A DNA stretch of 64,000 nucleotides from Acidobacteriota bacterium. GTDB lineage: Bacteria > Acidobacteriota > UBA890 > WLXD01. The position numbers were made by a program, and so were the translations under genes. Under the pieces are notes generated by a model. That model was given only the letters and a program-made list of their open reading frames with translations. It searched no databases and had not been told where the DNA came from. Shown in pieces: positions 1 to 64,000 of this stretch. Positions within the stretch are counted from its first letter, which is position 1. The number at the start of each line of letters is the position of its first letter. The stretch lies in the NCBI GenBank assembly GCA_965248695.1, contig CBDFKD010000002.1, positions 4,064,001 through 4,128,000 on the forward strand, given 5' to 3'.

Positions 1-987
1 CGTCTCGGGATCACCGCGATCCACGACGCTTCATCCTCGGCGGAGGGTGAGCGACTCTACTCGCGTCTGCTCAGCAACGGCGAGCTGAACCTGCGGGCCG
101 TGACCTGCCAGCGCTACAGACCTTCCGGAGATGACGAGGAGCAGATCCGGGAGTTCATCGCTCGCCGCCAGGAGCTCCCCTCAGGGAACCTTCGAGCGAC
201 CTGCATCAAGATCGGTAACGACGGCATCATCGAGCAACGTACCGGAGCACTCCTCGAGCCGTACAGCGACCTACCGGTTGTCTACGAGCCGCATGTGGAA
301 GCGGAACGACTGAAACAGCTGGTCACCCGGCTTGATCGCGAGGGGTTCCAGGTCCAGATCCATGCCATCGGTGATCGGGCGGTGCGGGAGTCTCTCGATG
401 CGTTCGAAGCCGCTCGCCAGGCCAATGGCCCACGCGACTCGCGCCATAGCATGGCGCACGTGCAACTGATCGATCCGGCCGACGTAACGCGTCTGCGCCC
501 GTTGGGGGTGGTTGCGAACATGACGCCCTTCTGGGGCAAGGGCGATGATTGGACGGCCATCTACAACCTGAGACACCTCGGACCGGATCGGGCTCAACGG
601 GTCTACAACCACCGGACGCTCGTGCAGGCCGGTGTCCGACTTGTGTGGGGAACCGACTGGGCTGTGACCTCGTTGCGCCCGTTGGACGGGCTCGAAGTTG
701 CGGTGACGCGCAGACACCTCGGCGGAGTCGATCCCTACGGCGAAACCGACAGTGCCTGGGCACCAAACGAGAGACTCACCCTGGCGGAGTCGATCGCCGC
801 GTACACGATCTCAGGTGCATACCTGTCCTTCGATGAGCAGCAGCGAGGCTCCATCGAGGTTGGCAAGCTGGCAGATCTCGTTGTTCTCGAGAAGAACCTC
901 TTCGACGTACCGGAGCTCGAGATCCATGAAGTCCGCACTGACATGACGGTCTTCGACGGTACGGTTGTGTATGAGATCCCTGAATAG
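1..987 (+). CDS. Amidohydrolase (YtcJ/Amidohydro_3-like), 5'-truncated by window edge
   Basis: Frame open from base 1 (RLGITAIHDA). Motifs IKIGNDG, QIHAIGDRAV, MAHVQ, WGTDW and GSIEVGKLADLVVL. Confidence 0.9.
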   Translation, partial: RLGITAIHDASSSAEGERLYSRLLSNGELNLRAVTCQRYRPSGDDEEQIREFIARRQELPSGNLRATCIKIGNDGIIEQRTGALLEPYSDLPVVYEPHVEAERLKQLVTRLDREGFQVQIHAIGDRAVRESLDAFEAARQANGPRDSRHSMAHVQLIDPADVTRLRPLGVVANMTPFWGKGDDWTAIYNLRHLGPDRAQRVYNHRTLVQAGVRLVWGTDWAVTSLRPLDGLEVAVTRRHLGGVDPYGETDSAWAPNERLTLAESIAAYTISGAYLSFDEQQRGSIEVGKLADLVVLEKNLFDVPELEIHEVRTDMTVFDGTVVYEIPE

Positions 988-1053
988 AGAATGTCGCTCC
1001 GAGGTGTCCGCCAACGGCCGTTGGGCGTATGCCCTGGGGAGCGCGCCGACCCG

Positions 1054-1410
1054 TCAGGCCTCGCCAGGGCCGCGCTGGCCGCAGAAGTAGCCGAGTCCGA
1101 ACTCCGGCGTCGTGAAGGTGATCGTGCACCCCTTCGGGAAATAGAAGAGATCTCCGGCCGTAGCCGTGACGGTCTCTCCGCTGTCGCCGTCGTGGATCTC
1201 GAACTGCCCGTCCACGATGAGCTTGATCTCGTGATAGGTGTACGTATAGGTCATCGCCTCGCCGGCCTCGAGGCGGAACAGTCCGGCCGTGATCGGCTTG
1301 TCGGGGTCGTCCGACACGGCGAAGTCGTCAAGGAAGGCGGCGGCGGCCTCGTCCTCCATGGGGGGCAGGGCGCGGCCGAAGATCTTCCCGTGGTGCTTCA
1401 TGGACGGCAT
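1054..1410 (-). CDS. EutQ-like cupin (DUF861-type)
   Basis: 118 aa with ITAGLFRLE, YTYTYHEIKLIVDG and AGDLFYFPKG, typical of EutQ/cupin_3 proteins. Confidence 0.75.
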   Translation of the reverse strand: MPSMKHHGKIFGRALPPMEDEAAAAFLDDFAVSDDPDKPITAGLFRLEAGEAMTYTYTYHEIKLIVDGQFEIHDGDSGETVTATAGDLFYFPKGCTITFTTPEFGLGYFCGQRGPGEA

Positions 1411-1459
1411 GACGAGCTCTCCTGATCAGCGCGGGGAGGAGACATCATAGGTGACCCTG

Positions 1460-2113
1460 CTAGACGCCGAGCGCTGGCTCCCTCGGGAGCGTTGACGGGG
1501 TCCCGATGCGCCGACGAACGACGAACGCCGTCGCTCGCAGGAGGAGCGCCGCGATGAGCGAGGCGGTGACCAGCACGTAAAGCCAGTTCTCCGCGACGAG
1601 GCCGCGGCGGAATGCCGAAAGCGTGTACAGCCAGTTGGTGCGGAAGAACACCCACCAGAGCCCGTACATCCCGACCGTGTGCAGCAGGCGCCAGGTGGTC
1701 GGTGTCATGCGTTTGCTGAATCGCTCGAACGAAGTCATCGCGAGAGCCGCGATCACGGCGTACCCGACGTATCCCTCCACCCGGTCGAGCACCGACAGGC
1801 TGGTCCATGCAACGCCCTGATTCATGCTGATCAACCAGGCCAAAGCCAGCATGCTGAGGAACATTCCGTAGGCGTAGCCGACCCCGAGGTACTTGCGGCT
1901 GTCGAGAAGCCACTCCGCCGTGCGCCCGGGTCGAAGGGTTGCGAACGCCGCGGCGCAGAACGCCAGGAGGAACGGAACCACGGGGGCGCGGAACGTCCAG
2001 CGCACCAGCATCCGGACGTGCTCCTCGTCGCCGTTGCCGATGGCGAGCCCGATCGCCACGATCACGGTCTGCGCCGCCACCAATACCCAGAACAGCGTCC
2101 ATCTCTCGATCAT
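1460..2113 (-). CDS. Multi-pass membrane protein, MsrQ/ferric-reductase-like
   Basis: Several hydrophobic segments; RKYLGV, LAMTSF and WRLLH resemble MsrQ-like membrane domains. Confidence 0.6.
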   Translation of the reverse strand: MIERWTLFWVLVAAQTVIVAIGLAIGNGDEEHVRMLVRWTFRAPVVPFLLAFCAAAFATLRPGRTAEWLLDSRKYLGVGYAYGMFLSMLALAWLISMNQGVAWTSLSVLDRVEGYVGYAVIAALAMTSFERFSKRMTPTTWRLLHTVGMYGLWWVFFRTNWLYTLSAFRRGLVAENWLYVLVTASLIAALLLRATAFVVRRRIGTPSTLPREPALGV

Positions 2114-2229
2114 CAGAGGGTTGCCCCCAGGGTCGGCCGGTACCAGTTACTCGCCGCGGTCCATTCAGCTCGTTTATACCCTGAGTCGGGGTGCCGCGCC
2201 CTGAAGTGGTGCGAGAAACGCTGCGACGC

Positions 2230-2301
2230 ACGGTTGAGGGGTCGAAGGTTGCCGATCTTGTGGTGGTTCGCGGAGATCCAGAGATGAGATTGCTAACTTG
2301 A
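2230..2301 (+). pseudogene. Small remnant of an amidohydrolase C-terminus
   Basis: Translates TVEGSKVADLVVVRGDP, resembling the GxIExGKxADLVVxxGDP motif; I see no upstream gene body. Confidence 0.45.
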
Positions 2302-2457
2302 GTCAGCATTCACCTTTTTCGGACCCCAGGTTGTTCGGCTGGGGTCTGATCTTGATAATGAGAGCGTGGCGGCTGTCTCCCCAGCACGGTGCTGATTGCG
2401 CCTGATGCGGCCTACCTGTTCGGGGGCAGACCGTAAGCTTGTGTCCGGGAGGATCTG

Positions 2458-3201
2458 ATGAGGACAGCATTGCGAGGCGGCGCGCGACCCCGCGTGTTTG
2501 CCGGGCTGGCCATCATCGTCTTGGCGGCCTGCACAGCCTCGATGGAACCAGAGCCGGACCCCGTTGGCACCTGGAACCTGAAGTCGAGTGAAGTCCCAGG
2601 GCAGCGCCTCGGGGGTCAGACGATGCCCGTCGCGCCACCCTCCTCGGGTGCGGGCAAGACGGTCCTTCTGAAAGTGGAGGAAGCCGACGGGGAGTTGCGC
2701 GCCCAGATGACCTCGATTTCCGACAGCCTGATCGAAGTCGATGACTTCCGCTTGGAGGATGGCACGATGTTCGTCGAGTTCGGGGCCTACGAGTACACGC
2801 TCAGCCTCGACGGCGATCGGGTCACAGGCACCGTCGTGAGCCCGTTGGGAGAGTTCGAGATCGCAGGAACCAGGCAGGACACGGGCCTGCTCTATGTCGG
2901 TGAGCCTGAGGAGTTCTACACGAACCACCCTGGCGTGGTCGGCCACCGCACGGAGCTCGCACCGCCGGAGGACGTTGAAGACCCAGCCGCCTGGGTGAGG
3001 GAACGCGTGCAATCGGCAGAGGATTTGGTGCTGATCTCAGATCTCGGTAGGATCGCCATCGAGTTCACCAATACGGCAGCGTTCGAGGAGGAATTGCTGG
3101 GCTACGCTGGCCAAGAGGTGCGGGTGTCGGGCACCTGGAGGGGAGAGAGGATCGAGATCGATACGATCGAGCTGGCACCGCCGGAGGACGATGAAGGCTG
3201 A
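2458..3201 (+). CDS. Hypothetical lipoprotein
   Basis: 247 aa, signal peptide with lipobox VLAAC, GGAGG upstream, acidic mature region. Confidence 0.7.
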   Translation: MRTALRGGARPRVFAGLAIIVLAACTASMEPEPDPVGTWNLKSSEVPGQRLGGQTMPVAPPSSGAGKTVLLKVEEADGELRAQMTSISDSLIEVDDFRLEDGTMFVEFGAYEYTLSLDGDRVTGTVVSPLGEFEIAGTRQDTGLLYVGEPEEFYTNHPGVVGHRTELAPPEDVEDPAAWVRERVQSAEDLVLISDLGRIAIEFTNTAAFEEELLGYAGQEVRVSGTWRGERIEIDTIELAPPEDDEG

Positions 3202-3259
3202 GCCCAGACAGCCGGTTGGAGATTAGGGCGGCATGCCATCAAACAGAGGGGAGAGCACG

Positions 3260-4525
3260 ATGCGGAAAGTCCTCGTTGGAACATTGGCGACGTTGGTGGC
3301 GACGGTCGGTGTGGCGACTCTCAGTCGAGCTAGCCTCGGCCAATCCAGCGCCGAGGAACCGAGCGTGCCGACGTGGACGCGCGACGTCGGCCCCTTACTG
3401 GCGGACAGCTGCATGAGCTGCCACCGACCGGGGGAAGTTGCTCCCATGTCGCTGTTGAGCTATGAGGAAGCACGCCCCTGGGCCAAGTCGATCCGGCAAG
3501 TGGTCCGCGAGCGGATCATGCCGCCGTGGAAGGCAGATCCGCGCTATGGTCGGTTTTCCAACGATCGCCGCCTGACCGGCGAGCAGGTCCGAACGATCGA
3601 AGAGTGGGTCTCAGGGGGAGCTCCCCGGGGAGAGGGCGATTTCACGTCGCCGGCCTTCGTCGAGGGTTGGGCCCTCAGCGCCGAGCTTGGGCCACCCGAC
3701 CACATCTTCGAGATGGAAGAGCCGTATCGCATTCCGGCGGGCGGCCCGGACCAATTCCCTCACATCACGGCGCCTACGAACCACGCAGAGGACATCTGGG
3801 CTCGGGCGGTAGAGATGCGCGGCAACCCCCGGGTGGTTCACCACGGCAGTGTGAGCGCGGTACAGCCGGACGGCAGTCCCCTCTACGTCGGCAACATCAT
3901 CCCCGGACTTCACCCGCACATTCTCCCGCAAGGCTCGGCCAAGGGGATCCCGGCCGGATCGACGTTACAGTTCGATATGCACTACCACCCGAGCGGCCAG
4001 GAAGAATTCGATCGCGCCGAAGTCGGTATCTGGCTGGCACAATATCCGATCACCGACGTGGTTCGTGACGGCCTTGTCAGAGATCGGCAGATCGAGATCC
4101 CGCCGTACGCGCCGAACTACGAAAGCGTCGCCGAAATGGAGTTCGACGTCGACGCCGAGCTGCTGAGCCTCGAGCCCCACATGCACTATCGCGGCAAAGA
4201 CATGATGTACGAGGTGATCTATCCAGACGGCCGGGAAGAGATCCTGTTGTCGGTTCCGAACTACGATTTCAACTGGCAGCTGAGCTACTACCTGACGGAG
4301 CCTGTGCCGCTAGCGAAGGGAACGAAGCTTCGGGTTACTGCCCACTTCGACAACTCCGAGAATAATCCCCGAAACCCGAATCCGAGCCTGAAGGTCGTCT
4401 ATGGTCAGGACTCGCGTGACGAGATGATGGAAGGATGGTTCCGCTATCGCGTGAAGCGCGATGAACCGATCATCCCTTCCCATATTCCAGCAAGCGAATC
4501 GGAAGGATCTTCGCCAAGGCCCTAG
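3260..4525 (+). CDS. Secreted cytochrome c / copper type II monooxygenase-like protein
   Basis: Signal peptide, heme motif CMSCH, MPPW, VVHH, PHMHYRGK, YDFNWQ and DEMM copper-site motifs; start at ATG 3260 after GGGGAG. Confidence 0.8.
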   Translation: MRKVLVGTLATLVATVGVATLSRASLGQSSAEEPSVPTWTRDVGPLLADSCMSCHRPGEVAPMSLLSYEEARPWAKSIRQVVRERIMPPWKADPRYGRFSNDRRLTGEQVRTIEEWVSGGAPRGEGDFTSPAFVEGWALSAELGPPDHIFEMEEPYRIPAGGPDQFPHITAPTNHAEDIWARAVEMRGNPRVVHHGSVSAVQPDGSPLYVGNIIPGLHPHILPQGSAKGIPAGSTLQFDMHYHPSGQEEFDRAEVGIWLAQYPITDVVRDGLVRDRQIEIPPYAPNYESVAEMEFDVDAELLSLEPHMHYRGKDMMYEVIYPDGREEILLSVPNYDFNWQLSYYLTEPVPLAKGTKLRVTAHFDNSENNPRNPNPSLKVVYGQDSRDEMMEGWFRYRVKRDEPIIPSHIPASESEGSSPRP

Positions 4526-4596
4526 ACTCTGCGGCGTGACCGAACACGGGGTATCTGGGAAATCCCGCGTCAAGACGCCAACCTGATAGGTGAGAA

Positions 4597-6081
4597 ATGA
4601 AGACGAGACGGGTGCGAGCGTTCATCTTCGTGCGCTGGGCTTTGCTCACGGCTGTGTTGGCGGTCTGGACGCTTCCGGCAGCCGCGCAGTGGGCACAAGC
4701 GCCGCCGCGCGAGATCGTGATCACCGGCGGCTGGCTGTTCGACGGCGTTGGCGACGCGCGCGTCCGCAACACCGGGATCGTCATCCGTGACGGCAAGTTC
4801 GTCGAGGTCGGCGCCGACCTCAGCGGCCGCTATTTTCCAGCCGCCCGGATAATCGAGCTCGATGACGGCGCCACGATCTTGCCCGGGATGATCGATTTGC
4901 ACGCTCACCACAACATGAACATGGTGGGGGTAGGGCGTGCCGAGGAGATCACCTACAACTCGATCATCTTCCTGGCCAACGGCGTCACGGCGACCTGGTC
5001 GGCGGGGGAGTTCTTCTCGGAGCGTGTCATCGCGCAACGCGATCGGATCGACCGCGGCGAGGCCATCGGCGCGCGCGTTTTCGCTTCCGGCCCGTACTTC
5101 GGCGCGTTTCGCTGCGAGTATCAGATCGAGACCGCCGAGGACGACTGCATCGGCTGGCCCAACGACATCACGGAAGAAGAGATCCGCGCCGAGGTCGATT
5201 ACTGGGCCCAGCGCGGCGTACGCAGCATCAAGATCAAGCAGTCGACGCCGGAAGAGATGCGCATTCTCATCGATCAGGCGCATCGCCGGGGCATGACCAC
5301 GACCAGTCACCTTGGTAACTACGCGGGGTCCTACGACGTCGAGCCCGATGAAGCCATCGCCATGGGACTGGACCGAATCGAGCACGGGATCAGGAGCGGG
5401 AGGGGTGACGATCCGGCTGAGCTGGAGCGCATGATCAACCTCTTTCTCGAGGAGGGCGTGTATTTCGACTCCAACCTGCAGATGTACTCCCGCTATGACG
5501 GAGACCCCACCGGCCACCCGTCGCTCGACCTCGTCTGGGTGGACGAATACGAGTTCTTCACGCCGTACGCGCAGCAGCGGATTCGTGCCCGAAAGGCGGC
5601 GTCCGGGGCCGAGCCGGAGAGCGTGTACGTCGTGTCGGAGAGTTCCCGCCGGCACATTGCAGAACTCGGCGCCCTGTTCGAGTCGGGTGGCGGCGACCTC
5701 ATCATCGTCGGCACCGACGAGCCGACCTCCGGTCCGTGGCTGCCAGGCTTCGCCTACCATCGTGAGCTCATGATCATGGTCCATGCCGGGTTGCCCCCGG
5801 CGGCGGTGCTCAAGGCCGCAACCATCAACGGAGCGCGAGCGCTCGGGGTAGTCGACCGGCTCGGGTCGATCGAACCCGGCAAGCTCGCCGATCTGTACGT
5901 CGCTGAGGGCAACCCTCTGGAGGACATCTCCACCGCGCGCAACGTGCGTCTGGTGGTGAAGGCGGGGGTGGTCTACGACCCGGAGGAGCTACTGGAGATG
6001 GCCAAGGGCAAGATCGGCCCCTCCGGACCGGATGACCACGCTGCCTGGGAGCTCGTGGTCAAGCCGTTGCGACGCCGCTAG
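4597..6081 (+). CDS. Secreted amidohydrolase (Amidohydro_1)
   Basis: Signal peptide; PGMIDLHAH, IKIK, IEHG, VGTD and GSIEPGKLADL. Confidence 0.9.
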   Translation: MKTRRVRAFIFVRWALLTAVLAVWTLPAAAQWAQAPPREIVITGGWLFDGVGDARVRNTGIVIRDGKFVEVGADLSGRYFPAARIIELDDGATILPGMIDLHAHHNMNMVGVGRAEEITYNSIIFLANGVTATWSAGEFFSERVIAQRDRIDRGEAIGARVFASGPYFGAFRCEYQIETAEDDCIGWPNDITEEEIRAEVDYWAQRGVRSIKIKQSTPEEMRILIDQAHRRGMTTTSHLGNYAGSYDVEPDEAIAMGLDRIEHGIRSGRGDDPAELERMINLFLEEGVYFDSNLQMYSRYDGDPTGHPSLDLVWVDEYEFFTPYAQQRIRARKAASGAEPESVYVVSESSRRHIAELGALFESGGGDLIIVGTDEPTSGPWLPGFAYHRELMIMVHAGLPPAAVLKAATINGARALGVVDRLGSIEPGKLADLYVAEGNPLEDISTARNVRLVVKAGVVYDPEELLEMAKGKIGPSGPDDHAAWELVVKPLRRR

Positions 6082-6171
6082 TCCTCACGGACCGCTGACC
6101 GTGGCCCGTCGCGAGGAACGCTGCTCGCCGCCGGCGTCTACGGGTCGCCTATCTACGCGGGAGAGACAACG

Positions 6172-7161
6172 ATGACTATCCCGAGAGGCAAGGGCCTGAT
6201 CGCGGCGCTACTCCTGTTCTTGGTAGCGGTGGCCGTGATCGTGGCCGTGCCGCAGCGTTACATGATCTGGTACTACACCTGGAACACCCCTGAGGCCCCG
6301 CCGCTCCTCGACCAGGTCGACGAGGGCCCCGGAGTGCGATGGCACGACGACTACTTCACTATTCAGGCGCTCGATGCGCGCACCTTCGCCATCGGCGAGC
6401 CCCGCTACTATCAGCAGAACTACAACTACCTGCTCCTGGGAACCGAGCGCGCCGTGTTGTTCGATGCCGGCCCCGGCGTTCGCGACATCCGGCCGGTGGC
6501 GCAGTCGCTCACCGATCTCCCCGTGACCTTCGTGCCTTCCCATTTCCACGTCGACCACGTAGGCAACGAGATCACCTTCGAGAATGTGGCGGTGATCGAC
6601 CTGCCCTACTTGCGAGCTCGCGCGCCCGACAACCGTCTGCAGCTCACGGACCGCGAGCACCTGGGATTCCACGAGGGCGTTGCTCCTGCCACGCTCGAGA
6701 TCGACGAGTGGATCTCGGCCGGAGACACCATGCAGCTGGGCGACCGCTCCCTGCGAGTCCTCTATACGCCCGGCCACACGGAAGACTCGATCTCGCTGCT
6801 CGATGTGGATTCCGGCCAGCTGTTTTCGGGCGATTTCATCTATCCCGGACCGCTGTATGCGTATCTCCCGAACAGCGGCATGGGTGACTACGTGCAGGCC
6901 GCCGACACTGTGCTCAGCTCCGCTCCCCCCGGCGTCCGCATCCTCGGCGCGCACCGGGGCAGGTCGCCCGGGGCGCCACGGCTGACGCTGGCCGATGTGC
7001 AGGACCTCAGGGCCGCGCTGGACGCGATACGAAGCGGAGAGCTCTCGGGCGAGGGCTTCTACCCGGTCCGGTACCGGATCAACTCGCAGCTGCGCCTGCT
7101 GGCGGACCCCTGGTGGTTGCAGAACTGGACGCCACGCCGCCCATCGTTGGCAAGTCGCTGA
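6172..7161 (+). CDS. MBL-fold metallo-hydrolase
   Basis: SHFHVDHVG (HxHxDH), TPGHTEDS and LFSGD; N-terminal membrane anchor. Confidence 0.9.
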   Translation: MTIPRGKGLIAALLLFLVAVAVIVAVPQRYMIWYYTWNTPEAPPLLDQVDEGPGVRWHDDYFTIQALDARTFAIGEPRYYQQNYNYLLLGTERAVLFDAGPGVRDIRPVAQSLTDLPVTFVPSHFHVDHVGNEITFENVAVIDLPYLRARAPDNRLQLTDREHLGFHEGVAPATLEIDEWISAGDTMQLGDRSLRVLYTPGHTEDSISLLDVDSGQLFSGDFIYPGPLYAYLPNSGMGDYVQAADTVLSSAPPGVRILGAHRGRSPGAPRLTLADVQDLRAALDAIRSGELSGEGFYPVRYRINSQLRLLADPWWLQNWTPRRPSLASR

Positions 7162-7201
7162 TGCGTCGGATCAGCGCCGGCATCCTGCTCGTGCGTCCCG
7201 G

Positions 7202-9490
7202 CTAGCGGCCTTCCACTACACGCAGCGGCATCAGCCGGGCCGCCTGGCCATCGGCGGTCGTATCCACTACTTGCAGCTCGACCAGGTACTCGCCGGGGTC
7301 GAGATACGGTAGCGGCAAAAGGCCGCCGTATACGCCCGGACCCTCGGGCCGCAATGCGGAGGCCGGTACCTCCGCGATGGTGTTCCGTGTGGCGTGATGG
7401 AAGATCGAGGCGGAGACGTGCGGCCTTGTCGCGCCGCTAACCTGAACGCTCGCGAAGATCTGGATGCCCGCGGAAATGCCCTCGTCTAGCAGGGGTCTGA
7501 GCTCGGCACCGGCCTCCAATACGCCGAGCATCGGATCCGCCATCGTCCACCCGTCGCTGGACGGGACCCGCACCTCCAGCCTCGACGTGCCGAATCGGTC
7601 ACCGCCGTCTTCAGCGATCACCAGCCGGATATCGTGGATTCCCGGGTCGACTGGCCACTCGGTCGTGTAGCGGAGGTATCGGAACGAAGCATCGGGCGCG
7701 TATCCTGCCCGATCGGTCTGTGGCAGAACCGTCGCGTGAGTCTCGCCGCTGATCTCGCCCGCACGATCCAACGCGATGGCATGCACTCGGAAGTACGGGA
7801 TGCCGAGCACGTCGGCCAGTTCCTCGCGGTTATCCGCGCCGGGACCGACTCCCTCGAAGGCGGGCGCCCAGGCACCGGCGACTGTCTCCGTGGGCCGAGG
7901 CAACCCGACAACCAATAGGATTTTGGGCGCGCCGTCAGGCTCAAAGCGGCGGAACGCCGCGGCGGGCACCGGGCGTCCCATGACCGAGCCCGGTAGCGCC
8001 AATGCTGCCGCCACCTTGCGAGCCCTGAGCTGCGAATCCGGCAGCTCTCGATAGCCTGACCGGGCCCGCACCTCCGCCTCCGGGTAGCTGACCTGCACCT
8101 CGATCTCGTGGTACTCGCCATCCTCGTGTGGCGCCGGGGGCTCATAGAAGATCAGGTAGAACTGCGTCGAGTCGTTGTACTGCTCCTCGAATGCCCGGTC
8201 GAGATCGCTCCAGCCGATGAACGACCGGCCGCCGGTCTTCGCAGCCAGGTCCACGAGCGGGACGGTGAGATCGCGATAGGCCGGTCGCACGTGGTTGCGC
8301 AGTGCCGTGGAGACCACGCCAGTGCTGATGGCGGCGCTGCGGCCGAGGTTGTTGAGCTCCGAGATCGGGCGCGGATCGACGGTGTAAATGCTCACGTTGC
8401 CGGTGTTCGCCGTTTGGTACACCTCTTCCATCAGGTCGAGGAGGCGCTGGCTCAGTGCCGATCTTTCCACAGTCGAACTCCCCGTCGGAGCGTTGACCGC
8501 CTCGCGCACCGCTGCCGCGAAAGCCGAGTAGGGTCCACCCTCCGTGATCATCGCACCGGAGGAGATCCACACCAGGGCAGTGCGGCCTTCCATTGCCGAC
8601 AAAGCGTTGATGAAGTGAAGAATAGTCCGGAGTGTCTGCTCGGCGCGCCGGCGCTCGCGCTCGCCATCTAACCTGGCCTTTCGCTCGAGGTTCTCGAGAA
8701 GCTGGAGCACCATGATCGGGGTCAACGCGGCGCGACGCTCCGCTCCTGGCGACTCCTGCGCCTCGATCGCCAACTGCATCATTGGCTGATACTCCTGCTC
8801 CATGCGGCTGAAGATAGACGCGGTCGTCAGCCCTGCCTCCGCCACCGACGCTGTCGCGTTACGAAGCACTTCACGATCGGTCGTCAGTGGGGCCAGCTCC
8901 TGTACCGTGCCGGTGTTGTCGATCAGGAACACGCTGCGCGGCACTTCCAGCTCACCCTCCCCTTCGAAGAGACTCCCGAGAGTCTTGGTCAGTCGAGGGC
9001 TGTTCCTTCGATCCAGGCTCGGCAGGTCGACCAGGTAGACCACAGCCCCGAGGCTTGCAGGGCTTCGCCGGATGGGTGTGGGCTCCGTCCATACAGAGGC
9101 CGATTCGTCGCCTGCGGTGATCGTCTCGTCGCGTGCGGTGATCGTCTCGTTGTGAGACGCGACGTTGGTGACCTGTCCCCTTGCGAGGCTGACGAGCTGG
9201 ACGCTCAAGATCTCCTGCTCAGCCCCGTCCTCGAAGACTCGGAAAGCGTCTGCCGTCAAGTCGTTGATGAAGCTTCCGCCCTCGTCGGTAACGATGGCGT
9301 CGACGCGCACGCGCCTGACCGCGGACCGAAACGTCGGTACTTGAGCCGGCAGCGCCTCCTGAGCCAAGGCCACCGACGCGCCCGTTCTCCCGCTATTGCC
9401 CGCCACCGGGACGGCGCTCGAAACCGGTTGCCCGGCAACGGTCAACGCCAGGAGGAAACCGAGAAACCGAATCGCGCGCACGCGCTTCAC
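7202..9490 (-). CDS. VWFA-related Acidobacterial-type domain protein
   Basis: Signal peptide, PTFRSAVRRVRVDAIVTD, FRVFEDG, GRTALVWISSG, NVSIYTVDPR, LAAKTGG and VRARSGY. GTG start at 9490 chosen; the ORF extends to 9523. Confidence 0.8.
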   Translation of the reverse strand: MKRVRAIRFLGFLLALTVAGQPVSSAVPVAGNSGRTGASVALAQEALPAQVPTFRSAVRRVRVDAIVTDEGGSFINDLTADAFRVFEDGAEQEILSVQLVSLARGQVTNVASHNETITARDETITAGDESASVWTEPTPIRRSPASLGAVVYLVDLPSLDRRNSPRLTKTLGSLFEGEGELEVPRSVFLIDNTGTVQELAPLTTDREVLRNATASVAEAGLTTASIFSRMEQEYQPMMQLAIEAQESPGAERRAALTPIMVLQLLENLERKARLDGERERRRAEQTLRTILHFINALSAMEGRTALVWISSGAMITEGGPYSAFAAAVREAVNAPTGSSTVERSALSQRLLDLMEEVYQTANTGNVSIYTVDPRPISELNNLGRSAAISTGVVSTALRNHVRPAYRDLTVPLVDLAAKTGGRSFIGWSDLDRAFEEQYNDSTQFYLIFYEPPAPHEDGEYHEIEVQVSYPEAEVRARSGYRELPDSQLRARKVAAALALPGSVMGRPVPAAAFRRFEPDGAPKILLVVGLPRPTETVAGAWAPAFEGVGPGADNREELADVLGIPYFRVHAIALDRAGEISGETHATVLPQTDRAGYAPDASFRYLRYTTEWPVDPGIHDIRLVIAEDGGDRFGTSRLEVRVPSSDGWTMADPMLGVLEAGAELRPLLDEGISAGIQIFASVQVSGATRPHVSASIFHHATRNTIAEVPASALRPEGPGVYGGLLPLPYLDPGEYLVELQVVDTTADGQAARLMPLRVVEGR

Positions 9491-9657
9491 GGAAGATCTC
9501 CTGCGCTCGAGGCAAGCCCACACATAACCGCAAACCTACTCGCCGGGGGCGCACCGGTTCAACTGCCAGGCGAATGGCTGCGGCATGGAGGAGGTCGTCG
9601 GCACGGCCTAGCGCGGAGAGAGGGACCAGCCGCGTCGGGCGGGTGAGCCCGTTTCGC

Positions 9658-10908
9658 TCAGAAGGTCTCCTGCTTGAGCTTGAACGTATCGGCGAGCTCC
9701 GGGCTGCGATCGTCGCCCACGACACGGTGGGCGGCATACTCGCCCATCATGATGCCGTGCTTGTAGCCGTGGCCCGAGCCACCGCCGACGATCCAGACAT
9801 TGTCGAGCTCCGGGTGGCGGTCGACGATGAAATGGTTGTCGATGCTGTACTCCGTCTGACACACGCGCGACTCGAGCACCGGCTGGTCGGCAAGAGCCGG
9901 GAAGGCGCGCGTCACGAACTGGCGGGTCTGCTCGATCTCCTCGGCGGTGACGATCCGTTCGCCGGTGTCCGGATCGAACGGGACGTGGTCGAAGTAGGGC
10001 GCCACCTTCCAGCCGCGGCCCTCGATGCTCGGGAAGCCGTAGACGCGCGGCATTCCCCAGGTCGGACAGTTGGGGTAGAGAAACCGGTCGTCGTCGGGCG
10101 GCACCCCGTACCAGAAGGTGATCCGCCGCGGGGTGTCCAGCCTGTTCTTCATGACGGAGGGAAACACCTTGGGAAGCCACGGGCCGCACGCGAACACGAA
10201 GGTGTCAGCCGACACCGAATCGTGAGTCGAGAGATCGAGCTCCAGCAGCTTGCCTCCGGCTCGCCTACCGAGCTCTGCCCTGGCGGTGATCATGGTGCCA
10301 CCTCCACGCTCGAAGGCGCCGGCAACGGCGAAGCAGGCCCGACGCGCCATGAGGACGCCGGTGCTGGGGACGTAGAACCCCAACTCGAAGCCCTCGTGAT
10401 TGAACTGAGGAAAGCGTCGCGACAGCTCGTCGTGCGGAACCACCACGTTGTCGATTCCGTGGCTGTCGAACACGCTCTTGGTGGCTCGCAGGTACTCGGA
10501 CCATTGGGGAGCGAGCGTGAGCTGGCCCGTACGGTAAAAGAGTGGCAACCCCCCCCACTCTCTCTGACGCGCTTCCCACCGGTCGAACGCCTGCATGACC
10601 CACCGGGTGTAGATCTCGCGCTCGCCATACTGGGCGCGGATCTGCCGGGTTTCCCCGCCCGAAGCCGCGCGGGCGTTGCCGGCGCCGTACGCGTCGATAA
10701 GCGTGACCCGGTGCCCCATCTCCCGCAGGTAGAGCGCCGTCCAGCCGCCGAACGCTCCCGCACCGATCACCGCCACGTCGGCGGTCGATGCAGCATTCCG
10801 CCCGGGTGCCTCGGAACGGCCGGCGGCCCGCCGCGGTCGAGCGGCGCCCAGCGCCAGCGCACCGGCCCCGGTCAGCCTGAGGAACGTGCGTCGATCATGC
10901 TGTGCCAT
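9658..10908 (-). CDS. Tat-exported FAD-dependent oxidoreductase (monomeric sarcosine oxidase/DAO family)
   Basis: MAQHDRRTFL twin-arginine signal; VIGAGAFGG, ASGGETRQIR and GGGSGHGYKHG. Confidence 0.85.
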   Translation of the reverse strand: MAQHDRRTFLRLTGAGALALGAARPRRAAGRSEAPGRNAASTADVAVIGAGAFGGWTALYLREMGHRVTLIDAYGAGNARAASGGETRQIRAQYGEREIYTRWVMQAFDRWEARQREWGGLPLFYRTGQLTLAPQWSEYLRATKSVFDSHGIDNVVVPHDELSRRFPQFNHEGFELGFYVPSTGVLMARRACFAVAGAFERGGGTMITARAELGRRAGGKLLELDLSTHDSVSADTFVFACGPWLPKVFPSVMKNRLDTPRRITFWYGVPPDDDRFLYPNCPTWGMPRVYGFPSIEGRGWKVAPYFDHVPFDPDTGERIVTAEEIEQTRQFVTRAFPALADQPVLESRVCQTEYSIDNHFIVDRHPELDNVWIVGGGSGHGYKHGIMMGEYAAHRVVGDDRSPELADTFKLKQETF

Positions 10909-11047
10909 CGTCGATGACCTTTTTCTGAGTCCGTTCGAGTTGTCGGGCGTCCCGATTCCCGACGATTTTGCCGGCCGACTCGGTTGCACCAACACCTTAC
11001 CAACATCATTCGCCGCTACGGCGTTGCGAAGGAACCCACGCTCCGGG

Positions 11048-13000
11048 CTACGGGGCCGCCTCACCGAGCGCGAAGGCCACCCACTCGGCGGGGTCATCGT
11101 TGCCGCCGACGGCGACGACGATGTACTGCCGTCCCTCGTACTCGTAGGTGATCGGGGCGCCGGTAACACCTGCCGAAAGCTCCGTCTCCCAGAGCACGCT
11201 GCCGTCGGCCTTGTCATAGGCGCGGAACTTATTGCCGTTGACCTGGATCCCGAGGATGGCGTCGCTGCTCTCCCCCAGGAATAGCAGCGTCTTGGTCAGC
11301 ATCGGCGCGGGACGGCCAAGCATTCCCAGCGGTGGAAGATCGAGGCCCTCCAGCAGCGGATGGTCCAACGGACCGTCACCGTTAGCGGCCATCCAGACCT
11401 CTTCGCCGCGGTTCATGTCGTAGGCCGTGATGCGTCCATACGGTGGCTTGTAGATCGGCAGCCCATCGAGCGTCGGGAAGTTCTCGCCCCCGGCCCACTC
11501 GTAGGTGAGCGTCGCCTCCGGATCGGACGTCTCGGAGAGCGGATAGAGGTTCGGCATGGTGTGCGAGACGGCGTAGTAGAAACCAGTCTCCGGGTCGAAC
11601 GCGCCGGTGTTCCAGTTGCCCGACCCCCACCCCCCGGGGAAGATCAGCGTGCCCATACCTCCGGATTCACCGCCAACGACCGACGGCGGCGTGAACATGG
11701 GCCCCAGCGCGAATGGCTCGATGAGCTCCAGGGCGCGTGCCCGCAGCTCTGGGGTGAAATCGATCAGGTCGTTCTCGCTGAACCCCTGCATATCAAACGG
11801 CGGTGGCTTGGTCGGGAAAGGCTGCGTCGGCGATAACTGCTCGCCGGGCACGTCTGACTGCGGTACGGGACGCTCCTCGATCGGCCACACCGGCTCCCCG
11901 GTCTGGCGATCGAAGACGTAGAGAAACCCGGTCTTGCTGGGCTGCATCACCGCCTTGATTCGCCGCCCGTCCACGGTGATCTCGCCAAGCGTCGCGGGGC
12001 CAACGGTATCGTACTCCCAGACGTCGTGATGCACCATCTGGAAGTGCCAGACGCGTTTACCGGTCTTGGCGTCGAGCGCTACGAGGCTGTTGGAGAACAG
12101 GTTGTCGCCGGGCCGGTGCCCTCCGTAGTAGGCCGCCGTCGGCGCGGTCAGCGGCACATACACGTAGCCGAGCTCCTCATCCGCCGTTGCACAGCACCAG
12201 GATCCCAAGTCCCCCGAGTACTTCCAGGAGTCGTCTTCCCAGGTGTCGTTGCCGAATTGCCCGGGCTTCGGAACCACGTTGAAGGTCCACAGCAGCTCGC
12301 CGGTGCGCACCGAGTAGCCGCGCACATCCTCGGGCACCGCTTCCTTGCGGTTCCCACCGTCGCCGGCGCCGCCGGTGATCCCGGCTATGACGACGACGTC
12401 ACCAACGACGATCGGGCCCGCCGACCAGGCGTAGTTCCCGGCTCGCTGGTGGGCGACGTTGAGGTTGAGTCGGCCGCGATCGCCGAAGTCGGCAAACGGC
12501 TCCCCGGTCCGTGCGCTGAGCGCGTAGAGGTAGTCTTTGCGCACCAGGAACAGCCGTCGATCCGCGCCCTCACCCCATGTATCGATACCGCGCGGGCTCC
12601 TGCCCCTAGCCTCGTTCAAGGTCGGCGCAAATGGCTCCTGTTGCCAAATCGTCTCCCCGGTTCCGGGGTCGAGGGCGCGCAGCAGCCCGACGCCGTTCGG
12701 CGCCAGCAACATGCCGTCGATCATGATCGGCGTCGACCTGAAATAGCCCGGAACTCGCACCTCGGGATAGGCGTCTTCGAACGCCTGGCTTACTGCCGGA
12801 CGCCGCCAGACGACCTTCAGGTCGGTCACGTTGTCGCGGTCTATCTGGGTCAGCGGCGAGTAACGTGTAAACGCCTTGTCGCCGCCGAAATAGGGCCACT
12901 CGCCAGGCGCTCGATCGCCCTGAGCGTGCGAGGCGATCGGCCCACCCCCGACCATCATCAGGAGCAGACCACCGGTTATTAGCCGCTGCAAACTGGACAC
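11048..13000 (-). CDS. PQQ-dependent dehydrogenase (quinoprotein glucose dehydrogenase-like)
   Basis: RYSPLTQID, GGHRPGDNLFSNS, WHFQMVHHDVWEYD, SPTQPFP and GRQYIVV. Confidence 0.92.
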   Translation of the reverse strand: MSSLQRLITGGLLLMMVGGGPIASHAQGDRAPGEWPYFGGDKAFTRYSPLTQIDRDNVTDLKVVWRRPAVSQAFEDAYPEVRVPGYFRSTPIMIDGMLLAPNGVGLLRALDPGTGETIWQQEPFAPTLNEARGRSPRGIDTWGEGADRRLFLVRKDYLYALSARTGEPFADFGDRGRLNLNVAHQRAGNYAWSAGPIVVGDVVVIAGITGGAGDGGNRKEAVPEDVRGYSVRTGELLWTFNVVPKPGQFGNDTWEDDSWKYSGDLGSWCCATADEELGYVYVPLTAPTAAYYGGHRPGDNLFSNSLVALDAKTGKRVWHFQMVHHDVWEYDTVGPATLGEITVDGRRIKAVMQPSKTGFLYVFDRQTGEPVWPIEERPVPQSDVPGEQLSPTQPFPTKPPPFDMQGFSENDLIDFTPELRARALELIEPFALGPMFTPPSVVGGESGGMGTLIFPGGWGSGNWNTGAFDPETGFYYAVSHTMPNLYPLSETSDPEATLTYEWAGGENFPTLDGLPIYKPPYGRITAYDMNRGEEVWMAANGDGPLDHPLLEGLDLPPLGMLGRPAPMLTKTLLFLGESSDAILGIQVNGNKFRAYDKADGSVLWETELSAGVTGAPITYEYEGRQYIVVAVGGNDDPAEWVAFALGEAAP

Positions 13001-13201
13001 GACGCTCTCCTTGACCGCACGAGCAAGAAGCCCTCAGCTCAGTCTTCCGCTATTCCACCGGCTTGGGCACTACCTGGAAGGCATGAAGCCTATCGTCGAA
13101 GGGGACGAGATCCAACGGTGGGAGCGCGCAGACCATGCCAAGGCATCGTCGCACGGCACAGAGTGCTGAGCTCGGAGCCGCGTAAATCGTTCAATGTCAG
13201 T

Positions 13202-13225
13202 AGTACCGAGGGAGGGACTCGAACC
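13202..13225 (-). repeat. tRNA-Leu 3'-end fragment (att-like), copy 1
   Basis: AGTACCGAGGGAGGGACTCGAACC, identical to 42767-42790; covers the acceptor 3' strand and T-loop. Confidence 0.85.
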
Positions 13226-13507
13226 AGATCCAGAGGATTCTGCCAAGTGATTGATGGCGCACGAAGTTGGTGACGAGGGTCACATGGCCCCGGTTGATCA
13301 ATCGGGATCATCCGCACGTAAGTCGATTGTGGGCAGCTGAGGCTTCTTGGCCGGGGCTGAAACGCCAGCTATTTGCGCAGCGAATCTCTTGAGGAGCCCA
13401 ACGATCGGTGGTTGTATCCAGGCGTCCCATTACTGACCAAGCCAAGAGCCTGACTCGACCAGGGTCATCTCGGAAATCCCGGGAGGTAGACAGTGGCTGG
13501 AGGATCG

Positions 13508-15289
13508 ATGAGGGAAACCAGGCCGCGGCTGTTGATCGCTTTGCTGGCGAGCCTATGCCTCTCGGCTTGTCAGCCTTCAACGCAGGACGCGTCGCCAGGC
13601 GATGCTGGCGGTCCTGCCGATTTGGTGCTGCAGGGCGGTAAGTTCTTTACCGTCGACGAAGCCCAGGTTTGGGCTGAAGCCGTCGCGATCAAGGACGGCA
13701 GGTTCGTCTACGTCGGCGACGACGCTGGTGCACAGGGCTTCGTTGGCGCCGATACCGATCTCCATGACCTCGGCGGCAAGCTGACGATTCCCGGGCTGGT
13801 CGACTCGCATACCCATCCCGGGTACATGGGTCGCTATAGCGGGCCCTCAGGATCGCTTCCGAGGACCAGTAAGGCAGACATACTCGCTGCCGTGAAGGCG
13901 TATGCGGAGGAGAATCCGGACTTACCCTGGATCATTATGTGTTGCTGGCCAGTGACCCTTTACGGCGACGGCAGGGATGGACCTCACAAGAGCGATCTGG
14001 ATGCGATCGCGCCCGATCGACCCGTTTGGCTGGGCAGCAACATCGGCCACAGTGTTTGGGTCAACTCGAAGGCACTCGAGCTGATGGGCGTCGACCGCGA
14101 CACGCCCGACCCTAAACCTGGCCTGGCGCTCTATGTACGCGACGCCGACGGTGAGCTTACCGGCTGGATCAAGGAGAGTGCTTTTCGTCCCTTCCGAAAC
14201 AAGTTCTTCGAGGTAGACGAGGAGGTCTACCAGGAAGGCATGGTCACCTTCCTGGACTACCTTGCGAACCAGGGCGTCACCACGCTCTACGACGGGGGCA
14301 ATGGCTACTACAACGACATGGTCTATTCGTTCCTCGCCGAGCTCGACAGGGCAGGGAAGTTACCGGTCCGCTATGAAGGCACCTATCACATTTTCCTTCC
14401 CGGTCAGGAGGACGCAGCGGTCGAAGAGCTACTGCGCCTGCGCGACACCTACGGCGGCGACCGGCTGCGCTTCAACACCATCAAGATTCACTTCGACGGC
14501 ACCAATGAGATTCGTACCGGCGCCGTGCTCGATCCGTTCAGCGATGACCCGGGCAACCGGGGCAATACGCTGTTGGACACCGATGAGCTGCGCGATTTCC
14601 TTCTTCGGTTGCACGAGTCCGAGCTCGACCTGCACTTGCATACCGTCGGTGATCGGGCCGTCCGGATCGCGCTGGACGCAGTGGAGGCTGCCCGGGAGTC
14701 GCTAGGCGGCGATCTCTACACGCGGGTCGCCGTCTGTCACCTGGACATCATCGACACGTCCGACTATCCGCGCTTCAAGCAGCTGGGCGTGATTGCGAGC
14801 TACACGCCCACATGGCACGGCCTTGGGGACCAACTACCGGCGACTGCAGCTGCCCTCGGTCCTCGCTTCGACAGGATGCTGCTGGTCCAACCGCTCCTGG
14901 ACGATGGCGCGGTCGTGACCTTTTCCAGCGACGTCGTGGGGTTGAATCAGCTGGAGAGCGCCAACCCTTATCTAGGGATGCAGGTCGGCCACAACCGCCA
15001 GTACGCCCGGGGGCAGGGTGTGGATGCGCCGATACGGCTGCCAATGACCGAACGCCTGGACCTGGAGGATCTGATCAAGGGATACACCTTGAACGGCGCC
15101 TATCAGCTTCGGATGGAGGACCAGCTCGGCTCGATTGAGGTAGGCAAGCTCGCCGATCTGGTCGTGCTCGATCGGAACCTGTTCGAGGTGGATCGCTACG
15201 AGATCCGCGAAATTCGACCCGAGGCGGTCATCATGGAAGGCGAGATCGTCAGGGGAAGCTTGGACGGTGGCGCGGAGATGAGGCCATAG
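13508..15289 (+). CDS. Lipoprotein amidohydrolase (YtcJ/Amidohydro_3-like)
   Basis: Lipobox LSAC; PGLVDSHTH, IKIHFDG, LHLHTVGDRAV, VCHLD, FSSD and GSIEVGKLADLVVL. Confidence 0.9.
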   Translation: MRETRPRLLIALLASLCLSACQPSTQDASPGDAGGPADLVLQGGKFFTVDEAQVWAEAVAIKDGRFVYVGDDAGAQGFVGADTDLHDLGGKLTIPGLVDSHTHPGYMGRYSGPSGSLPRTSKADILAAVKAYAEENPDLPWIIMCCWPVTLYGDGRDGPHKSDLDAIAPDRPVWLGSNIGHSVWVNSKALELMGVDRDTPDPKPGLALYVRDADGELTGWIKESAFRPFRNKFFEVDEEVYQEGMVTFLDYLANQGVTTLYDGGNGYYNDMVYSFLAELDRAGKLPVRYEGTYHIFLPGQEDAAVEELLRLRDTYGGDRLRFNTIKIHFDGTNEIRTGAVLDPFSDDPGNRGNTLLDTDELRDFLLRLHESELDLHLHTVGDRAVRIALDAVEAARESLGGDLYTRVAVCHLDIIDTSDYPRFKQLGVIASYTPTWHGLGDQLPATAAALGPRFDRMLLVQPLLDDGAVVTFSSDVVGLNQLESANPYLGMQVGHNRQYARGQGVDAPIRLPMTERLDLEDLIKGYTLNGAYQLRMEDQLGSIEVGKLADLVVLDRNLFEVDRYEIREIRPEAVIMEGEIVRGSLDGGAEMRP

Positions 15290-15347
15290 CGACGGGGGCA
15301 GGTACATTCGGTCCACCCATTCCGGTACACCAAGAGGGAGGTCTTTC

Positions 15348-16985
15348 TTGACGAGCAAGCTCTCCTTCCCTTCCGCCGTCCTTCTATTTGTCGCGCCCGG
15401 CGTGTTGCTCCTAGGTTCTCCGGGGTTGTCTCAGGAAGGGCGACCGGTCGACTTCGAGACCCAGGTCCGGCCCGTTCTGGCCGCCTACTGCTATGAGTGC
15501 CACGGCGCGAACGCTGCCACTCGTGAGGCCGACCTGCGCGTCGACAAGAGGCGTTTCGCCTTCGCGGACCTCGGCGGCTACTCCGCGATCGTTCCGGGCG
15601 AGCCCACGGAGAGCGAGTTGTACATGCGTCTGACCGCCGAGTTCGCGGAGGACCGAATGCCCCCCTACAGCGCCGGGCTCGATGTCGATGTCTTCGAGAT
15701 CGACATCATTCGTCAATGGATCGCGCAGGGCGCCAATTGGCCGGAAGACGTCGACGAACGCGAGCCGCTGCCGGCGCGCCCCGGGGGCTACAGGGTGGGG
15801 CTGCCGGCGGTCGCATTGCCCGAACGGCCGGTCGTGATCAACACCCATGAGATAGAGGAAGTCCGTCTCCGTATTCTGACGCAGGAGCTGTCCCACCCCT
15901 GGTCAATGGCTTTTCTCCCGCGCGGCGACATCCTGATCACCGAGCGCGCCGGACGGCTGCGCCTCTATCGCGACGGGGTCCTGATGCCGGACGCGATAGA
16001 GGGAGCGCCAACCGATATCCTGGCGCGGGGTTTGGCGGGCCTGATGGAGGTCGCCGCCCATCCCGACTTCGAGGACAACCGCCTCGTCTACCTGACCTAC
16101 ACCCGCAAGCTGGACAGCGGTCACGGTACGGTCGCTCTGGTTCGGGGTCGCTTCGACGGCAACGCTCTTCGCGACGTGGAGGACGTGTTCGTGGCGGAGC
16201 CCTGGATGGGACAGGTCGCGGTCGACGATCCCGAGGTGCTCGTCGGCTCGACGGCTGCAGCGCGCCTCGCCTTCGCTGCCGACGGCAAGCTCTTCATGAC
16301 CATGGGCGGTGCCTTCGGCGTGGCGCGTGACGACGGGGGCTCGAGCTTTTTCGGCCTCGCTTTGCTCGCCCAGGATCCCACGAGCCATCTCGGCAAGCTG
16401 CTGCGACTCCACCCGGACGGCTCGGTCCCCGACGACAACCCGTTCGTGGGGCGCGCCGGTGCGAAGCCCGAGATCTACTCGATGGGGCATCGCAATCAGC
16501 AGGGACTGGCACTCCACCCCGAGACCGGAGTCCCCTATACCACCGAGCACGGGGTGCAGGGCGGCGACGAGCTCAACGCCATCGAGGCCGGAGGCAATTA
16601 CGGCTGGCCCTTGGTCTCCTACAGCCGTCATTACGGGGGACCGCGCATTGCCAAGCAGTTTTGGAACGAAGGCTTCAAGGAGCCCGTGGTTCTGTGGGTG
16701 CCTTCGATTGCTCCCTCGGGCCTGGCCTTCTACACCGGCGACGCGTTCCCGCAGTGGCACGGCAACCTCTTCGCCGGATCGTTGCAGGAGGGCAGCATCC
16801 CGCGCACCGGCCACGTGGAGCGCATCGTCTTCAACCGACGCGGCGAAGAGATTCGCCGCGAGTCGCTCCTGGCTGATCTCCGGCAGAGGATCCGCGACGT
16901 CCGCCAAGGCCCGGATGGACTCATCTACATACTGACCGAGCAGAACCGTGCGGCCTTGCTGCGACTGGAGCCGGTCGAACCTTGA
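15348..16985 (+). CDS. PQQ-dependent sugar dehydrogenase (GSDH/YliI-like) fused to an N-terminal planctomycete-type cytochrome c domain
   Basis: VDF...CYECHG...RMPP...WIAQGA; HPWSMAFLP, GHRNQQG, GGDELN, GNYGWP and RIRDVRQGPDG. Confidence 0.85.
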   Translation: MTSKLSFPSAVLLFVAPGVLLLGSPGLSQEGRPVDFETQVRPVLAAYCYECHGANAATREADLRVDKRRFAFADLGGYSAIVPGEPTESELYMRLTAEFAEDRMPPYSAGLDVDVFEIDIIRQWIAQGANWPEDVDEREPLPARPGGYRVGLPAVALPERPVVINTHEIEEVRLRILTQELSHPWSMAFLPRGDILITERAGRLRLYRDGVLMPDAIEGAPTDILARGLAGLMEVAAHPDFEDNRLVYLTYTRKLDSGHGTVALVRGRFDGNALRDVEDVFVAEPWMGQVAVDDPEVLVGSTAAARLAFAADGKLFMTMGGAFGVARDDGGSSFFGLALLAQDPTSHLGKLLRLHPDGSVPDDNPFVGRAGAKPEIYSMGHRNQQGLALHPETGVPYTTEHGVQGGDELNAIEAGGNYGWPLVSYSRHYGGPRIAKQFWNEGFKEPVVLWVPSIAPSGLAFYTGDAFPQWHGNLFAGSLQEGSIPRTGHVERIVFNRRGEEIRRESLLADLRQRIRDVRQGPDGLIYILTEQNRAALLRLEPVEP

Positions 16986-16993
16986 GGTACGCA

Positions 16994-18043
16994 ATGCTAC
17001 GCAAGTTACTGTTCGTGGGTTTGGTCCTGGCCGGCAGCCTCAACGTGGTCGCGGCCCAAGAAGAACGCGCGGTCTCTCTGACCGAGCTCAGGAGTTGGGC
17101 TGAGGAGCTGTCCAACAAGGGTCGATGGGGTGCCGAGGACCGGCTCGGCACGCTCAATCTGATCACGCCCGCCATCAGACAGTCGGCTGCGGCGCTGGTC
17201 CGGGAGGGCATCGTCGTGTCCCTCGCACATGACCTGGTTCCCGGTGAGAATCAGAACGCCCTCCGGACGGGGATGACGCACGACCATGTCACCGACGTGT
17301 CCGGACCCGTCACCTGGGGGCAGGATACGGTGGGCTTCTTCTTCCATGGATACGCATACTCCCACCTTGACGCGTTGTCGCACGCCGCCTTCGACGAGGC
17401 GTTCTACAACGGCTATGGAGTAGAGACGCTGACGGAATCGGGATCGGTCGTTCTCGGCGTCGACGTGATGCGAGACGGCATCGCCTCGCGTGGCGTACTG
17501 ATTGATCTGCCCCGCCTCGAAGGGGTCGAATACCTAGAGCCGCGAACCCTGGTGACTGTGGCGGATCTGGAGGCATGGGAGCGGAGCACCGGTGAACGCG
17601 TCGGCGAAGGCGACGTGCTCCTCGTGCGCACCGGCAGATGGGCCAGGGAAGCGGCTCAGGGCCGCTGGACGCTGTATTGCCCTGGCGCCACGCTCGGCTC
17701 CGAGACGCCGATAGAAGACGTTCTGCAACGGTGTCGGGAAGCTGATGAGGGTGCGGCCGGACTCCATCCATCTGTTGCGCGCTGGCTGCGGCAGCGCGGG
17801 GTAGCGGCCGTAGGCGGCGACGGAGCCAACGAGCGCTATCCCCCCCTTGTCGCGGGCATCTCGGATCCGTTCCACATGCTCACCATCGCTGCGATGGGAA
17901 TGCCCCTGTTCGACAACCTTGATTTCGAGGCTCTCGCCCGCACGGCCGTCGAGATGAATCGGCAGACGTTCTTCTTCGTCGCCGCTCCTCTGCGAATCCG
18001 AGGTGGGTCAGGCTCGCCGGTGAATCCGGTGGCGATCTTCTGA
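16994..18043 (+). CDS. Secreted cyclase family protein (kynurenine formamidase-like)
   Basis: Signal peptide; GRWG..D.LGTLN, SHLDALSH, SRGVLID, GDVLLVRTG and GGSGSPVNP. Confidence 0.85.
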   Translation: MLRKLLFVGLVLAGSLNVVAAQEERAVSLTELRSWAEELSNKGRWGAEDRLGTLNLITPAIRQSAAALVREGIVVSLAHDLVPGENQNALRTGMTHDHVTDVSGPVTWGQDTVGFFFHGYAYSHLDALSHAAFDEAFYNGYGVETLTESGSVVLGVDVMRDGIASRGVLIDLPRLEGVEYLEPRTLVTVADLEAWERSTGERVGEGDVLLVRTGRWAREAAQGRWTLYCPGATLGSETPIEDVLQRCREADEGAAGLHPSVARWLRQRGVAAVGGDGANERYPPLVAGISDPFHMLTIAAMGMPLFDNLDFEALARTAVEMNRQTFFFVAAPLRIRGGSGSPVNPVAIF

Positions 18044-18232
18044 ATGGCACCACACTCCTGCGCCATGAAGGGAGCCCGAACGCTGGCAGATCGAGCCGCC
18101 GTCGCCGCCTCAAGGCGCGGCTCGGGGTCGCGCCCGGCAAGCATTCGCTGGAACGCGCCGCCCCGCCCGTACTACGCTCACGCCGTTCGCTGACAACTCC
18201 CCACGGAGTCGTCCGCAGAGCGGAGGCGTGTC

Positions 18233-19554
18233 ATGAAGTCTGTCGTCGGAAGGCATCCCGCGTTGGTCCTGTTGACGGCCGTTGTCCTAGTGGCTTCGGG
18301 ACTGTTGGTCACCGTCACTCCCGCCGCCTCGACCCCGTCGCTCGAGGCCGCGCAGGAACACTACTTCCCGCCCCGCGGCGAGTGGGAGAGCCGCGCCCCC
18401 GAAGACGTGGGCATGAGCTCTGCGGCGCTGCAGGAGGCGATCGCATTTGCCGAGGCGAACCAGAACCCCGGCAGCCGCGACCTGGCGGTGTGGCTGACGG
18501 AAGAGACGGGCTTCGGCCGCGAGCCATTCTTCTCCGTGCGCGGTGCCACGACGGTGCGTACCGGGATGAACGGGATCATCGTGAAGGGCGGCTACGTCGT
18601 CGCCGAGTGGGGCGATACCAGCAAGGTCGATATGACGTTCTCCGTCACCAAGACTTTCTTGTCCACCACGACCGGGTTGGCGTACGACCGCGGCATGATC
18701 CGCAGCGTCGACGACTACGCGGTCGACTACATGCCGACCGGCGAGGACTTCAAGACCGAGCACAATCGCAAGATCACCTGGGACCACTTGCTGCGCCAAA
18801 CCAGCGACTGGCGCGGCACGTTGTTCACCATGCCGGCCTGGGCCGACCGGCCGGCACGCCGCAACCCCGAGGGCGGTCCGGCGTCATGGACCGATATCCA
18901 GAACGTGCCGCTCTCCGAGCCCGGTACCGTCTTGACCTGACCCCGCGGTTAGTACCATGTCTTATCTCAGTAACTCGGTGCTGACAAGAGGTTGTTGAGG
19001 CCGGCGAAGCGGAGCGCAGCCGGCTTCAACAACGTCGCTTCGGGTGCGGGCGGCCGCTGCCGCGGGTGCTGCGCGAGTATGTCATGGACCCGATCGGCGC
19101 CTCCAACACCTGGCGCTGGCACGGCTACCGCGACTCCTGGGTCATCATCGACGGCCAGCGTATGCAGAACGTATCCGGCGGCGGCCACTGGGGTGGTGGC
19201 ATGCACATCAACGCCTGGGACATGGCGCGCTTCGGTTACCTGTTTCTGAATGACGGGGAATGGGACGGGCAGCGGATCATCTCGGAGGAATGGATCGACA
19301 TGGCCAGCTCGCCCGGGCCCGCCAACCCGACCTACGGCTTCATGAATTGGGGGCTGAACCGCGACGTCGAGCGCGACGGCGAGATGCGTCGCGGGGTGCC
19401 GGAGGCGCCCGGGTCCGCGGTGACGTTCAGCGGCGCCGGCAGCAACCTGATCTTCATCGACAAGGAGCACGACCTGGTCGTCGTTGTGCGCTGGATCTCC
19501 AGTGGCTCCCGCGATTTCTTCGGCAAGGTGATCTCGGCGATCGAAAAGGGTTGA
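18233..19554 (+). pseudogene. Serine hydrolase (beta-lactamase-like), disrupted by an IS3 end remnant with a deletion
   Basis: N part has FSVTK (SxxK) and ITWDHLL. C part RPLPRVLRE...GGGHWGGG...DMARFG resumes after 124 bp of IS DNA. The YxN segment expected between them is absent. Confidence 0.85.
18933..19056 (-). mobile_element. IS3-family right-end remnant (124 bp)
   Basis: Reverse complement of the last 124 bp of the IS at 28775-30034; begins TGACCTGACCCCGCGGTTAG. Confidence 0.95.
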
Positions 19555-19572
19555 GCGCGGCGACGAGCGTCT

Positions 19573-19603
19573 AGTCCCGAGGGAGGGACTCGAACCCTCA
19601 CGC
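19573..19603 (-). repeat. tRNA-Leu 3'-end fragment (att-like), copy 2
   Basis: AGTCCCGAGGGAGGGACTCGAACCCTCACGC, 30/31 identical to 42767-42797. Confidence 0.85.
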
Positions 19604-19777
19604 GGCCCCCACCGCGTGCGTGACTCGCAGTTGACACAACCATTGGTCCAGACGGGTTACGTTCCCTGAACGATGCTCCGTTACTGGCGGCATGACCTCC
19701 CGGAGAAGCCGAGAATGGACATGGAGGCTCGACAAGTTCGGTTCATGGGCGCTGTTCGCGGCACGTCCAGGCGACAA

Positions 19778-21562
19778 ATGACAGCTTTGCTGGTTCTCGG
19801 TCTCCTGGCTCCCGCTTGCACCGAACCTGCCGAGAAGCCCACGGATCGAACCGGAACGGAGCGCGCCGGACAGTACGCGACGGACTCGTCGCGTTGGGGC
19901 GAGGTCACGATCCAGACGGACTCCGTCGTGACAGCAGGGGCCTCCGGCGAAGACCGCAGAGCATTGCTCGAGATGATCGAGCGACAGCATCAGGGCTGGT
20001 TGGCACAGGACTCCCGAGCGTTGCGTGACGTCATGGCCACGGACGCCATGCGTGTGCACGCCAGTTCCGGGCTCAGCGACAGCGCCGACGCGATCGTCGC
20101 GGCACTGCCGGTGGAGTGGGAGTCACACGAACGTCCCTACGGGATCATCGCTCAGAGCTATGAGATTCGCGATGTCGAGCTCGCCGTCCAGGGTGACATC
20201 GCTACCGCCACCTACTGGATGGATGTGCACGGCGGCGCGCGCTGGGAGTTCGATGGGCAGCGAGTGAGCTTCGACGTGTATCGCCGAGCGGCACCCACAT
20301 GGGAGCTGTTGTTTCACACGGACGCAGCGGCTCGACGATCAGATGCGGCGGCAGAGCTCGGCTTGCCGCACATGGAATTCGTCTATCCCGCCGAAGACCT
20401 CGAACGGGTAGCTGCCTTCTATCAGCCCTTGCTCGGCGAGCCTGACGGACGCTCGTCGGAGCGCCTATCGTACGACCTGGGAGACGCTCGTTTTCACTTT
20501 GATACGACGACGCTGACGGGGTTCGCGCAGTCAACCGATGGAACGCCGAACGGGTATGCGGAGTTTGTCGTGCCGGACCTCGATGGCGAGGCGCTTCGGC
20601 TCCGGTCGATGGGGATCTCTGTAGACCGGGTCGACGCGACAGCCGAAAGGCCCGCTGCTGCATTGGTCCAAGACCCTGCCGGAAATGTGCTCCTCTTGCG
20701 CGAGCAGGCGCATGTAGAGGACTCCGTCGGCGCACCTTCCTTGACGGTAGCTCCCGATCCAGGCTCCTCGCACGAGATCCAGCAGACGATCGAAGCCTAC
20801 TGGAATGCCTGGCTGATGATGGACACCGAGAGTCTGGTCGATCAGCTGTCCTCCGACAGCCGTTGGGTTTCGGAGACCGACGCGAGGGGCGCAATTGACT
20901 ACGAGGGCAACGAGGAGATCCGCCAGGCGCTGCCGGCGGTCTGGAGCAACTACGACCGCGGACCGGCAGGTGTAGCCGTCGATGTCAACATCGGGAGTCG
21001 GACCGTTCGACACCTGTCGGACCTCGCCCTGGTCAGTTATGAGTACCGGATGGTGGGTGTTGATTCGTCGCGTAACCACGAGGCGGGCGTGGTGACGCAT
21101 TTGCTCGAAAAAGAGAGATCCGGCTGGAAGATCGGCTGGTCTCTCTTCACGACGCTCGACGATAGCGACGATCTCGTCCTGTCCCTCGACTACACCGGTT
21201 ATCCGGTCGGGCCGTTGCGTCGGCCAGAGCGCTTCTACACCGACATCCTGCGACTGGGCTCGCCATATCAGGATGTCGCGTACCGCGGTTGGTGGACACG
21301 CAGCAGTGTGTTCGGGATCTACCGTGTCGGATCTTCGAGCCCGGAGCTGCTCCGGCCGAAGAGAACCAACGGGTACGCGAGCTTCTGGGTCGAGTCCGTC
21401 GACGAGGTGTACGAGTACCTCCAACGGAGCGGGTCCACTTTCCCTGTCATACTTGCGATCAACGACACGGAGGGCATCGACCGGCAACCTGGCTACATTC
21501 AGCTAGTCTCGACCGACTCCGAGGGCAACATCGTCCTGTTCACTGAGTATCCGGGAACCTAG
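19778..21562 (+). CDS. Putative lipoprotein with alternating NTF2/SnoaL-like and VOC/glyoxalase-like domains
   Basis: Lipobox LAPAC. NTF2-like segments end in WELLFH and GWKIGW. VOC-like segments: DLERVAAFY...VQDPAGNVLLL and FYTDILRL...TDSEGNIVLF. Start uncertain (ORF from 19673). Confidence 0.65.
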   Translation: MTALLVLGLLAPACTEPAEKPTDRTGTERAGQYATDSSRWGEVTIQTDSVVTAGASGEDRRALLEMIERQHQGWLAQDSRALRDVMATDAMRVHASSGLSDSADAIVAALPVEWESHERPYGIIAQSYEIRDVELAVQGDIATATYWMDVHGGARWEFDGQRVSFDVYRRAAPTWELLFHTDAAARRSDAAAELGLPHMEFVYPAEDLERVAAFYQPLLGEPDGRSSERLSYDLGDARFHFDTTTLTGFAQSTDGTPNGYAEFVVPDLDGEALRLRSMGISVDRVDATAERPAAALVQDPAGNVLLLREQAHVEDSVGAPSLTVAPDPGSSHEIQQTIEAYWNAWLMMDTESLVDQLSSDSRWVSETDARGAIDYEGNEEIRQALPAVWSNYDRGPAGVAVDVNIGSRTVRHLSDLALVSYEYRMVGVDSSRNHEAGVVTHLLEKERSGWKIGWSLFTTLDDSDDLVLSLDYTGYPVGPLRRPERFYTDILRLGSPYQDVAYRGWWTRSSVFGIYRVGSSSPELLRPKRTNGYASFWVESVDEVYEYLQRSGSTFPVILAINDTEGIDRQPGYIQLVSTDSEGNIVLFTEYPGT

Positions 21563-21619
21563 CTAGCCATCGCCGCGGCGTCGGCCGCCGGGAAGACTCT
21601 GACGAAGAGGACCCGTACT

Positions 21620-22981
21620 ATGAGGCGCGCATTCGGCCCGTTGGCTGTCCTGGTGACGATGCTCTTCCTCGTCGGGTGTGGCTCGGAGGACCGCGATCCC
21701 GCCAAGAGGCGCCAGGAGCTCAAGCCCCCCCGACAGTGGAGCGGCATCTCCTACGCCGACCGAACCGTGGTGGAGCGGGCTCCGTATAGAACCGCTTCCG
21801 GCAGCGGCTTCGACGCCGAGCGCGCTTGGAGCGGCGAGGACGATTGGGAGCCCTACGTCGCGGTCGATGCCGAGCGCGGGATCGTCTATCAGTTCGTTAC
21901 CCGGTGGGTGGCCCCCAAGTACAAGATCGTCGTGCGTCGCTCGCTCGACGGTGGCGCCACCTGGGAGCCGGACCAGCTGATCTTTCCATCGACGGCCGGT
22001 CAAGCGGACCCTTACGCCAAGGTGGCACGCGACGGGACCGTCTACGCGATCTGGATGGAGGTCTGGGACACGATGTTGTCGAAGTCGACCGACTTCGGCG
22101 CCACTTGGACCCCGCCCGTTTCGGTCATCAGCGCCCTGCGATGGAGTGACTTCCCGAGCATCGCCCTGTCCGAGGACGGCCGCGACATCTACGTGGCGTT
22201 TCAGCGCAGAGACAGCTACGTGGCCGCATCGCACGACTTCGGAGCGACCTTCTCGGCGCCGGTGAAAACCAACTCCGACCGACGCCACTGGTGGCACGGT
22301 GGCGGCGCGGTGGCGTCCAACGGCGATGTCTACTTCGGCGCCAGCACGCAGCGGCGTCGGTCGAGCCGCGGCTCGGTCAAGATGTTCGCGCTGAAGTCGA
22401 GCGACGGCGGCGCATCCTGGCAGACCCTCCGACTCGACGTGTCATCCGAGGTTCCCGCCTGTGACTGGGCCGAGGGCTGCTACCACGGCTTTCTGGTCGG
22501 TGTGCCGAGCGTCGCGGTCGACGCGGCCGGCGCGGTACTGGCGGTGTACAACGCGGGTCGGGCCGATGGTGCCCCGCAGCGGATCTGGGCACGCCGCTCG
22601 CTCGACGGCGGCGCCACCTGGACGCGCCCTCGGCGCCTCTCCAAGAGTTGGGCGGCGGCCCACAACAGCTTCACCGACGTCGAGGCCGGACCGTTCGCCG
22701 GTGATTTTCGCGTCGTCTGGCAGGGGAGCTACCGCGGCCGGGTCGACGCCTGGAACACGTACTACCGACGCACCTCGGACGCCGGTGTGACCTGGGAGCC
22801 CACGCGCCGACTCTCCGATCTCGGCGCCGGAGCGCCGTACAAGTCCCCGGCCGGCTACCTGTTTCCGTACGGCGACTACCTTGCGATCGCGGTCGACGGA
22901 CAGGGTGTGAACCACGTGATTTGGGGCGAAGGCGCAAGCTGGAACGGTCCCGGCGGCGTCTGGTACACCCGAGGACGGTGA
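21620..22981 (+). CDS. BNR/Asp-box repeat (sialidase-like) lipoprotein
   Basis: Lipobox LVGC; repeated Asp-boxes SLDGGATW, STDFGATW, SHDFGATF, SSDGGASW and TSDAGVTW. Confidence 0.85.
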   Translation: MRRAFGPLAVLVTMLFLVGCGSEDRDPAKRRQELKPPRQWSGISYADRTVVERAPYRTASGSGFDAERAWSGEDDWEPYVAVDAERGIVYQFVTRWVAPKYKIVVRRSLDGGATWEPDQLIFPSTAGQADPYAKVARDGTVYAIWMEVWDTMLSKSTDFGATWTPPVSVISALRWSDFPSIALSEDGRDIYVAFQRRDSYVAASHDFGATFSAPVKTNSDRRHWWHGGGAVASNGDVYFGASTQRRRSSRGSVKMFALKSSDGGASWQTLRLDVSSEVPACDWAEGCYHGFLVGVPSVAVDAAGAVLAVYNAGRADGAPQRIWARRSLDGGATWTRPRRLSKSWAAAHNSFTDVEAGPFAGDFRVVWQGSYRGRVDAWNTYYRRTSDAGVTWEPTRRLSDLGAGAPYKSPAGYLFPYGDYLAIAVDGQGVNHVIWGEGASWNGPGGVWYTRGR

Positions 22982-23033
22982 CCGGGGAGAGGTGGCATGA
23001 GCCCCTAGTAGGTCTATTCGCGCGCTTCAAGGG

Positions 23034-24305
23034 TCATCTTTTCGCGAACCTCTCGGCCAGCGCTTGCGCCGCCCGGCGCGTGTTGGCGCTGGCCGTCCGG
23101 CTGGTGGCCGTAGGTTGCGACGAGAGCTTTGCGATCACCATGTCCGCGGCCGGATCGACGTACACCATCTGCCCGTGAATACCGAAGGCGCTGTAGGCAC
23201 CATGGTCATTGCCGCTGATCCACCAGTTGCTCCGGTAGGATCCGCTCGGATTGCTCGACGCACTTCTGGCCCATGCTTCTCGGTTACCGTTGGTGCGAAA
23301 GTCCTCGATCCATTCCAGTGGCACGATTTGCTGATCGTTGAAGAAGCCACCCTGCAAGTGCATTTGGCCGAAACGCGCCAGGTCGCGCAGGGTGACGTTG
23401 ATGCCGCCATCCGGGATCGGCGCGCCCAAGGGGCAAAGGATGATGTAGGCATCCTCCTCGGCACCGAGCTTGCTCCACAGCTCGCGACTGAAGAGCTCGG
23501 CAAGATCTGATTTGGCGGCCCGTTCGAGAACCCACCCGAGTGCATCCGTGTTTGGCGAGGCGTATTCGAATACACGGCCGTGTTCACCTTCCTTCTGCAA
23601 GTTTTGCAGAAACCTGTGAAGGCCGACGGGAACGTCGAGGTCGCCACGAGGACGCCAGCCCGCCGCGATGTCGAACTGGAGGTAGCTGCTGGAGGCCGGA
23701 TCGTAGGGATCGTCCGGATCGTAGTAATCCTCCGAGTAGGCCACGCCGATGGTCATGTCCAGCAGATTCCTCACCGTCGCGTCACCGTAGGCGCTGTCCC
23801 TCAGCTCCGGAACGTAGCTGACGACGGTCTCCTCTGGATCCAGCCCTCCGTTGTCGACGAGGATTCCCGCCAGCGATCCGGTAAACGATTTGGACACCGA
23901 CATCAGCAGGTGCTTCGAGTTTGGTGCCATGCCGTTGAAGTACTGCTCCGTTACGATCACGCTGCGATGCAACACCAGAAAGCCGTCGGTGTAGGTGGTT
24001 TCGAGCATCTGACGGACCGTCATCGGCTTGCCGTCGACATCTTCGAATCGGATATCGTCGAGATTCTGCTGGTTCCGTTCGAAGCGGTGCATTGGCCCGC
24101 TGCCGCGGCTAATTTCGGCCGTTGGCAGCAGCCTGCGTGTGTGTCGAAACGCCCACCGGTTTTGCGGTCCCTCTTGCCAGTTTGCCAGCGTCGCAGGGGG
24201 ATTGTCGGAGGGAATCGTGTGCTGCCGCATGCTCGGTAGAGAGAGCGCGGTGGGAGTGGAGACGAGCAACGCCAGGCCAATCACACAACAAGATCGGAAC
24301 ACCAT
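23034..24305 (-). CDS. Serine hydrolase, 6-aminohexanoate-dimer hydrolase (NylB)-like
   Basis: NWQEGPQNRWAF, LLMSVSKS (SxxK), FEYASPNTD, TLRDLARFG and AFGIHGQ. Confidence 0.88.
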   Translation of the reverse strand: MVFRSCCVIGLALLVSTPTALSLPSMRQHTIPSDNPPATLANWQEGPQNRWAFRHTRRLLPTAEISRGSGPMHRFERNQQNLDDIRFEDVDGKPMTVRQMLETTYTDGFLVLHRSVIVTEQYFNGMAPNSKHLLMSVSKSFTGSLAGILVDNGGLDPEETVVSYVPELRDSAYGDATVRNLLDMTIGVAYSEDYYDPDDPYDPASSSYLQFDIAAGWRPRGDLDVPVGLHRFLQNLQKEGEHGRVFEYASPNTDALGWVLERAAKSDLAELFSRELWSKLGAEEDAYIILCPLGAPIPDGGINVTLRDLARFGQMHLQGGFFNDQQIVPLEWIEDFRTNGNREAWARSASSNPSGSYRSNWWISGNDHGAYSAFGIHGQMVYVDPAADMVIAKLSSQPTATSRTASANTRRAAQALAERFAKR

Positions 24306-25209
24306 GCTTCGATTCTCCGTGAGCTGTCCGTGGTAGATCGCGTTAGACGCCGGCGTGAGGCCTGGCGAGGAGAATTCCTACATCAGCTCGCCGCCACTGG
24401 TCATCGACGGCGGTTTCACGAGCGTATAGATTCATCGCCGGTGTCGTAGCCGCAAACCACGGGAGACCCTGCCGATGTCCATAGCCAACCCGTCCAGCCT
24501 CGGGGAGGCGCTGCCGGATCCGAAGCTGGTGGCAGAGAAGAAAGCCATGCTCGTGGAGGCCGGCGTCAAGTACGTCTTCTCGGTCTGGATCGATCTGTTT
24601 GGCCAGCCCAAGACCAAGCCGGTGCCGATCAGCGACTTCGAGCTGCTGTGTGCGGGCAAGGGCCCGCAATTCGCGGTGCACTCCATCTCCTTCGTGCCGG
24701 AGCTGGGCGCGGCGGACTCCGATCAGATCCCGCTGCCGGACATAGACACCCTGGTGATCTGCCCATGGGATCGCACCTGCGCGTGGATGTTCGCGGACCT
24801 GTGGTGGGAGGACAAGCCGTACAATCTGTGCCCGCGCAGTGCCATGAAACGGGTCGTACGCAGTGCCGCGGAGGCGGGCTACAGCGTCTGGGCGGGCGTG
24901 GAGCCTGAGTTCATCGCCATGCGCTGGAAGGACGGGAAGCCGGTCAAGGCGATGGACAACGATCCGCAGCCCGGCGAGGGCCTGCGCCCGAGGCGGCAAG
25001 CCTTCGGCTACGACGTCGAGTACTCCATCGACTCGATGGGGTTCCTCGGCGACATGATCGACGTGCTGGAGGATCTGGGCTGGAATCTGCACGACGTGGT
25101 GGCGGAAGGGGCCTACTCCCAGTTCGAGCTCGACTTCCACTACACCGACGTGCTGGGCATGGCGGATCGGGTCGCCTTCCTGCGCGTGCTGCTGAAGGAG
25201 ATCGCCAAG

Positions 25210-26481
25210 TGACCTGCCCCAAGTGTTTGGGCCACTTCGTAACTCATAGAATCGGTACTGGCAAGAGATTGTTGGAGCTGGCGAAGCGGAGCGTAGCCGG
25301 CTGCAACAACGTCGCTTCGGGTGCAGGCGGTCGATAGCCCAACGAGCTATGGGGCCGCACCTGGTTGTACTGGCGGCGCCAGCGGTGCACCAAGCACTGC
25401 GCCTCCTTGAGCGTGTAGAAGATCTCGCCGTTCAGCAGCTCGTCTCGGAGCTTGCCGTTGAAGCTCTCCACATAGCCGTTTTCCCATGGCGATCCGGGCT
25501 CAATGAACAGCGTCTTCACACCGATTCGCTCGAGCCATTCACGCACTGCCCGAGAAGTGAACTCCGGTCCGTTGTCGGAGCGGATGTGATCGGCAACACC
25601 CCGGTTCACGAACAGCTCAGCGAGTCGCTCCAGCACGTTCTCGGAGTTGAGCCTGCGTGCTACATCGATTGCCAAGCACTCTCTCGTGTACTCATCCACG
25701 ATCGTCAGTAGACGAAACGCTCGCCCGTCGTGAGTTCGTTCGTGCACGAAGTCATAGGCCCAGACGTGATCTTTCCTCTCCGGCCGCAGCCGCACGCACG
25801 ATCCATCATTGCGCCACCAGCGTCCGCGCTTGGGCTGCTTTTTCGGTACCTTCAGCCCCTCACGACGCCATAACCGTTCGACCCTCTTGTGATTCACTCG
25901 CCACCCCTCACGTACCAACAGCGCCGTGATCCGCCGGTACCCATAGCGCCCGTACTGCGTCGCCAGCTGGGTCATCCGCTCCACCAGTGCCTTCTCCTCC
26001 TGCGGCACCTTGGGCCGATACTGCTGCGTCGAGCGCACCTGGCCCAGTACTCTGCAGGCTCGCCTCTCGGACACACCCAACGACTGCTGTGCGTGGTGCA
26101 CTGCCCGGCTCCGTCGTGCCGGGCTCAGAAGTTTCCCGACGAAACCTCTTTGAGGATGGCGTTGTCGAGCATCGTCTCCGCCAGCAACTTCTTGAGCCGG
26201 CCGTTTTCCCGCTCCAGCTCCTTGAGTCGCCGTGCCTGATCCACCCTCAGTCCACCGTACTCCTTGCGCCACCGGTAATACGTGTTCTCGCTGATTCCCA
26301 GCTTGCGGCATGCCTCCGGTGTCTTGGCCCCTTTCGCTAGCTCGATCTCTGCCTCCCTGAGCTTGGCGATGATCTGCTCTACAGTGTACCGCTTCCGCGC
26401 CCATTCTTCCCCCTTCCCGAGCCATCCTGAGAGCCTCAAATCCTAACTCTCAGACTGGCCCGATTATTGGGGGGCAGGTCA
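25210..26481 (-). mobile_element. IS3-family insertion sequence (second type) with 4-bp target duplication CAAG
   Basis: Ends TGACCTGCCCC / GGGGCAGGTCA; CAAG at 25206-25209 and 26482-26485; orfA/orfB with GGGAAAC slippery site; DDE motifs IRSDNGPEF and ENGYVESFNG. Confidence 0.95.
25244..26404 (-). CDS. IS3 transposase OrfAB (programmed -1 frameshift); start codon appears displaced by an extra G
   Basis: OrfA ARKRYTVEQIIAKL...SSGNF; OrfB GYRRITALL, VWAYDF and HSSLGY. ATG at 26404 is followed by an extra G at 26401. Confidence 0.85.
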   Translation of the reverse strand: MGAEAVHCRADHRQAQGGRDRASERGQDTGGMPQAGNQREHVLPVAQGVRWTEGGSGTATQGAGAGKRPAQEVAGGDDARQRHPQRGFVGKLLSPARRSRAVHHAQQSLGVSERRACRVLGQVRSTQQYRPKVPQEEKALVERMTQLATQYGRYGYRRITALLVREGWRVNHKRVERLWRREGLKVPKKQPKRGRWWRNDGSCVRLRPERKDHVWAYDFVHERTHDGRAFRLLTIVDEYTRECLAIDVARRLNSENVLERLAELFVNRGVADHIRSDNGPEFTSRAVREWLERIGVKTLFIEPGSPWENGYVESFNGKLRDELLNGEIFYTLKEAQCLVHRWRRQYNQVRPHSSLGYRPPAPEATLLQPATLRFASSNNLLPVPIL

Positions 26482-27202
26482 CAAGCGCCATGGCATGTTC
26501 ATCACCTTCATGCCGAAGCCGACGATCGGAGACTGGCGCTCCGGCGCCCACATGAACCTCTCCATGCAGCCCATCGACAAGCCCGGCGAGAACCTGTTCG
26601 AGAACGACGGCAAGTGGGCGGACCCCGTCTACCATGCGGTGGGCGGCCTGCTGCGCCACGGCGGCGCGCTGACCGCCATCGCCTGCTCTACCGTCAACTC
26701 CTACAACGGGCTGGTGCCGCGGGTCGGCGGCTTCGAGGGCGGCACCGTCACCTGGGCGCCCACTCACGTGACCTATGGTCACAACAATCGGTCCGCGATG
26801 TTTCGATTGCCACAGAGCCGCTACTGCATCGAGAACCGCGCCGCTGACATGTGCATGAACCCCTATCTCGGGCTCGGCATGAGCGCGGCCGCGATGCTGG
26901 AAGGCGTGGTGAACCAGTACGACCCCGGCAAGCCGCTCAACGAGGATCTCTACGCGATGACGGAGCAGGAGATCATGTCGTCCGGTGCCCAGCGCCTGCC
27001 CCGCAATCTGCTCGAGGCGGTGGAAATCCTCAAGGACGACGAGCTCGCCAGGGAGGTGATGGGTGAGACCATGATGAGCTCGTACCTCGCCTACAAAATC
27101 GACGAGTGGGAGCGCTATCACCAGGCGATCACGGATTGGGAGGTGGAAGAGTATCTGCGCCTGTATTGAGCGACGACGAGCCTTGCTCGGCCGAAGTGCG
27201 AC

Positions 27203-28216
27203 ATGACCGCCGCCGCGAAGATCTTCGCCGCCGGTGACCTCGAGCTCCAGTCGGGCGCCGTGCTGCCCGATGCCAAGCTCGCCTATCAGACCTACGGCGA
27301 GCTAAGCCCGACCGGTGACAACGTGGTGGTCATGCCCACGTTCTACACGGGCACCCACCTGCGCAACGAGGGGTTCTTCGGGGCGGGGCGGGCCGTCGAT
27401 CCGGCCCGCCACTTCGTGGTGTCGATCAACATGTTCGGTAACGGCATCTCGTCGTCCCCCAGCAACACGCCGCCGCCCGCGGACGGTCCTCGCTTTCCCC
27501 ATGTCACCCTGTACGACAACGTCGCCTGCCAGCACCGTCTACTGACCGAGGTGCTGGGCGTGGAGCGCATCGCCCTCGTGTTCGGCTGGTCCATGGCGGC
27601 TTGCCAATCCTTTCAATGGGCGGCGCAGTTCCCGGACATGGTTGACGCCATCTTGCCGTTCTGCGGCTCGGCCCGAACGTCCATTCACAACCAGGTGTTC
27701 CTGGAAGGCGTGAAAGCAGCGCTGCAGGCGGACGCCGACTCCGCGGGGGGTGACTACACCGCGCCGCCCGAGACCGGGCTCAAGGCCTTCGGGCGCGTCT
27801 ACGCGGGCTGGGCCTTCTCCCAGACCTTCTACCGCGAGCGGCTGTTCCAGCGCCTCGGCTACGACACCGCGGAGGAGCTACTGCTCGACTGGGAGCGCTA
27901 TCACCTGGAGTGGGACGCCAACGACTTGCTGGCCAAGCTCTGGACCTGGCAGCGGGGAGACATCAGCGCCAACGAGCTGTACCACGGCGACTTCGAGCGG
28001 GCGCTGAGCGCGATTACCGCGCGAGCCATCGTCATGCCGTGCAGCACCGATTTGTACTTCCCGCCCGAGGACAGCCAGTACGAGGTGGCGCACATGCCGA
28101 ACGCGGAGCTGCGCGTGTTCGATTCGCCCTGGGGGCACTGCGTCGCGAGCCCGGGCAACGTGCCCGCCTTCCACGAGTACCTCGACGCCGCAGCGGCTGA
28201 GCTGCTAGGCCACTAG
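27203..28216 (+). CDS. Alpha/beta hydrolase, homoserine O-acetyltransferase (MetX)-like family
   Basis: LAYQTYGEL, FGNGISSSPSN, GWSMA nucleophile elbow, TDLYFPP and SPWGH. Confidence 0.85.
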   Translation: MTAAAKIFAAGDLELQSGAVLPDAKLAYQTYGELSPTGDNVVVMPTFYTGTHLRNEGFFGAGRAVDPARHFVVSINMFGNGISSSPSNTPPPADGPRFPHVTLYDNVACQHRLLTEVLGVERIALVFGWSMAACQSFQWAAQFPDMVDAILPFCGSARTSIHNQVFLEGVKAALQADADSAGGDYTAPPETGLKAFGRVYAGWAFSQTFYRERLFQRLGYDTAEELLLDWERYHLEWDANDLLAKLWTWQRGDISANELYHGDFERALSAITARAIVMPCSTDLYFPPEDSQYEVAHMPNAELRVFDSPWGHCVASPGNVPAFHEYLDAAAAELLGH

Positions 28217-28315
28217 TACCCCGACCTGCCGTGAACTCATGCGCAAACCTCTCGGCCTGATGGGTCATAATCGTGCGTTCGCCGAACTCCTTTCATCGAC
28301 CTTGAGGTTGAGGAG

Positions 28316-28774
28316 ATGACAACGCTAGAGAGCATCCTGGGAGCCGATGCATTGGAGCAGTTCGAAGCGAAAGCCGAGGTCAAGAGCGGGCTCCCGGCAG
28401 CTGCTTATACGAGCGACGCCTTCCTGCGCCTCGAGCACGAACGGCTGTTTCGCGAGAGTTGGGTGTTCGTCGGCTTTGCCCACGAGATGCGGAATCCTGG
28501 AGATGTCATCCCCGTGACGGTCGCTGGCCAGCCGCTCGTCTTGGTGCGGGGCCGCGATGGCGAGGTCAGAGCCTTTCACAACGTCTGCCGGCATCGGGGC
28601 ACGACGCTCGTGGCCGAGGCCTGCCATGTGGATCGGCTGCTCACCTGTCCCTACCACGCCTGGGCCTACGACCTTGAGGGTGGATTGCGCTCCACTCCGC
28701 ATTTCGATGGATATGGCAGCCACACACCGGCCGATTTCGAACCGACGAACTTCGGGCTCGTGTCCGTGTCCAGC
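28316..28774 (+). pseudogene. Rieske ring-hydroxylating/choline monooxygenase-like alpha subunit, truncated by IS
   Basis: NVCRHRG and CPYHAWAY Rieske motifs; the gene stops at the IS left end and lacks the catalytic domain. Confidence 0.9.
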
Positions 28775-30034
28775 TGACCTGACCCCCGAAAACGGATCCG
28801 GATGTAATCTCACGATCTGGGTCAAGAACGGGAGGTCAGAATGCCGAGTAAGAGGCACAGCGCCGAGCAGATCGTACGCAAGCTCCGGGAGGCTGAGGTG
28901 GAGCTGGCTCGAGGGGCGACGGTCAAGGATGCCTGCCGCAAGCTAGCAATCACCGAGCACACCTACTACCGGTGGCGGCGAGAGTACGGCGGACTGAAGC
29001 TCAACCAGGCCAGAAAGCTCAAGCAACTGGAGAAGGAGAATGCCCGGCTCAAGAGGCTGGTGGCGGAAAAGGAACTCGACCTGTCGATCCTGAAGGAAGT
29101 GGCGGAGGGAAACTTCTGAGCCCAGCTCGGCGGCGAGAGGCGGTGGCACATGTACGGGGGCGGCTGGGCGTCTCGGAGAGGCGGGCGTGTCGGGTACTGA
29201 AACAACCACGCACGACACACCGGTACGTGCCAAGAGAGCCGCAACAGGAGCAGATTTTGACGGAGCGGATCGTGGATTTAGCCCGACAGTACGGGCGCTA
29301 CGGATATCGGAGGGTGACAGCGTTGCTGCGCATGGAGGGCTGGTCCGTGAACCACAAACGAGTGCAGCGTATCTGGCGGCGCGAAGGGCTGAAAGTACCG
29401 AGAAAACAGCCCAAACGAGCACGGCTGTGGCTGAGCGATGGCTCCTGCATCCGGCTGCGCCCACAGCACCGGGATCATGTCTGGGCGTATGACTTCCTGC
29501 ACCACCGGACGCACGACGGTCGGGCTATGAGGCTGCTGACGATCGTCGATGAGTACACACGAGAAAGCCTGGCGATCCATGTAGCACGGAAGCTCAACTC
29601 TGAGGACGTGCTGGAGCAGCTCGGGAGGTTGTTCGTACACCGGGGCATACCTGAGCACATCCGGTCGGATAACGGACCAGAGTTCACCGCCGAGGCGGTT
29701 CGCGACTGGCTGGGCCGGTTGGGCGTGGGGACGCTGTTCATCGAGCCGGGCTCGCCGTGGGAGAACGGTTACGTGGAGAGCTTCAACGGCAAGCTACGCG
29801 ACGAGCTGCTGGATGGAGAGATCTTCTACACGCTCAAGGAGGCAAAGGTTCTGATCGAGAGATGGCGTCAGCACTACAACCGCATGCGACCGCACAGCTC
29901 GCTGAGCTATCGGCCGCCCGCACCCGAAGCGACGTTGTTGAAGCCGGCTGCGCTCCGCTTCGCCGGCCTCAACAACCTCTTGTCAGCACCGAGTTACTGA
30001 GATAAGACATGGTACTAACCGCGGGGTCAGGTCA
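28775..30034 (+). mobile_element. IS3-family element, copy A (1260 bp)
   Basis: Ends TGACCTGACCCC / GGGGTCAGGTCA; orfA 28841-29119, orfB to 30000; no target duplication. Confidence 0.97.
28841..30000 (+). CDS. IS3 transposase OrfAB, copy A (-1 frameshift at GGGAAAC)
   Basis: HTH OrfA MPSKRHSAEQIV...AEGNF overlaps integrase-core OrfB (IRSDNGPEF, VESFNG). Confidence 0.95.
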
Positions 30035-30232
30035 GTGTGGGCGCTCATTGCCAGAATGAGGAACTATGGGCAAGGGAAGGGCAAGGCGCATCCGCGGCGC
30101 GGTCGGCACGGGGCGGACCTGGACTTTCGCATGGTCCTTCGTTGGTACCAGCTTCATGGTGCTATTGAGGGTTGAACGTCGTCCGACGGTCAACATGATC
30201 AACCCCAATGCGGCCATGGGCCTTATCGGCTG

Positions 30233-31117
30233 ATGCTCGGCTCCCGCGCTGTGGAGTTGGCTGCGGCGGCCGCCCGCGATGTCGGGCTTAGCTCCGAAGG
30301 GGCGGCTATCCACCGGCGCCTCACATCGGTTCACGTGGAGTTGCCCGCTGCCGGGGTGATGGCACGCGTGGAGCCTGGGGACGCGCTCGCCGTTGCGCAG
30401 CGGCAGGTAGAGGTGGCGCGGTTTCTGGCGACGAAGGCCGTGCGCACGGCACGCCTGGTCGCTCCGGACCGGCAGCCGCTAATCTACCCCGACGGCATCG
30501 TTACGCTCTGGAAGTCGGTGGTCATTGTCGAGCGCCGGCCCGCGCCGGCCCTTCTCGGGCGGCTCGCCAGGCGGCTTCACGAGGTCTCGGCCGGCGGGAT
30601 TCCTGACGAGATTCCGGATCTCGATCCCTTTTTTCCGGTTCGTCGCTTGCTTGATCGACTCGGCCCGGGAATGCCACCCGAGAGAATCGGGAAGCTCCGG
30701 GACGAGCTCGATCGACTCACCCGATCCTGGCAGGAGACGATTGCCAATGACCCGCTGGGCACGGTGGTCGTTCATGGCGACTTCCACAAAGACAACGTTG
30801 TCGTGACACCCCACGGCCTCACCCTCCTGGACCTTGAGGATGCGGGTAGGGGACCCGCCAGCTGGGACCTGGTGCCACACCTGGTCGGCGCACGCCGGTA
30901 TGGCACGCCGCCCGCAGAGTGCCGGTCCTTCTGCGAGGGCTACGGCGCCGATCCCCTGACCTGGGATGGCACTGAGGTTCTGTGTCGTGTCTACGAGTTC
31001 CACCTGACCTGCTGGGCGGTCTCTCTCCGGCACACCTCGCCAGAGATGGCCGCGGAAGCCGAAGTGCGCCTCTCCAGTTTCCTCGGCAGCACCGATCGGC
31101 GATGGTCCCTCCGCTAA
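30233..31117 (+). CDS. Aminoglycoside phosphotransferase (APH)/choline kinase family protein
   Basis: Brenner motif VHGDFHKDNV, LLDLE and GPASWDL. Confidence 0.85.
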   Translation: MLGSRAVELAAAAARDVGLSSEGAAIHRRLTSVHVELPAAGVMARVEPGDALAVAQRQVEVARFLATKAVRTARLVAPDRQPLIYPDGIVTLWKSVVIVERRPAPALLGRLARRLHEVSAGGIPDEIPDLDPFFPVRRLLDRLGPGMPPERIGKLRDELDRLTRSWQETIANDPLGTVVVHGDFHKDNVVVTPHGLTLLDLEDAGRGPASWDLVPHLVGARRYGTPPAECRSFCEGYGADPLTWDGTEVLCRVYEFHLTCWAVSLRHTSPEMAAEAEVRLSSFLGSTDRRWSLR

Positions 31118-31485
31118 CAGGTGGTGGTCAAAGTGCCGCATCCGATCCGCGCTGCCGCGGGCGCGAGGCCGCGCGCGCCGAGGCCGTCGTGTGCCGTCTC
31201 GTAGAGCGCTCTTCGCCTTACGGCACCCGCTTCGCCTTCGATGAAAACGGGGCCTCGGTAGTTCTCGGTGGTGTGGACTAACGCGTCCGAATCGGCGTAC
31301 CGGAGGAGGGTTCGCCGCAGAGAGCGTCCGTTACAACCAAGCCTCCCACCGCCAACGCCCGCGGCGTCGAAGGCCGTGCCCAACGCCCCGGCGAGCTCGA
31401 GGCCGGTCGAGTTTTCTGCCACCTGCTGCCTCAGGGACTTCCTCGACGCTGCTTCCGGGAAGAAGACGTAGCGCCCAACAGATGA

Positions 31486-31788
31486 CTACGAGAGCGCCTC
31501 GTCCAGTATCTCGAGGGCTAGCGGCCAGTTCTCCTTGTGCCCGTCGCGGGACTTCTCGGAGACGAAACCCGAATGGGTCAATCTGACTTCTGTCGCCGCA
31601 TCTTTGGGAACCAGCTCAATCCGAATGACGGTCTCGGCTCCTTCTGTTCCCTCGGCGGTTCCATTGCCCGTCATCCACGTCATTTCGATGAGCTGGTTCT
31701 CTTTCACGTCGAGGAATCGGCCGTAGTGGGGGTGTCGGCCCCATTCGTCCCGGTTGTAGAAGAAGTATGGCCGCCCCGGCTCCGGCAC
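31486..31788 (-). pseudogene. SRPBCC/AHSA1-like protein, 5' end removed by IS copy B
   Basis: RHPHYGRFL...MTW...ETVIRIEL...TEVRLTHSGF...W..AL; the frame runs into the IS end at 31789. Confidence 0.8.
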
Positions 31789-33048
31789 TGACCTGACCCC
31801 CGAAAACGGATCCGGATGTAATCTCACGATCTGGGTCAAGAACGGGAGGTCAGAATGCCGAGTAAGAGGCACAGCGCCGAGCAGATCGTACGCAAGCTCC
31901 GGGAGGCTGAGGTGGAGCTGGCTCGAGGGGCGACGGTCAAGGATGCCTGCCGCAAGCTAGCAATCACCGAGCACACCTACTACCGGTGGCGGCGAGAGTA
32001 CGGCGGACTGAAGCTCAACCAGGCCAGAAAGCTCAAGCAACTGGAGAAGGAGAATGCCCGGCTCAAGAGGCTGGTGGCGGAAAAGGAACTCGACCTGTCG
32101 ATCCTGAAGGAAGTGGCGGAGGGAAACTTCTGAGCCCAGCTCGGCGGCGAGAGGCGGTGGCACATGTACGGGGGCGGCTGGGCGTCTCGGAGAGGCGGGC
32201 GTGTCGGGTACTGAAACAACCACGCACGACACACCGGTACGTGCCAAGAGAGCCGCAACAGGAGCAGATTTTGACGGAGCGGATCGTGGATTTAGCCCGA
32301 CAGTACGGGCGCTACGGATATCGGAGGGTGACAGCGTTGCTGCGCATGGAGGGCTGGTCCGTGAACCACAAACGAGTGCAGCGTATCTGGCGGCGCGAAG
32401 GGCTGAAAGTACCGAGAAAACAGCCCAAACGAGCACGGCTGTGGCTGAGCGATGGCTCCTGCATCCGGCTGCGCCCACAGCACCGGGATCATGTCTGGGC
32501 GTATGACTTCCTGCACCACCGGACGCACGACGGTCGGGCTATGAGGCTGCTGACGATCGTCGATGAGTACACACGAGAAAGCCTGGCGATCCATGTAGCA
32601 CGGAAGCTCAACTCTGAGGACGTGCTGGAGCAGCTCGGGAGGTTGTTCGTACACCGGGGCATACCTGAGCACATCCGGTCGGATAACGGACCAGAGTTCA
32701 CCGCCGAGGCGGTTCGCGACTGGCTGGGCCGGTTGGGCGTGGGGACGCTGTTCATCGAGCCGGGCTCGCCGTGGGAGAACGGTTACGTGGAGAGCTTCAA
32801 CGGCAAGCTACGCGACGAGCTGCTGGATGGAGAGATCTTCTACACGCTCAAGGAGGCAAAGGTTCTGATCGAGAGATGGCGTCAGCACTACAACCGCATG
32901 CGACCGCACAGCTCGCTGAGCTATCGGCCGCCCGCACCCGAAGCGACGTTGTTGAAGCCGGCTGCGCTCCGCTTCGCCGGCCTCAACAACCTCTTGTCAG
33001 CACCGAGTTACTGAGATAAGACATGGTACTAACCGCGGGGTCAGGTCA
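31789..33048 (+). mobile_element. IS3-family element, copy B (1260 bp)
   Basis: Same ends and identical translated ORFs as copy A; no target duplication. Confidence 0.97.
31855..33014 (+). CDS. IS3 transposase OrfAB, copy B
   Basis: Translations identical to copy A. Confidence 0.95.
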
Positions 33049-33869
33049 AAATCTCCTAGTTTGAGTTGCCCACGTATAGCCGAAAACAGAGTACCGATTC
33101 TGGTACCCGGGTCAGTGAACAACTAATACACCGGAGCGAATCGGTAAGTTGAGCAAACCCCCGTACTTGACCCTGTTGCAACCGTGGGTTGCCCAGAGCG
33201 CGCACGACAGCGCGTCCTGGTTGCCCCTGCCGTTACTGTGCATCCCCCGTGCTGAACTGTTCGCGACGGTGCGTATACAGGAAGGACTCACCGTCTTTTC
33301 TCGGTTCGATCTCGGCAAGGTCGGCAGTCATCAGTACCCCGGTCAGCTCCGTCATGGTTGCCGCCTGGGCCGTGAAGAGCTCCTTGTTCCAGCGTTCAAT
33401 GCCGGCCGCGGTGGACCAGTAGTGGCCGAGGAATCCGCCAAGCGCGTATCCCGGTAGGTCGAGGCACGCCCAGACTTCACAGCTGTAGTAGCCCGTATCG
33501 GGTAGTGCGATGACGCCGACGCCCCACCACACTTGCTGGAGACCGCCATTGATTCCAGGTCGCTCGGGCACGGACACTATGGCGCGTGACCAGCCGTACT
33601 TCTTGACGGCAGTGATCGCGGCATCGATCAGGACCGGGTTATTGCGTGACCAGAGATAAGACTGTTCGGCATACCCTGTTGCCTCCACGACGCCGTCAAC
33701 TTCGCGATAGTCCATCTCGCCCATGTGCTCGGCCTGGATGAGCCCCACGAGCTTCTCGCGCGCTTCCGGATAACGGTTCAACCAGGACGGTTCAGTGTGC
33801 GCCGCCTCCATGCCGGGAATGTAGTGTCGACAATCGAGGTACACGACCAGCGTCCGTGGTCGATGCTCC

Positions 33870-35232
33870 GGATCCGGCCCGAGTCCTGTGGAAATAAAGA
33901 TGGCGTAACCTCCGAGTAGGAAAAACACAAAGCCGCCACGAGCGGCAGGAGGCTACGCCGTGAAGCAGGTTAGCACGGAGGGAACCGGGCTCGTCGAGTT
34001 CCGGCAGGACGTACAGGCGCTGTTGCGCACCAGGATCCGCGAGGCGATCCAGATGACGCTTGACGAGGAGCTCACCGAGGCGCTGGGTTGCGACCGATAC
34101 GAGCGCAACGGGCAGCGGCGAGGCTACCGCAACGGCAGCCAAAGGCGTCGGGTGACGACAGCCCAAGGGCTCCAGGAGCTGGACATACCGCGGGGGCGCA
34201 TCGTGGGGCAAGACGGCAGCACCCGAGAGTTCCGCAGCGCGATCCTGCCACGGTACGCACGGCGAGCCCGGCAGGTGGACGAGGCGATCCTGGGAGCATA
34301 CCTGGCGGGAGCCAACACCCGGCGGATCCGCAAGGCGCTCTCTCCGCTGCTGGGCAAGGCGCACCTGACCAAGAGCACGATCTCCAGGGTGGTGGGGCGC
34401 CTGAAGGCGTACTTCGAGCGCTGGAGACAGCGAGATGTGTCAGGCGAGCGGTACTGGATCCTGTATTTGGACGGGTTCCATCTGAAGGTCAGGCTGGCGA
34501 GGCGGGTCGTGTCGGCGCCGGTACTGGCGGTGCTCGGGGTCCAGCCCGACGGCCAGAAGGTGTTGGTAGCGTTGCAGTTGGCGGTCTCGGAGGCAGCGGT
34601 GCACTGGCAAGGACTGATCGAGTCGCTGGTGAGACGAGGGCTGCAGGCGCCGGAGGTGCTGATCGCCGACGGCCACAAGGGCCTGGCCAAGGCGATCGAG
34701 GTATGGCCCGATGTGTCGGTGCAGCGGTGCACACAACACAAGTGGAGCAACTTACGCGACCACTGCCCGGTTCATGCACGTGCGGAGATGAAGCGGGACT
34801 GGGATGCGATCGTCCGGGCCGATGACGGCAACCAGGCCAGAGCCGCCTACGCCGCCTTCGTACGCAAGTGGTCGACCCTCGTGCCCGCCGTGGCCCGGAG
34901 CCTGCAGGAGGCCGGCTTGAACCTGCTGACTTTCTACCAGTTCCCGAAGCCGATGTGGAAGACGCTGCGCACCACCAACGCCCTCGAGAACCTGAACCGG
35001 GAGTTCCGTCGTCGTACCAAGACGCAGGGCTCGTTCTCGACCGAGGCCGCTGGGGTGACGTTGCTGTGGAGCCTGGTCGCCTTCGGCCAGATCCGCATGC
35101 GACGCATCGATGGCCACCGGTTCTTGGCTCAGCTCACGTGCGGCCCCGACAAACAGGCCGCCTAACCGATAGGATCATCCGTCGTCGCGGAGGAGACGCT
35201 CATCCAATTTCCACGACATTCGGGGCACATCC
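33870..35232 (+). mobile_element. IS256-family insertion sequence with 8-bp target duplication GATGCTCC
   Basis: Imperfect 26-bp IRs GGATCCGGCCCGAGTCCTGTGGAAAT / ATTTCCACGACATTCGGGGCACATCC; GATGCTCC at 33862-33869 and 35233-35240. Confidence 0.92.
33960..35165 (+). CDS. IS256-family (mutator-type) transposase
   Basis: GYRNG, LYLDG, IADGHKGL, QRCTQH and RTTNALENLNREFRRRT. Confidence 0.95.
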   Translation: MKQVSTEGTGLVEFRQDVQALLRTRIREAIQMTLDEELTEALGCDRYERNGQRRGYRNGSQRRRVTTAQGLQELDIPRGRIVGQDGSTREFRSAILPRYARRARQVDEAILGAYLAGANTRRIRKALSPLLGKAHLTKSTISRVVGRLKAYFERWRQRDVSGERYWILYLDGFHLKVRLARRVVSAPVLAVLGVQPDGQKVLVALQLAVSEAAVHWQGLIESLVRRGLQAPEVLIADGHKGLAKAIEVWPDVSVQRCTQHKWSNLRDHCPVHARAEMKRDWDAIVRADDGNQARAAYAAFVRKWSTLVPAVARSLQEAGLNLLTFYQFPKPMWKTLRTTNALENLNREFRRRTKTQGSFSTEAAGVTLLWSLVAFGQIRMRRIDGHRFLAQLTCGPDKQAA

Positions 35233-36319
35233 GATGCTCCTGTGGAATGTGCGAAAAATATTTGACGATCGCGAGCAGGCCGAGCGCGCCGTTGTCCTGC
35301 GTAATCGAGGGCCCGTCTGTATGGTTGGTCAGCACAATCTGCTCATCATCCGGCGTGCCATAGTCTTTGCCCGGCAGATAGGTAATCAGTTGGTAGGCCT
35401 CGGCAGGCTCCACGGTGGCCTCGAGCCTGAGCGTTGCTGACTTGCCGGCCTTTGCATCCTCGATGACCTTGGCGCCATCCTCGCGGGATAGTTTCAACGT
35501 TGGCGCGTCATAGAGTGACGGCACAACAAACGTGTAAAGCCCCCGGGTGCGTTCGTAGGCCATGTCATAGACGATGACCGCACCAGCGGCGTTACCGTCT
35601 TTCGGAATTCTGTCGAGTCGCTGGATAAGCTGCCACGAGGCGTCGAACGTGAAACTCTCGGCAGGATCAACCTTCGTGAACGGCGGCGGCAGAGTATCGG
35701 CGTCCACCGCATACTCATAGTCGTTATAGGTGAAGTTGATCAGATAGTCCCGAGGATACGGCTCGCTCGGGTGCGGGCGCGTGGGAATGACGACGATCTT
35801 GCCCTCGATCGACTCCGGCGGGTTGTCGTGATCGTAGTAGACCATCTCGGCCGTAATGCCATTCGGACCAGTCGACCCGGAATAGGCGCCATAGTGCGCC
35901 ACCCGAACCGGCGTACCGTCCGAATGCAGTGACCAGTTGCTTGAATCGTCCGAAGTGTCCCAGCGCTCGAACTCCCAGCTGTTTTTCCAGGTATCGACGA
36001 CGCCGTATTCCGAAAGCGTTTCTTCCAGGAACGCCATGTAATTGAGCCACTCGGGACTTCCGGTCATGGTGGGGAGGTTGTCGTTCTTGACTGACGCCCA
36101 GGCATGAGCTTCGGCTGTTGTCACCAGCCAATCCGAATCGAGCGTTGCGAATTTCTCCTCATAGGACACTGCGGGGCTGTCGCAGGACATAAGGACGAGC
36201 GATAGCGAACACAGAACGATTGATCGAAGCATAGGGCGAGTTTCCTGTTATTCAGTTCGATTACCGCGGACCGGCCCAGACCGATCCGCACCTACCTTTC
36301 CGGAGCTTGAGGAGTCCAA

Positions 36320-36579
36320 ATGAGAAATAACAACTCGATCGTGGCGATCGCGATGACGGTCGCGGTTCTTCTCACTTTTCCGAGTTCCACCTTTGCCCAG
36401 CAGAAAGTGTTCATCGACGCAGATGTCGGAGGCGTGGTCGGCACCGACATTCAATCCATGTTGATGCTTCTCCAGTCGCCGGCCATCGAGGTCGTGGGAG
36501 TCAGCATCGTCTCTGGTGACGGCTGGCTCAAGGCAAGTACACAGCGAGCGCTCCGAATGCTGGAGCTGACCGGGCATGG
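36320..36579 (+). pseudogene. Secreted nucleoside hydrolase, N-terminal part truncated by IS copy C
   Basis: Signal peptide; KVFIDADVG, LLQSPAIEVVGVSIVSGD and ALRMLELTG. Confidence 0.8.
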
Positions 36580-37839
36580 TGACCTGACCCCCGAAAACGG
36601 ATCCGGATGTAATCTCACGATCTGGGTCAAGAACGGGAGGTCAGAATGCCGAGTAAGAGGCACAGCGCCGAGCAGATCGTACGCAAGCTCCGGGAGGCTG
36701 AGGTGGAGCTGGCTCGAGGGGCGACGGTCAAGGATGCCTGCCGCAAGCTAGCAATCACCGAGCACACCTACTACCGGTGGCGGCGAGAGTACGGCGGACT
36801 GAAGCTCAACCAGGCCAGAAAGCTCAAGCAACTGGAGAAGGAGAATGCCCGGCTCAAGAGGCTGGTGGCGGAAAAGGAACTCGACCTGTCGATCCTGAAG
36901 GAAGTGGCGGAGGGAAACTTCTGAGCCCAGCTCGGCGGCGAGAGGCGGTGGCACATGTACGGGGGCGGCTGGGCGTCTCGGAGAGGCGGGCGTGTCGGGT
37001 ACTGAAACAACCACGCACGACACACCGGTACGTGCCAAGAGAGCCGCAACAGGAGCAGATTTTGACGGAGCGGATCGTGGATTTAGCCCGACAGTACGGG
37101 CGCTACGGATATCGGAGGGTGACAGCGTTGCTGCGCATGGAGGGCTGGTCCGTGAACCACAAACGAGTGCAGCGTATCTGGCGGCGCGAAGGGCTGAAAG
37201 TACCGAGAAAACAGCCCAAACGAGCACGGCTGTGGCTGAGCGATGGCTCCTGCATCCGGCTGCGCCCACAGCACCGGGATCATGTCTGGGCGTATGACTT
37301 CCTGCACCACCGGACGCACGACGGTCGGGCTATGAGGCTGCTGACGATCGTCGATGAGTACACACGAGAAAGCCTGGCGATCCATGTAGCACGGAAGCTC
37401 AACTCTGAGGACGTGCTGGAGCAGCTCGGGAGGTTGTTCGTACACCGGGGCATACCTGAGCACATCCGGTCGGATAACGGACCAGAGTTCACCGCCGAGG
37501 CGGTTCGCGACTGGCTGGGCCGGTTGGGCGTGGGGACGCTGTTCATCGAGCCGGGCTCGCCGTGGGAGAACGGTTACGTGGAGAGCTTCAACGGCAAGCT
37601 ACGCGACGAGCTGCTGGATGGAGAGATCTTCTACACGCTCAAGGAGGCAAAGGTTCTGATCGAGAGATGGCGTCAGCACTACAACCGCATGCGACCGCAC
37701 AGCTCGCTGAGCTATCGGCCGCCCGCACCCGAAGCGACGTTGTTGAAGCCGGCTGCGCTCCGCTTCGCCGGCCTCAACAACCTCTTGTCAGCACCGAGTT
37801 ACTGAGATAAGACATGGTACTAACCGCGGGGTCAGGTCA
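36580..37839 (+). mobile_element. IS3-family element, copy C (1260 bp)
   Basis: Same ends and ORFs as copies A and B; no target duplication. Confidence 0.97.
36646..37805 (+). CDS. IS3 transposase OrfAB, copy C
   Basis: Translations identical to copy A. Confidence 0.95.
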
Positions 37840-37890
37840 CTGGACTTGGACCGTTTCTACAAACTGTACATTGACCTGATGAAGCGCTAG
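37840..37890 (+). pseudogene. Probable C-terminal tail of the nucleoside hydrolase
   Basis: LDLDRFYKLYIDLMKR* immediately after the IS; resembles the D.D..RF...C-terminal helix of nucleoside hydrolases. Confidence 0.6.
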
Positions 37891-37971
37891 TCACCCTGAA
37901 CATTTTCATCATGAAGCGCAACTGCGAGTCCAACACGACCTCGATTTCGAACGGTTCATTCGGGGCAGTCG

Positions 37972-38571
37972 CTATGTCCGCTGGCGGCGGAGCTGCATGG
38001 CAAGCCGCCGAGTCCAACGCAGCGCCGCGCAGGGGGTGACCGCCGCCACGGCCGCGGCGGAGTTTTGCAGCATGTCCAACGGATCGAACACGCGGCTGGG
38101 TAGAAACGCCTGGATGCTCTCATCGAGCACGCCGATCAGCGACGTCGCCAGGATGGCGAGCAAGGCGGGCACGGGTACTCGGCGACTCTGGCTCGCTCGC
38201 TCGGTGAGCGCCTCATAGATGAGGAGGGCGACCACGCTGTACTCCAGGAGGTGGGAGCGTTCGGCCGGGAGCGCCATCCGGATGGCCACCAAGACGTAAG
38301 CGACCCCGACTCCCAATGCGACGGCGATTTCCACGCCGCCCGGCCTTACCTTCAGCCCCTGGGTCAAGACCATCACCCCGACCAGCAGCATGCAGATGAA
38401 GAAGCCTGCGCCCATGACGCTGTCGTCCAGTACCCCCACCAGCGTTCGCGCCAGGCCGAGGGTCGAGTAAACCGCCACCACGACGGCCAGCGTCCAGCCC
38501 CACAGGCGCTGCTCTCGATCGGAGGTGAACAGGAGCCAGGATTGACGTTTCGATGCGTCCAGATCCGACAT
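37972..38571 (-). CDS. VanZ-like membrane protein
   Basis: ERSHLLEY and GVLDESIQAFLPSRVFDPLDMLQN; several hydrophobic segments. Confidence 0.8.
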   Translation of the reverse strand: MSDLDASKRQSWLLFTSDREQRLWGWTLAVVVAVYSTLGLARTLVGVLDDSVMGAGFFICMLLVGVMVLTQGLKVRPGGVEIAVALGVGVAYVLVAIRMALPAERSHLLEYSVVALLIYEALTERASQSRRVPVPALLAILATSLIGVLDESIQAFLPSRVFDPLDMLQNSAAAVAAVTPCAALRWTRRLAMQLRRQRT

Positions 38572-38621
38572 GAATCATCCTCAGCAGAGGGGGGCCGCGG
38601 TTGACGGGTGGCAATCTCAAG

Positions 38622-38665
38622 TGTTGACATCGTCAACATACTGGAGAATGTTTACTACGTCAACA
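38622..38665. promoter_or_regulatory. Tandem palindromic operator-like sites
   Basis: TGTTGAC-ATC-GTCAACA (38622-38638) and TGTTTAC-TAC-GTCAACA (38649-38665), each followed by TACT. Confidence 0.6.
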
Positions 38666-38755
38666 TACTCGGTCATCGTTGACCGATAGGGCGCGAGCAT
38701 GTCACCACGGGAACCCGCGGGCGGCACTGCTCGCTGAAGCCGCCGTCATGATCGG

Positions 38756-38771
38756 CGAGGGAGGGACTCGA
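38756..38771 (-). repeat. tRNA-Leu 3'-end fragment (att-like), copy 3 (short)
   Basis: CGAGGGAGGGACTCGA, a 16-bp exact match to the 42767 fragment. Confidence 0.65.
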
Positions 38772-38800
38772 GCTCAACCGGGTTGCTGATGGATCACCGA

Positions 38801-38825
38801 AGTACCGAGGGAGGGGCTCGAACCC
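38801..38825 (-). repeat. tRNA-Leu 3'-end fragment (att-like), copy 4
   Basis: AGTACCGAGGGAGGGGCTCGAACCC, 24/25 match to 42767-42791. Confidence 0.8.
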
Positions 38826-38985
38826 GAGCTCGTCGAACCTATCTCGGCGACACGAAGGACGACGCTCGAAAGGCGAGCGAGCAGATCGGGGTGCAGAGCT
38901 GGCCGTCCGATCTCGTTGTTCTGGTCGTTGTCTCGGGGTAGCGTCCCGAGCACAGTTTCCAATGCTGAAATCTGGGAGCCACGCC

Positions 38986-40531
38986 ATGCACCCATTGCCG
39001 TGCGCCGGCGGTATCGGACTCGCGCTGTTCGCCTCCCTTGCACTCGTCGGCCAAGACCGGGGCTCCGAACCCACCGCAGAGGACCGCGTCGACGAGGAGT
39101 TCACCGCCGCGGCGATTGCTCTGCTCGCACTCGACGGCAAGCTCTCGCTCGACGACACGATCCAGCGGCATCCTGCCCTGGGTTCCCGAGTTCGAGCATC
39201 CGATCACGATCCGCAATCTGATCCACCACAACAGCGGTATCCGGGATCAGTGGTCGCTGCTCGGAATGTCCGGATGGCGCTACTCGCGCGACCTGATCAC
39301 GGACAACGAAGTCATCTACCTGATCAAGAGGCAGCGCGACCTCAACTTCCGGCCTGGTGAGCGCTACACGTACTCGAACACGGGCTACACGCTGTTGGCC
39401 CTGATCGTGGAAGCGGTCAGCGGCCAGTCGCTGCGCGATTTTACGACTAGTCGGATCTTCGAGCCTCTCAGCATGAGCCGCACGCATTTCCGCGACGACT
39501 TCTCGGAGATCGTCAAGGACCAGGCGTACGGCTACCGCTGGGACGAGGGCGACTCGGTGTTTCGGCTCAGCGTGACCAACTTCGACACCGTCGGCGCCAC
39601 GAGCTTGCTGACGACCGTCGAGGACATGGCGCGTTGGGACCGGAACTTCATCGACCCTGCGGTGGGCGGCCGGGATTTCCTCGACCTCATGCACCGGCGC
39701 GGCACGCTTAACGACGGCGAGGATCAGGACTATGCATTCGGGCTGACACACGGGAGCTACCGGGGAGCTCGGACGGTCGGCCACGGCGGCTCCGACGCGG
39801 GCTACCGTTCGAACTTCCTGCGCTTCCCGGATCACGGCTATAGCTTCGTGGTGTTGTGCAATCTGGCCCAGACGAATCCCGGCCGGCTGGCACAAGCGGT
39901 TGCCGACATCTACCTCGAGGAGCAGCTCGAGCCCGTCGCGGGTGAGACCGGCGCACCGGACCACGCCAGCGCAGCAGCAGCCCCGCCGGTGCCGATCGAC
40001 GAGGGCGCGCTGTCCCGCGTAGAGGGCGTGTACTGGTGGGAGGAGCGCGGGATTCCCCTGCGGATCGGAAGCTCCGAGGGAACGCTCGAGCTGCATGTCG
40101 GCGAAACGGACTTCGAGATCGTCCATACGAGCGACGGCCGTTTCCTGATTCCGCGGCTCGATCGGGTCGCGAGGTTCGAGCCCCCGACGGGCGAGGCGAC
40201 GGCAATGGCGCTGTGGCCGCCCGGCGACGAGAGCCCCATCGATATGGCGGCGAAGATCGCTCCGCTGGACGACACCTCGAATCTTCTCGACTACATCGGC
40301 GCCTATCAGAGCCCCGAGCTCCCGGTCGTCTACTACATCGATATGAACGAGAACACGCTGGTCCTTCATTGGCTCAAGCGCGACCCCGTGGAGCTCACCG
40401 AGGTGGCACGTGACATGCTGATGGGGAGCGCGGGGAGTCTCCGTTTCCAGCGGGGCTCCGACGGCCAGATCAGCGGGTTCGTCCTGGACTCCGGTCGGGT
40501 GAGGAACTTCCGGTTCGAGCGGGTTCGGTGA
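38986..40531 (+). pseudogene. Serine hydrolase (AmpC-like) with internal deletion and +1 frameshift
   Basis: EDRVDE joins directly to EFTAAAIALL, so SxxK is missing. Extra C near 39172. Downstream ITIRNLIHHNSG, YTYSNTGY and VGHGG. Confidence 0.8.
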
Positions 40532-40663
40532 GGGAGGCGGGGCCGTGGGTGCAGGCGTAGCCTGCGTTTGGCGCCTGAGATCCTCGAACGCTTGTTCGCA
40601 GAAACGGTACCGTCCCGTCGTGCTTATCCGAATCCAAAGTCCGTAGCGCATAGACTGGCTGAG

Positions 40664-41083
40664 ATGATCCAGAAGACAGACATCCTGAAGGCAATCGGCG
40701 TCGCCCTCGTCATCATGGTGGTCGACGTGGCGATCAGCTTCCCCGTCGTCGCCGTCTATGCGTACTTCATCGAGCCCGGGCACGATGCAGCGTTCTACGA
40801 ATCAGCGGCCCAGCGAATCGCCCCCTGGTCGAGCGTAGTTGCCGGCGTTTTCTTGTTTTTTGGGGCTCTCTACTGGCTCACCCGACGAAAGCCCGAGCGG
40901 CATGCTGTCGGATTCGCTCTCGCAGTCTGGGTGGCCTTCGCTGCGTTCGCGTTGGCGATCGACTTGGCGATTCTCGCAGGCGCGGGGGGATCGCTGCGCT
41001 CCATCGCCGGCATCGTCGCGTTGTCACTGGCGACCAAGTTCGCCGCAGCCATCACAGGCGCCTGGGTAGCAAGCCGACCCTAG
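40664..41083 (+). CDS. Small membrane protein, unknown function
   Basis: About four hydrophobic segments; start uncertain (ORF from 40568). Confidence 0.6.
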   Translation: MIQKTDILKAIGVALVIMVVDVAISFPVVAVYAYFIEPGHDAAFYESAAQRIAPWSSVVAGVFLFFGALYWLTRRKPERHAVGFALAVWVAFAAFALAIDLAILAGAGGSLRSIAGIVALSLATKFAAAITGAWVASRP

Positions 41084-41356
41084 GGAGCCTTGGTTCGGGA
41101 CCCACCCAGATAGACGATCTCGCCCTCGGATCTACGGCTGGCCCCGATCGGTATCACGTGTCTGTTGCGACTGCGACGACTAGCCGTAGAAGAGCCACTC
41201 GGTGTCGTTGTAGCGGTACGAGTACCGAATGCGTTGAACTAATTCGAGTGTTACCAGTAGCGTCAACAGAGGAAGGAGCGAGAGAACGACCGTCTTAAAC
41301 CGGGTCCGGAGTTTCGATCCATCTCGGAGCCGTAGCGTCAAAACATCCTAGCAAAA

Positions 41357-41400
41357 TGACCTGCCCCATCCAACGATCGGGTCAGTTTCAGGGGAGGTCA
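41357..41400. mobile_element. 44-bp collapsed IS3-type end pair
   Basis: TGACCTGCCCC (same as the end at 25210) ... GGGGAGGTCA; TG...CA termini; no ORF. Confidence 0.6.
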
Positions 41401-41586
41401 CGAAACGCGGTCCGCCAGCTCCGACGATCTCTTGCCGACACCGATTTTACGAGTTATGAAGTGGCCCGAGTTATTTCGTGCATGTCAGATGCAGTTCGGC
41501 GACTCGGAGTTCGATTTGGGAAGGCCGGGTGGACACTCGGCAACCAATTGCTCCTGTCGTCCAATCCTTGCGTGATGGAGGGTGCG

Positions 41587-42555
41587 ATGAGTGAAAGAGC
41601 GATGAACACTTCGTGGTTTTGGCTGAAGACTACCGGGACGGCAATCCTGGCGCTTAGCATCACCGCTTGCGGTGGTGCAGAACAAGCAGCAGAAGATGAA
41701 CTTGCAGAAGCAACATTGGACCCGCCAGATATCGCAACGCTCTCGCCAGAAGCGACCGATGAAGACATCGTGCAGCACATGTTGTGGGTCATGGATAATC
41801 AGACGACCTCGAGCGAGCTAACGGAACATTTCGCTGATCTGGATCGCGTTCGTGCGTACAACATCCAGCGATTGCGCTTGGCGCATCGAGGGCAGACGGA
41901 AGCCAGAGTTGGTTGGAAAATCGGATGGTCGAACCAACCTGATCCGAGCGTCGCCATCGATCCGGCTTTCGGACACATCATGGCGTCGGACGTGCTCAAT
42001 CCTGAACTCGAGGTGTCGCTCGACCGTCTAATCGATGGTAAGACTGCCCTTGAAGCCGAGATCGCGTTTTGGCTGGATAAGGATTTACCGGGTCCTACGG
42101 TGACTCGGGAAGACGTGATTGATGCGACAGTAGAAGTAGCAGGCGCAATCGAGTTAGTCGAACCTCGTGTGGCTGCGTTCGGCAGCGATTCCCTCTATTG
42201 GCCCAACCGTCATAACCATGGCATCGTGGACAACATCTGGCACAGTGGCGTGTTGTTCGGTTCGACGCGTGTCAGCCTCGACGAGATTGATTTTGCGACC
42301 GAGACGGTAACAGTGGCTGTGAATGATGAGCCGATCTTGGAAGGCAGCATGTCGTGGACGATGGGGCGTGATCCTATCGAAGGCGTTGTATGGCTCGCGA
42401 ACGAAATGCTCGAGTACGGTTTTCAGTTGAGTGCGGGTGACTTCGTTATCACGGGCGCCGTGGTCTATAGAGGTTCGGTTCTTCCTGGTGATGAGGCGAC
42501 TCTGACGTACTCGAGTCTTGGCACGATGCGTATGACAATTGCATCTACGCCTTAG
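41587..42555 (+). CDS. 2-keto-4-pentenoate hydratase/FAA-hydrolase family protein with lipoprotein signal
   Basis: Lipobox ITAC; AYNIQ, VGWKIG, LEAEIAF, IVDN, VVWLAN and LSAGDFVITG. Confidence 0.85.
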   Translation: MSERAMNTSWFWLKTTGTAILALSITACGGAEQAAEDELAEATLDPPDIATLSPEATDEDIVQHMLWVMDNQTTSSELTEHFADLDRVRAYNIQRLRLAHRGQTEARVGWKIGWSNQPDPSVAIDPAFGHIMASDVLNPELEVSLDRLIDGKTALEAEIAFWLDKDLPGPTVTREDVIDATVEVAGAIELVEPRVAAFGSDSLYWPNRHNHGIVDNIWHSGVLFGSTRVSLDEIDFATETVTVAVNDEPILEGSMSWTMGRDPIEGVVWLANEMLEYGFQLSAGDFVITGAVVYRGSVLPGDEATLTYSSLGTMRMTIASTP

Positions 42556-42766
42556 GTGCGTGCGTAAAGCCGCATTGAATCCGCCGTAGCCCTCCGCCGC
42601 GAACCGCTTGTGCAGTCGATGCGCCCAATGCGGCAGACGGCCGCTCGAGCGATACGCCTTAGACGGCGTCTAACATCGGCTTAGTGGCCCCAAATGTGGC
42701 CCCATGCCACTGCCGGCCGATGCCTCGAACGGAGTCGGAAGCGTCGTAACCCACTGTTTCGATTGA

Positions 42767-42825
42767 AGTACCGAGGGAGGGACTCGAACCCTCACGCCCT
42801 TGCGGGCACCGGATTTTGAGTCCGG
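42767..42825 (-). pseudogene. 3' part of tRNA-Leu(CAA), anticodon arm to discriminator; att-like, copy 5
   Basis: Minus strand CCGGA-CTCAAAA-TCCGG anticodon arm, long variable arm TGCCCGCAAGGGCG, GAGGGTTCGAGTCCCTC T arm and CCTCGGTA. The D arm and 5' acceptor strand are absent. Confidence 0.9.
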
Positions 42826-42849
42826 ATAGCTTAGCCATAAGTGATGTAT

Positions 42850-42862
42850 TATCAGTTACTTA
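42850..42862 (+). promoter_or_regulatory. IHF-consensus site beside the att-like fragment
   Basis: TATCAGTTACTTA matches WATCARNNNNTTR exactly. Confidence 0.55.
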
Positions 42863-43052
42863 CCGGACTACGATTCGTAACTGTGTAAGTAACTGTGAAA
42901 GTTCGATGGCCTTGATCGTGATTCGTGTCCTCCGTCCGAGCCGCGTGTCGAGCTCTTCATTGGCCCTGCCAGGCAGGCGCGGTTCCCAGCGCTAGAATGA
43001 CCCGGATGCAGAGGCTACGAGAGCCGAGGGACGAGCGGCGGAAGGAGAGAGG

Positions 43053-43541
43053 ATGATCGAGGAAAGGGATGGCTGGTTTGTGAAGAACGTCAAGGACGCG
43101 CCGTGGGAGCAAACCGAGGCGTTCGGAAAGGTCTGTTGGTTCGATACGGAGGATCCGTTCCCGCAAATCGGGATACATATCTTCTTGCTCGAGCCTGGCA
43201 AGCCGAACTGTCGCTACCATAGGGAAGAGGCGCAGGAGGGTTTCCTCGTCCTGGCCGGACGCTGCAAGCTGCTGGTTAATGGCGAGGAACGCTCGCTGGA
43301 AACCTGGGATTTTGTCCATTGCCCGGCCGGAGTGTCCCATGTCTTCGTCGGTGTCGACGGGCTATGTGCTCTCTTGGCGATCGGGCACCGACCCGACAAG
43401 GAGCAGCTGTTCTACCCGGCCAGCGAGTTGGCCCGCCGATACAACGCTGAGACTCCCGAACCCACGGCCGATCCGGAAGTCGCGTACTCGGACACCAGGC
43501 AGCGGTTCAGGATCGATCCGCCGAAGTGGCCGATAGCGTAG
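43053..43541 (+). CDS. Cupin domain protein
   Basis: LLEPG, YHREEAQEGFLVLAG and WDFVHCPAGVSHVF. Confidence 0.85.
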   Translation: MIEERDGWFVKNVKDAPWEQTEAFGKVCWFDTEDPFPQIGIHIFLLEPGKPNCRYHREEAQEGFLVLAGRCKLLVNGEERSLETWDFVHCPAGVSHVFVGVDGLCALLAIGHRPDKEQLFYPASELARRYNAETPEPTADPEVAYSDTRQRFRIDPPKWPIA

Positions 43542-44057
43542 CTTTACTCGATAGGGACAGGACGCGAGGTATACCAGAGCGACGGCATAACACGCCGTCG
43601 TAGCAGACTCGGCGTCGCCCCGCGTCGCTTCTTTGCGCTCTATCTTTAGCGATTTTGGATGCGTTCCTGCTGTTGCTGTGGGACACGGGCCTGCGGGCGA
43701 GCTCGTGAACAACCTCTTCAGGAAGCACAACTAGTTTCCACTGGTTACCCAGTCGATGCGGGAGGAGCAGGATTTCCTCGACGGTCCGAATCGTACCCTG
43801 TCCAAGACGACGATTATCTACACCCCACGTCCTGAACGAAGGCCGAGGTGTGGTCAGCCCGGCCGATGAACTCGAAGACGCTCAGACGCGAGCGCCCCGA
43901 GTTTCCGCCGGGATCCTTAGACGCGGACCTCGCAGCCAGCCGTCCTCGCCATGACCGTTCAATTCCTTTCCACTCAGTAGCTTGGAGCTCTCTTGGCCGT
44001 TGCGTTAGACGCGGGAATCGTCAACCATGGCGGATCGATGAATGCAGTCGAATACTA

Positions 44058-44949
44058 GTTAGGCCGACCCCGGATCAAGCCGACACGAATTGTGACCTCA
44101 CCCGGCACGATTCTTCGAGAAGGTCAAACCATGAGTGACCCCTTTGCTCCACGCGTTGGCGGAGTCCTCAGCGCCGACATCGCCGTTCCCGAACACGAAC
44201 GTGAAGTGCACTTCTACTCGCGTGTACTCAGCACGGGTGAGAGCCCGCTTTGGCGCGAGGATCTAATGAACAACCTCGGCATGCCGATCATCGGATTGGG
44301 CGCGCGTAGCACGGAGCATGAGATGCTCCCTCTCCAATGGATGCCGCACATTCAGGTCGATGATGTCGCAACGAGTGTTGAGCGTGCCCTGGGTCTGGGC
44401 GGGAGCGAGCTCATGCACGGCAAGGACGACGATGGAAAGAGCCAGTGGGCGGTGCTGCTCGATCCCAATGGGGCGGCGTTCGGGATCATTCCAGTCGTTT
44501 CTGCGGACGAAATTTCCGCATCAGACGGCGCCACATCTCGCGACCCGTCGGCGCCTGTGGGATGCGTCGCCTGGCTCGACTTGACGGTATCTGACGCCAC
44601 GGCAACTCGTGAGTTCTACGGACAGGTCGTTGGCTGGTCGGTGCAAGACCTCGAGATGGAGGACGCAAGTGAGCGCTACGCCGACTACAACATGTTCGGT
44701 AGTGATGAAAGACCGGCGGCCGGAATCTGTCATGCGCGCGGAGTAAACCTGGATCTGCCGCCTGTCTGGATGATCTACCTTCCCGTTGGCGACCTCGCCG
44801 AAAGTCTCCGTCGCGTACGAGAGGAAGGAGGTGAGGTCATCAAGGCGACACCGGAGAAGCATGGGAAGCACGCTTATGCGGTTGTTCAGGATCCCGTGGG
44901 AGCATGCCTCGCGCTGGTGCCGGGATAGAGAAAGGTGCAGCGGCCTAAC
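44058..44949 (+). mobile_element. Integron gene-cassette-like unit (degenerate attC)
   Basis: GTTAGGCCG (44058-44066) before and its complement CGGCCTAAC (44941-44949) just after a single ORF. Confidence 0.5.
44131..44928 (+). CDS. VOC/glyoxalase family protein (two domains)
   Basis: WMPHIQVDDV, LDPNGAAFG, WLDLTVSD, WMIYL and QDPVGA. Confidence 0.88.
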   Translation: MSDPFAPRVGGVLSADIAVPEHEREVHFYSRVLSTGESPLWREDLMNNLGMPIIGLGARSTEHEMLPLQWMPHIQVDDVATSVERALGLGGSELMHGKDDDGKSQWAVLLDPNGAAFGIIPVVSADEISASDGATSRDPSAPVGCVAWLDLTVSDATATREFYGQVVGWSVQDLEMEDASERYADYNMFGSDERPAAGICHARGVNLDLPPVWMIYLPVGDLAESLRRVREEGGEVIKATPEKHGKHAYAVVQDPVGACLALVPG

Positions 44950-44974
44950 ACGACGTTGAAGACGGATCGGGCCG

Positions 44975-45580
44975 CAGAACATCAGGCACGGCGCGGGCGA
45001 CAATCAGTTCGGAGTCCGGCGTGGCCCCGTTCGGAAGCTGGCGAAGAGAATCAAGACGAACCACGAGCTGGCCCTGGCTCTCTGGGAGACCGGGAACATC
45101 GACGCCCGTTTCTTGGCGATTCTCCTGATCAAGCCTAAGCACCTGTCAGTAGATGAATTGGATCGGCTCGTGCGGTCCGTCACCTTTGTGGAAGTGGCGG
45201 ACTGGTTCATCTCTTATGTCGTCAAGAAGCGCGCGGACAAGGAGACTCTTCGCCAGACGTGGATGGCCACTGACGATCCCATGGCTGCCCGCGCCGGCTG
45301 GAGCCTCACTACCGAGCGGGTCGTGAAGAGTCCAGAAGGGCTCGACCTCTTCGTGCTTTTGGAACGCATCGAGTCCGAGATGGGCGACGCCGCTCCGGAA
45401 GTGCAATGGACGATGAACTTCGTTCTTGTGGAGATCGGAACCCACTTCCCCGACCACCGCGAGCGGGCCCTTGCTATCGGAGAAAAGTTGGGACTCTATC
45501 GGGACTATCCCGTTTCCAAGGGTTGCACCTCACCCTTCGCCCCGATATGGATCAACGAGATGGTGAGCCGGCAAGGATGA
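44975..45580 (+). pseudogene. DNA alkylation repair protein (AlkD-like), 5'-truncated
   Basis: GAGDNQFGV...LAKRIKTNHELALALWETGNIDAR, RAGW, VQWTMN and KGCTSPFAPIWI. There is an in-frame stop at 44957 and no start before the conserved region. Confidence 0.8.
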
Positions 45581-45739
45581 ATCTGTGTAAGTTGTTGAAA
45601 ACAAAAGTACATTGCGGCCCACGTAATCGTTCACCAAAGCTCGGAAACTCGACAGTGACAATGGCCGCTGGCCTTCTCGAAGGTACTGTGCCGCCGAGAA
45701 TCCCGGGTCATGCGCACGCAACGGAGGTGAGCCCATGCG

Positions 45740-46264
45740 GTGCTCCTGGATAAAGCAGTGCTGCCGGTGATCGCCGCGACCCTGCTGGTGGCTGCGGGCG
45801 CAACCGGCGCTCAGGAAATATCCGCGCTGGAGCAATCGGCGCTGGATCACGTCGAGTCGACGACACAAGCGTACGGGGCTCTGGGAAGCGGGGACGATAA
45901 CGACGTCGACCGCTACCTGGGCCACTATGCCAAGGAACTCACCTGGTGGGGCCCGGAAGGCCGCAGCCTGGGGTCATACCCCGAATCGGGAAATGTAGAC
46001 GCCTGGGATGATTACCACTCCTGGTGGACGCAGTACGTCGAGAACCAGGGTAGCGTGGTGTCGGCGGAAATGACCGACGCCGTGGCGCAGGTGTCCGAGT
46101 CGGGAGACACCGCCATTGTGTCGTACCTGCTGGTAGCCGACTATCGAAGCGCCGACGGGTCCGTCAGCCGATCCACTTTCCAGATGTCGACCAGCATGAT
46201 GATGCAGGACGGCGGCTGGAAGATCGTCCACCTGCACTACCAGAGCGTGCCGCAGGACGAATAG
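45740..46264 (+). CDS. Secreted NTF2/SnoaL-like protein
   Basis: Signal peptide; GDTAIVSY and GGWKIVHLHYQS. Confidence 0.75.
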   Translation: MLLDKAVLPVIAATLLVAAGATGAQEISALEQSALDHVESTTQAYGALGSGDDNDVDRYLGHYAKELTWWGPEGRSLGSYPESGNVDAWDDYHSWWTQYVENQGSVVSAEMTDAVAQVSESGDTAIVSYLLVADYRSADGSVSRSTFQMSTSMMMQDGGWKIVHLHYQSVPQDE

Positions 46265-46509
46265 GGCTGCGGTCGGCGGTCGCAGCGACGCTCGCGGGGG
46301 TTGATCCGATCCGCTGGCTGGCGCCCTCGTCGAGAGACGACGACTCAGGCTCGCACGACGCACCGTCCGGGACGGAATCCGACGAGGCGCCCTCACCGGG
46401 GGCGGATCCTGCAGCAACGCCGGCGCCTGGTGAAGGTTCCTGACGACTCGATTCGTCGGGCTGAAGTGGTGCAAGAAACGGTGCAACGCGCGCGACGGGC
46501 AAGCCGTGC

Positions 46510-46542
46510 TGACCTGACCCCGCTAACCGCGGGGTCAGGTCA
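46510..46542. mobile_element. 33-bp palindrome made of two IS3 right ends
   Basis: TGACCTGACCCCGC-TAACC-GCGGGGTCAGGTCA; both arms match the right end of IS copies A-C. Confidence 0.9.
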
Positions 46543-47391
46543 GAGCTACAGCGGCTGCGCCGCACCTACGGCAGCGAACGTCTACGGTTCAATACCATCA
46601 TGATTCACTTGGACGGCACCAATGAGATTCGTACCGGCGCGGTGCTCGAGCCGTACAGCGATGACCCGGGCAACCGGGGCACGACCCTGCTCGACACCGG
46701 ACAGCTGCGTGACTTCATCGTGCAGCTTCACGAAGCCAGGATCGATCTGCACATGCACATCGTGGGCGACCGGGGCGTACGCATCGCCCTGGATGCGGTG
46801 GAAGCAGCGCGCAGGTCGGTCGACGGCGAACTGTATCCACGCGTCACCCTGTGTGAGCTGGACATCATCGATACGGCTGACTACCCGCGTTTCAAACAGC
46901 TGGGTGTCATTGCCAACTACACGCCCCAGTGGCACGGCCTGGGCGACCGACTGCCGTTGACCGCCGCTACCCTTGGCCCCCGCTTCGAAAGAATGGTGCT
47001 GGTGCAGCCGTTACTGGATGACGGCGCGGTGGTGGCCTTCGCCAGCGGCGTGAACTCGTTCAGGGCAATGGAGCGGGCCAACCCTTATCTGGGGATGCAG
47101 ATCGGCCACAACCGCCAATACCATCAACAAGGTGAGGCGGCGCCGATAGGGCTGCCGATGACCGAACGCCTGGACCTGGAGGATCTAGTCAAGGGATATA
47201 CGTTGAACGGCGCCTACCAGCTCCGCATGGACGACCAGCTCGGCTCCATCGAGGTAGGCAAGCTCGCCGACCTGGTCGTGCTCGATCGCAACCTGTTCGA
47301 AATCGATCGGTACGAGATCCACGAGGTTCGACCCGAAGCGGTCATCATGGAAGGCGAGATCATCAGGGGAAGCTTAGACGCGTCGAGATGA
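46543..47391 (+). pseudogene. 5'-truncated paralog of the 13508-15289 amidohydrolase
   Basis: Starts mid-gene (ELQRLRRTYG) right at the palindrome and is colinear with the C-terminal half of the intact gene. Confidence 0.88.
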
Positions 47392-47529
47392 GACGACCCC
47401 AGCTCAGCACCTGGTTGATGGCACGAACGTGACAGGCAGGATGATCGTCGCCCAACTTCCACCGGGACGCCGACGAGTCACCGGTAGCCGGCGCCGTCGC
47501 CGTGCTGATTCGCTTCGCGAATCGGTCGT

Positions 47530-48933
47530 GAGATATAACCGGAAGTTGTGGATGGGAGGAAAAAGAAAGGCGGCGTAACCTTCGCTGGGATCATCAACAA
47601 CCAGCAGCCGGCTGTGGAGGCCGGGAAGGAGACGCCACTCGTGCTCAAGATTATCGGTGGATCGGACGCGGAGGAAGGACAGCTGACACTGGACGTCGAT
47701 GAGCTCGCCCGGCAGGGCGCGCTGCAGATGCTGGCAACAGCACTGGAGTGGGAGGTTCAGGAGTATATCCAGAGCCACGCCGGGCAACTGGATGAAGCCG
47801 GCCGTCGGCAAGTGGTACGCAACGGTCGGGCTCGCGCACGCAAGATCACGTTGGGGTGCGGGACGGTGCAAGTAGCCGCGCCACGGGTCAACGACAAGCG
47901 GCTCGACGAGCAGGGACTGAGGCAGCGGTTCAGCAGTCGGATCCTGCCGCCCTACATGCGGCGCTCGCCGAAGGTGGCGGAGGTGCTGCCGGTGCTGTAC
48001 CTGCGGGGCCTGTCGACGGGCGACTTCAAGGAGGCGCTGCCGATCTTACTGGGACAGGAAGCCAGCGGGCTGTCGGCATCGGCGATCTGCCGGCTGACGA
48101 ACGCCTGGAGCACGGAGTACGAGGCATTCCGGAAGCTGGATCTGTCCACCAAGCAGTACGTATACGTGTGGGCGGACGGTGTGCACTTCAACATTCGACT
48201 CGAGGATGATCGGCTGTGCACGCTGGTGATCCTGGGCGTTTTGCCGGACGGAACCAAGGAGCTCATCGCGGTCGAGGACGGGTATCGAGAGAGCACCGAG
48301 AGCTGGGCGTTCGTGCTCCGGGAGCTGAAGCGTCGAGGCATGCGGGCGCCGCTCGTGGCAGTGGGTGATGGGGCGCTGGGGTTCTGGGCGGCGGTGCGGG
48401 ATGTATGGCCCCAGACTCGAGAGCAACGATGCTGGGTGCATCGGCTTGGCAACGTGCTCGACAAGCTACCGAGGCGGCTGCAGGCCAAAGCCAAGCGCGC
48501 GCTGCACGAGATCATCGGTGCGCCAACGCGCGAGGATGCTCAGGAGGGCATGGCGCGGTTCGCAGCCGACTACGGCGCCAAGTACTCCAAGGCCGTGGCG
48601 TCGTTGCAACGCGACTCCGACAAGCTGCTGACGTTCTACGACTTCCCCGCCGACCACTGGGTTCATCTGCGCACGGCCAACCCGATCGAGTCGGCGTTCG
48701 CCACCGTACGCCTGAGACAACGCGTCACCAAGGGCGCCGGCTCACGCACCAAGGCGCTGACGATGGCATTCAAGCTCCTGGAGATGGCACAGCAACGATG
48801 GCGCCGCATCAACGCTCCTCACCTCACTGCCCTCGTACTCGAGGGCGCCACATTCGTCGATGGAGTTCACCTGATCGCTAGCGAAGACGCCGCCTGAACA
48901 AATCCACCGATCCACAACATTTGCAAATAACTC
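47530..48933 (+). mobile_element. IS256-family insertion sequence (second type), no target duplication seen
   Basis: Imperfect IRs GAGATATAACCGGAAGTTGTGGAT / ATCCACAACATTTGCAAATAACTC around a transposase. Confidence 0.85.
47641..48897 (+). CDS. IS256-family transposase
   Basis: VVRNG, LYLRGLSTGDF, VWADG, VGDGALGFW, QRCWVH and RTANPIES. GTG start at 47641 chosen; the ORF extends to 47548. Confidence 0.93.
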   Translation: MLKIIGGSDAEEGQLTLDVDELARQGALQMLATALEWEVQEYIQSHAGQLDEAGRRQVVRNGRARARKITLGCGTVQVAAPRVNDKRLDEQGLRQRFSSRILPPYMRRSPKVAEVLPVLYLRGLSTGDFKEALPILLGQEASGLSASAICRLTNAWSTEYEAFRKLDLSTKQYVYVWADGVHFNIRLEDDRLCTLVILGVLPDGTKELIAVEDGYRESTESWAFVLRELKRRGMRAPLVAVGDGALGFWAAVRDVWPQTREQRCWVHRLGNVLDKLPRRLQAKAKRALHEIIGAPTREDAQEGMARFAADYGAKYSKAVASLQRDSDKLLTFYDFPADHWVHLRTANPIESAFATVRLRQRVTKGAGSRTKALTMAFKLLEMAQQRWRRINAPHLTALVLEGATFVDGVHLIASEDAA

Positions 48934-49018
48934 GCCGTCGAACCCGGCACGCCTTTACAGCCCGATCGACTCAACCCTATGGTTGCAGGCGGTCGTAGGG
49001 CGAGCGTGAGCACCGACG

Positions 49019-49610
49019 ATGGGACACCCAACCAAACTCGAGAGGCTGTCAGACACGGAGCTCGTGGTGCGTGCAAGCAACGGTGACGATCAGGCGCTGG
49101 CCCGCGTCTACGACCTGTACGGCGCCAGCGCGTACTCGATCGCATTCAGCATCCTGCCGCGACCACCAGGATGCGGAGGACGCGGTGGCCCGCGCTTTCG
49201 CTCAGGTCTGGAAGCAATCGGAGCGCTTCGAGCCGGCTCGCAGCAGCGTCGCCGCGTGGTTGCACACGATTGTTCGTAGCCGCGCGCTGGATCTGCACCG
49301 TGCGCGTCGGCGACGGCTACGTGCCGTCGAGGCTGCCGGTGCCGCTCCCGATCCCATGGGCTGGTCGCCGGCGGGGCCGGAGGAACACGTGGCGCACGCC
49401 GAGCAACGGGAGCTGGTCAGCCTGTCGCTGTCCGAGCTGTCGTCCGAGCAGCGTGAGGCGGTGGTCATGGCCTACTACTGCGGTATGACGCAGAGCGAGA
49501 TCGCGGCGCAGATCGGAGAGCCGCTCGGTACAGTGAAATCGCGCCTGCGCGCGGCAATGCAGAAACTGCGTGTGTCGCTGAGCGGGCTCCAACGGCAGGT
49601 GGAGCGATGA
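49019..49610 (+). CDS. ECF RNA polymerase sigma factor (SigK-like) with an apparent +1 frameshift near 49157
   Basis: SDTELV..GD..AL..YD joins DAEDAV...WL..I.RSRALD...MTQSEIA...PLGTVKSRLR if one C is removed. Confidence 0.85.
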
Positions 49611-50401
49611 GCGAGCGCCACGAATGGCTGGATTCGGCGGCGGCGTATGCGCTCGACGCGCTGGACGGGAACGAGCGGTCGACGTTCGAGGAACACCTGG
49701 CCGGTTGTGCGGTCTGCCAGGGTGAGGTGGCCGAGCTGCGGGCCACTGCCGGGTCGCTGGCATTCGCGGCTCCCGAGATTCGGCCGGATCCACGGCTTCG
49801 TCAGCGCATTCTGGATGAGGCCGTAGAGGCACGGTCATCCGTTGTTCAAGCCGACGGAATCGCGCCAGCGGCCGAACGGGGAATGTCGCGTTGGCTGCTT
49901 GCTGCCGCCTCTGTGGCCGCCGTGGCCGCTGGCGCCGGCTACTGGTTCGAGCGCCAGGCCCGCCTCGAGCTCGGATCGGTGCTCGACAGCGCTAGGCGGC
50001 AGCTGACGGAGAGCCAGCTCGAGATCGGCCGCCAGCAAGCGCTCCTCGACGTCCTGGTGGACGCCGATATCGTCACCGCCACGTTGAGTGCCACCGATGC
50101 GGCCCCATCCGCAAGGCTCTACTGGAATCGCCGCCAGGGGGTCGCGATGCTGACCGCGTTCAACCTGGCCGCCGCCCCGGACGGACGCACATACCAGCTG
50201 TGGGGCATCGATACCGTGGCTGGAACGGCCCCCGTCAGCCTGGGAACCTTCGATCCCGACGCGGCGCAGCGCGCTGCGCTCACGGTCGCCATGCCGGCCG
50301 GAGCGGCCTTCGACCTCGCTGCCGTAACCGAAGAGCCGGCGGGGGGCTCAGCACAGCCCACGACGACGCCGTTCCTCGTGGGTGGTTTCGCCGGCAACTA
50401 G
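49607..50401 (+). CDS. Anti-sigma factor (zinc finger plus RskA-like)
   Basis: AYALDAL, HLAGCAVC (ZAS motif), TM helix, YQLW and AVTEEPAGGS..PT. Confidence 0.88.
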   Translation: MSERHEWLDSAAAYALDALDGNERSTFEEHLAGCAVCQGEVAELRATAGSLAFAAPEIRPDPRLRQRILDEAVEARSSVVQADGIAPAAERGMSRWLLAAASVAAVAAGAGYWFERQARLELGSVLDSARRQLTESQLEIGRQQALLDVLVDADIVTATLSATDAAPSARLYWNRRQGVAMLTAFNLAAAPDGRTYQLWGIDTVAGTAPVSLGTFDPDAAQRAALTVAMPAGAAFDLAAVTEEPAGGSAQPTTTPFLVGGFAGN

Positions 50402-50434
50402 TGCGGTCGTCGTACGGTTTTCCGGTGCACGAAC

Positions 50435-50459
50435 GATCCGATCGCGGGGCTCCGGCGTA
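50435..50459 (+). promoter_or_regulatory. Possible ECF-sigma promoter
   Basis: GATCC-N16-CGTA upstream of the DUF4331 gene; a similar CAACC-N17-CGTA lies at 48972-48997 upstream of the sigma gene. Confidence 0.35.
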
Positions 50460-50505
50460 TAGGAGGTAGGTAGCACTTCACCCACCTCCGGAAGAGGAGC
50501 ACCCC

Positions 50506-51505
50506 ATGCGCAAGCTTGCCTTGCTCGGTGTCGCCGTCGGCTTGGTCCTGGCGGTCGTTTTGTTCGTTCTCGCAGGCCTCTCCTCGATCGAGGCGGCCGA
50601 TCACCTCGACGCTCCCGATCTGTCGCCGCCGGCCCGGCAACCTGATGGCCGACCTGGCCGATCTGTTTGTGTTTCCGCCCGGGGGCGGTGCGCAGGTGGT
50701 GATAGCCACCACCTACAACCCGGCCGCCGGCGTGTTCGGCCCCGCCGGCTTCGACCCGTCAGTCGACTATGCCATCCTGGTGGACAACAACGGCGATGCC
50801 CTTGCCGACATGACCTTCACGGTGCGATTTGACACCCCGAACGCCAACGGGCGGCAGTCGTACACCTTGACTCTCGATGGCGCCACTGTGGCCTCCGGAA
50901 ACACTGGCTCGCCGGCGAAGGTGACCGGCGGCGGCCGAGTCTTCGCGGGGCTGGTCGACGACCCGTTCTTCTTCGATCTCGATGCCTTCCTGGGCAGCGG
51001 CGGGCGCGGCTTCTGCGACGGCGGCGAGACGGATTTCTTTGCCGGACTCAACGTCAACGCCATCGTTCTGCAGATGCCGGTCGCTGGTCTGGGCGACGGC
51101 GCCTTTGGCGTTTGGGCGACCACGAGCTCGGGCGGTACGAGAATCGATCGCACGGCGTTCCCGGCGATCAACACCGTGTTCATCCCTGGCAACAAGAAGA
51201 ACCGCTACAACGCCGGCAACCCGGTCGATGATCCGGCGACGTTCAGCCGCTTCCTGCGCAAGGGTTTCAAGGCCGGCGGCAATACGACGCCGACCGCCGT
51301 GGCGCTCGCCGGCGTACTGCAGCCCGACATCATGCCGTTCGATCCCGCCGCAGCCGCCGGTTTCCTCAACGGCCGCCAGCCGGCCAACGACGTCATCGAT
51401 GCTGAGCTCGGTTTGCTGACGGCCGGTGCCCTGGCCGGCGACTGCGTCGACGCCAACGACGTGCCGTTCCGGGCCACGTTCCCCTATCTCGCTCCAGCCC
51501 ACTAG
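50506..51505 (+). CDS. DUF4331-family secreted protein with an apparent +1 frameshift near 50634
   Basis: Signal peptide, ADHLDAP, DLADLFVF, VFAGLVDDPFFFDL, DFFAGLNV, NGRQPANDV and FPYLAPAH. Confidence 0.85.
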
Positions 51506-51583
51506 GCCGCTCCCGACCGCCGGCCGAGCAGCGATCGGCATCGTTGCTCGGCCGATCGGGACCTGGCTTCCACGGAGAGACAC

Positions 51584-52894
51584 ATGACCCCGCCGAACCG
51601 AGCTTCGCTCGCCATGGTGACGACCGCCGCCGCCTGTGCTCTTGCCGTGCTCATGCCTGACCCGTCGAGCTCGCCGTCGCTGGCGGAGGTTCTGGAAGAT
51701 GTCGCGGGTACCGAGGCCACTCGACTGCCGCGACTGGCGCCCGCCGCCGAGCACGTCGAGATGTTCGAGCGCCGGGTTGCGGCGCACCCGCGAAGCGCCA
51801 ACAGCCACTACATGCTGGCAACGCTGCAGGCACGACAGGCACGCGAGTCGGGCGACGAGTCGCTCTACACCGAGGCCGAGCGCGTGCTGCGGCGGGCGTT
51901 AGTGCTGCGCCCGGACTACGCCGAGGCCGAGCTGGCGTTGGCACAGGCGCTGAGCTCACAACATCGATTCGCGGAATCGGCGTCGATCGCCAGGTCGCTG
52001 ATCGAGCGCTGGCCAGAAAGTAGCGGGGCGGCGGCGACGCTCGTCGATGCCTTGACGGGAAGCGGCGACTACGACGAGGCCGCGCGACTGGTGGACGAGC
52101 TTGCGGTCGCTCATGCGGGACCCGCCGTGATGGCACGCCAGGCGGCAATCGCCGAGCTGCACGGCCGGGACGCCGAGGCGCTCGATCTGCTGTTGCGCGC
52201 CGCTCGCAGTGCAAAGGCGCGCTACGTGGCGCGATCCGAGATGGCCTGGTATCTGTTCAGGTTGTCGGAGTTCCATGCCCTTCGGGGCCGCAATCGGCAG
52301 GCACTGGCAGCAGCCGGCGCCGCACTTCGCCTGGAGCCGACTCATCTCGGTTCGCAGGTGGCTCGGGCACGTCTTCTGGCCGCGAGCGGTGCGCTCGCCG
52401 AGGCGATCGAAGGATACGAGTCCATCGTGTCGCGGGTACCGCATCCGGAGCATCTGGCGACGCTCGCCGATCTGTATCGGGGGCAGCGGCGTGATCGAGA
52501 AGCCGAGGCCTCTCTTGCGGCCGCGCTGCAAGCAGGAAGGGTCGGCGGATCCGCCGAGGACCGGCCGATGGCGCGGTTGCTGGCGGATCGGCGCTTGAGT
52601 CCGTCGGAAGCCGTGCACAGGGCACGCCGTGACCTCGAGACGCGGCGCGACGTCGAGGCGTACGACACGCTGGCCTGGGCTCTATTTGCCGCCGGAGACA
52701 TCGGCGAGGCCGCTGAGGCCATCACCACTGCCCTCCGATTCGGTACCCGCCGGGCAGACTTTCACCTGCACGCCGCCGCTATCGCCGAAGTGCGCGGACG
52801 CCAGGCTGATGCAAGCCGGCACCGTGAGGCGGCGCACGAAATCAATCCTCACGCCCGGCTGCGAGCGGCCGCACCGGCTGAGATTTCCGGGTGA
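51584..52894 (+). CDS. Tetratricopeptide repeat protein
   Basis: Ala-rich helical repeats, QHRFAE, GDYDEA and YDTLAWAL; typical neighbour of DUF4331. Confidence 0.8.
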   Translation: MTPPNRASLAMVTTAAACALAVLMPDPSSSPSLAEVLEDVAGTEATRLPRLAPAAEHVEMFERRVAAHPRSANSHYMLATLQARQARESGDESLYTEAERVLRRALVLRPDYAEAELALAQALSSQHRFAESASIARSLIERWPESSGAAATLVDALTGSGDYDEAARLVDELAVAHAGPAVMARQAAIAELHGRDAEALDLLLRAARSAKARYVARSEMAWYLFRLSEFHALRGRNRQALAAAGAALRLEPTHLGSQVARARLLAASGALAEAIEGYESIVSRVPHPEHLATLADLYRGQRRDREAEASLAAALQAGRVGGSAEDRPMARLLADRRLSPSEAVHRARRDLETRRDVEAYDTLAWALFAAGDIGEAAEAITTALRFGTRRADFHLHAAAIAEVRGRQADASRHREAAHEINPHARLRAAAPAEISG

Positions 52895-53068
52895 ACCGCG
52901 TACGGAAAGCGTCGTCACGTGGTCCCGGGTACCGGTAGTCCTCGGGCACAGCCAGGTGCGTGGGGGCAGTCGATCGCCTAGAATCTGGCAAGAACGCCCT
53001 GTTTCGGCGCGCTGGCGACGCCCCCACCCCCGCCGGCAGCGCCACTTGCGTGAGTCCCGACGTGCACC

Positions 53069-54481
53069 ATGCCTCGTCCATCCAGTAGCTCTACCTGGAT
53101 CTGCACCGGCGCCTCCGTGTTCTTGCTTGCCCAGGCGGCCGACACCGTCGATCTGATGGCCAGCTATCCGCTGGCGGCGGGCCTGAACGGTGGCCTGGGC
53201 TGGGCCTCGTCCGACTACCGCTGCGTCGATTGCAACGTGATCCTCGTGTCGATCGACACACTCCGTCAGGACCACGTCGGCGCCTACGGGTATGAGCGCG
53301 ACACGACGCCCAACGTCGATTCCTTTGCCGCCGAGTCGGTACGTTTCGATCACGCCATCGCGATGGCGCCGTCGACCCTGCCGTCGCACGCCTCGATCTT
53401 CACCTCGATGATCCCCGAGCACCATCGGGCGTTCCGTTCCACCGAGCGTCCGCTGCCCGACGAGGCGGTCACCATGGCGGAGATTCTCTTCCAGGCCGGG
53501 TACCGCACCGGCGGCTTTACGGCCGGCGCGCAGATGCACCAGAAATACAACGTCGATCAGGGATTCGACGTGTACGACTCGTTCGAACAGGAGATGACCC
53601 ACGCGTCACGATTCAGTGACATCGTCGAGAAGGGGAAGGGTTTTCTCGAGGAGTACGGCGACGAGCAGTTCTTCTTGTTCCTGCACACCTACGAGGTGCA
53701 CACGCCGTACACGCCGCCGCCGGAGCTTCTCGAGACGTTCGATCCGGGCTACGACGGGGATCTCGGCGACACCATCACGCTGCAGTATCTGAAATCGGTC
53801 TTCGAAAATCCGGTGCGACTACGAGTATCGGAAAAGGACCGCCGCCACATCATTGCCGCCTACGATGGCGAGATCCGCAACATGGACGCGGCCTTCGGCG
53901 ACCTCGTCACGTACCTGAGGGAGCGGCAGCTCTACGACAACACGCTGATCATCTTCACCTCTGACCACGGCGAGGAATTCGGCGAGCGAGGGCGGCATGG
54001 ATGGCACTCCTGGACGCTCTACGATGAGCTGCTGACCGTGCCGCTGCTGATCAAGCTGCCACGCTCACGCTACGCTGGTAGGGCCGTCGGTGAGGTGGCG
54101 CGTGGGATCGACGTCCTGCCCACGATGGTGGACCTGCTCGACATCGACACCACGGCGCGCTTCGAGGGTCATAGTCTGATGGACCGGGTGCTGAATCGGC
54201 GTTCCGACGTCGTGTTCGCAGTCAGCCAGCGGGATTATCCCGGTACGCTGCCGACCGCGATCCGGACCACCCGGTGGAAGCTGTACGACGGCGCACTGTA
54301 CGACCTCGCAGCCGACCCGATCGAGCGCGTGGACGTCTCGGCCGAGTATCCGCACGTCAAGGCCGCGCTGGAGGCCAACCTGGCGGTGATTCGCAGTCAC
54401 AGCGCGCTCGCGGATGCAGATCCCATCGAGCTCGACGAGGCGCTACGGCGCGAGCTTCGAGATCTGGGCTACATTCAGTAG
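53069..54481 (+). CDS. Sulfatase-like hydrolase/transferase
   Basis: NVILVSIDTLRQDH, TPNVD, STLPSHASIFT, FLHTYEVHTPY, YDGEI, TSDHGEEF and LRDLGYI; start uncertain. Confidence 0.85.
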   Translation: MPRPSSSSTWICTGASVFLLAQAADTVDLMASYPLAAGLNGGLGWASSDYRCVDCNVILVSIDTLRQDHVGAYGYERDTTPNVDSFAAESVRFDHAIAMAPSTLPSHASIFTSMIPEHHRAFRSTERPLPDEAVTMAEILFQAGYRTGGFTAGAQMHQKYNVDQGFDVYDSFEQEMTHASRFSDIVEKGKGFLEEYGDEQFFLFLHTYEVHTPYTPPPELLETFDPGYDGDLGDTITLQYLKSVFENPVRLRVSEKDRRHIIAAYDGEIRNMDAAFGDLVTYLRERQLYDNTLIIFTSDHGEEFGERGRHGWHSWTLYDELLTVPLLIKLPRSRYAGRAVGEVARGIDVLPTMVDLLDIDTTARFEGHSLMDRVLNRRSDVVFAVSQRDYPGTLPTAIRTTRWKLYDGALYDLAADPIERVDVSAEYPHVKAALEANLAVIRSHSALADADPIELDEALRRELRDLGYIQ

Positions 54482-54501
54482 TCGCGGCCTTTTCGACTCA
54501 C

Positions 54502-55550
54502 TCAGCTGCGCAGCCGCTCGTAGGCGGCGCCGTCCAGCTGCTCGCGATCGCCGAGATCGGCTTCGACATCGCTGGCCCACTCGCCGAGCATCGCCTTGGG
54601 ACCGGCGTGCAGCAGGAGCAGCTCGGCACCGAAGCCCGACCCGTAGGAAAACGCCGCCAGTCGCTGGCCCTCCACCAGGCCGCGTAGCGCGTTGGCCACC
54701 GAGATCCACAGGCTCGCCGTATAGGCGTTGCCGCAGAGCCGATTCCACAGCATCGTAGGGCCGACTTTCTGCTCGAATAACCGCTCGATGTCCTCGAGGC
54801 TCCAGCCGAAATGCTCGCCGACGCGGTGCACGGTCTTGCGGACCATCTTCGGGAAGGGCACGTGGAAGCAGATTGCGGCGAGCTCCGCGAAGACCTTTTC
54901 CGGGTCGCGCTCCCGTACCAAGGCACGGAAGCAGCGTTCTGCGGCGCGTCGGTAGCAATCGAGGCTCAGCGCTCCATCAACCCGTGGAAACGATTCGCCG
55001 ACCGGGCGGAAGAAGTCGAACTGCGGCTCGCTCCAGGCGTGCGATTCCTGTTCGATGGAGGCTACGGTGGGTTCGGCGATGATCATGGCGGCGGCGCCGG
55101 CGCCTTGCGTCGGCTCGCCCGGATCGCCTGGCTCGTACAGCGACACGTCGGCGGCGATGACGAGGGCTGCGCGGTCTGCCGCAGCACCGGACATGCGCCA
55201 CTTTGCTTGACCTCGTAGGAGCGTACTGCTCCGCCGAGATCCAACCGGTCGGCTACAAAGGCGCTCAGGGGGCGGCTCATATCGACCGCAGTCTCGGTGC
55301 CGACGGCAAGCAACCCGATGCGCGAACGATCCCCTTCCCAGCGGTCGAGCGCGCGCTCGGCCGCCTTGACGGCCAGATCGACAACGCCATAGCCGGGCGG
55401 GCAGAGCGACATCTGATCGCAGCCGAGGCCGATCTTGTACTTGTCGGGATCGACGCCGCGCAGCTCGGCGAGACTGTCGAGGTCCATTGACAGCGGTGGT
55501 AGGGCCAGCCCGATCGAAGCGATGCCGGTATCCGGACGCTGTGCGTGCAC
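54502..55550 (-). pseudogene. HMG-CoA synthase family protein with internal deletion/frameshift at the catalytic-Cys segment
   Basis: DPDKYKIGLG, VGTETAVD, YEVK; then in another frame GEPTQGAGAAA, FHVPFPKM, GNAYTAS and FSYGSG. The ACYG segment is absent near 55200. Confidence 0.8.
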
Positions 55551-55767
55551 TGCTCCTGCTCCCGATGAAATGAAGGCGGGGTTGCTGACCCAGGCGAGGG
55601 CACGGTCAGGATAAATGGCTCCAGTCCCCATGTCTGGAGTCACCGAAGTGTAGGAGCGCAAGCATACCTACGGCAAGCCGTCGGGGGCGTCGCCGATCAA
55701 TGAAGCAAGGCCCTTGGGGGCGTTATGCTAGGGTAAAGCGCCCTTCAAACGGTCCCCTCCGGGTCTC

Positions 55768-57069
55768 ATGCACGACTCCACTTCGATCGTTCGTTTGCTG
55801 CGCGATTTGACGCGCCGAGCGCGGACCAACCGCGTGCTTCAGGAGATCGCCGATTCGGTCGGCGGTGCGCTGGCGGTGTGGCTGATCATCGCATTGTGGA
55901 ATGCCACAATGCCGCGCGGGCTCATCGTCGGCTGGCCGTTGTTCGCGCTCGTTGCCGTCGCCGCCGCGGTGCGCGTCGCTGTGCGGGTTGCCCGACCGAC
56001 GCCGCTTTGGAAGGCGGCCGCGCGCGCCGATGAGGTCGCCGATCTGACCGACGAGCTCACCTCGGCATACTGGTTCGTACGCAACCCGGAGGAGGATGAC
56101 TGGGTCGGCGCCCATGTCGAGCGCGCTGCCGAAACCGCCCGCACGCTGGACGGCGGTAAGTTGGTCCCGGTTCGTCGCCCGCAGCGGCTCGGTGTTGCTG
56201 GTGGTTGCCTCGCCGGTTTGTTGGCCGTGGCGCTCTTGCCGGTCCCCCGTGTGTTCGAGACCGTCGTCGACCGGTTGAGCGAAATCGCCCTGAGGGAAGA
56301 ACCCGACGATGAGGGCATGGGGCCGCTAGCGGCGCTCGAGGAGGCCACCGATGCAGCCTCCCGCGCCAACCAGACCGAGCCCCCGCGCGCCGACGATCAG
56401 CTGCTCTTACCGCAGCCCGGCGACGAGGAGCAGATGGCGGACAGCGGGCTCGAGGAAGACGGCGCGCTCGAGGAGCAGGAGCCGGATCCCGAAGGCGCGT
56501 TCATGGAAGGGGATGAGGCTGGCGAGGAAGGGGAGGCGGGCGAAGAAGGACAGGAGACTCAGGTCGAGAACCCCGAGGACCTCCCAGCCGACACAGAGGG
56601 TGAGCAGGCGCCCGACCCGAACGCCAGCCAGCAGGAGGGCCAGGGGGAATCGACCGAGGAGAGCGGTACGACGTTGCCGGGTGGTGACGAGGTGTTCCTG
56701 CAGCAGGGCACCGACGAGGCCGATCAGGCGCAGCTCGGTGAGGAAGAGGTAGGCCACGCGACGCGTGAAGGCGGTGAAGAGCAGGAGCTGTTCGAAGGCG
56801 AGCTGAGCACGTTGGAGGTAGAGCTGCAGCGCGAGATCCTGGCGTTGCCCGAGGACGAGGGGGAGGAAGAACCGGAGGAGCAAGAGGAGCTGGTGATCAA
56901 GGCCGAGGAGTCGCGGTTGGCGTTCCAGGAAGTCGAGACTCCGAGCGAGTTCGCCGAGCAGGAGCTGCTGCAGACCGAGATCGTGCCGTGGGCTTACCGG
57001 GACCTCGTACGGATGTACTTCCAGACGCTGCGTGAACGTGACAACCAGAAAGAAGACCAAGAGCGATGA
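55768..57069 (+). CDS. Membrane protein with a long acidic low-complexity tail (MoxR-operon associated)
   Basis: N-terminal TM helices, DELTSA, E/D/G-rich region, C-terminal VP..YRDLVR.YF; overlaps the next start codon. Confidence 0.75.
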   Translation: MHDSTSIVRLLRDLTRRARTNRVLQEIADSVGGALAVWLIIALWNATMPRGLIVGWPLFALVAVAAAVRVAVRVARPTPLWKAAARADEVADLTDELTSAYWFVRNPEEDDWVGAHVERAAETARTLDGGKLVPVRRPQRLGVAGGCLAGLLAVALLPVPRVFETVVDRLSEIALREEPDDEGMGPLAALEEATDAASRANQTEPPRADDQLLLPQPGDEEQMADSGLEEDGALEEQEPDPEGAFMEGDEAGEEGEAGEEGQETQVENPEDLPADTEGEQAPDPNASQQEGQGESTEESGTTLPGGDEVFLQQGTDEADQAQLGEEEVGHATREGGEEQELFEGELSTLEVELQREILALPEDEGEEEPEEQEELVIKAEESRLAFQEVETPSEFAEQELLQTEIVPWAYRDLVRMYFQTLRERDNQKEDQER

Positions 57070-58058
57070 TCGAAGTCGAACAGAGCATCGATAACTTCCA
57101 GGGGCGGTTCGCGATCGTCCGCGATGAGATCGGCAAGGTCATCGTCGGCAACGCCGACGTGATCACCGGCATCCTGACGGCGCTGCTGGCCGGCGGCCAC
57201 GCGTTGCTAGAGGGGATCCCGGGCCTTGGCAAGACCAAGCTCGTGCACACCCTTGCCGACGTGCTGCACCTGGATTTTCACCGTATTCAGTTCACCCCCG
57301 ACCTGATGCCGGCTGACATCGTGGGAACGAACGTCGTCCACGAGACGCCGGACGGAGCCCGGCGCCTCGATTTCCAGCCAGGGCCGATCTTTGCCAACAT
57401 CATCCTGGCCGACGAGATCAACCGCGCGACGCCGAAGACGCAGTCGGCGTTGCTCGAAGCGATGCAAGAGAACAGCGTCTCGGTGGGCCGCAAGACGTAC
57501 TCGCTCGAACAGCCGTTCTTCGTTCTCGCGACGCAGAACCCGCTAGAGATGGAAGGAACGTATCCGCTGCCCGAGGCACAGCTCGATCGGTTCCTCTTCA
57601 AGCTCAAGCTCGATTTTCCCAGCATCGACAACCTGCACGAGATCATGGAGCGCACCACGCAAGTTGACGAGCCAACCGTGGAGCGGGTGCTCGACGGCGA
57701 GGAAATCGTCGAGATGCGCAAGACGGTACGGTCGGTGCCGATCTCCAAGCCGGTGCAGGACTACGCCATTCGGCTCACTCTGGCAACGCATCCCGGCAAC
57801 GAGCACGCCGTCGACGAGACCGAGCGCTACGTGCGCTACGGGGCGGGTCCGCGGGCGATTCAGGCGCTCGTCCTCGCCGGCAAGATTCGGGCGCTGCTGC
57901 ACGATCGGGTGCACGTTGCGGCGGAGGACATCCGTGCCATGTTGATGCCGGCGCTGCGACACCGCGTGCTGCTCAACTTCGAGGGCGAAGCCGACCGCGT
58001 CGACACCGACACCATCCTGGCGGCTATTCTGGAGAGCCTGCCGGGGCCCCGCGAGTAG
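57066..58058 (+). CDS. moxR: MoxR-family AAA+ ATPase
   Basis: GIPGLGKT, RIQFTPDLMPADI, LADEINRATPKTQSALLEAMQE and ATQNPLEMEGTYPLPEAQLDRF. Confidence 0.95.
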   Translation: MIEVEQSIDNFQGRFAIVRDEIGKVIVGNADVITGILTALLAGGHALLEGIPGLGKTKLVHTLADVLHLDFHRIQFTPDLMPADIVGTNVVHETPDGARRLDFQPGPIFANIILADEINRATPKTQSALLEAMQENSVSVGRKTYSLEQPFFVLATQNPLEMEGTYPLPEAQLDRFLFKLKLDFPSIDNLHEIMERTTQVDEPTVERVLDGEEIVEMRKTVRSVPISKPVQDYAIRLTLATHPGNEHAVDETERYVRYGAGPRAIQALVLAGKIRALLHDRVHVAAEDIRAMLMPALRHRVLLNFEGEADRVDTDTILAAILESLPGPRE

Positions 58059-58085
58059 AGACCCCGTGATCGCGCGAGCGCGCTA

Positions 58086-59000
58086 ATGAGTGCAGCCACG
58101 GCCGAGCCGCTGAGTGACGGCGGCCTGGGACCGTTCGACGAGGAGTTCCTGCGCAAGCTCGAGCTCCTCAGCGTGGTCTCCAAGCGCTTACTGTCAGGGC
58201 AGTTCAAGGCCGAGCGCCGGGCTCGCAAAGTAGGTGCCGGAGTGGAGTTCGCCGACTATCGTGGCTACGTGCCCGGCGACGACACTCGGGCAGTCGACTG
58301 GCGTGCCTACATGCGACTCGACCGCCTGATTCTGCGGCTGTTCGAGGAGGAGACCGACCTTCCGATCTATCTCTTCGTCGACGCCAGTCGGTCGATGGGG
58401 ACAGACGGGGGCAGGAAGCTCGACTACGCCAAGAAGGTGGCGGCCGCCCTGGCCTACATCGGTCTGTCGAATATGGATCGGGTCAACCTTGTCGTCTTCG
58501 CAGAGGGAATCATCGAGGAGCTACCGGCGCAGCGCAGCAAGGGCCAGATCTTCAGCATCCTGCGGTTTCTGTCACGCGTGCGCGCCAGCGACGAGACCAA
58601 CGCCGGCGAGGCCTTCCATCGCTTCTTTACCGCCAAGCGCCGTCGCGGGATGACGGTGGCGATCTCCGACTTCTTCGATTCCCACGGTGCCACCAGCGCC
58701 TTCGATATCGTGCGTTACCGCCGCCAGGACCTGCTGGCCGTGCACGTCGCCAGCCCGCAAGACATGTCGCCCGTTCTGAACGGCGAGGTGACGCTGGTGG
58801 ATTCCGAGACGCGGCAGCCGCGCGACGTTACGGTGACGCCGACGCTTCTGCGTGCCTACGAAGAGGAGTTCGATCGCTATAGCGATGAGCTCGAGCGGTA
58901 TTGCGCGCTCTACGGCTTCAGCTACGTACGGACGCTCACCGAGCATCCCTTCGAGGACCTGATCCTGCAGGTCATGCGGCAGGGGAGGTTCCTGTCGTGA
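58086..59000 (+). CDS. DUF58 domain protein
   Basis: GVEFADYRGYVPGDD.R.VDW, VDASRSM and ISDFF. Confidence 0.92.
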   Translation: MSAATAEPLSDGGLGPFDEEFLRKLELLSVVSKRLLSGQFKAERRARKVGAGVEFADYRGYVPGDDTRAVDWRAYMRLDRLILRLFEEETDLPIYLFVDASRSMGTDGGRKLDYAKKVAAALAYIGLSNMDRVNLVVFAEGIIEELPAQRSKGQIFSILRFLSRVRASDETNAGEAFHRFFTAKRRRGMTVAISDFFDSHGATSAFDIVRYRRQDLLAVHVASPQDMSPVLNGEVTLVDSETRQPRDVTVTPTLLRAYEEEFDRYSDELERYCALYGFSYVRTLTEHPFEDLILQVMRQGRFLS

Positions 59001-59007
59001 GGGTGCG

Positions 59008-60828
59008 ATGACGTTCCTGGCGATGGCGCAATGGCAGGCCTGGGTGCTGCTGGTGGCGACCGCGGTGGCGATCGTGGTGATCTTCTTTCTGCGCATCCAG
59101 CATCGTCGGGTGGTTGTTTCGTCGTCGTTCCTGTGGGATCGCGTGCTCGAGAGGCGCAAGCGACGCTCGTGGATGGAGTTGCTGCGGCGGTTGATCTCGC
59201 TGCTCATCGCGCTCGCTATCGGCTTGTCGCTGGTGATGGTGTTCTCCGAGGCGGAGCTCGGCGGCGCCGGTCGTACTCCGCGCGATATCCGCCTCGTGAT
59301 CGACATACGGCCGCACATGGCAGCCCAGATGGGCGACGGGCGCTCGCGCCTTCAGGCGGCGCGCGATCGGGCTGCCGAGCTGCTCGGGGGTGGCTCCGGA
59401 GCCGACAGTTTCACGGTGTACGACACGGACGGCCGTCTGATCTCTGCTCGCACCCGCGACCGGATCGAGGTGAGCGAGGATCTCGTCGACGTGCAGGCGA
59501 TCGGCTCACGCTTCGTTCTACCCGACCCGGAGGCGGGCACCGAAACGTGGGTGTTGACCGACGGTGTCAGCTTGCCGCCGTTGCCCCTCGATTATCGTGT
59601 CACCACGGTCTACGAGCCGGCCGTCAACGTCGGTGTGACGTCTTTCGAGGTGCGCCCCTGGCCGTCGGACCCCTACCGCTATGAAGCGTTCCTGGAGGTG
59701 GGCAATTTCTCCCCCGCGGCGCAAGAAACGACGATCGTGTTGCGCGACGCCGGCGGCGTGCAGTTTCGCCGCACCGTCGAGCTACAAGCCGGTGAGCTTT
59801 ATCGCAACACTTTCGATCTTAGCCCCCTGGAGGGCGGCGTCCTTGAGGCAGAAGTACGCGCCGAAGGGGACGCGTTGGATCTGGACGATAGCGCCTACCT
59901 GCTGGTGGCCGAGCAACGCGCACAGCAGATCGCCGTAGTCAGCCAGCGACCGTCGGCGCTCTCGGAGCTTCTGCTCGAGCTGCCGCATCTTGAGCTCACC
60001 GCGATGACGCCGACGCAGTACGAGGACTGGAGGACCGATGTCGGCAGCGGCGGCGTCGGCGGTATGGCTCAGGTGACGGTGCAAGCGCCGTCGTTCGACG
60101 GCTTCATCTTCGAGGGCTACGCACCCGGAGAACCGCCGCTGACTCCGGCGGTGTTGTTCGGCCCATCAGACGTCAGCTGGCTGCCGCGGGCTCAGGGAGC
60201 GGTGCGCGACGTCGCGGTAACGAGTGCCGATCTGACATCCACGATCATGCAGTTCGTAGATCTGCACGACGTCAAGGTCGGGCGGGCGGTACGCGTCGAT
60301 CCGGGCGACGCCACGAGGCTCGCCGGCGACGGGAACGTGCCTTTGATCCTCAGCGGTCGGAGCGCGACCGCGCCATGGATCATGACCACGTTTGCCCTCG
60401 GAGACTCCGATTTCGAACAGAGTCTCGGGTTTCCCATCTTCGTGACCAACGTCCTGCGCTGGTTCCGACCGCACGCTGCTTCTCGTGGTGCCAACCTCGG
60501 AGACGTGTTGCTGACCGCCGTTGGCGTGACCGTGGTCGACGTGCTGTCGGCCGAATCGGTGCCGCTACGCCGTTCGGGCGACCGCAGCTACTTCACCGCG
60601 TTGCGGCCGGGGCTCTTTATGGCAACGAGCAACGAGGGGCGGGTGCCGATCTCGGTCAACGCCGGAGGTCGGGATACCTCGGCAATCAACCGCACCGCCC
60701 TCGACGCCGATGCCGCCAACCTCGAAGTGCCCGCGATGGCTCGGCGGCTCTGGCCGATGCTGCTGGCGCTGGTGGCACTCCTGCTGGCGCTCGAAGCGCT
60801 GACCTATCACCGGAGGATCACTGTCTAG
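59008..60828 (+). CDS. BatA-domain/VWA-like membrane protein
   Basis: BatA-like N-terminus (FFLR...VVSSSFLW), VLTDG, NVGV, SDF...FP and a C-terminal TM helix. Confidence 0.8.
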   Translation: MTFLAMAQWQAWVLLVATAVAIVVIFFLRIQHRRVVVSSSFLWDRVLERRKRRSWMELLRRLISLLIALAIGLSLVMVFSEAELGGAGRTPRDIRLVIDIRPHMAAQMGDGRSRLQAARDRAAELLGGGSGADSFTVYDTDGRLISARTRDRIEVSEDLVDVQAIGSRFVLPDPEAGTETWVLTDGVSLPPLPLDYRVTTVYEPAVNVGVTSFEVRPWPSDPYRYEAFLEVGNFSPAAQETTIVLRDAGGVQFRRTVELQAGELYRNTFDLSPLEGGVLEAEVRAEGDALDLDDSAYLLVAEQRAQQIAVVSQRPSALSELLLELPHLELTAMTPTQYEDWRTDVGSGGVGGMAQVTVQAPSFDGFIFEGYAPGEPPLTPAVLFGPSDVSWLPRAQGAVRDVAVTSADLTSTIMQFVDLHDVKVGRAVRVDPGDATRLAGDGNVPLILSGRSATAPWIMTTFALGDSDFEQSLGFPIFVTNVLRWFRPHAASRGANLGDVLLTAVGVTVVDVLSAESVPLRRSGDRSYFTALRPGLFMATSNEGRVPISVNAGGRDTSAINRTALDADAANLEVPAMARRLWPMLLALVALLLALEALTYHRRITV

Positions 60829-60883
60829 TGGGCGGTTACAGGCCACCGGTCAGCCGCCCGCGAGACGAGGCAGCCTGACGTCA

Positions 60884-63448
60884 ATGTTGATGACCTTTGA
60901 ACAAACCTGGCCGCTGCTGCTGCTACCGGCGGTGGCGGGCCTATGGTGGGTGCGGAAGCACACCATCATCGAGTTTCATCGGCGTCAGCTTGATCTGATG
61001 TTGCTGCTGCGCGGTGTGGCGCTGGTGTTGGTGATTCTGGCGATGAGTCAGCCGGTCTTGCATCGCTCCGGCTCGTGGTTGTCGGTCGTCTATCTGCTCG
61101 ACGTTTCGCACAGTGTCCGGCCTCGAGCCGTTGACGAGGCGATCACCTGGGTACAGGAGGCTGTCGACACCGGCGAGGCAGACGTGTCCGGCTTCTTCGC
61201 CTTCGGCGGCAACGCGATCCAGGCCGATGACGCCGCCGGGCTGCGCGAGGTCCGGGTCGCGGACGGCGCCGCCTTCGGCGCTGTCGACCGCTCGGCCACC
61301 AACCTCGCGGCGGCGATCGAGCGCGGCCTCGTGGCGCTGCCGCCGCACCATGTTCCGCATCTCGTTCTGCTGACCGATGGCCAGGGCAACCGCGGTGACT
61401 TCGATCGTGCCGTCGATCGCCTGCGCCTCGATGGTGTACGCACCTACACGCGCACGACGAAGGCACGTGACCGTGCCGACGCTTGGATCGACGATGTCGA
61501 TTCCGAAGACACCGTCACCGCGGGGCTACCGTTTGCGTTGCGCGTGGAGCTGTTCGCACAGGTCGCAGTCGAGGGGACGCTCATCGTGGCTCAGGATCGC
61601 CGCGTTCTGTCCTCGGAGGTCTTGCAGCTGTCGCCCGGCTCGACGGTGGTGGAGCCCCGGCCGGTCCTCGAGGAGGGCGGGCCGGCAGTGGTCGACGTGG
61701 TGCTCCAAATCGACGGGGACCCGGAGCCGGAGAACAATGTCGTCCAGCTGGCAGTCCACGCCGCCGAGCGGCCGCGTCTGCTATATGTCGAAGGACGCGG
61801 AGGCTCGGCCGACTACCTGCGCGATGCTCTCCAGGAAGGGGGCTTCGATGTCGAGCTCGAGTTGCCCTGGAACCTGCCCACCGATCCTCGCCGACTCGAG
61901 CGCTATGCCGCCATGATCCTCAGCGACGTCGACCCGCGACTGCTCAGCATTCCGGCGATGAACGCGATCGAGAGCTATGTCTCCGATCACGGCGGCGGGC
62001 TGTTGTTGGCGGGTGGAGAGTCGGTATACGGCGAAGACGGCTACGCCGACACGCCGATCGAGCGTGCGCTGCCGATCTGGTTCAAGGCCGAGCGTAAGCC
62101 CAAGGATCTCGTGTTGGTGATCGCGTTGGACAAGTCCTACAGCATGGTCGGCGACAAGATGGCACTCGCCAAGGAGGCATCCAAGGCCGCCCTCGATTTG
62201 CTCGAGGAGGAGCAACAGTACGGCCTGCTGGCCTTCGACTATCACTTCTACTGGCCAGTGCCCATCCAGCTGGCGCGCGGCAAGGATCGCTTGCGCGAGC
62301 GTATCTCGGCGATCGAGGCGAGCTCGCCGACCAATATCTACCCGGCCCTGCAGGACGTGTTCCTGTCGCTGCAGCAGACCGAGGCCGAAGTGAAGCACGT
62401 GATCCTGTTGTCGGACGGCAAGACCTATGAGGATGACTACGAGGGCTTGGTCACCGAGATGACCGAGCGAGACATCACCGTCTCGACGGTAGCGGTGGGC
62501 GGCAAGGCCGACCGTGAGCTGCTTGCCAACATCGCTACTTGGGGCGATGGGCGCAGCTACTTCATCGACGATCCGACGCGTGTGCCCGAGATCTTCGTGG
62601 ATGAGACGCAGAAGGCGCAGGGCATCACGCTCGAGGAGGATGACGAGGTTCAACTCGAAGTGCGTAAGCCCATCGAGGCGCTGGCCGGTCTGGAGATGGA
62701 TACTGCTCCAGCGCTGCTGGGCTACGTGCGCACGATGTCGAAGGACAACGCCGAGCTGGTTCTCGACACCGGCGAGGACGGGGATCCGATTCTGGTGCGC
62801 TGGCAGTACGGTCTCGGACGGTCGGTGTTCTTCGCTGCCGATGTTAAGAACCGCTGGTCGGCGCCGTGGTTGGAGTGGGATGGCTACGGCAAATTCTGGG
62901 TCCAGCTGGTGCGCGAAGCGATGCGGCAGGACGCGTTCAAGCAACCGAGCTTCACGGCGTCGCGGGACCACGCCGGCGCGCGCCTGCAGCTCGAGCTCGT
63001 CGACGGCTCCGGACGCCACAGGAACGCCCTACGACCGACCGTGACCGCTACCATCGGTGAAGAGGAGTCGGAGATTGAGCTGGCACAGGTTGCGCCGGGG
63101 CGCTACGAAGCACGTTTGCCCTTGGCCGCCGACGACGAAGCGAAGTTCCGGTGGTCGGAACGCGATGCGGCGATCGAGCGCACGCTGGTGCCTGTAGCGA
63201 GCGAGGAGCGACGCTACCGACCAGCGGATGACGAGGCTCTGCGCGGCCTCGCCACGGCAACCGGAGGCGTGCACGATCCGGAGCTGGACCAGCTATTCGA
63301 CCCGGGGGATCAGACCGTGACCCGCCCCTTGCGCCTGTGGCCCGGACTCGCTGTGCTGGCGTTGGTTCTCTACCTGGTGAACATGTTGCTGCGGCGCGTT
63401 CGCGTGTTTCGCGACGACGGTAGTCTGGTGGGCTCATCCGCGTCCTGA
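60884..63448 (+). CDS. Double-VWA / GATase1-like membrane protein
   Basis: MIDAS motifs DVSHS and DKSYS, LLTDG/LLSDG, GGGLLLAGG, WQYGLGRS and LATATGG. Confidence 0.85.
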   Translation: MLMTFEQTWPLLLLPAVAGLWWVRKHTIIEFHRRQLDLMLLLRGVALVLVILAMSQPVLHRSGSWLSVVYLLDVSHSVRPRAVDEAITWVQEAVDTGEADVSGFFAFGGNAIQADDAAGLREVRVADGAAFGAVDRSATNLAAAIERGLVALPPHHVPHLVLLTDGQGNRGDFDRAVDRLRLDGVRTYTRTTKARDRADAWIDDVDSEDTVTAGLPFALRVELFAQVAVEGTLIVAQDRRVLSSEVLQLSPGSTVVEPRPVLEEGGPAVVDVVLQIDGDPEPENNVVQLAVHAAERPRLLYVEGRGGSADYLRDALQEGGFDVELELPWNLPTDPRRLERYAAMILSDVDPRLLSIPAMNAIESYVSDHGGGLLLAGGESVYGEDGYADTPIERALPIWFKAERKPKDLVLVIALDKSYSMVGDKMALAKEASKAALDLLEEEQQYGLLAFDYHFYWPVPIQLARGKDRLRERISAIEASSPTNIYPALQDVFLSLQQTEAEVKHVILLSDGKTYEDDYEGLVTEMTERDITVSTVAVGGKADRELLANIATWGDGRSYFIDDPTRVPEIFVDETQKAQGITLEEDDEVQLEVRKPIEALAGLEMDTAPALLGYVRTMSKDNAELVLDTGEDGDPILVRWQYGLGRSVFFAADVKNRWSAPWLEWDGYGKFWVQLVREAMRQDAFKQPSFTASRDHAGARLQLELVDGSGRHRNALRPTVTATIGEEESEIELAQVAPGRYEARLPLAADDEAKFRWSERDAAIERTLVPVASEERRYRPADDEALRGLATATGGVHDPELDQLFDPGDQTVTRPLRLWPGLAVLALVLYLVNMLLRRVRVFRDDGSLVGSSAS

Positions 63449-63506
63449 CGGCTCGCGGGAAAGCGCCTCGTAGGCCCAGGACAGCGCGGGCCCGGGACAG
63501 TGCCCC

Positions 63507-64000
63507 TCAGTGGCGCCGGATGCGGACGGCTCCCTGCAGGGTCTCGATGCTGATGTCCGCATCGCCGCTGCCGGTGCGGAACGACAGCTCCTGCGACGGC
63601 ACCCAGCGGCTCGTGCGTCTTGGTTGCTCGCCGAAGTCGTTGGCGATCTCCCCCATCATCGTTTCGATATCGAAGCTCGCCGAAACGTCGGCGGGGAGCA
63701 GCAGTTCGACGCTGCCGTTCACTGCCTCGAAGTTGAGATCAGCCCCCGGGGCCACATCGCCCTCGAAACGGATCTCCCCGTTGACCGTTTCGAAGTTGCC
63801 TTCCATCAGCGATGCGGTGCTGGCGATGATCGACCCGGTCACCGACGTCAGCTCGATCGTTGTGGCGTTGCCGGAGTACTCAATCCCGCCGGTGATGGTC
63901 TCGATCTCGATGGCGCCATCGACCTGATCGACGTATACCGACGCGGTAATACCGTTGATCTCCAGCGTCGCGCCATGCGGCACCCGAATCTCGAGCGTGA
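63507..64000 (-). CDS. DUF4097/putative adhesin beta-repeat protein, 5'-truncated by window edge
   Basis: Repeats ETITGGI, TSVTGSI, ETVNGEI, EAVNGSV, ETMMGEI and ETLQGAV. Confidence 0.8.
   Translation of the reverse strand, partial: TLEIRVPHGATLEINGITASVYVDQVDGAIEIETITGGIEYSGNATTIELTSVTGSIIASTASLMEGNFETVNGEIRFEGDVAPGADLNFEAVNGSVELLLPADVSASFDIETMMGEIANDFGEQPRRTSRWVPSQELSFRTGSGDADISIETLQGAVRIRRH

Follow-up and report, generated by a model that had tools for sequence, protein, structure and literature searches.

The window, the 64,000-nt stretch of DNA analysed here, contains five copies of a 16-nt core, all on a single strand, which corresponds to the reverse complement of the tRNA-Leu(CAA) 3' end. 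A search with this core (CGAGGGAGGGACTCGA, up to 2 mismatches) gave five matches, all on the + strand, against 0.19 expected, and 0 of 100 shuffles reached five. Read as tRNA, the fragments lie on the - strand (Table 1). All five were found where the original prediction had placed them, in the same orientation and between ORFs, and their extents, defined by ungapped comparison with the genome's own 85-nt tRNA-Leu(CAA), differ by only 1-2 nt from the lengths first given. That inventory had missed three further features: an integrase remnant, a vestigial sixth junction and a P arm, the element side of an att site.

Table 1. Features of the tRNA-Leu(CAA) fragment array and its surroundings (window positions).
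Feature	Position	Strand	Description
Integrase remnant	~13045-13169	+	Frameshifted tyrosine-integrase C-terminus (~40-50 codons); FRYSTGL at 13045-13065, AKASSHGTEC and stop at 13137-13169
tRNA trailer	13170-13202	+	Resembles the trailer after the single-copy tRNA of G007
Fragment 1	13203-13225	-	23/23 nt vs parent tRNA; T-loop type, identity begins at GGTTCGAG
Fragment 1-2 cargo	13493-19554	+	Amidohydrolase, GSDH/cytochrome c dehydrogenase, cyclase, beta-lactamase-family gene (Pfam)
Fragment 2	19574-19602	-	28/29 nt; P side truncated
19.2-kb interval	19673-38571		Mosaic: DUF4440 protein, BNR protein, beta-lactamase-family protein, alpha/beta hydrolase, Rieske protein, APH-like kinase, AHSA1, VanZ (Pfam)
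Glutamine-synthetase-like gene	24475-25212 and 26495-27169		Split by an IS3 at 25209-26481
1260-bp IS3, three copies	28775-30034, 31789-33048, 36580-37839		blastn vs genome
IS256	33870-35232		blastn vs genome
Fragment 3	38756-38771	-	16/16 nt; partial core copy, no tRNA sequence on either side
Fragment 4	38802-38825	-	23/24 nt; decayed junction
Fragment 4-5 cargo	38868-42766	+	Beta-lactamase-family protein (39038-40531), 171-aa ORF, weak FAA-hydrolase-like ORF (41356-42555) (Pfam)
Fragment 5	42768-42825	-	51/58 nt; anticodon stem-loop to 3' end
Class A P arm	42826-42932	-	Tandem repeat TTTCACAGTTACTTACACA at 42882-42900
tRNA-proximal module cargo	42933-45579	+	Cupin, glyoxalase-type dioxygenase, truncated DNA-alkylation-repair-like ORF (Pfam)
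Vestigial sixth junction	45580-45610	-	Trailer and last 5 nt of the tRNA end left; tRNA body gone
IS-B, IS256-like	47530-48933	+	Transposase_mut domain; one end of the 4-Mb inversion
9-bp target-duplication half	48934-48942		GCCGTCGAA; adjoins IS-B

Several of these junctions have better preserved counterparts in other genomes of the genus (G000 is the genome studied here). The P-side (5') flank of fragment 1 (13226-13263) shows 91% identity to the flank of a fragment of equal length on contig C2 of G004. The 3' flank of fragment 2 is orthologous to that of the G003 junction L015_10381, which retains a full 59-nt fragment and the P arm, and the flanks of fragment 4 are orthologous to the G003 junction L015_7010, where the 59-nt fragment survives. 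In fragment 5, all seven differences from the parent tRNA fall within one 10-nt stretch of the variable arm; this arm (GCCCGCAAGGGC) differs from that of the genome's own tRNA and is identical to that of the single-copy tRNA-Leu(CAA) in G007 and G008, which belong to other genera of the same family. The trailer of the vestigial junction follows the tRNA 3' end in G003 (intact tRNA) and in G004 (fragment), and homology of the window to this trailer region ends at 45610.

The parent tRNA-Leu(CAA) is intact at C2:89822-89906, 4 Mb from the window fragments and on the opposite strand. Genome-wide, where the core was searched for dispersal, exact copies were restricted to the window (four, plus one with 1 mismatch) and to C2:89887, 92090 and 92970, the first within the intact tRNA and the other two in co-oriented fragments that follow it. 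The window itself was correctly described as having no intact tRNA, with none found by Rfam at gathering score. An ARAGORN candidate, tRNA-Leu(CAG) at 59323-59403, was rejected; it lies inside a 606-aa high-GC3 ORF.

The P arm beside fragment 5 aligns with eight other junctions from G000, G003 and G004, and shows ~80% identity over 179 nt to the junction at C2:91957-92123. The nine junctions have in common a ~90-nt P arm with tandem CTTWCACA repeats (CTTACACA), and beyond the outer edge of this arm homology drops abruptly. Junctions with P arm, core and trailer all present are those of 42768-42932 and, near the parent tRNA, of C2:92.0 and 92.9 kb. Over 28 junctions in six genomes, tRNA identity starts either at the anticodon loop (ACTCAAAA), as in the 59-nt fragments, or at GGTTCGAG, as in fragment 1 and its G004 counterpart. 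Sublocation classes of tRNA-gene integration were reportedly distinguished by Williams in 2002. The trailer, the ~30 nt that separate the integrase stop codon from the tRNA end, is retained at most junctions. Among 26 genomes of the order, the P-arm motif was detected in three genomes of this genus only, at eight sites, seven of them beside fragments and one at a coreless P-P' junction, and the reversed control gave 0 matches. In many phyla, the CTTACACA-repeat P arm also adjoins fragments of several tRNAs that start at the anticodon loop. The crossover-site edges, the P arms and the match to the parent tRNA support the view, already part of the original prediction, that the repeats are displaced tRNA-Leu 3' fragments marking islands; the five are genuine att junctions, tRNA-Leu(CAA) 3' halves in a tandem array, as judged from sequence comparison.

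The window had been described as free of tyrosine and serine recombinases. This holds for genes, as neither the window nor C2:89-93 kb gave a match to PF00589, PF00239 or PF14659, and PF00589 was also without a match beside the parent tRNA and up to 300 kb from the window, but a decayed integrase 3' end lies beside fragment 1. This remnant matches the 3' end of the G004 integrase gene (blastn and alignment), and its translation resembles ...DRYTHLT...AKASSDGTKG followed by a stop. An integrase beside the parent tRNA was looked for and is lacking in this genome, but an intact 377-aa PF00589 integrase lies 35 nt 3' of the same tRNA in G004, and G002 (L022) has an integrase remnant beside a fragment. 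Integrase traces are very rare, with one intact gene and two remnants over the junctions read in five congeners. A custom integrase HMM applied to six-frame pieces of all arrays matched the two controls only (best window piece, E 0.31). None of the five genomes showed a complete element, one having an integrase together with both att sites, and no module contained ICE/IME backbone genes. Neither a primase nor a helicase was found in the Pfam-scanned module ORFs of the window and parent locus, and no transfer genes were found at the junctions and modules of the window and C2:92-93 kb.

The intervals between fragments contain hydrolases, dehydrogenases and similar genes together with five IS copies, in agreement with the catabolic genes and IS elements first described. 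The genome as a whole is rich in repeats, with ~50 copies of one IS3 and other IS families. The beta-lactamase-family gene of the fragment 1-2 cargo is interrupted by a 124-bp piece (18933-19056) with 100% identity to the end of the 1260-bp IS3. Parts of the cargo have close matches in the congeners: 18141-19603 (95-96% identity to G003 L015:8988-10390), 38868-40573 (92-95% to G003 L015:7098-8956), 43730-44966 (94% to G004 L017) and 44987-45610 (98% to the G003 DNA immediately 3' of the intact tRNA). The intervals had been regarded as cargo modules, and not all of them are clean: that of 19.2 kb is an IS-ridden mosaic with genes that lie outside the array in G003, where 19619-23002 matches C33:485.9-489.2 kb.

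G003 has an orthologous array beside its intact tRNA, with the tRNA and eight fragments in 30 kb. A search for the 22-nt tRNA 3' end, allowing up to 1 mismatch, gave 7 copies in G000, 3 in G001, 6 in G002, 9 in G003 and 6 in G004, and 0-4 in other genera of the family. Co-oriented arrays of tRNA halves are a trait of the genus, present in all five sampled species at about 3-9 copies. In the relatives compared, module content was seen to change at the fragments.

The array was severed from its tRNA by an IS256-like-mediated inversion. IS-B shows 99.93% identity over 1404 nt to an inverted copy at C2:105817-107220 (blastn vs genome), and a 9-bp duplication is split between the two, its reverse complement adjoining the second copy; the target site is single and uninterrupted in G003. 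IS-mediated inversions, replicative or recombinational, characteristically leave the target-site duplication split between two inverted IS copies. The present case, with inverted IS copies at both breakpoints, one duplication half at each and an empty site in relatives, is in no way unusual. The outer flanks of the two IS copies share merely a shifted 8-nt match (AATCGGTC) and no clean second duplication. In G003, contig C33 has the order [G000 4.033 to 4.1096 Mb]-tRNA-[G000 89.9 to 58 kb] and contig C31 the order [G000 127 to 107.4 kb]-[G000 4.1129 to 4.127 Mb]; the adjacency on C31 is also kept in G004 and G002, giving the uninverted order in three congeners. The element would have inverted ~4.0 Mb (C2:107221-4111529), flipping the array and carrying it off its tRNA. 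Lack of the tRNA is no feature of the system; the tRNA only seems to be missing because the inversion displaced the array 4 Mb from it. When the inversion is undone, all eight copies are co-oriented within ~52 kb.

GC skew is continuous over both breakpoints, as would be expected of an inversion spanning a skew switch point. The inverted joins could alternatively stem from misassembly at the 1.4-kb IS copies, and public-run contigs break at repeats. The break at 45610/45611 coincides with the tRNA 3' end and has no IS, and the DNA at 45611-47529 is an unexplained mosaic, so that the history comprises further steps besides a single inversion. Two genes also run A-B in G003 and B...A in the window, a difference that the present reading does not explain.

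These observations are best explained by a tandem accretion array of decayed, CIME-like modules at tRNA-Leu(CAA), a known kind of structure, to which we give a probability of roughly three in four. Of the two alternatives first offered, the long-lived accretion hotspot that has lost its integrases is the one that fits best. Small integrative elements would have integrated serially and site-specifically into the 3' half of tRNA-Leu(CAA), an origin that we infer from the junctions. Each integration would have rebuilt the tRNA from element-borne sequence and shifted the older 3' half, joined to the element P arm, further downstream, crossover having taken place in the anticodon loop where a 59-nt fragment resulted and in the T-loop where one of 24 nt did. 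The integration genes would have been lost afterwards, presumably by deletion, leaving cargo bounded by att sites, and a burst of IS elements would then have cut up the array before the inversion. The array is probably immobile at present, because the genome has no cognate integrase, unless an incoming element brings one. Random deletion, however, should leave partial integrase genes and remove the ~30-nt trailer more often than was seen, which counts against decay, as do the rarity of integrase traces and the lack of any complete element in the five genomes.

The modules might instead never have carried integrases and form a cassette system anchored at tRNA-Leu(CAA) in this genus and uncultured relatives, a reading that we consider unlikely but worth setting out. 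Its unit would be cargo plus a ~180-bp recombination site (P arm, tRNA half and trailer), yielding a complete attP on circularising, and a tRNA-Leu-specific tyrosine integrase acting in trans (of the G004 type or from incoming elements) would excise, circularise, stack and shuffle the units and cause their gain and loss, as in integrons but with lambda-type att sites. A circle formed between neighbouring fragments would indeed hold P arm, core and trailer, a complete attP-like site, and at 9/9 aligned junctions P-arm homology stops sharply ~90 nt from the core against unrelated cargo. The modules are small (0.6-5 kb in G003, apart from a single one of 11.7 kb), each carrying 1-3 ordinary genes for metabolism or transport; 0 intact integrases were found in the 7 intervals of G000 and the 8 of G003, and in an uncultured relative the 2.0 kb separating two fragments likewise contain no integrase. 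The same module also occurs among different neighbours: C2:92419-92991, the last module of the tRNA-proximal array in G000, has 94% identity to a mid-array module of G003, and the window module at 43730-45610 follows the intact tRNA in G003 and a fragment in G004. Between G000 and G003, identity is 94-98% for array modules, compared with 79-87% for the core flanks. However, the whole array-side region is more alike between these genomes (87-98%), so the shared modules may have been inherited or exchanged as one block, and homologous recombination between 59-nt direct repeats could likewise reorder or delete modules. Furthermore, the only trace of a G004 integrase homologue in G000 is a 46-aa scrap, integrase remnants occur at two junctions as decay predicts, and gene orientation within modules is mixed, indicating no common promoter logic. 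Units flanked by att sites but devoid of an integrase (CIMEs), and islands with many scattered partial tRNAs, have moreover been described before (PMC5704250; bioRxiv 10.1101/2020.12.28.424599).

That the repeats are not att sites but a tRNA-derived dispersed repeat (MITE- or REP-like) or a segmental duplication of the tRNA 3' end is very improbable: it would fit the presence of two very short copies (16 and 23-24 nt) among the five and the many repeats of the genome, but the copies occur at two loci only, which were one before the inversion, the DNA between them is unrelated, so that they are not duplicated segments, the left identity edge falls at two classical tRNA crossover places, fragment 5 has a foreign variable arm, and integrases adjoin the same junction type in G004 and other phyla.

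Among known systems, the accretion reading has its closest parallel in the ICESt1-related islands of Streptococcus thermophilus, where integrative elements and CIMEs are described as accreting in tandem (PMC5704250, in passages citing Pavlovic 2004 and Bellanger 2011). CIMEs have lost integration and transfer genes and kept attL and attR, and newcomers integrate into the resident att site (PMC5704250). The present array is similarly stacked, co-oriented, at the 3' end of its target gene, with att sites kept and integration and transfer genes absent, although the junctions of fragments 2-4 are themselves decayed. It differs from the cases in those passages in its up to 8-9 junctions, against 2-3 there, in modules down to 0.6-3 kb with ordinary metabolic genes, and in that neither ICE/IME backbone genes nor an adjacent functional element for cis mobilisation was seen here.

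Prochlorococcus islands remodelled by tycheposons are described in the part of the source drawn on as tRNA-adjacent, with metabolic cargo, fragmented integrases and scattered partial tRNAs (bioRxiv 10.1101/2020.12.28.424599), and the present array shares tRNA adjacency, metabolic-gene cargo, and partial tRNAs and broken integrases through the island. In contrast to what that account gives, the hallmark tyrosine recombinase, primase and helicase are absent from the window, CTTACACA repeats set the P arm of the att sites apart, and the array is cut off from its tRNA. The host also differs, with a 5.9-Mb genome of 65% GC.

In the sections of the Islander study used here, 2083 anticodon-centred and 1836 T-stem-region crossover islands are counted, tandems of at least three occur in only 4 cases among the 3919 islands, and each island must have an integrase gene and a correctly oriented fragment and tDNA (PMC4383910). 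The array resembles such islands in its displaced 3' tDNA fragments (16/16 to 51/58 nt) and in both types of crossover. As it now stands, however, it has no integrase per island, and its fragments are co-oriented with the parent tRNA only after un-inverting. An Islander-like pipeline, as set out in those sections, would not report such arrays because it demands both.

Like integrons, the array has units with their own recombination site at one chromosomal site and no recombinase in the unit. Integron cassettes are promoter-less or single-gene units, each with its own recombination site, stacked at one chromosomal site with the recombinase outside the unit. Unlike integrons, the array has no IntI (PF00589 gave no match beside the parent tRNA or up to 300 kb from the window), attI or Pc at its head; its junctions are tRNA halves with direct-repeat, lambda-type arms, where integron cassettes end in attC sites, imperfect inverted repeats that fold, and its gene orientation is mixed.

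An orphan block of tRNA fragments with neither tRNA nor integrase can thus be an ordinary integration hotspot displaced by an IS-mediated inversion, of which the split target duplication makes this an unusually clean case. Small integrase-less modules between tRNA halves are missed by tools that demand one integrase per island, and the arrays of this genus are a tractable place to ask whether integrase-less att-flanked cargo is dead wreckage or still exchangeable. If the modules did form a cassette system, it would be a lambda-type counterpart of the integron, invisible to island finders since none of its units has an integrase. The CTTACACA-repeat P arm may tag one family of tRNA-integrating elements across phyla, and its occurrence beside fragments of several tRNAs hints at a widespread recombination machinery.

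Reading of all five places confirmed that the window contains five repeats of the same sequence in one orientation, as given by the original prediction; the repeats read on the + strand. The core sequence CGAGGGAGGGACTCGA, with up to two mismatches allowed, had five matches in the window, all on the + strand, where 0.19 were expected, and none of 100 shuffles reached five. Read in reverse complement, the core gives the T-arm and acceptor end of a tRNA, so the corresponding fragments (numbered 1 to 5) lie on the - strand; they were compared without gaps with the tRNA-Leu(CAA) of the source genome, G000, in which the window occupies C2:4064001-4128000 (see table). All seven differences (7/7) of fragment 5 are located inside a 10-nt stretch of the variable arm (GCCCGCAAGGGC), which is of the type found in G007 and G008, from other genera of the same family, and not of the type of the present tRNA in the genus of G000. 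This foreign variable arm fits a 3' half displaced, or imported, by an element.

Positions of tRNA-Leu(CAA) pieces, insertion sequences and a split gene (plain numbers, window; C-prefixed numbers, contigs of G000 or of the genome named)
Feature	Position	Strand	Remark
Fragment 1	13203-13225	-	23/23 vs tRNA
Fragment 2	19574-19602	-	28/29 vs tRNA
Fragment 3	38756-38771	-	16/16 vs tRNA
Fragment 4	38802-38825	-	23/24 vs tRNA
Fragment 5	42768-42825	-	51/58 vs tRNA
Intact tRNA-Leu(CAA)	C2:89822-89906	+	ARAGORN
IS copy	25209-26481
IS copy	28775-30034
IS copy	31789-33048
IS copy	33870-35232
IS copy	36580-37839
IS copy	47530-48933		IS-B
Split glutamine-synthetase-like gene, N-terminal	24475-25212
Split glutamine-synthetase-like gene, transposase	25244-26425	-
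Split glutamine-synthetase-like gene, C-terminal	26495-27169
Dispersed fragment, G002	C8:599629	-
Dispersed fragment, G002	C9:483080
Dispersed fragment, G002	C9:1417327
Dispersed fragment, G004	C2:346825
Dispersed fragment, G004	C5:49791/51596

The claim that the window holds no intact tRNA stands, because the ARAGORN call there, a tRNA-Leu(CAG) at 59323-59403, lies within a 606-aa high-GC3 ORF without Rfam support at the gathering score, and was treated as false. The parent tRNA-Leu(CAA), for which a search had been proposed, was found intact elsewhere on contig C2. ARAGORN also labels C2:92021-92109 as tRNA-Leu(CAA), a doubtful call that corresponds to the first 59-nt fragment past the parent plus element-side DNA. 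Genome-wide, exact copies of the core are confined to two places and not scattered: the window, and the parent locus at C2:89887, 92090 and 92970. Allowing one mismatch adds fragment 4 and tRNA-Leu(GAG), an unrelated gene, and the matches at two mismatches (n = 7) are all unrelated.

Synteny with the closest congener, G003, settles where the tRNA went. Contig C33 of G003 has the order G000 4.033->4.1096 Mb, tRNA, G000 89.9->58 kb, and its contig C31 joins G000 127->107.4 kb directly to G000 4.1129->4.127 Mb; the second adjacency is also kept in the congeners G004 (C11) and G002 (C9). The partners are swapped in G000 with respect to G003, the signature of an inversion. A 1404-bp IS256-like element with a Transposase_mut domain is present at both G000 junctions, in inverted copies that are 99.93% identical (IS-A, C2:105817-107220, and IS-B). 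Next to IS-B are 9 bp (48934-48942, GCCGTCGAA) whose reverse complement is found next to IS-A (C2:107221-107229), and in G003 the same 9-bp site is single and uninterrupted (GCCGTCGAC). Since the two halves are separated in G000 and the G003 site is intact, they point to the target duplication of a single IS insertion, split by inversion of C2:107221-4111529, either through recombination with a second inverted copy or through intramolecular transposition. The outer flanks of IS-A and IS-B have only a shifted 8-nt match in common, and no IS lies at the break 45610/45611. This putative inversion is that of the assembly as deposited.

When the inversion is undone, all features lie 3' of the tRNA, in one orientation and within ~52 kb. 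The restored order is the tRNA, two proximal fragments, ~18 kb of other DNA, a vestigial junction at 45610, and fragments 5 to 1; the ~18-kb stretch is made up of an ancestral flank (110 bp), a segment of 6.1 kb that shares 99% identity with G003:C30, a cluster of IS elements and two gene fragments. GC skew is continuous over both breakpoints, as expected if the inverted arc contains a switch point, and it can neither date nor prove the inversion. Nor does the skew argue against the inversion, since polarity is preserved when an inversion spans the switch at 5.35 Mb. The cumulative GC skew of C2 has its minimum at ~3.55 Mb and its maximum at ~5.35 Mb, leaving arcs of ~1.8 and 4.0 Mb, a strong replichore imbalance that fits repeated IS-mediated rearrangement.

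G000 has undergone a massive IS expansion, involving a 1260-bp IS3-family element (~50 near-identical copies), a 1273-bp IS3 (~10 copies), a 1363-bp IS256 (~10) and the 1404-bp IS256-like element (~18); copies pile up at C2:99-107 kb, and those in the window are listed in the table. A solo 124-bp end of the 1260-bp IS3 at 18933-19056 (100% identical, opposite orientation) breaks a beta-lactamase-family gene into two ORFs, 18233-18940 and 19066-19554; in G003 the orthologue has no interruption. An IS3 element likewise divides a glutamine-synthetase-like gene (24475-27169).

Copies of the 22-nt tRNA 3' end (up to one mismatch) were counted in 11 genomes of the family. There were seven in G000, three, six, nine and six in the congeners G001, G002, G003 and G004, four in G005, one each in G007 and G008, and none in G006, G009 and G010. 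The array of G003 consists of the intact tRNA and eight co-oriented fragments in 30.1 kb, together with one coreless P-P' junction. Its modules, the cargo between two junctions, are single ordinary genes in mixed orientation, among them genes for transporters (ureide-permease-like, CNNM/CorC), enzymes (alpha/beta hydrolase, beta-lactamase-family proteins, Rieske oxygenases), a PQQ-like propeller protein, a cupin and DNA-alkylation-repair-like proteins. No PF00589 match was found on the G003 array contig, all of the genome's matches (7/7) being on other contigs, and the 20-kb array of G002 is likewise without an integrase. In G004 an intact integrase (L020:2382-3515) lies 35 nt past the tRNA.

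The comparison with related genomes that had been suggested showed that module contexts differ between G000, G003 and G004. Fragment 2 shares its flank with the G003 junction L015_10381, and fragment 4 shares its flanks with L015_7010. The segment 44987-45610 is 98% identical to the DNA immediately past the G003 tRNA, and C2:92419-92991, the last module of the proximal array in G000, is 94% identical to a mid-array module of G003. Module 43730-45610 is preceded by the intact tRNA in G003 and by a fragment in G004, with different DNA behind it in each genome, and a pair of G003 module genes, A-B, is found in the window 19 kb apart and in reversed order. The 19.2-kb interval is a mosaic that contains five IS copies and, among its genes, some located outside the array in G003. 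Over 37800-47600, contigs of four of the 23 public runs (X1, X5, X6 and X8) were all assembled and end at fragments; the few joints in them have short sides (21-66 nt), and their source may be relatives or repeats.

On the array side of the tRNA, G000 (C2:4.033-4.110 Mb) and G003 (C33:438-535 kb) are 87-98% identical, and the figure is 79-87% for the opposite side and for the surroundings of the second breakpoint; judged by these identities, the island neighbourhood seems as a block to be younger, or exchanged. Just past the parent array, the 6.1-kb segment C2:93096-99221 (L001:15096-20000 and beyond) matches G003:C30:24365-30499. It contains, among others, a 583-aa ORF without Pfam match and a PAD_porph-family (peptidyl-arginine deiminase) gene, and it looks like a recent interspecies transfer because of its 99% identity, against 79-87% in the core flanks. 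In G002 and G004, tRNA-Leu(CAA) fragments also occur away from the tRNA, on either strand (examples in the table), and each genome has one such fragment beside a paralogue of the window ORF 7202-9523 (773 aa). The arrays seem to have been repeatedly broken up in the genus.

Twenty-eight junctions from six genomes (G000-G005) were read. Identity to the tRNA begins at one of two points, the anticodon loop (ACTCAAAA; 59-nt kind) or GGTTCGAG (24-nt kind, represented by fragment 1 and one G004 counterpart with a homologous flank), and these edges are the two classical tRNA crossover places. The 5' side of fragment 5 carries a P arm (element-side flank) of ~107 nt, alignable with eight further junctions (in G000, G003 and G004). 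About 90 nt of it are shared, with tandem CTTWCACA repeats (class A) and a TAAG...ACTTA pair; outside this stretch homology stops and the cargo beyond is unrelated. On the 3' side, a ~30-nt trailer with an (A)CTTAC motif is kept at most of the junctions read, and that of fragment 1 resembles the trailer of the single-copy tRNA in G007. Within the G003 array, a class A P arm nearly abuts trailer-like sequence with the tRNA half missing (L015:18620-18690, C33:516.6 kb). G003 also has a second P-side flank type, class B (gtgttctcaggggttaccg...), at L016:8700-8790 and L016:2120-2210, and two of its copies share 14 nt with the stretch of the G004 integrase gene that codes for RYTH. These were not counted as an integrase remnant, because only ...IRYTH.../...IRHTH... 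is visible, after an in-frame stop, and the orientation misfits a simple deletion.

Among 26 genomes of the order, the P-arm motif was found only in G000, G003 and G004 (eight sites; reversed control, 0). Scanning one genome per species, with a pattern that at 16 specified bases is too loose, gave at least 119 loci with at least 122 tandem CTTACACA motif sites. At 38 of the 122 listed sites (loci L040-L152) a T-arm-like sequence follows within 190 nt downstream, and the CTTACACA arm lies 60-100 nt upstream of a tRNA fragment that begins in the anticodon loop; the remaining sites, about two thirds of those listed, are probably chance. By the visible anticodon loop, the tRNAs are of Leu(CAA), Leu(TAA), CAT-anticodon and Ser types (the last on our own reading), and the records are labelled Acidobacteriota, Planctomycetota, Burkholderiales/Polynucleobacter, Micavibrio, Phenylobacterium and others. 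Some sites have an integrase next to them: antisense and directly behind the fragment in L070, L100 and L178, sense and upstream in L046, L064, L117 and L130. Metagenomes yielded 20 loci, one with an integrase and two with two fragments each, one of which (L168) is from a relative of the genus of G000; viral contigs yielded five, with the fuller tRNA-Leu motif in one and resemblance to that genus in none. On this evidence the P arm is part of a widespread family of tRNA-integrating elements, and the CTTACACA arm may be the arm-type site bound by one widespread family of integrases.

Neither the window nor C2:89-93 kb contains any of the 13 PF00589, two PF00239 and one PF14659 matches of G000. 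A custom HMM from 13 integrase catalytic domains was applied to 4403 six-frame pieces covering the arrays of the window and of G002-G004 as well as the parent locus. It matched both positive controls (G004 integrase, 8e-82; G002 remnant, 5.6e-11) and gave no integrase match in the window (best piece, E 0.31); the next-best pieces, E 0.018 (G004 locus L020) and E 0.12 (L025), were not in the G000 or G003 arrays. Nucleotide alignment revealed one scar, 13132-13203, which matches the 3' end and trailer of the integrase gene in G004. When translated, the region reads FRYSTGL at 13045-13065 and, in a different frame, AKASSHGTEC* at 13137-13169, where the G004 protein has DRYTHLT...AKASSDGTKG*. Thus, at some time an integrase-bearing element lay 3' of fragment 1. 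The original statement that the window has no recombinase is thus correct for genes and fails for one integrase scar. Blastn (7-nt words) and nhmmer searches of all arrays with the G004 integrase gene returned only 13132-13203, and G000 has no full homologue of this integrase, the best matches there being to a Xer-like gene and, at C2:4470868, to a scrap of 46 aa. The 399-aa ORF 41356-42555, a candidate integrase by its size and its place beside the longest fragment, had only a sub-threshold FAA-hydrolase match in Pfam and was rejected.

The best and likely reading is that serial site-specific integration at tRNA-Leu(CAA) built the array, that the integration genes were then lost, and that IS insertions and one large IS-mediated inversion followed. 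Inversion and decay largely explain the puzzle of a window with neither tRNA nor integrase. An unlikely alternative, the bolder of the two in the original prediction, is that the modules are integrase-less cassettes served in trans, each forming a complete attP once circularised. This idea stays alive because the scarcity of integrase scars (one gene and two remnants across the junctions read), the usually retained short trailer, the sharp P-arm edge and the small modules speak against plain decay. A dispersed repeat or a duplication product is contradicted by the limitation of the copies to two loci, the unrelated DNA between them and identity edges of crossover type.

Integrase-less elements that keep attL and attR (CIMEs) and are accreted in tandem are described in PMC5704250, and the array has the structure by which CIMEs are defined. 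The preprint on Prochlorococcus tycheposon islands (bioRxiv 10.1101/2020.12.28.424599) describes tRNA-adjacent, side-by-side elements with partial tRNAs between them, fragmented integrases and scattered partial tRNAs; side-by-side examples in its supplement may bear on the rarity of integrase-less arrays. The Islander collection (PMC4383910) comprises 2083 anticodon-centred and 1836 T-stem islands, with tandems of three or more only four times in 3919 islands; as one integrase is required per island, arrays of the present kind would be uncounted there, and ours falls outside the definition. It is not an integron either, having no IntI. A literature search for an integrase-less tRNA-half cassette system returned only the CIME, tycheposon, Islander and integron frameworks, which leaves absence from print unproven. 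The array is a known kind of structure, and its interest, which is moderate, lies in its being almost without integrases, long, and recurrent across the genus.
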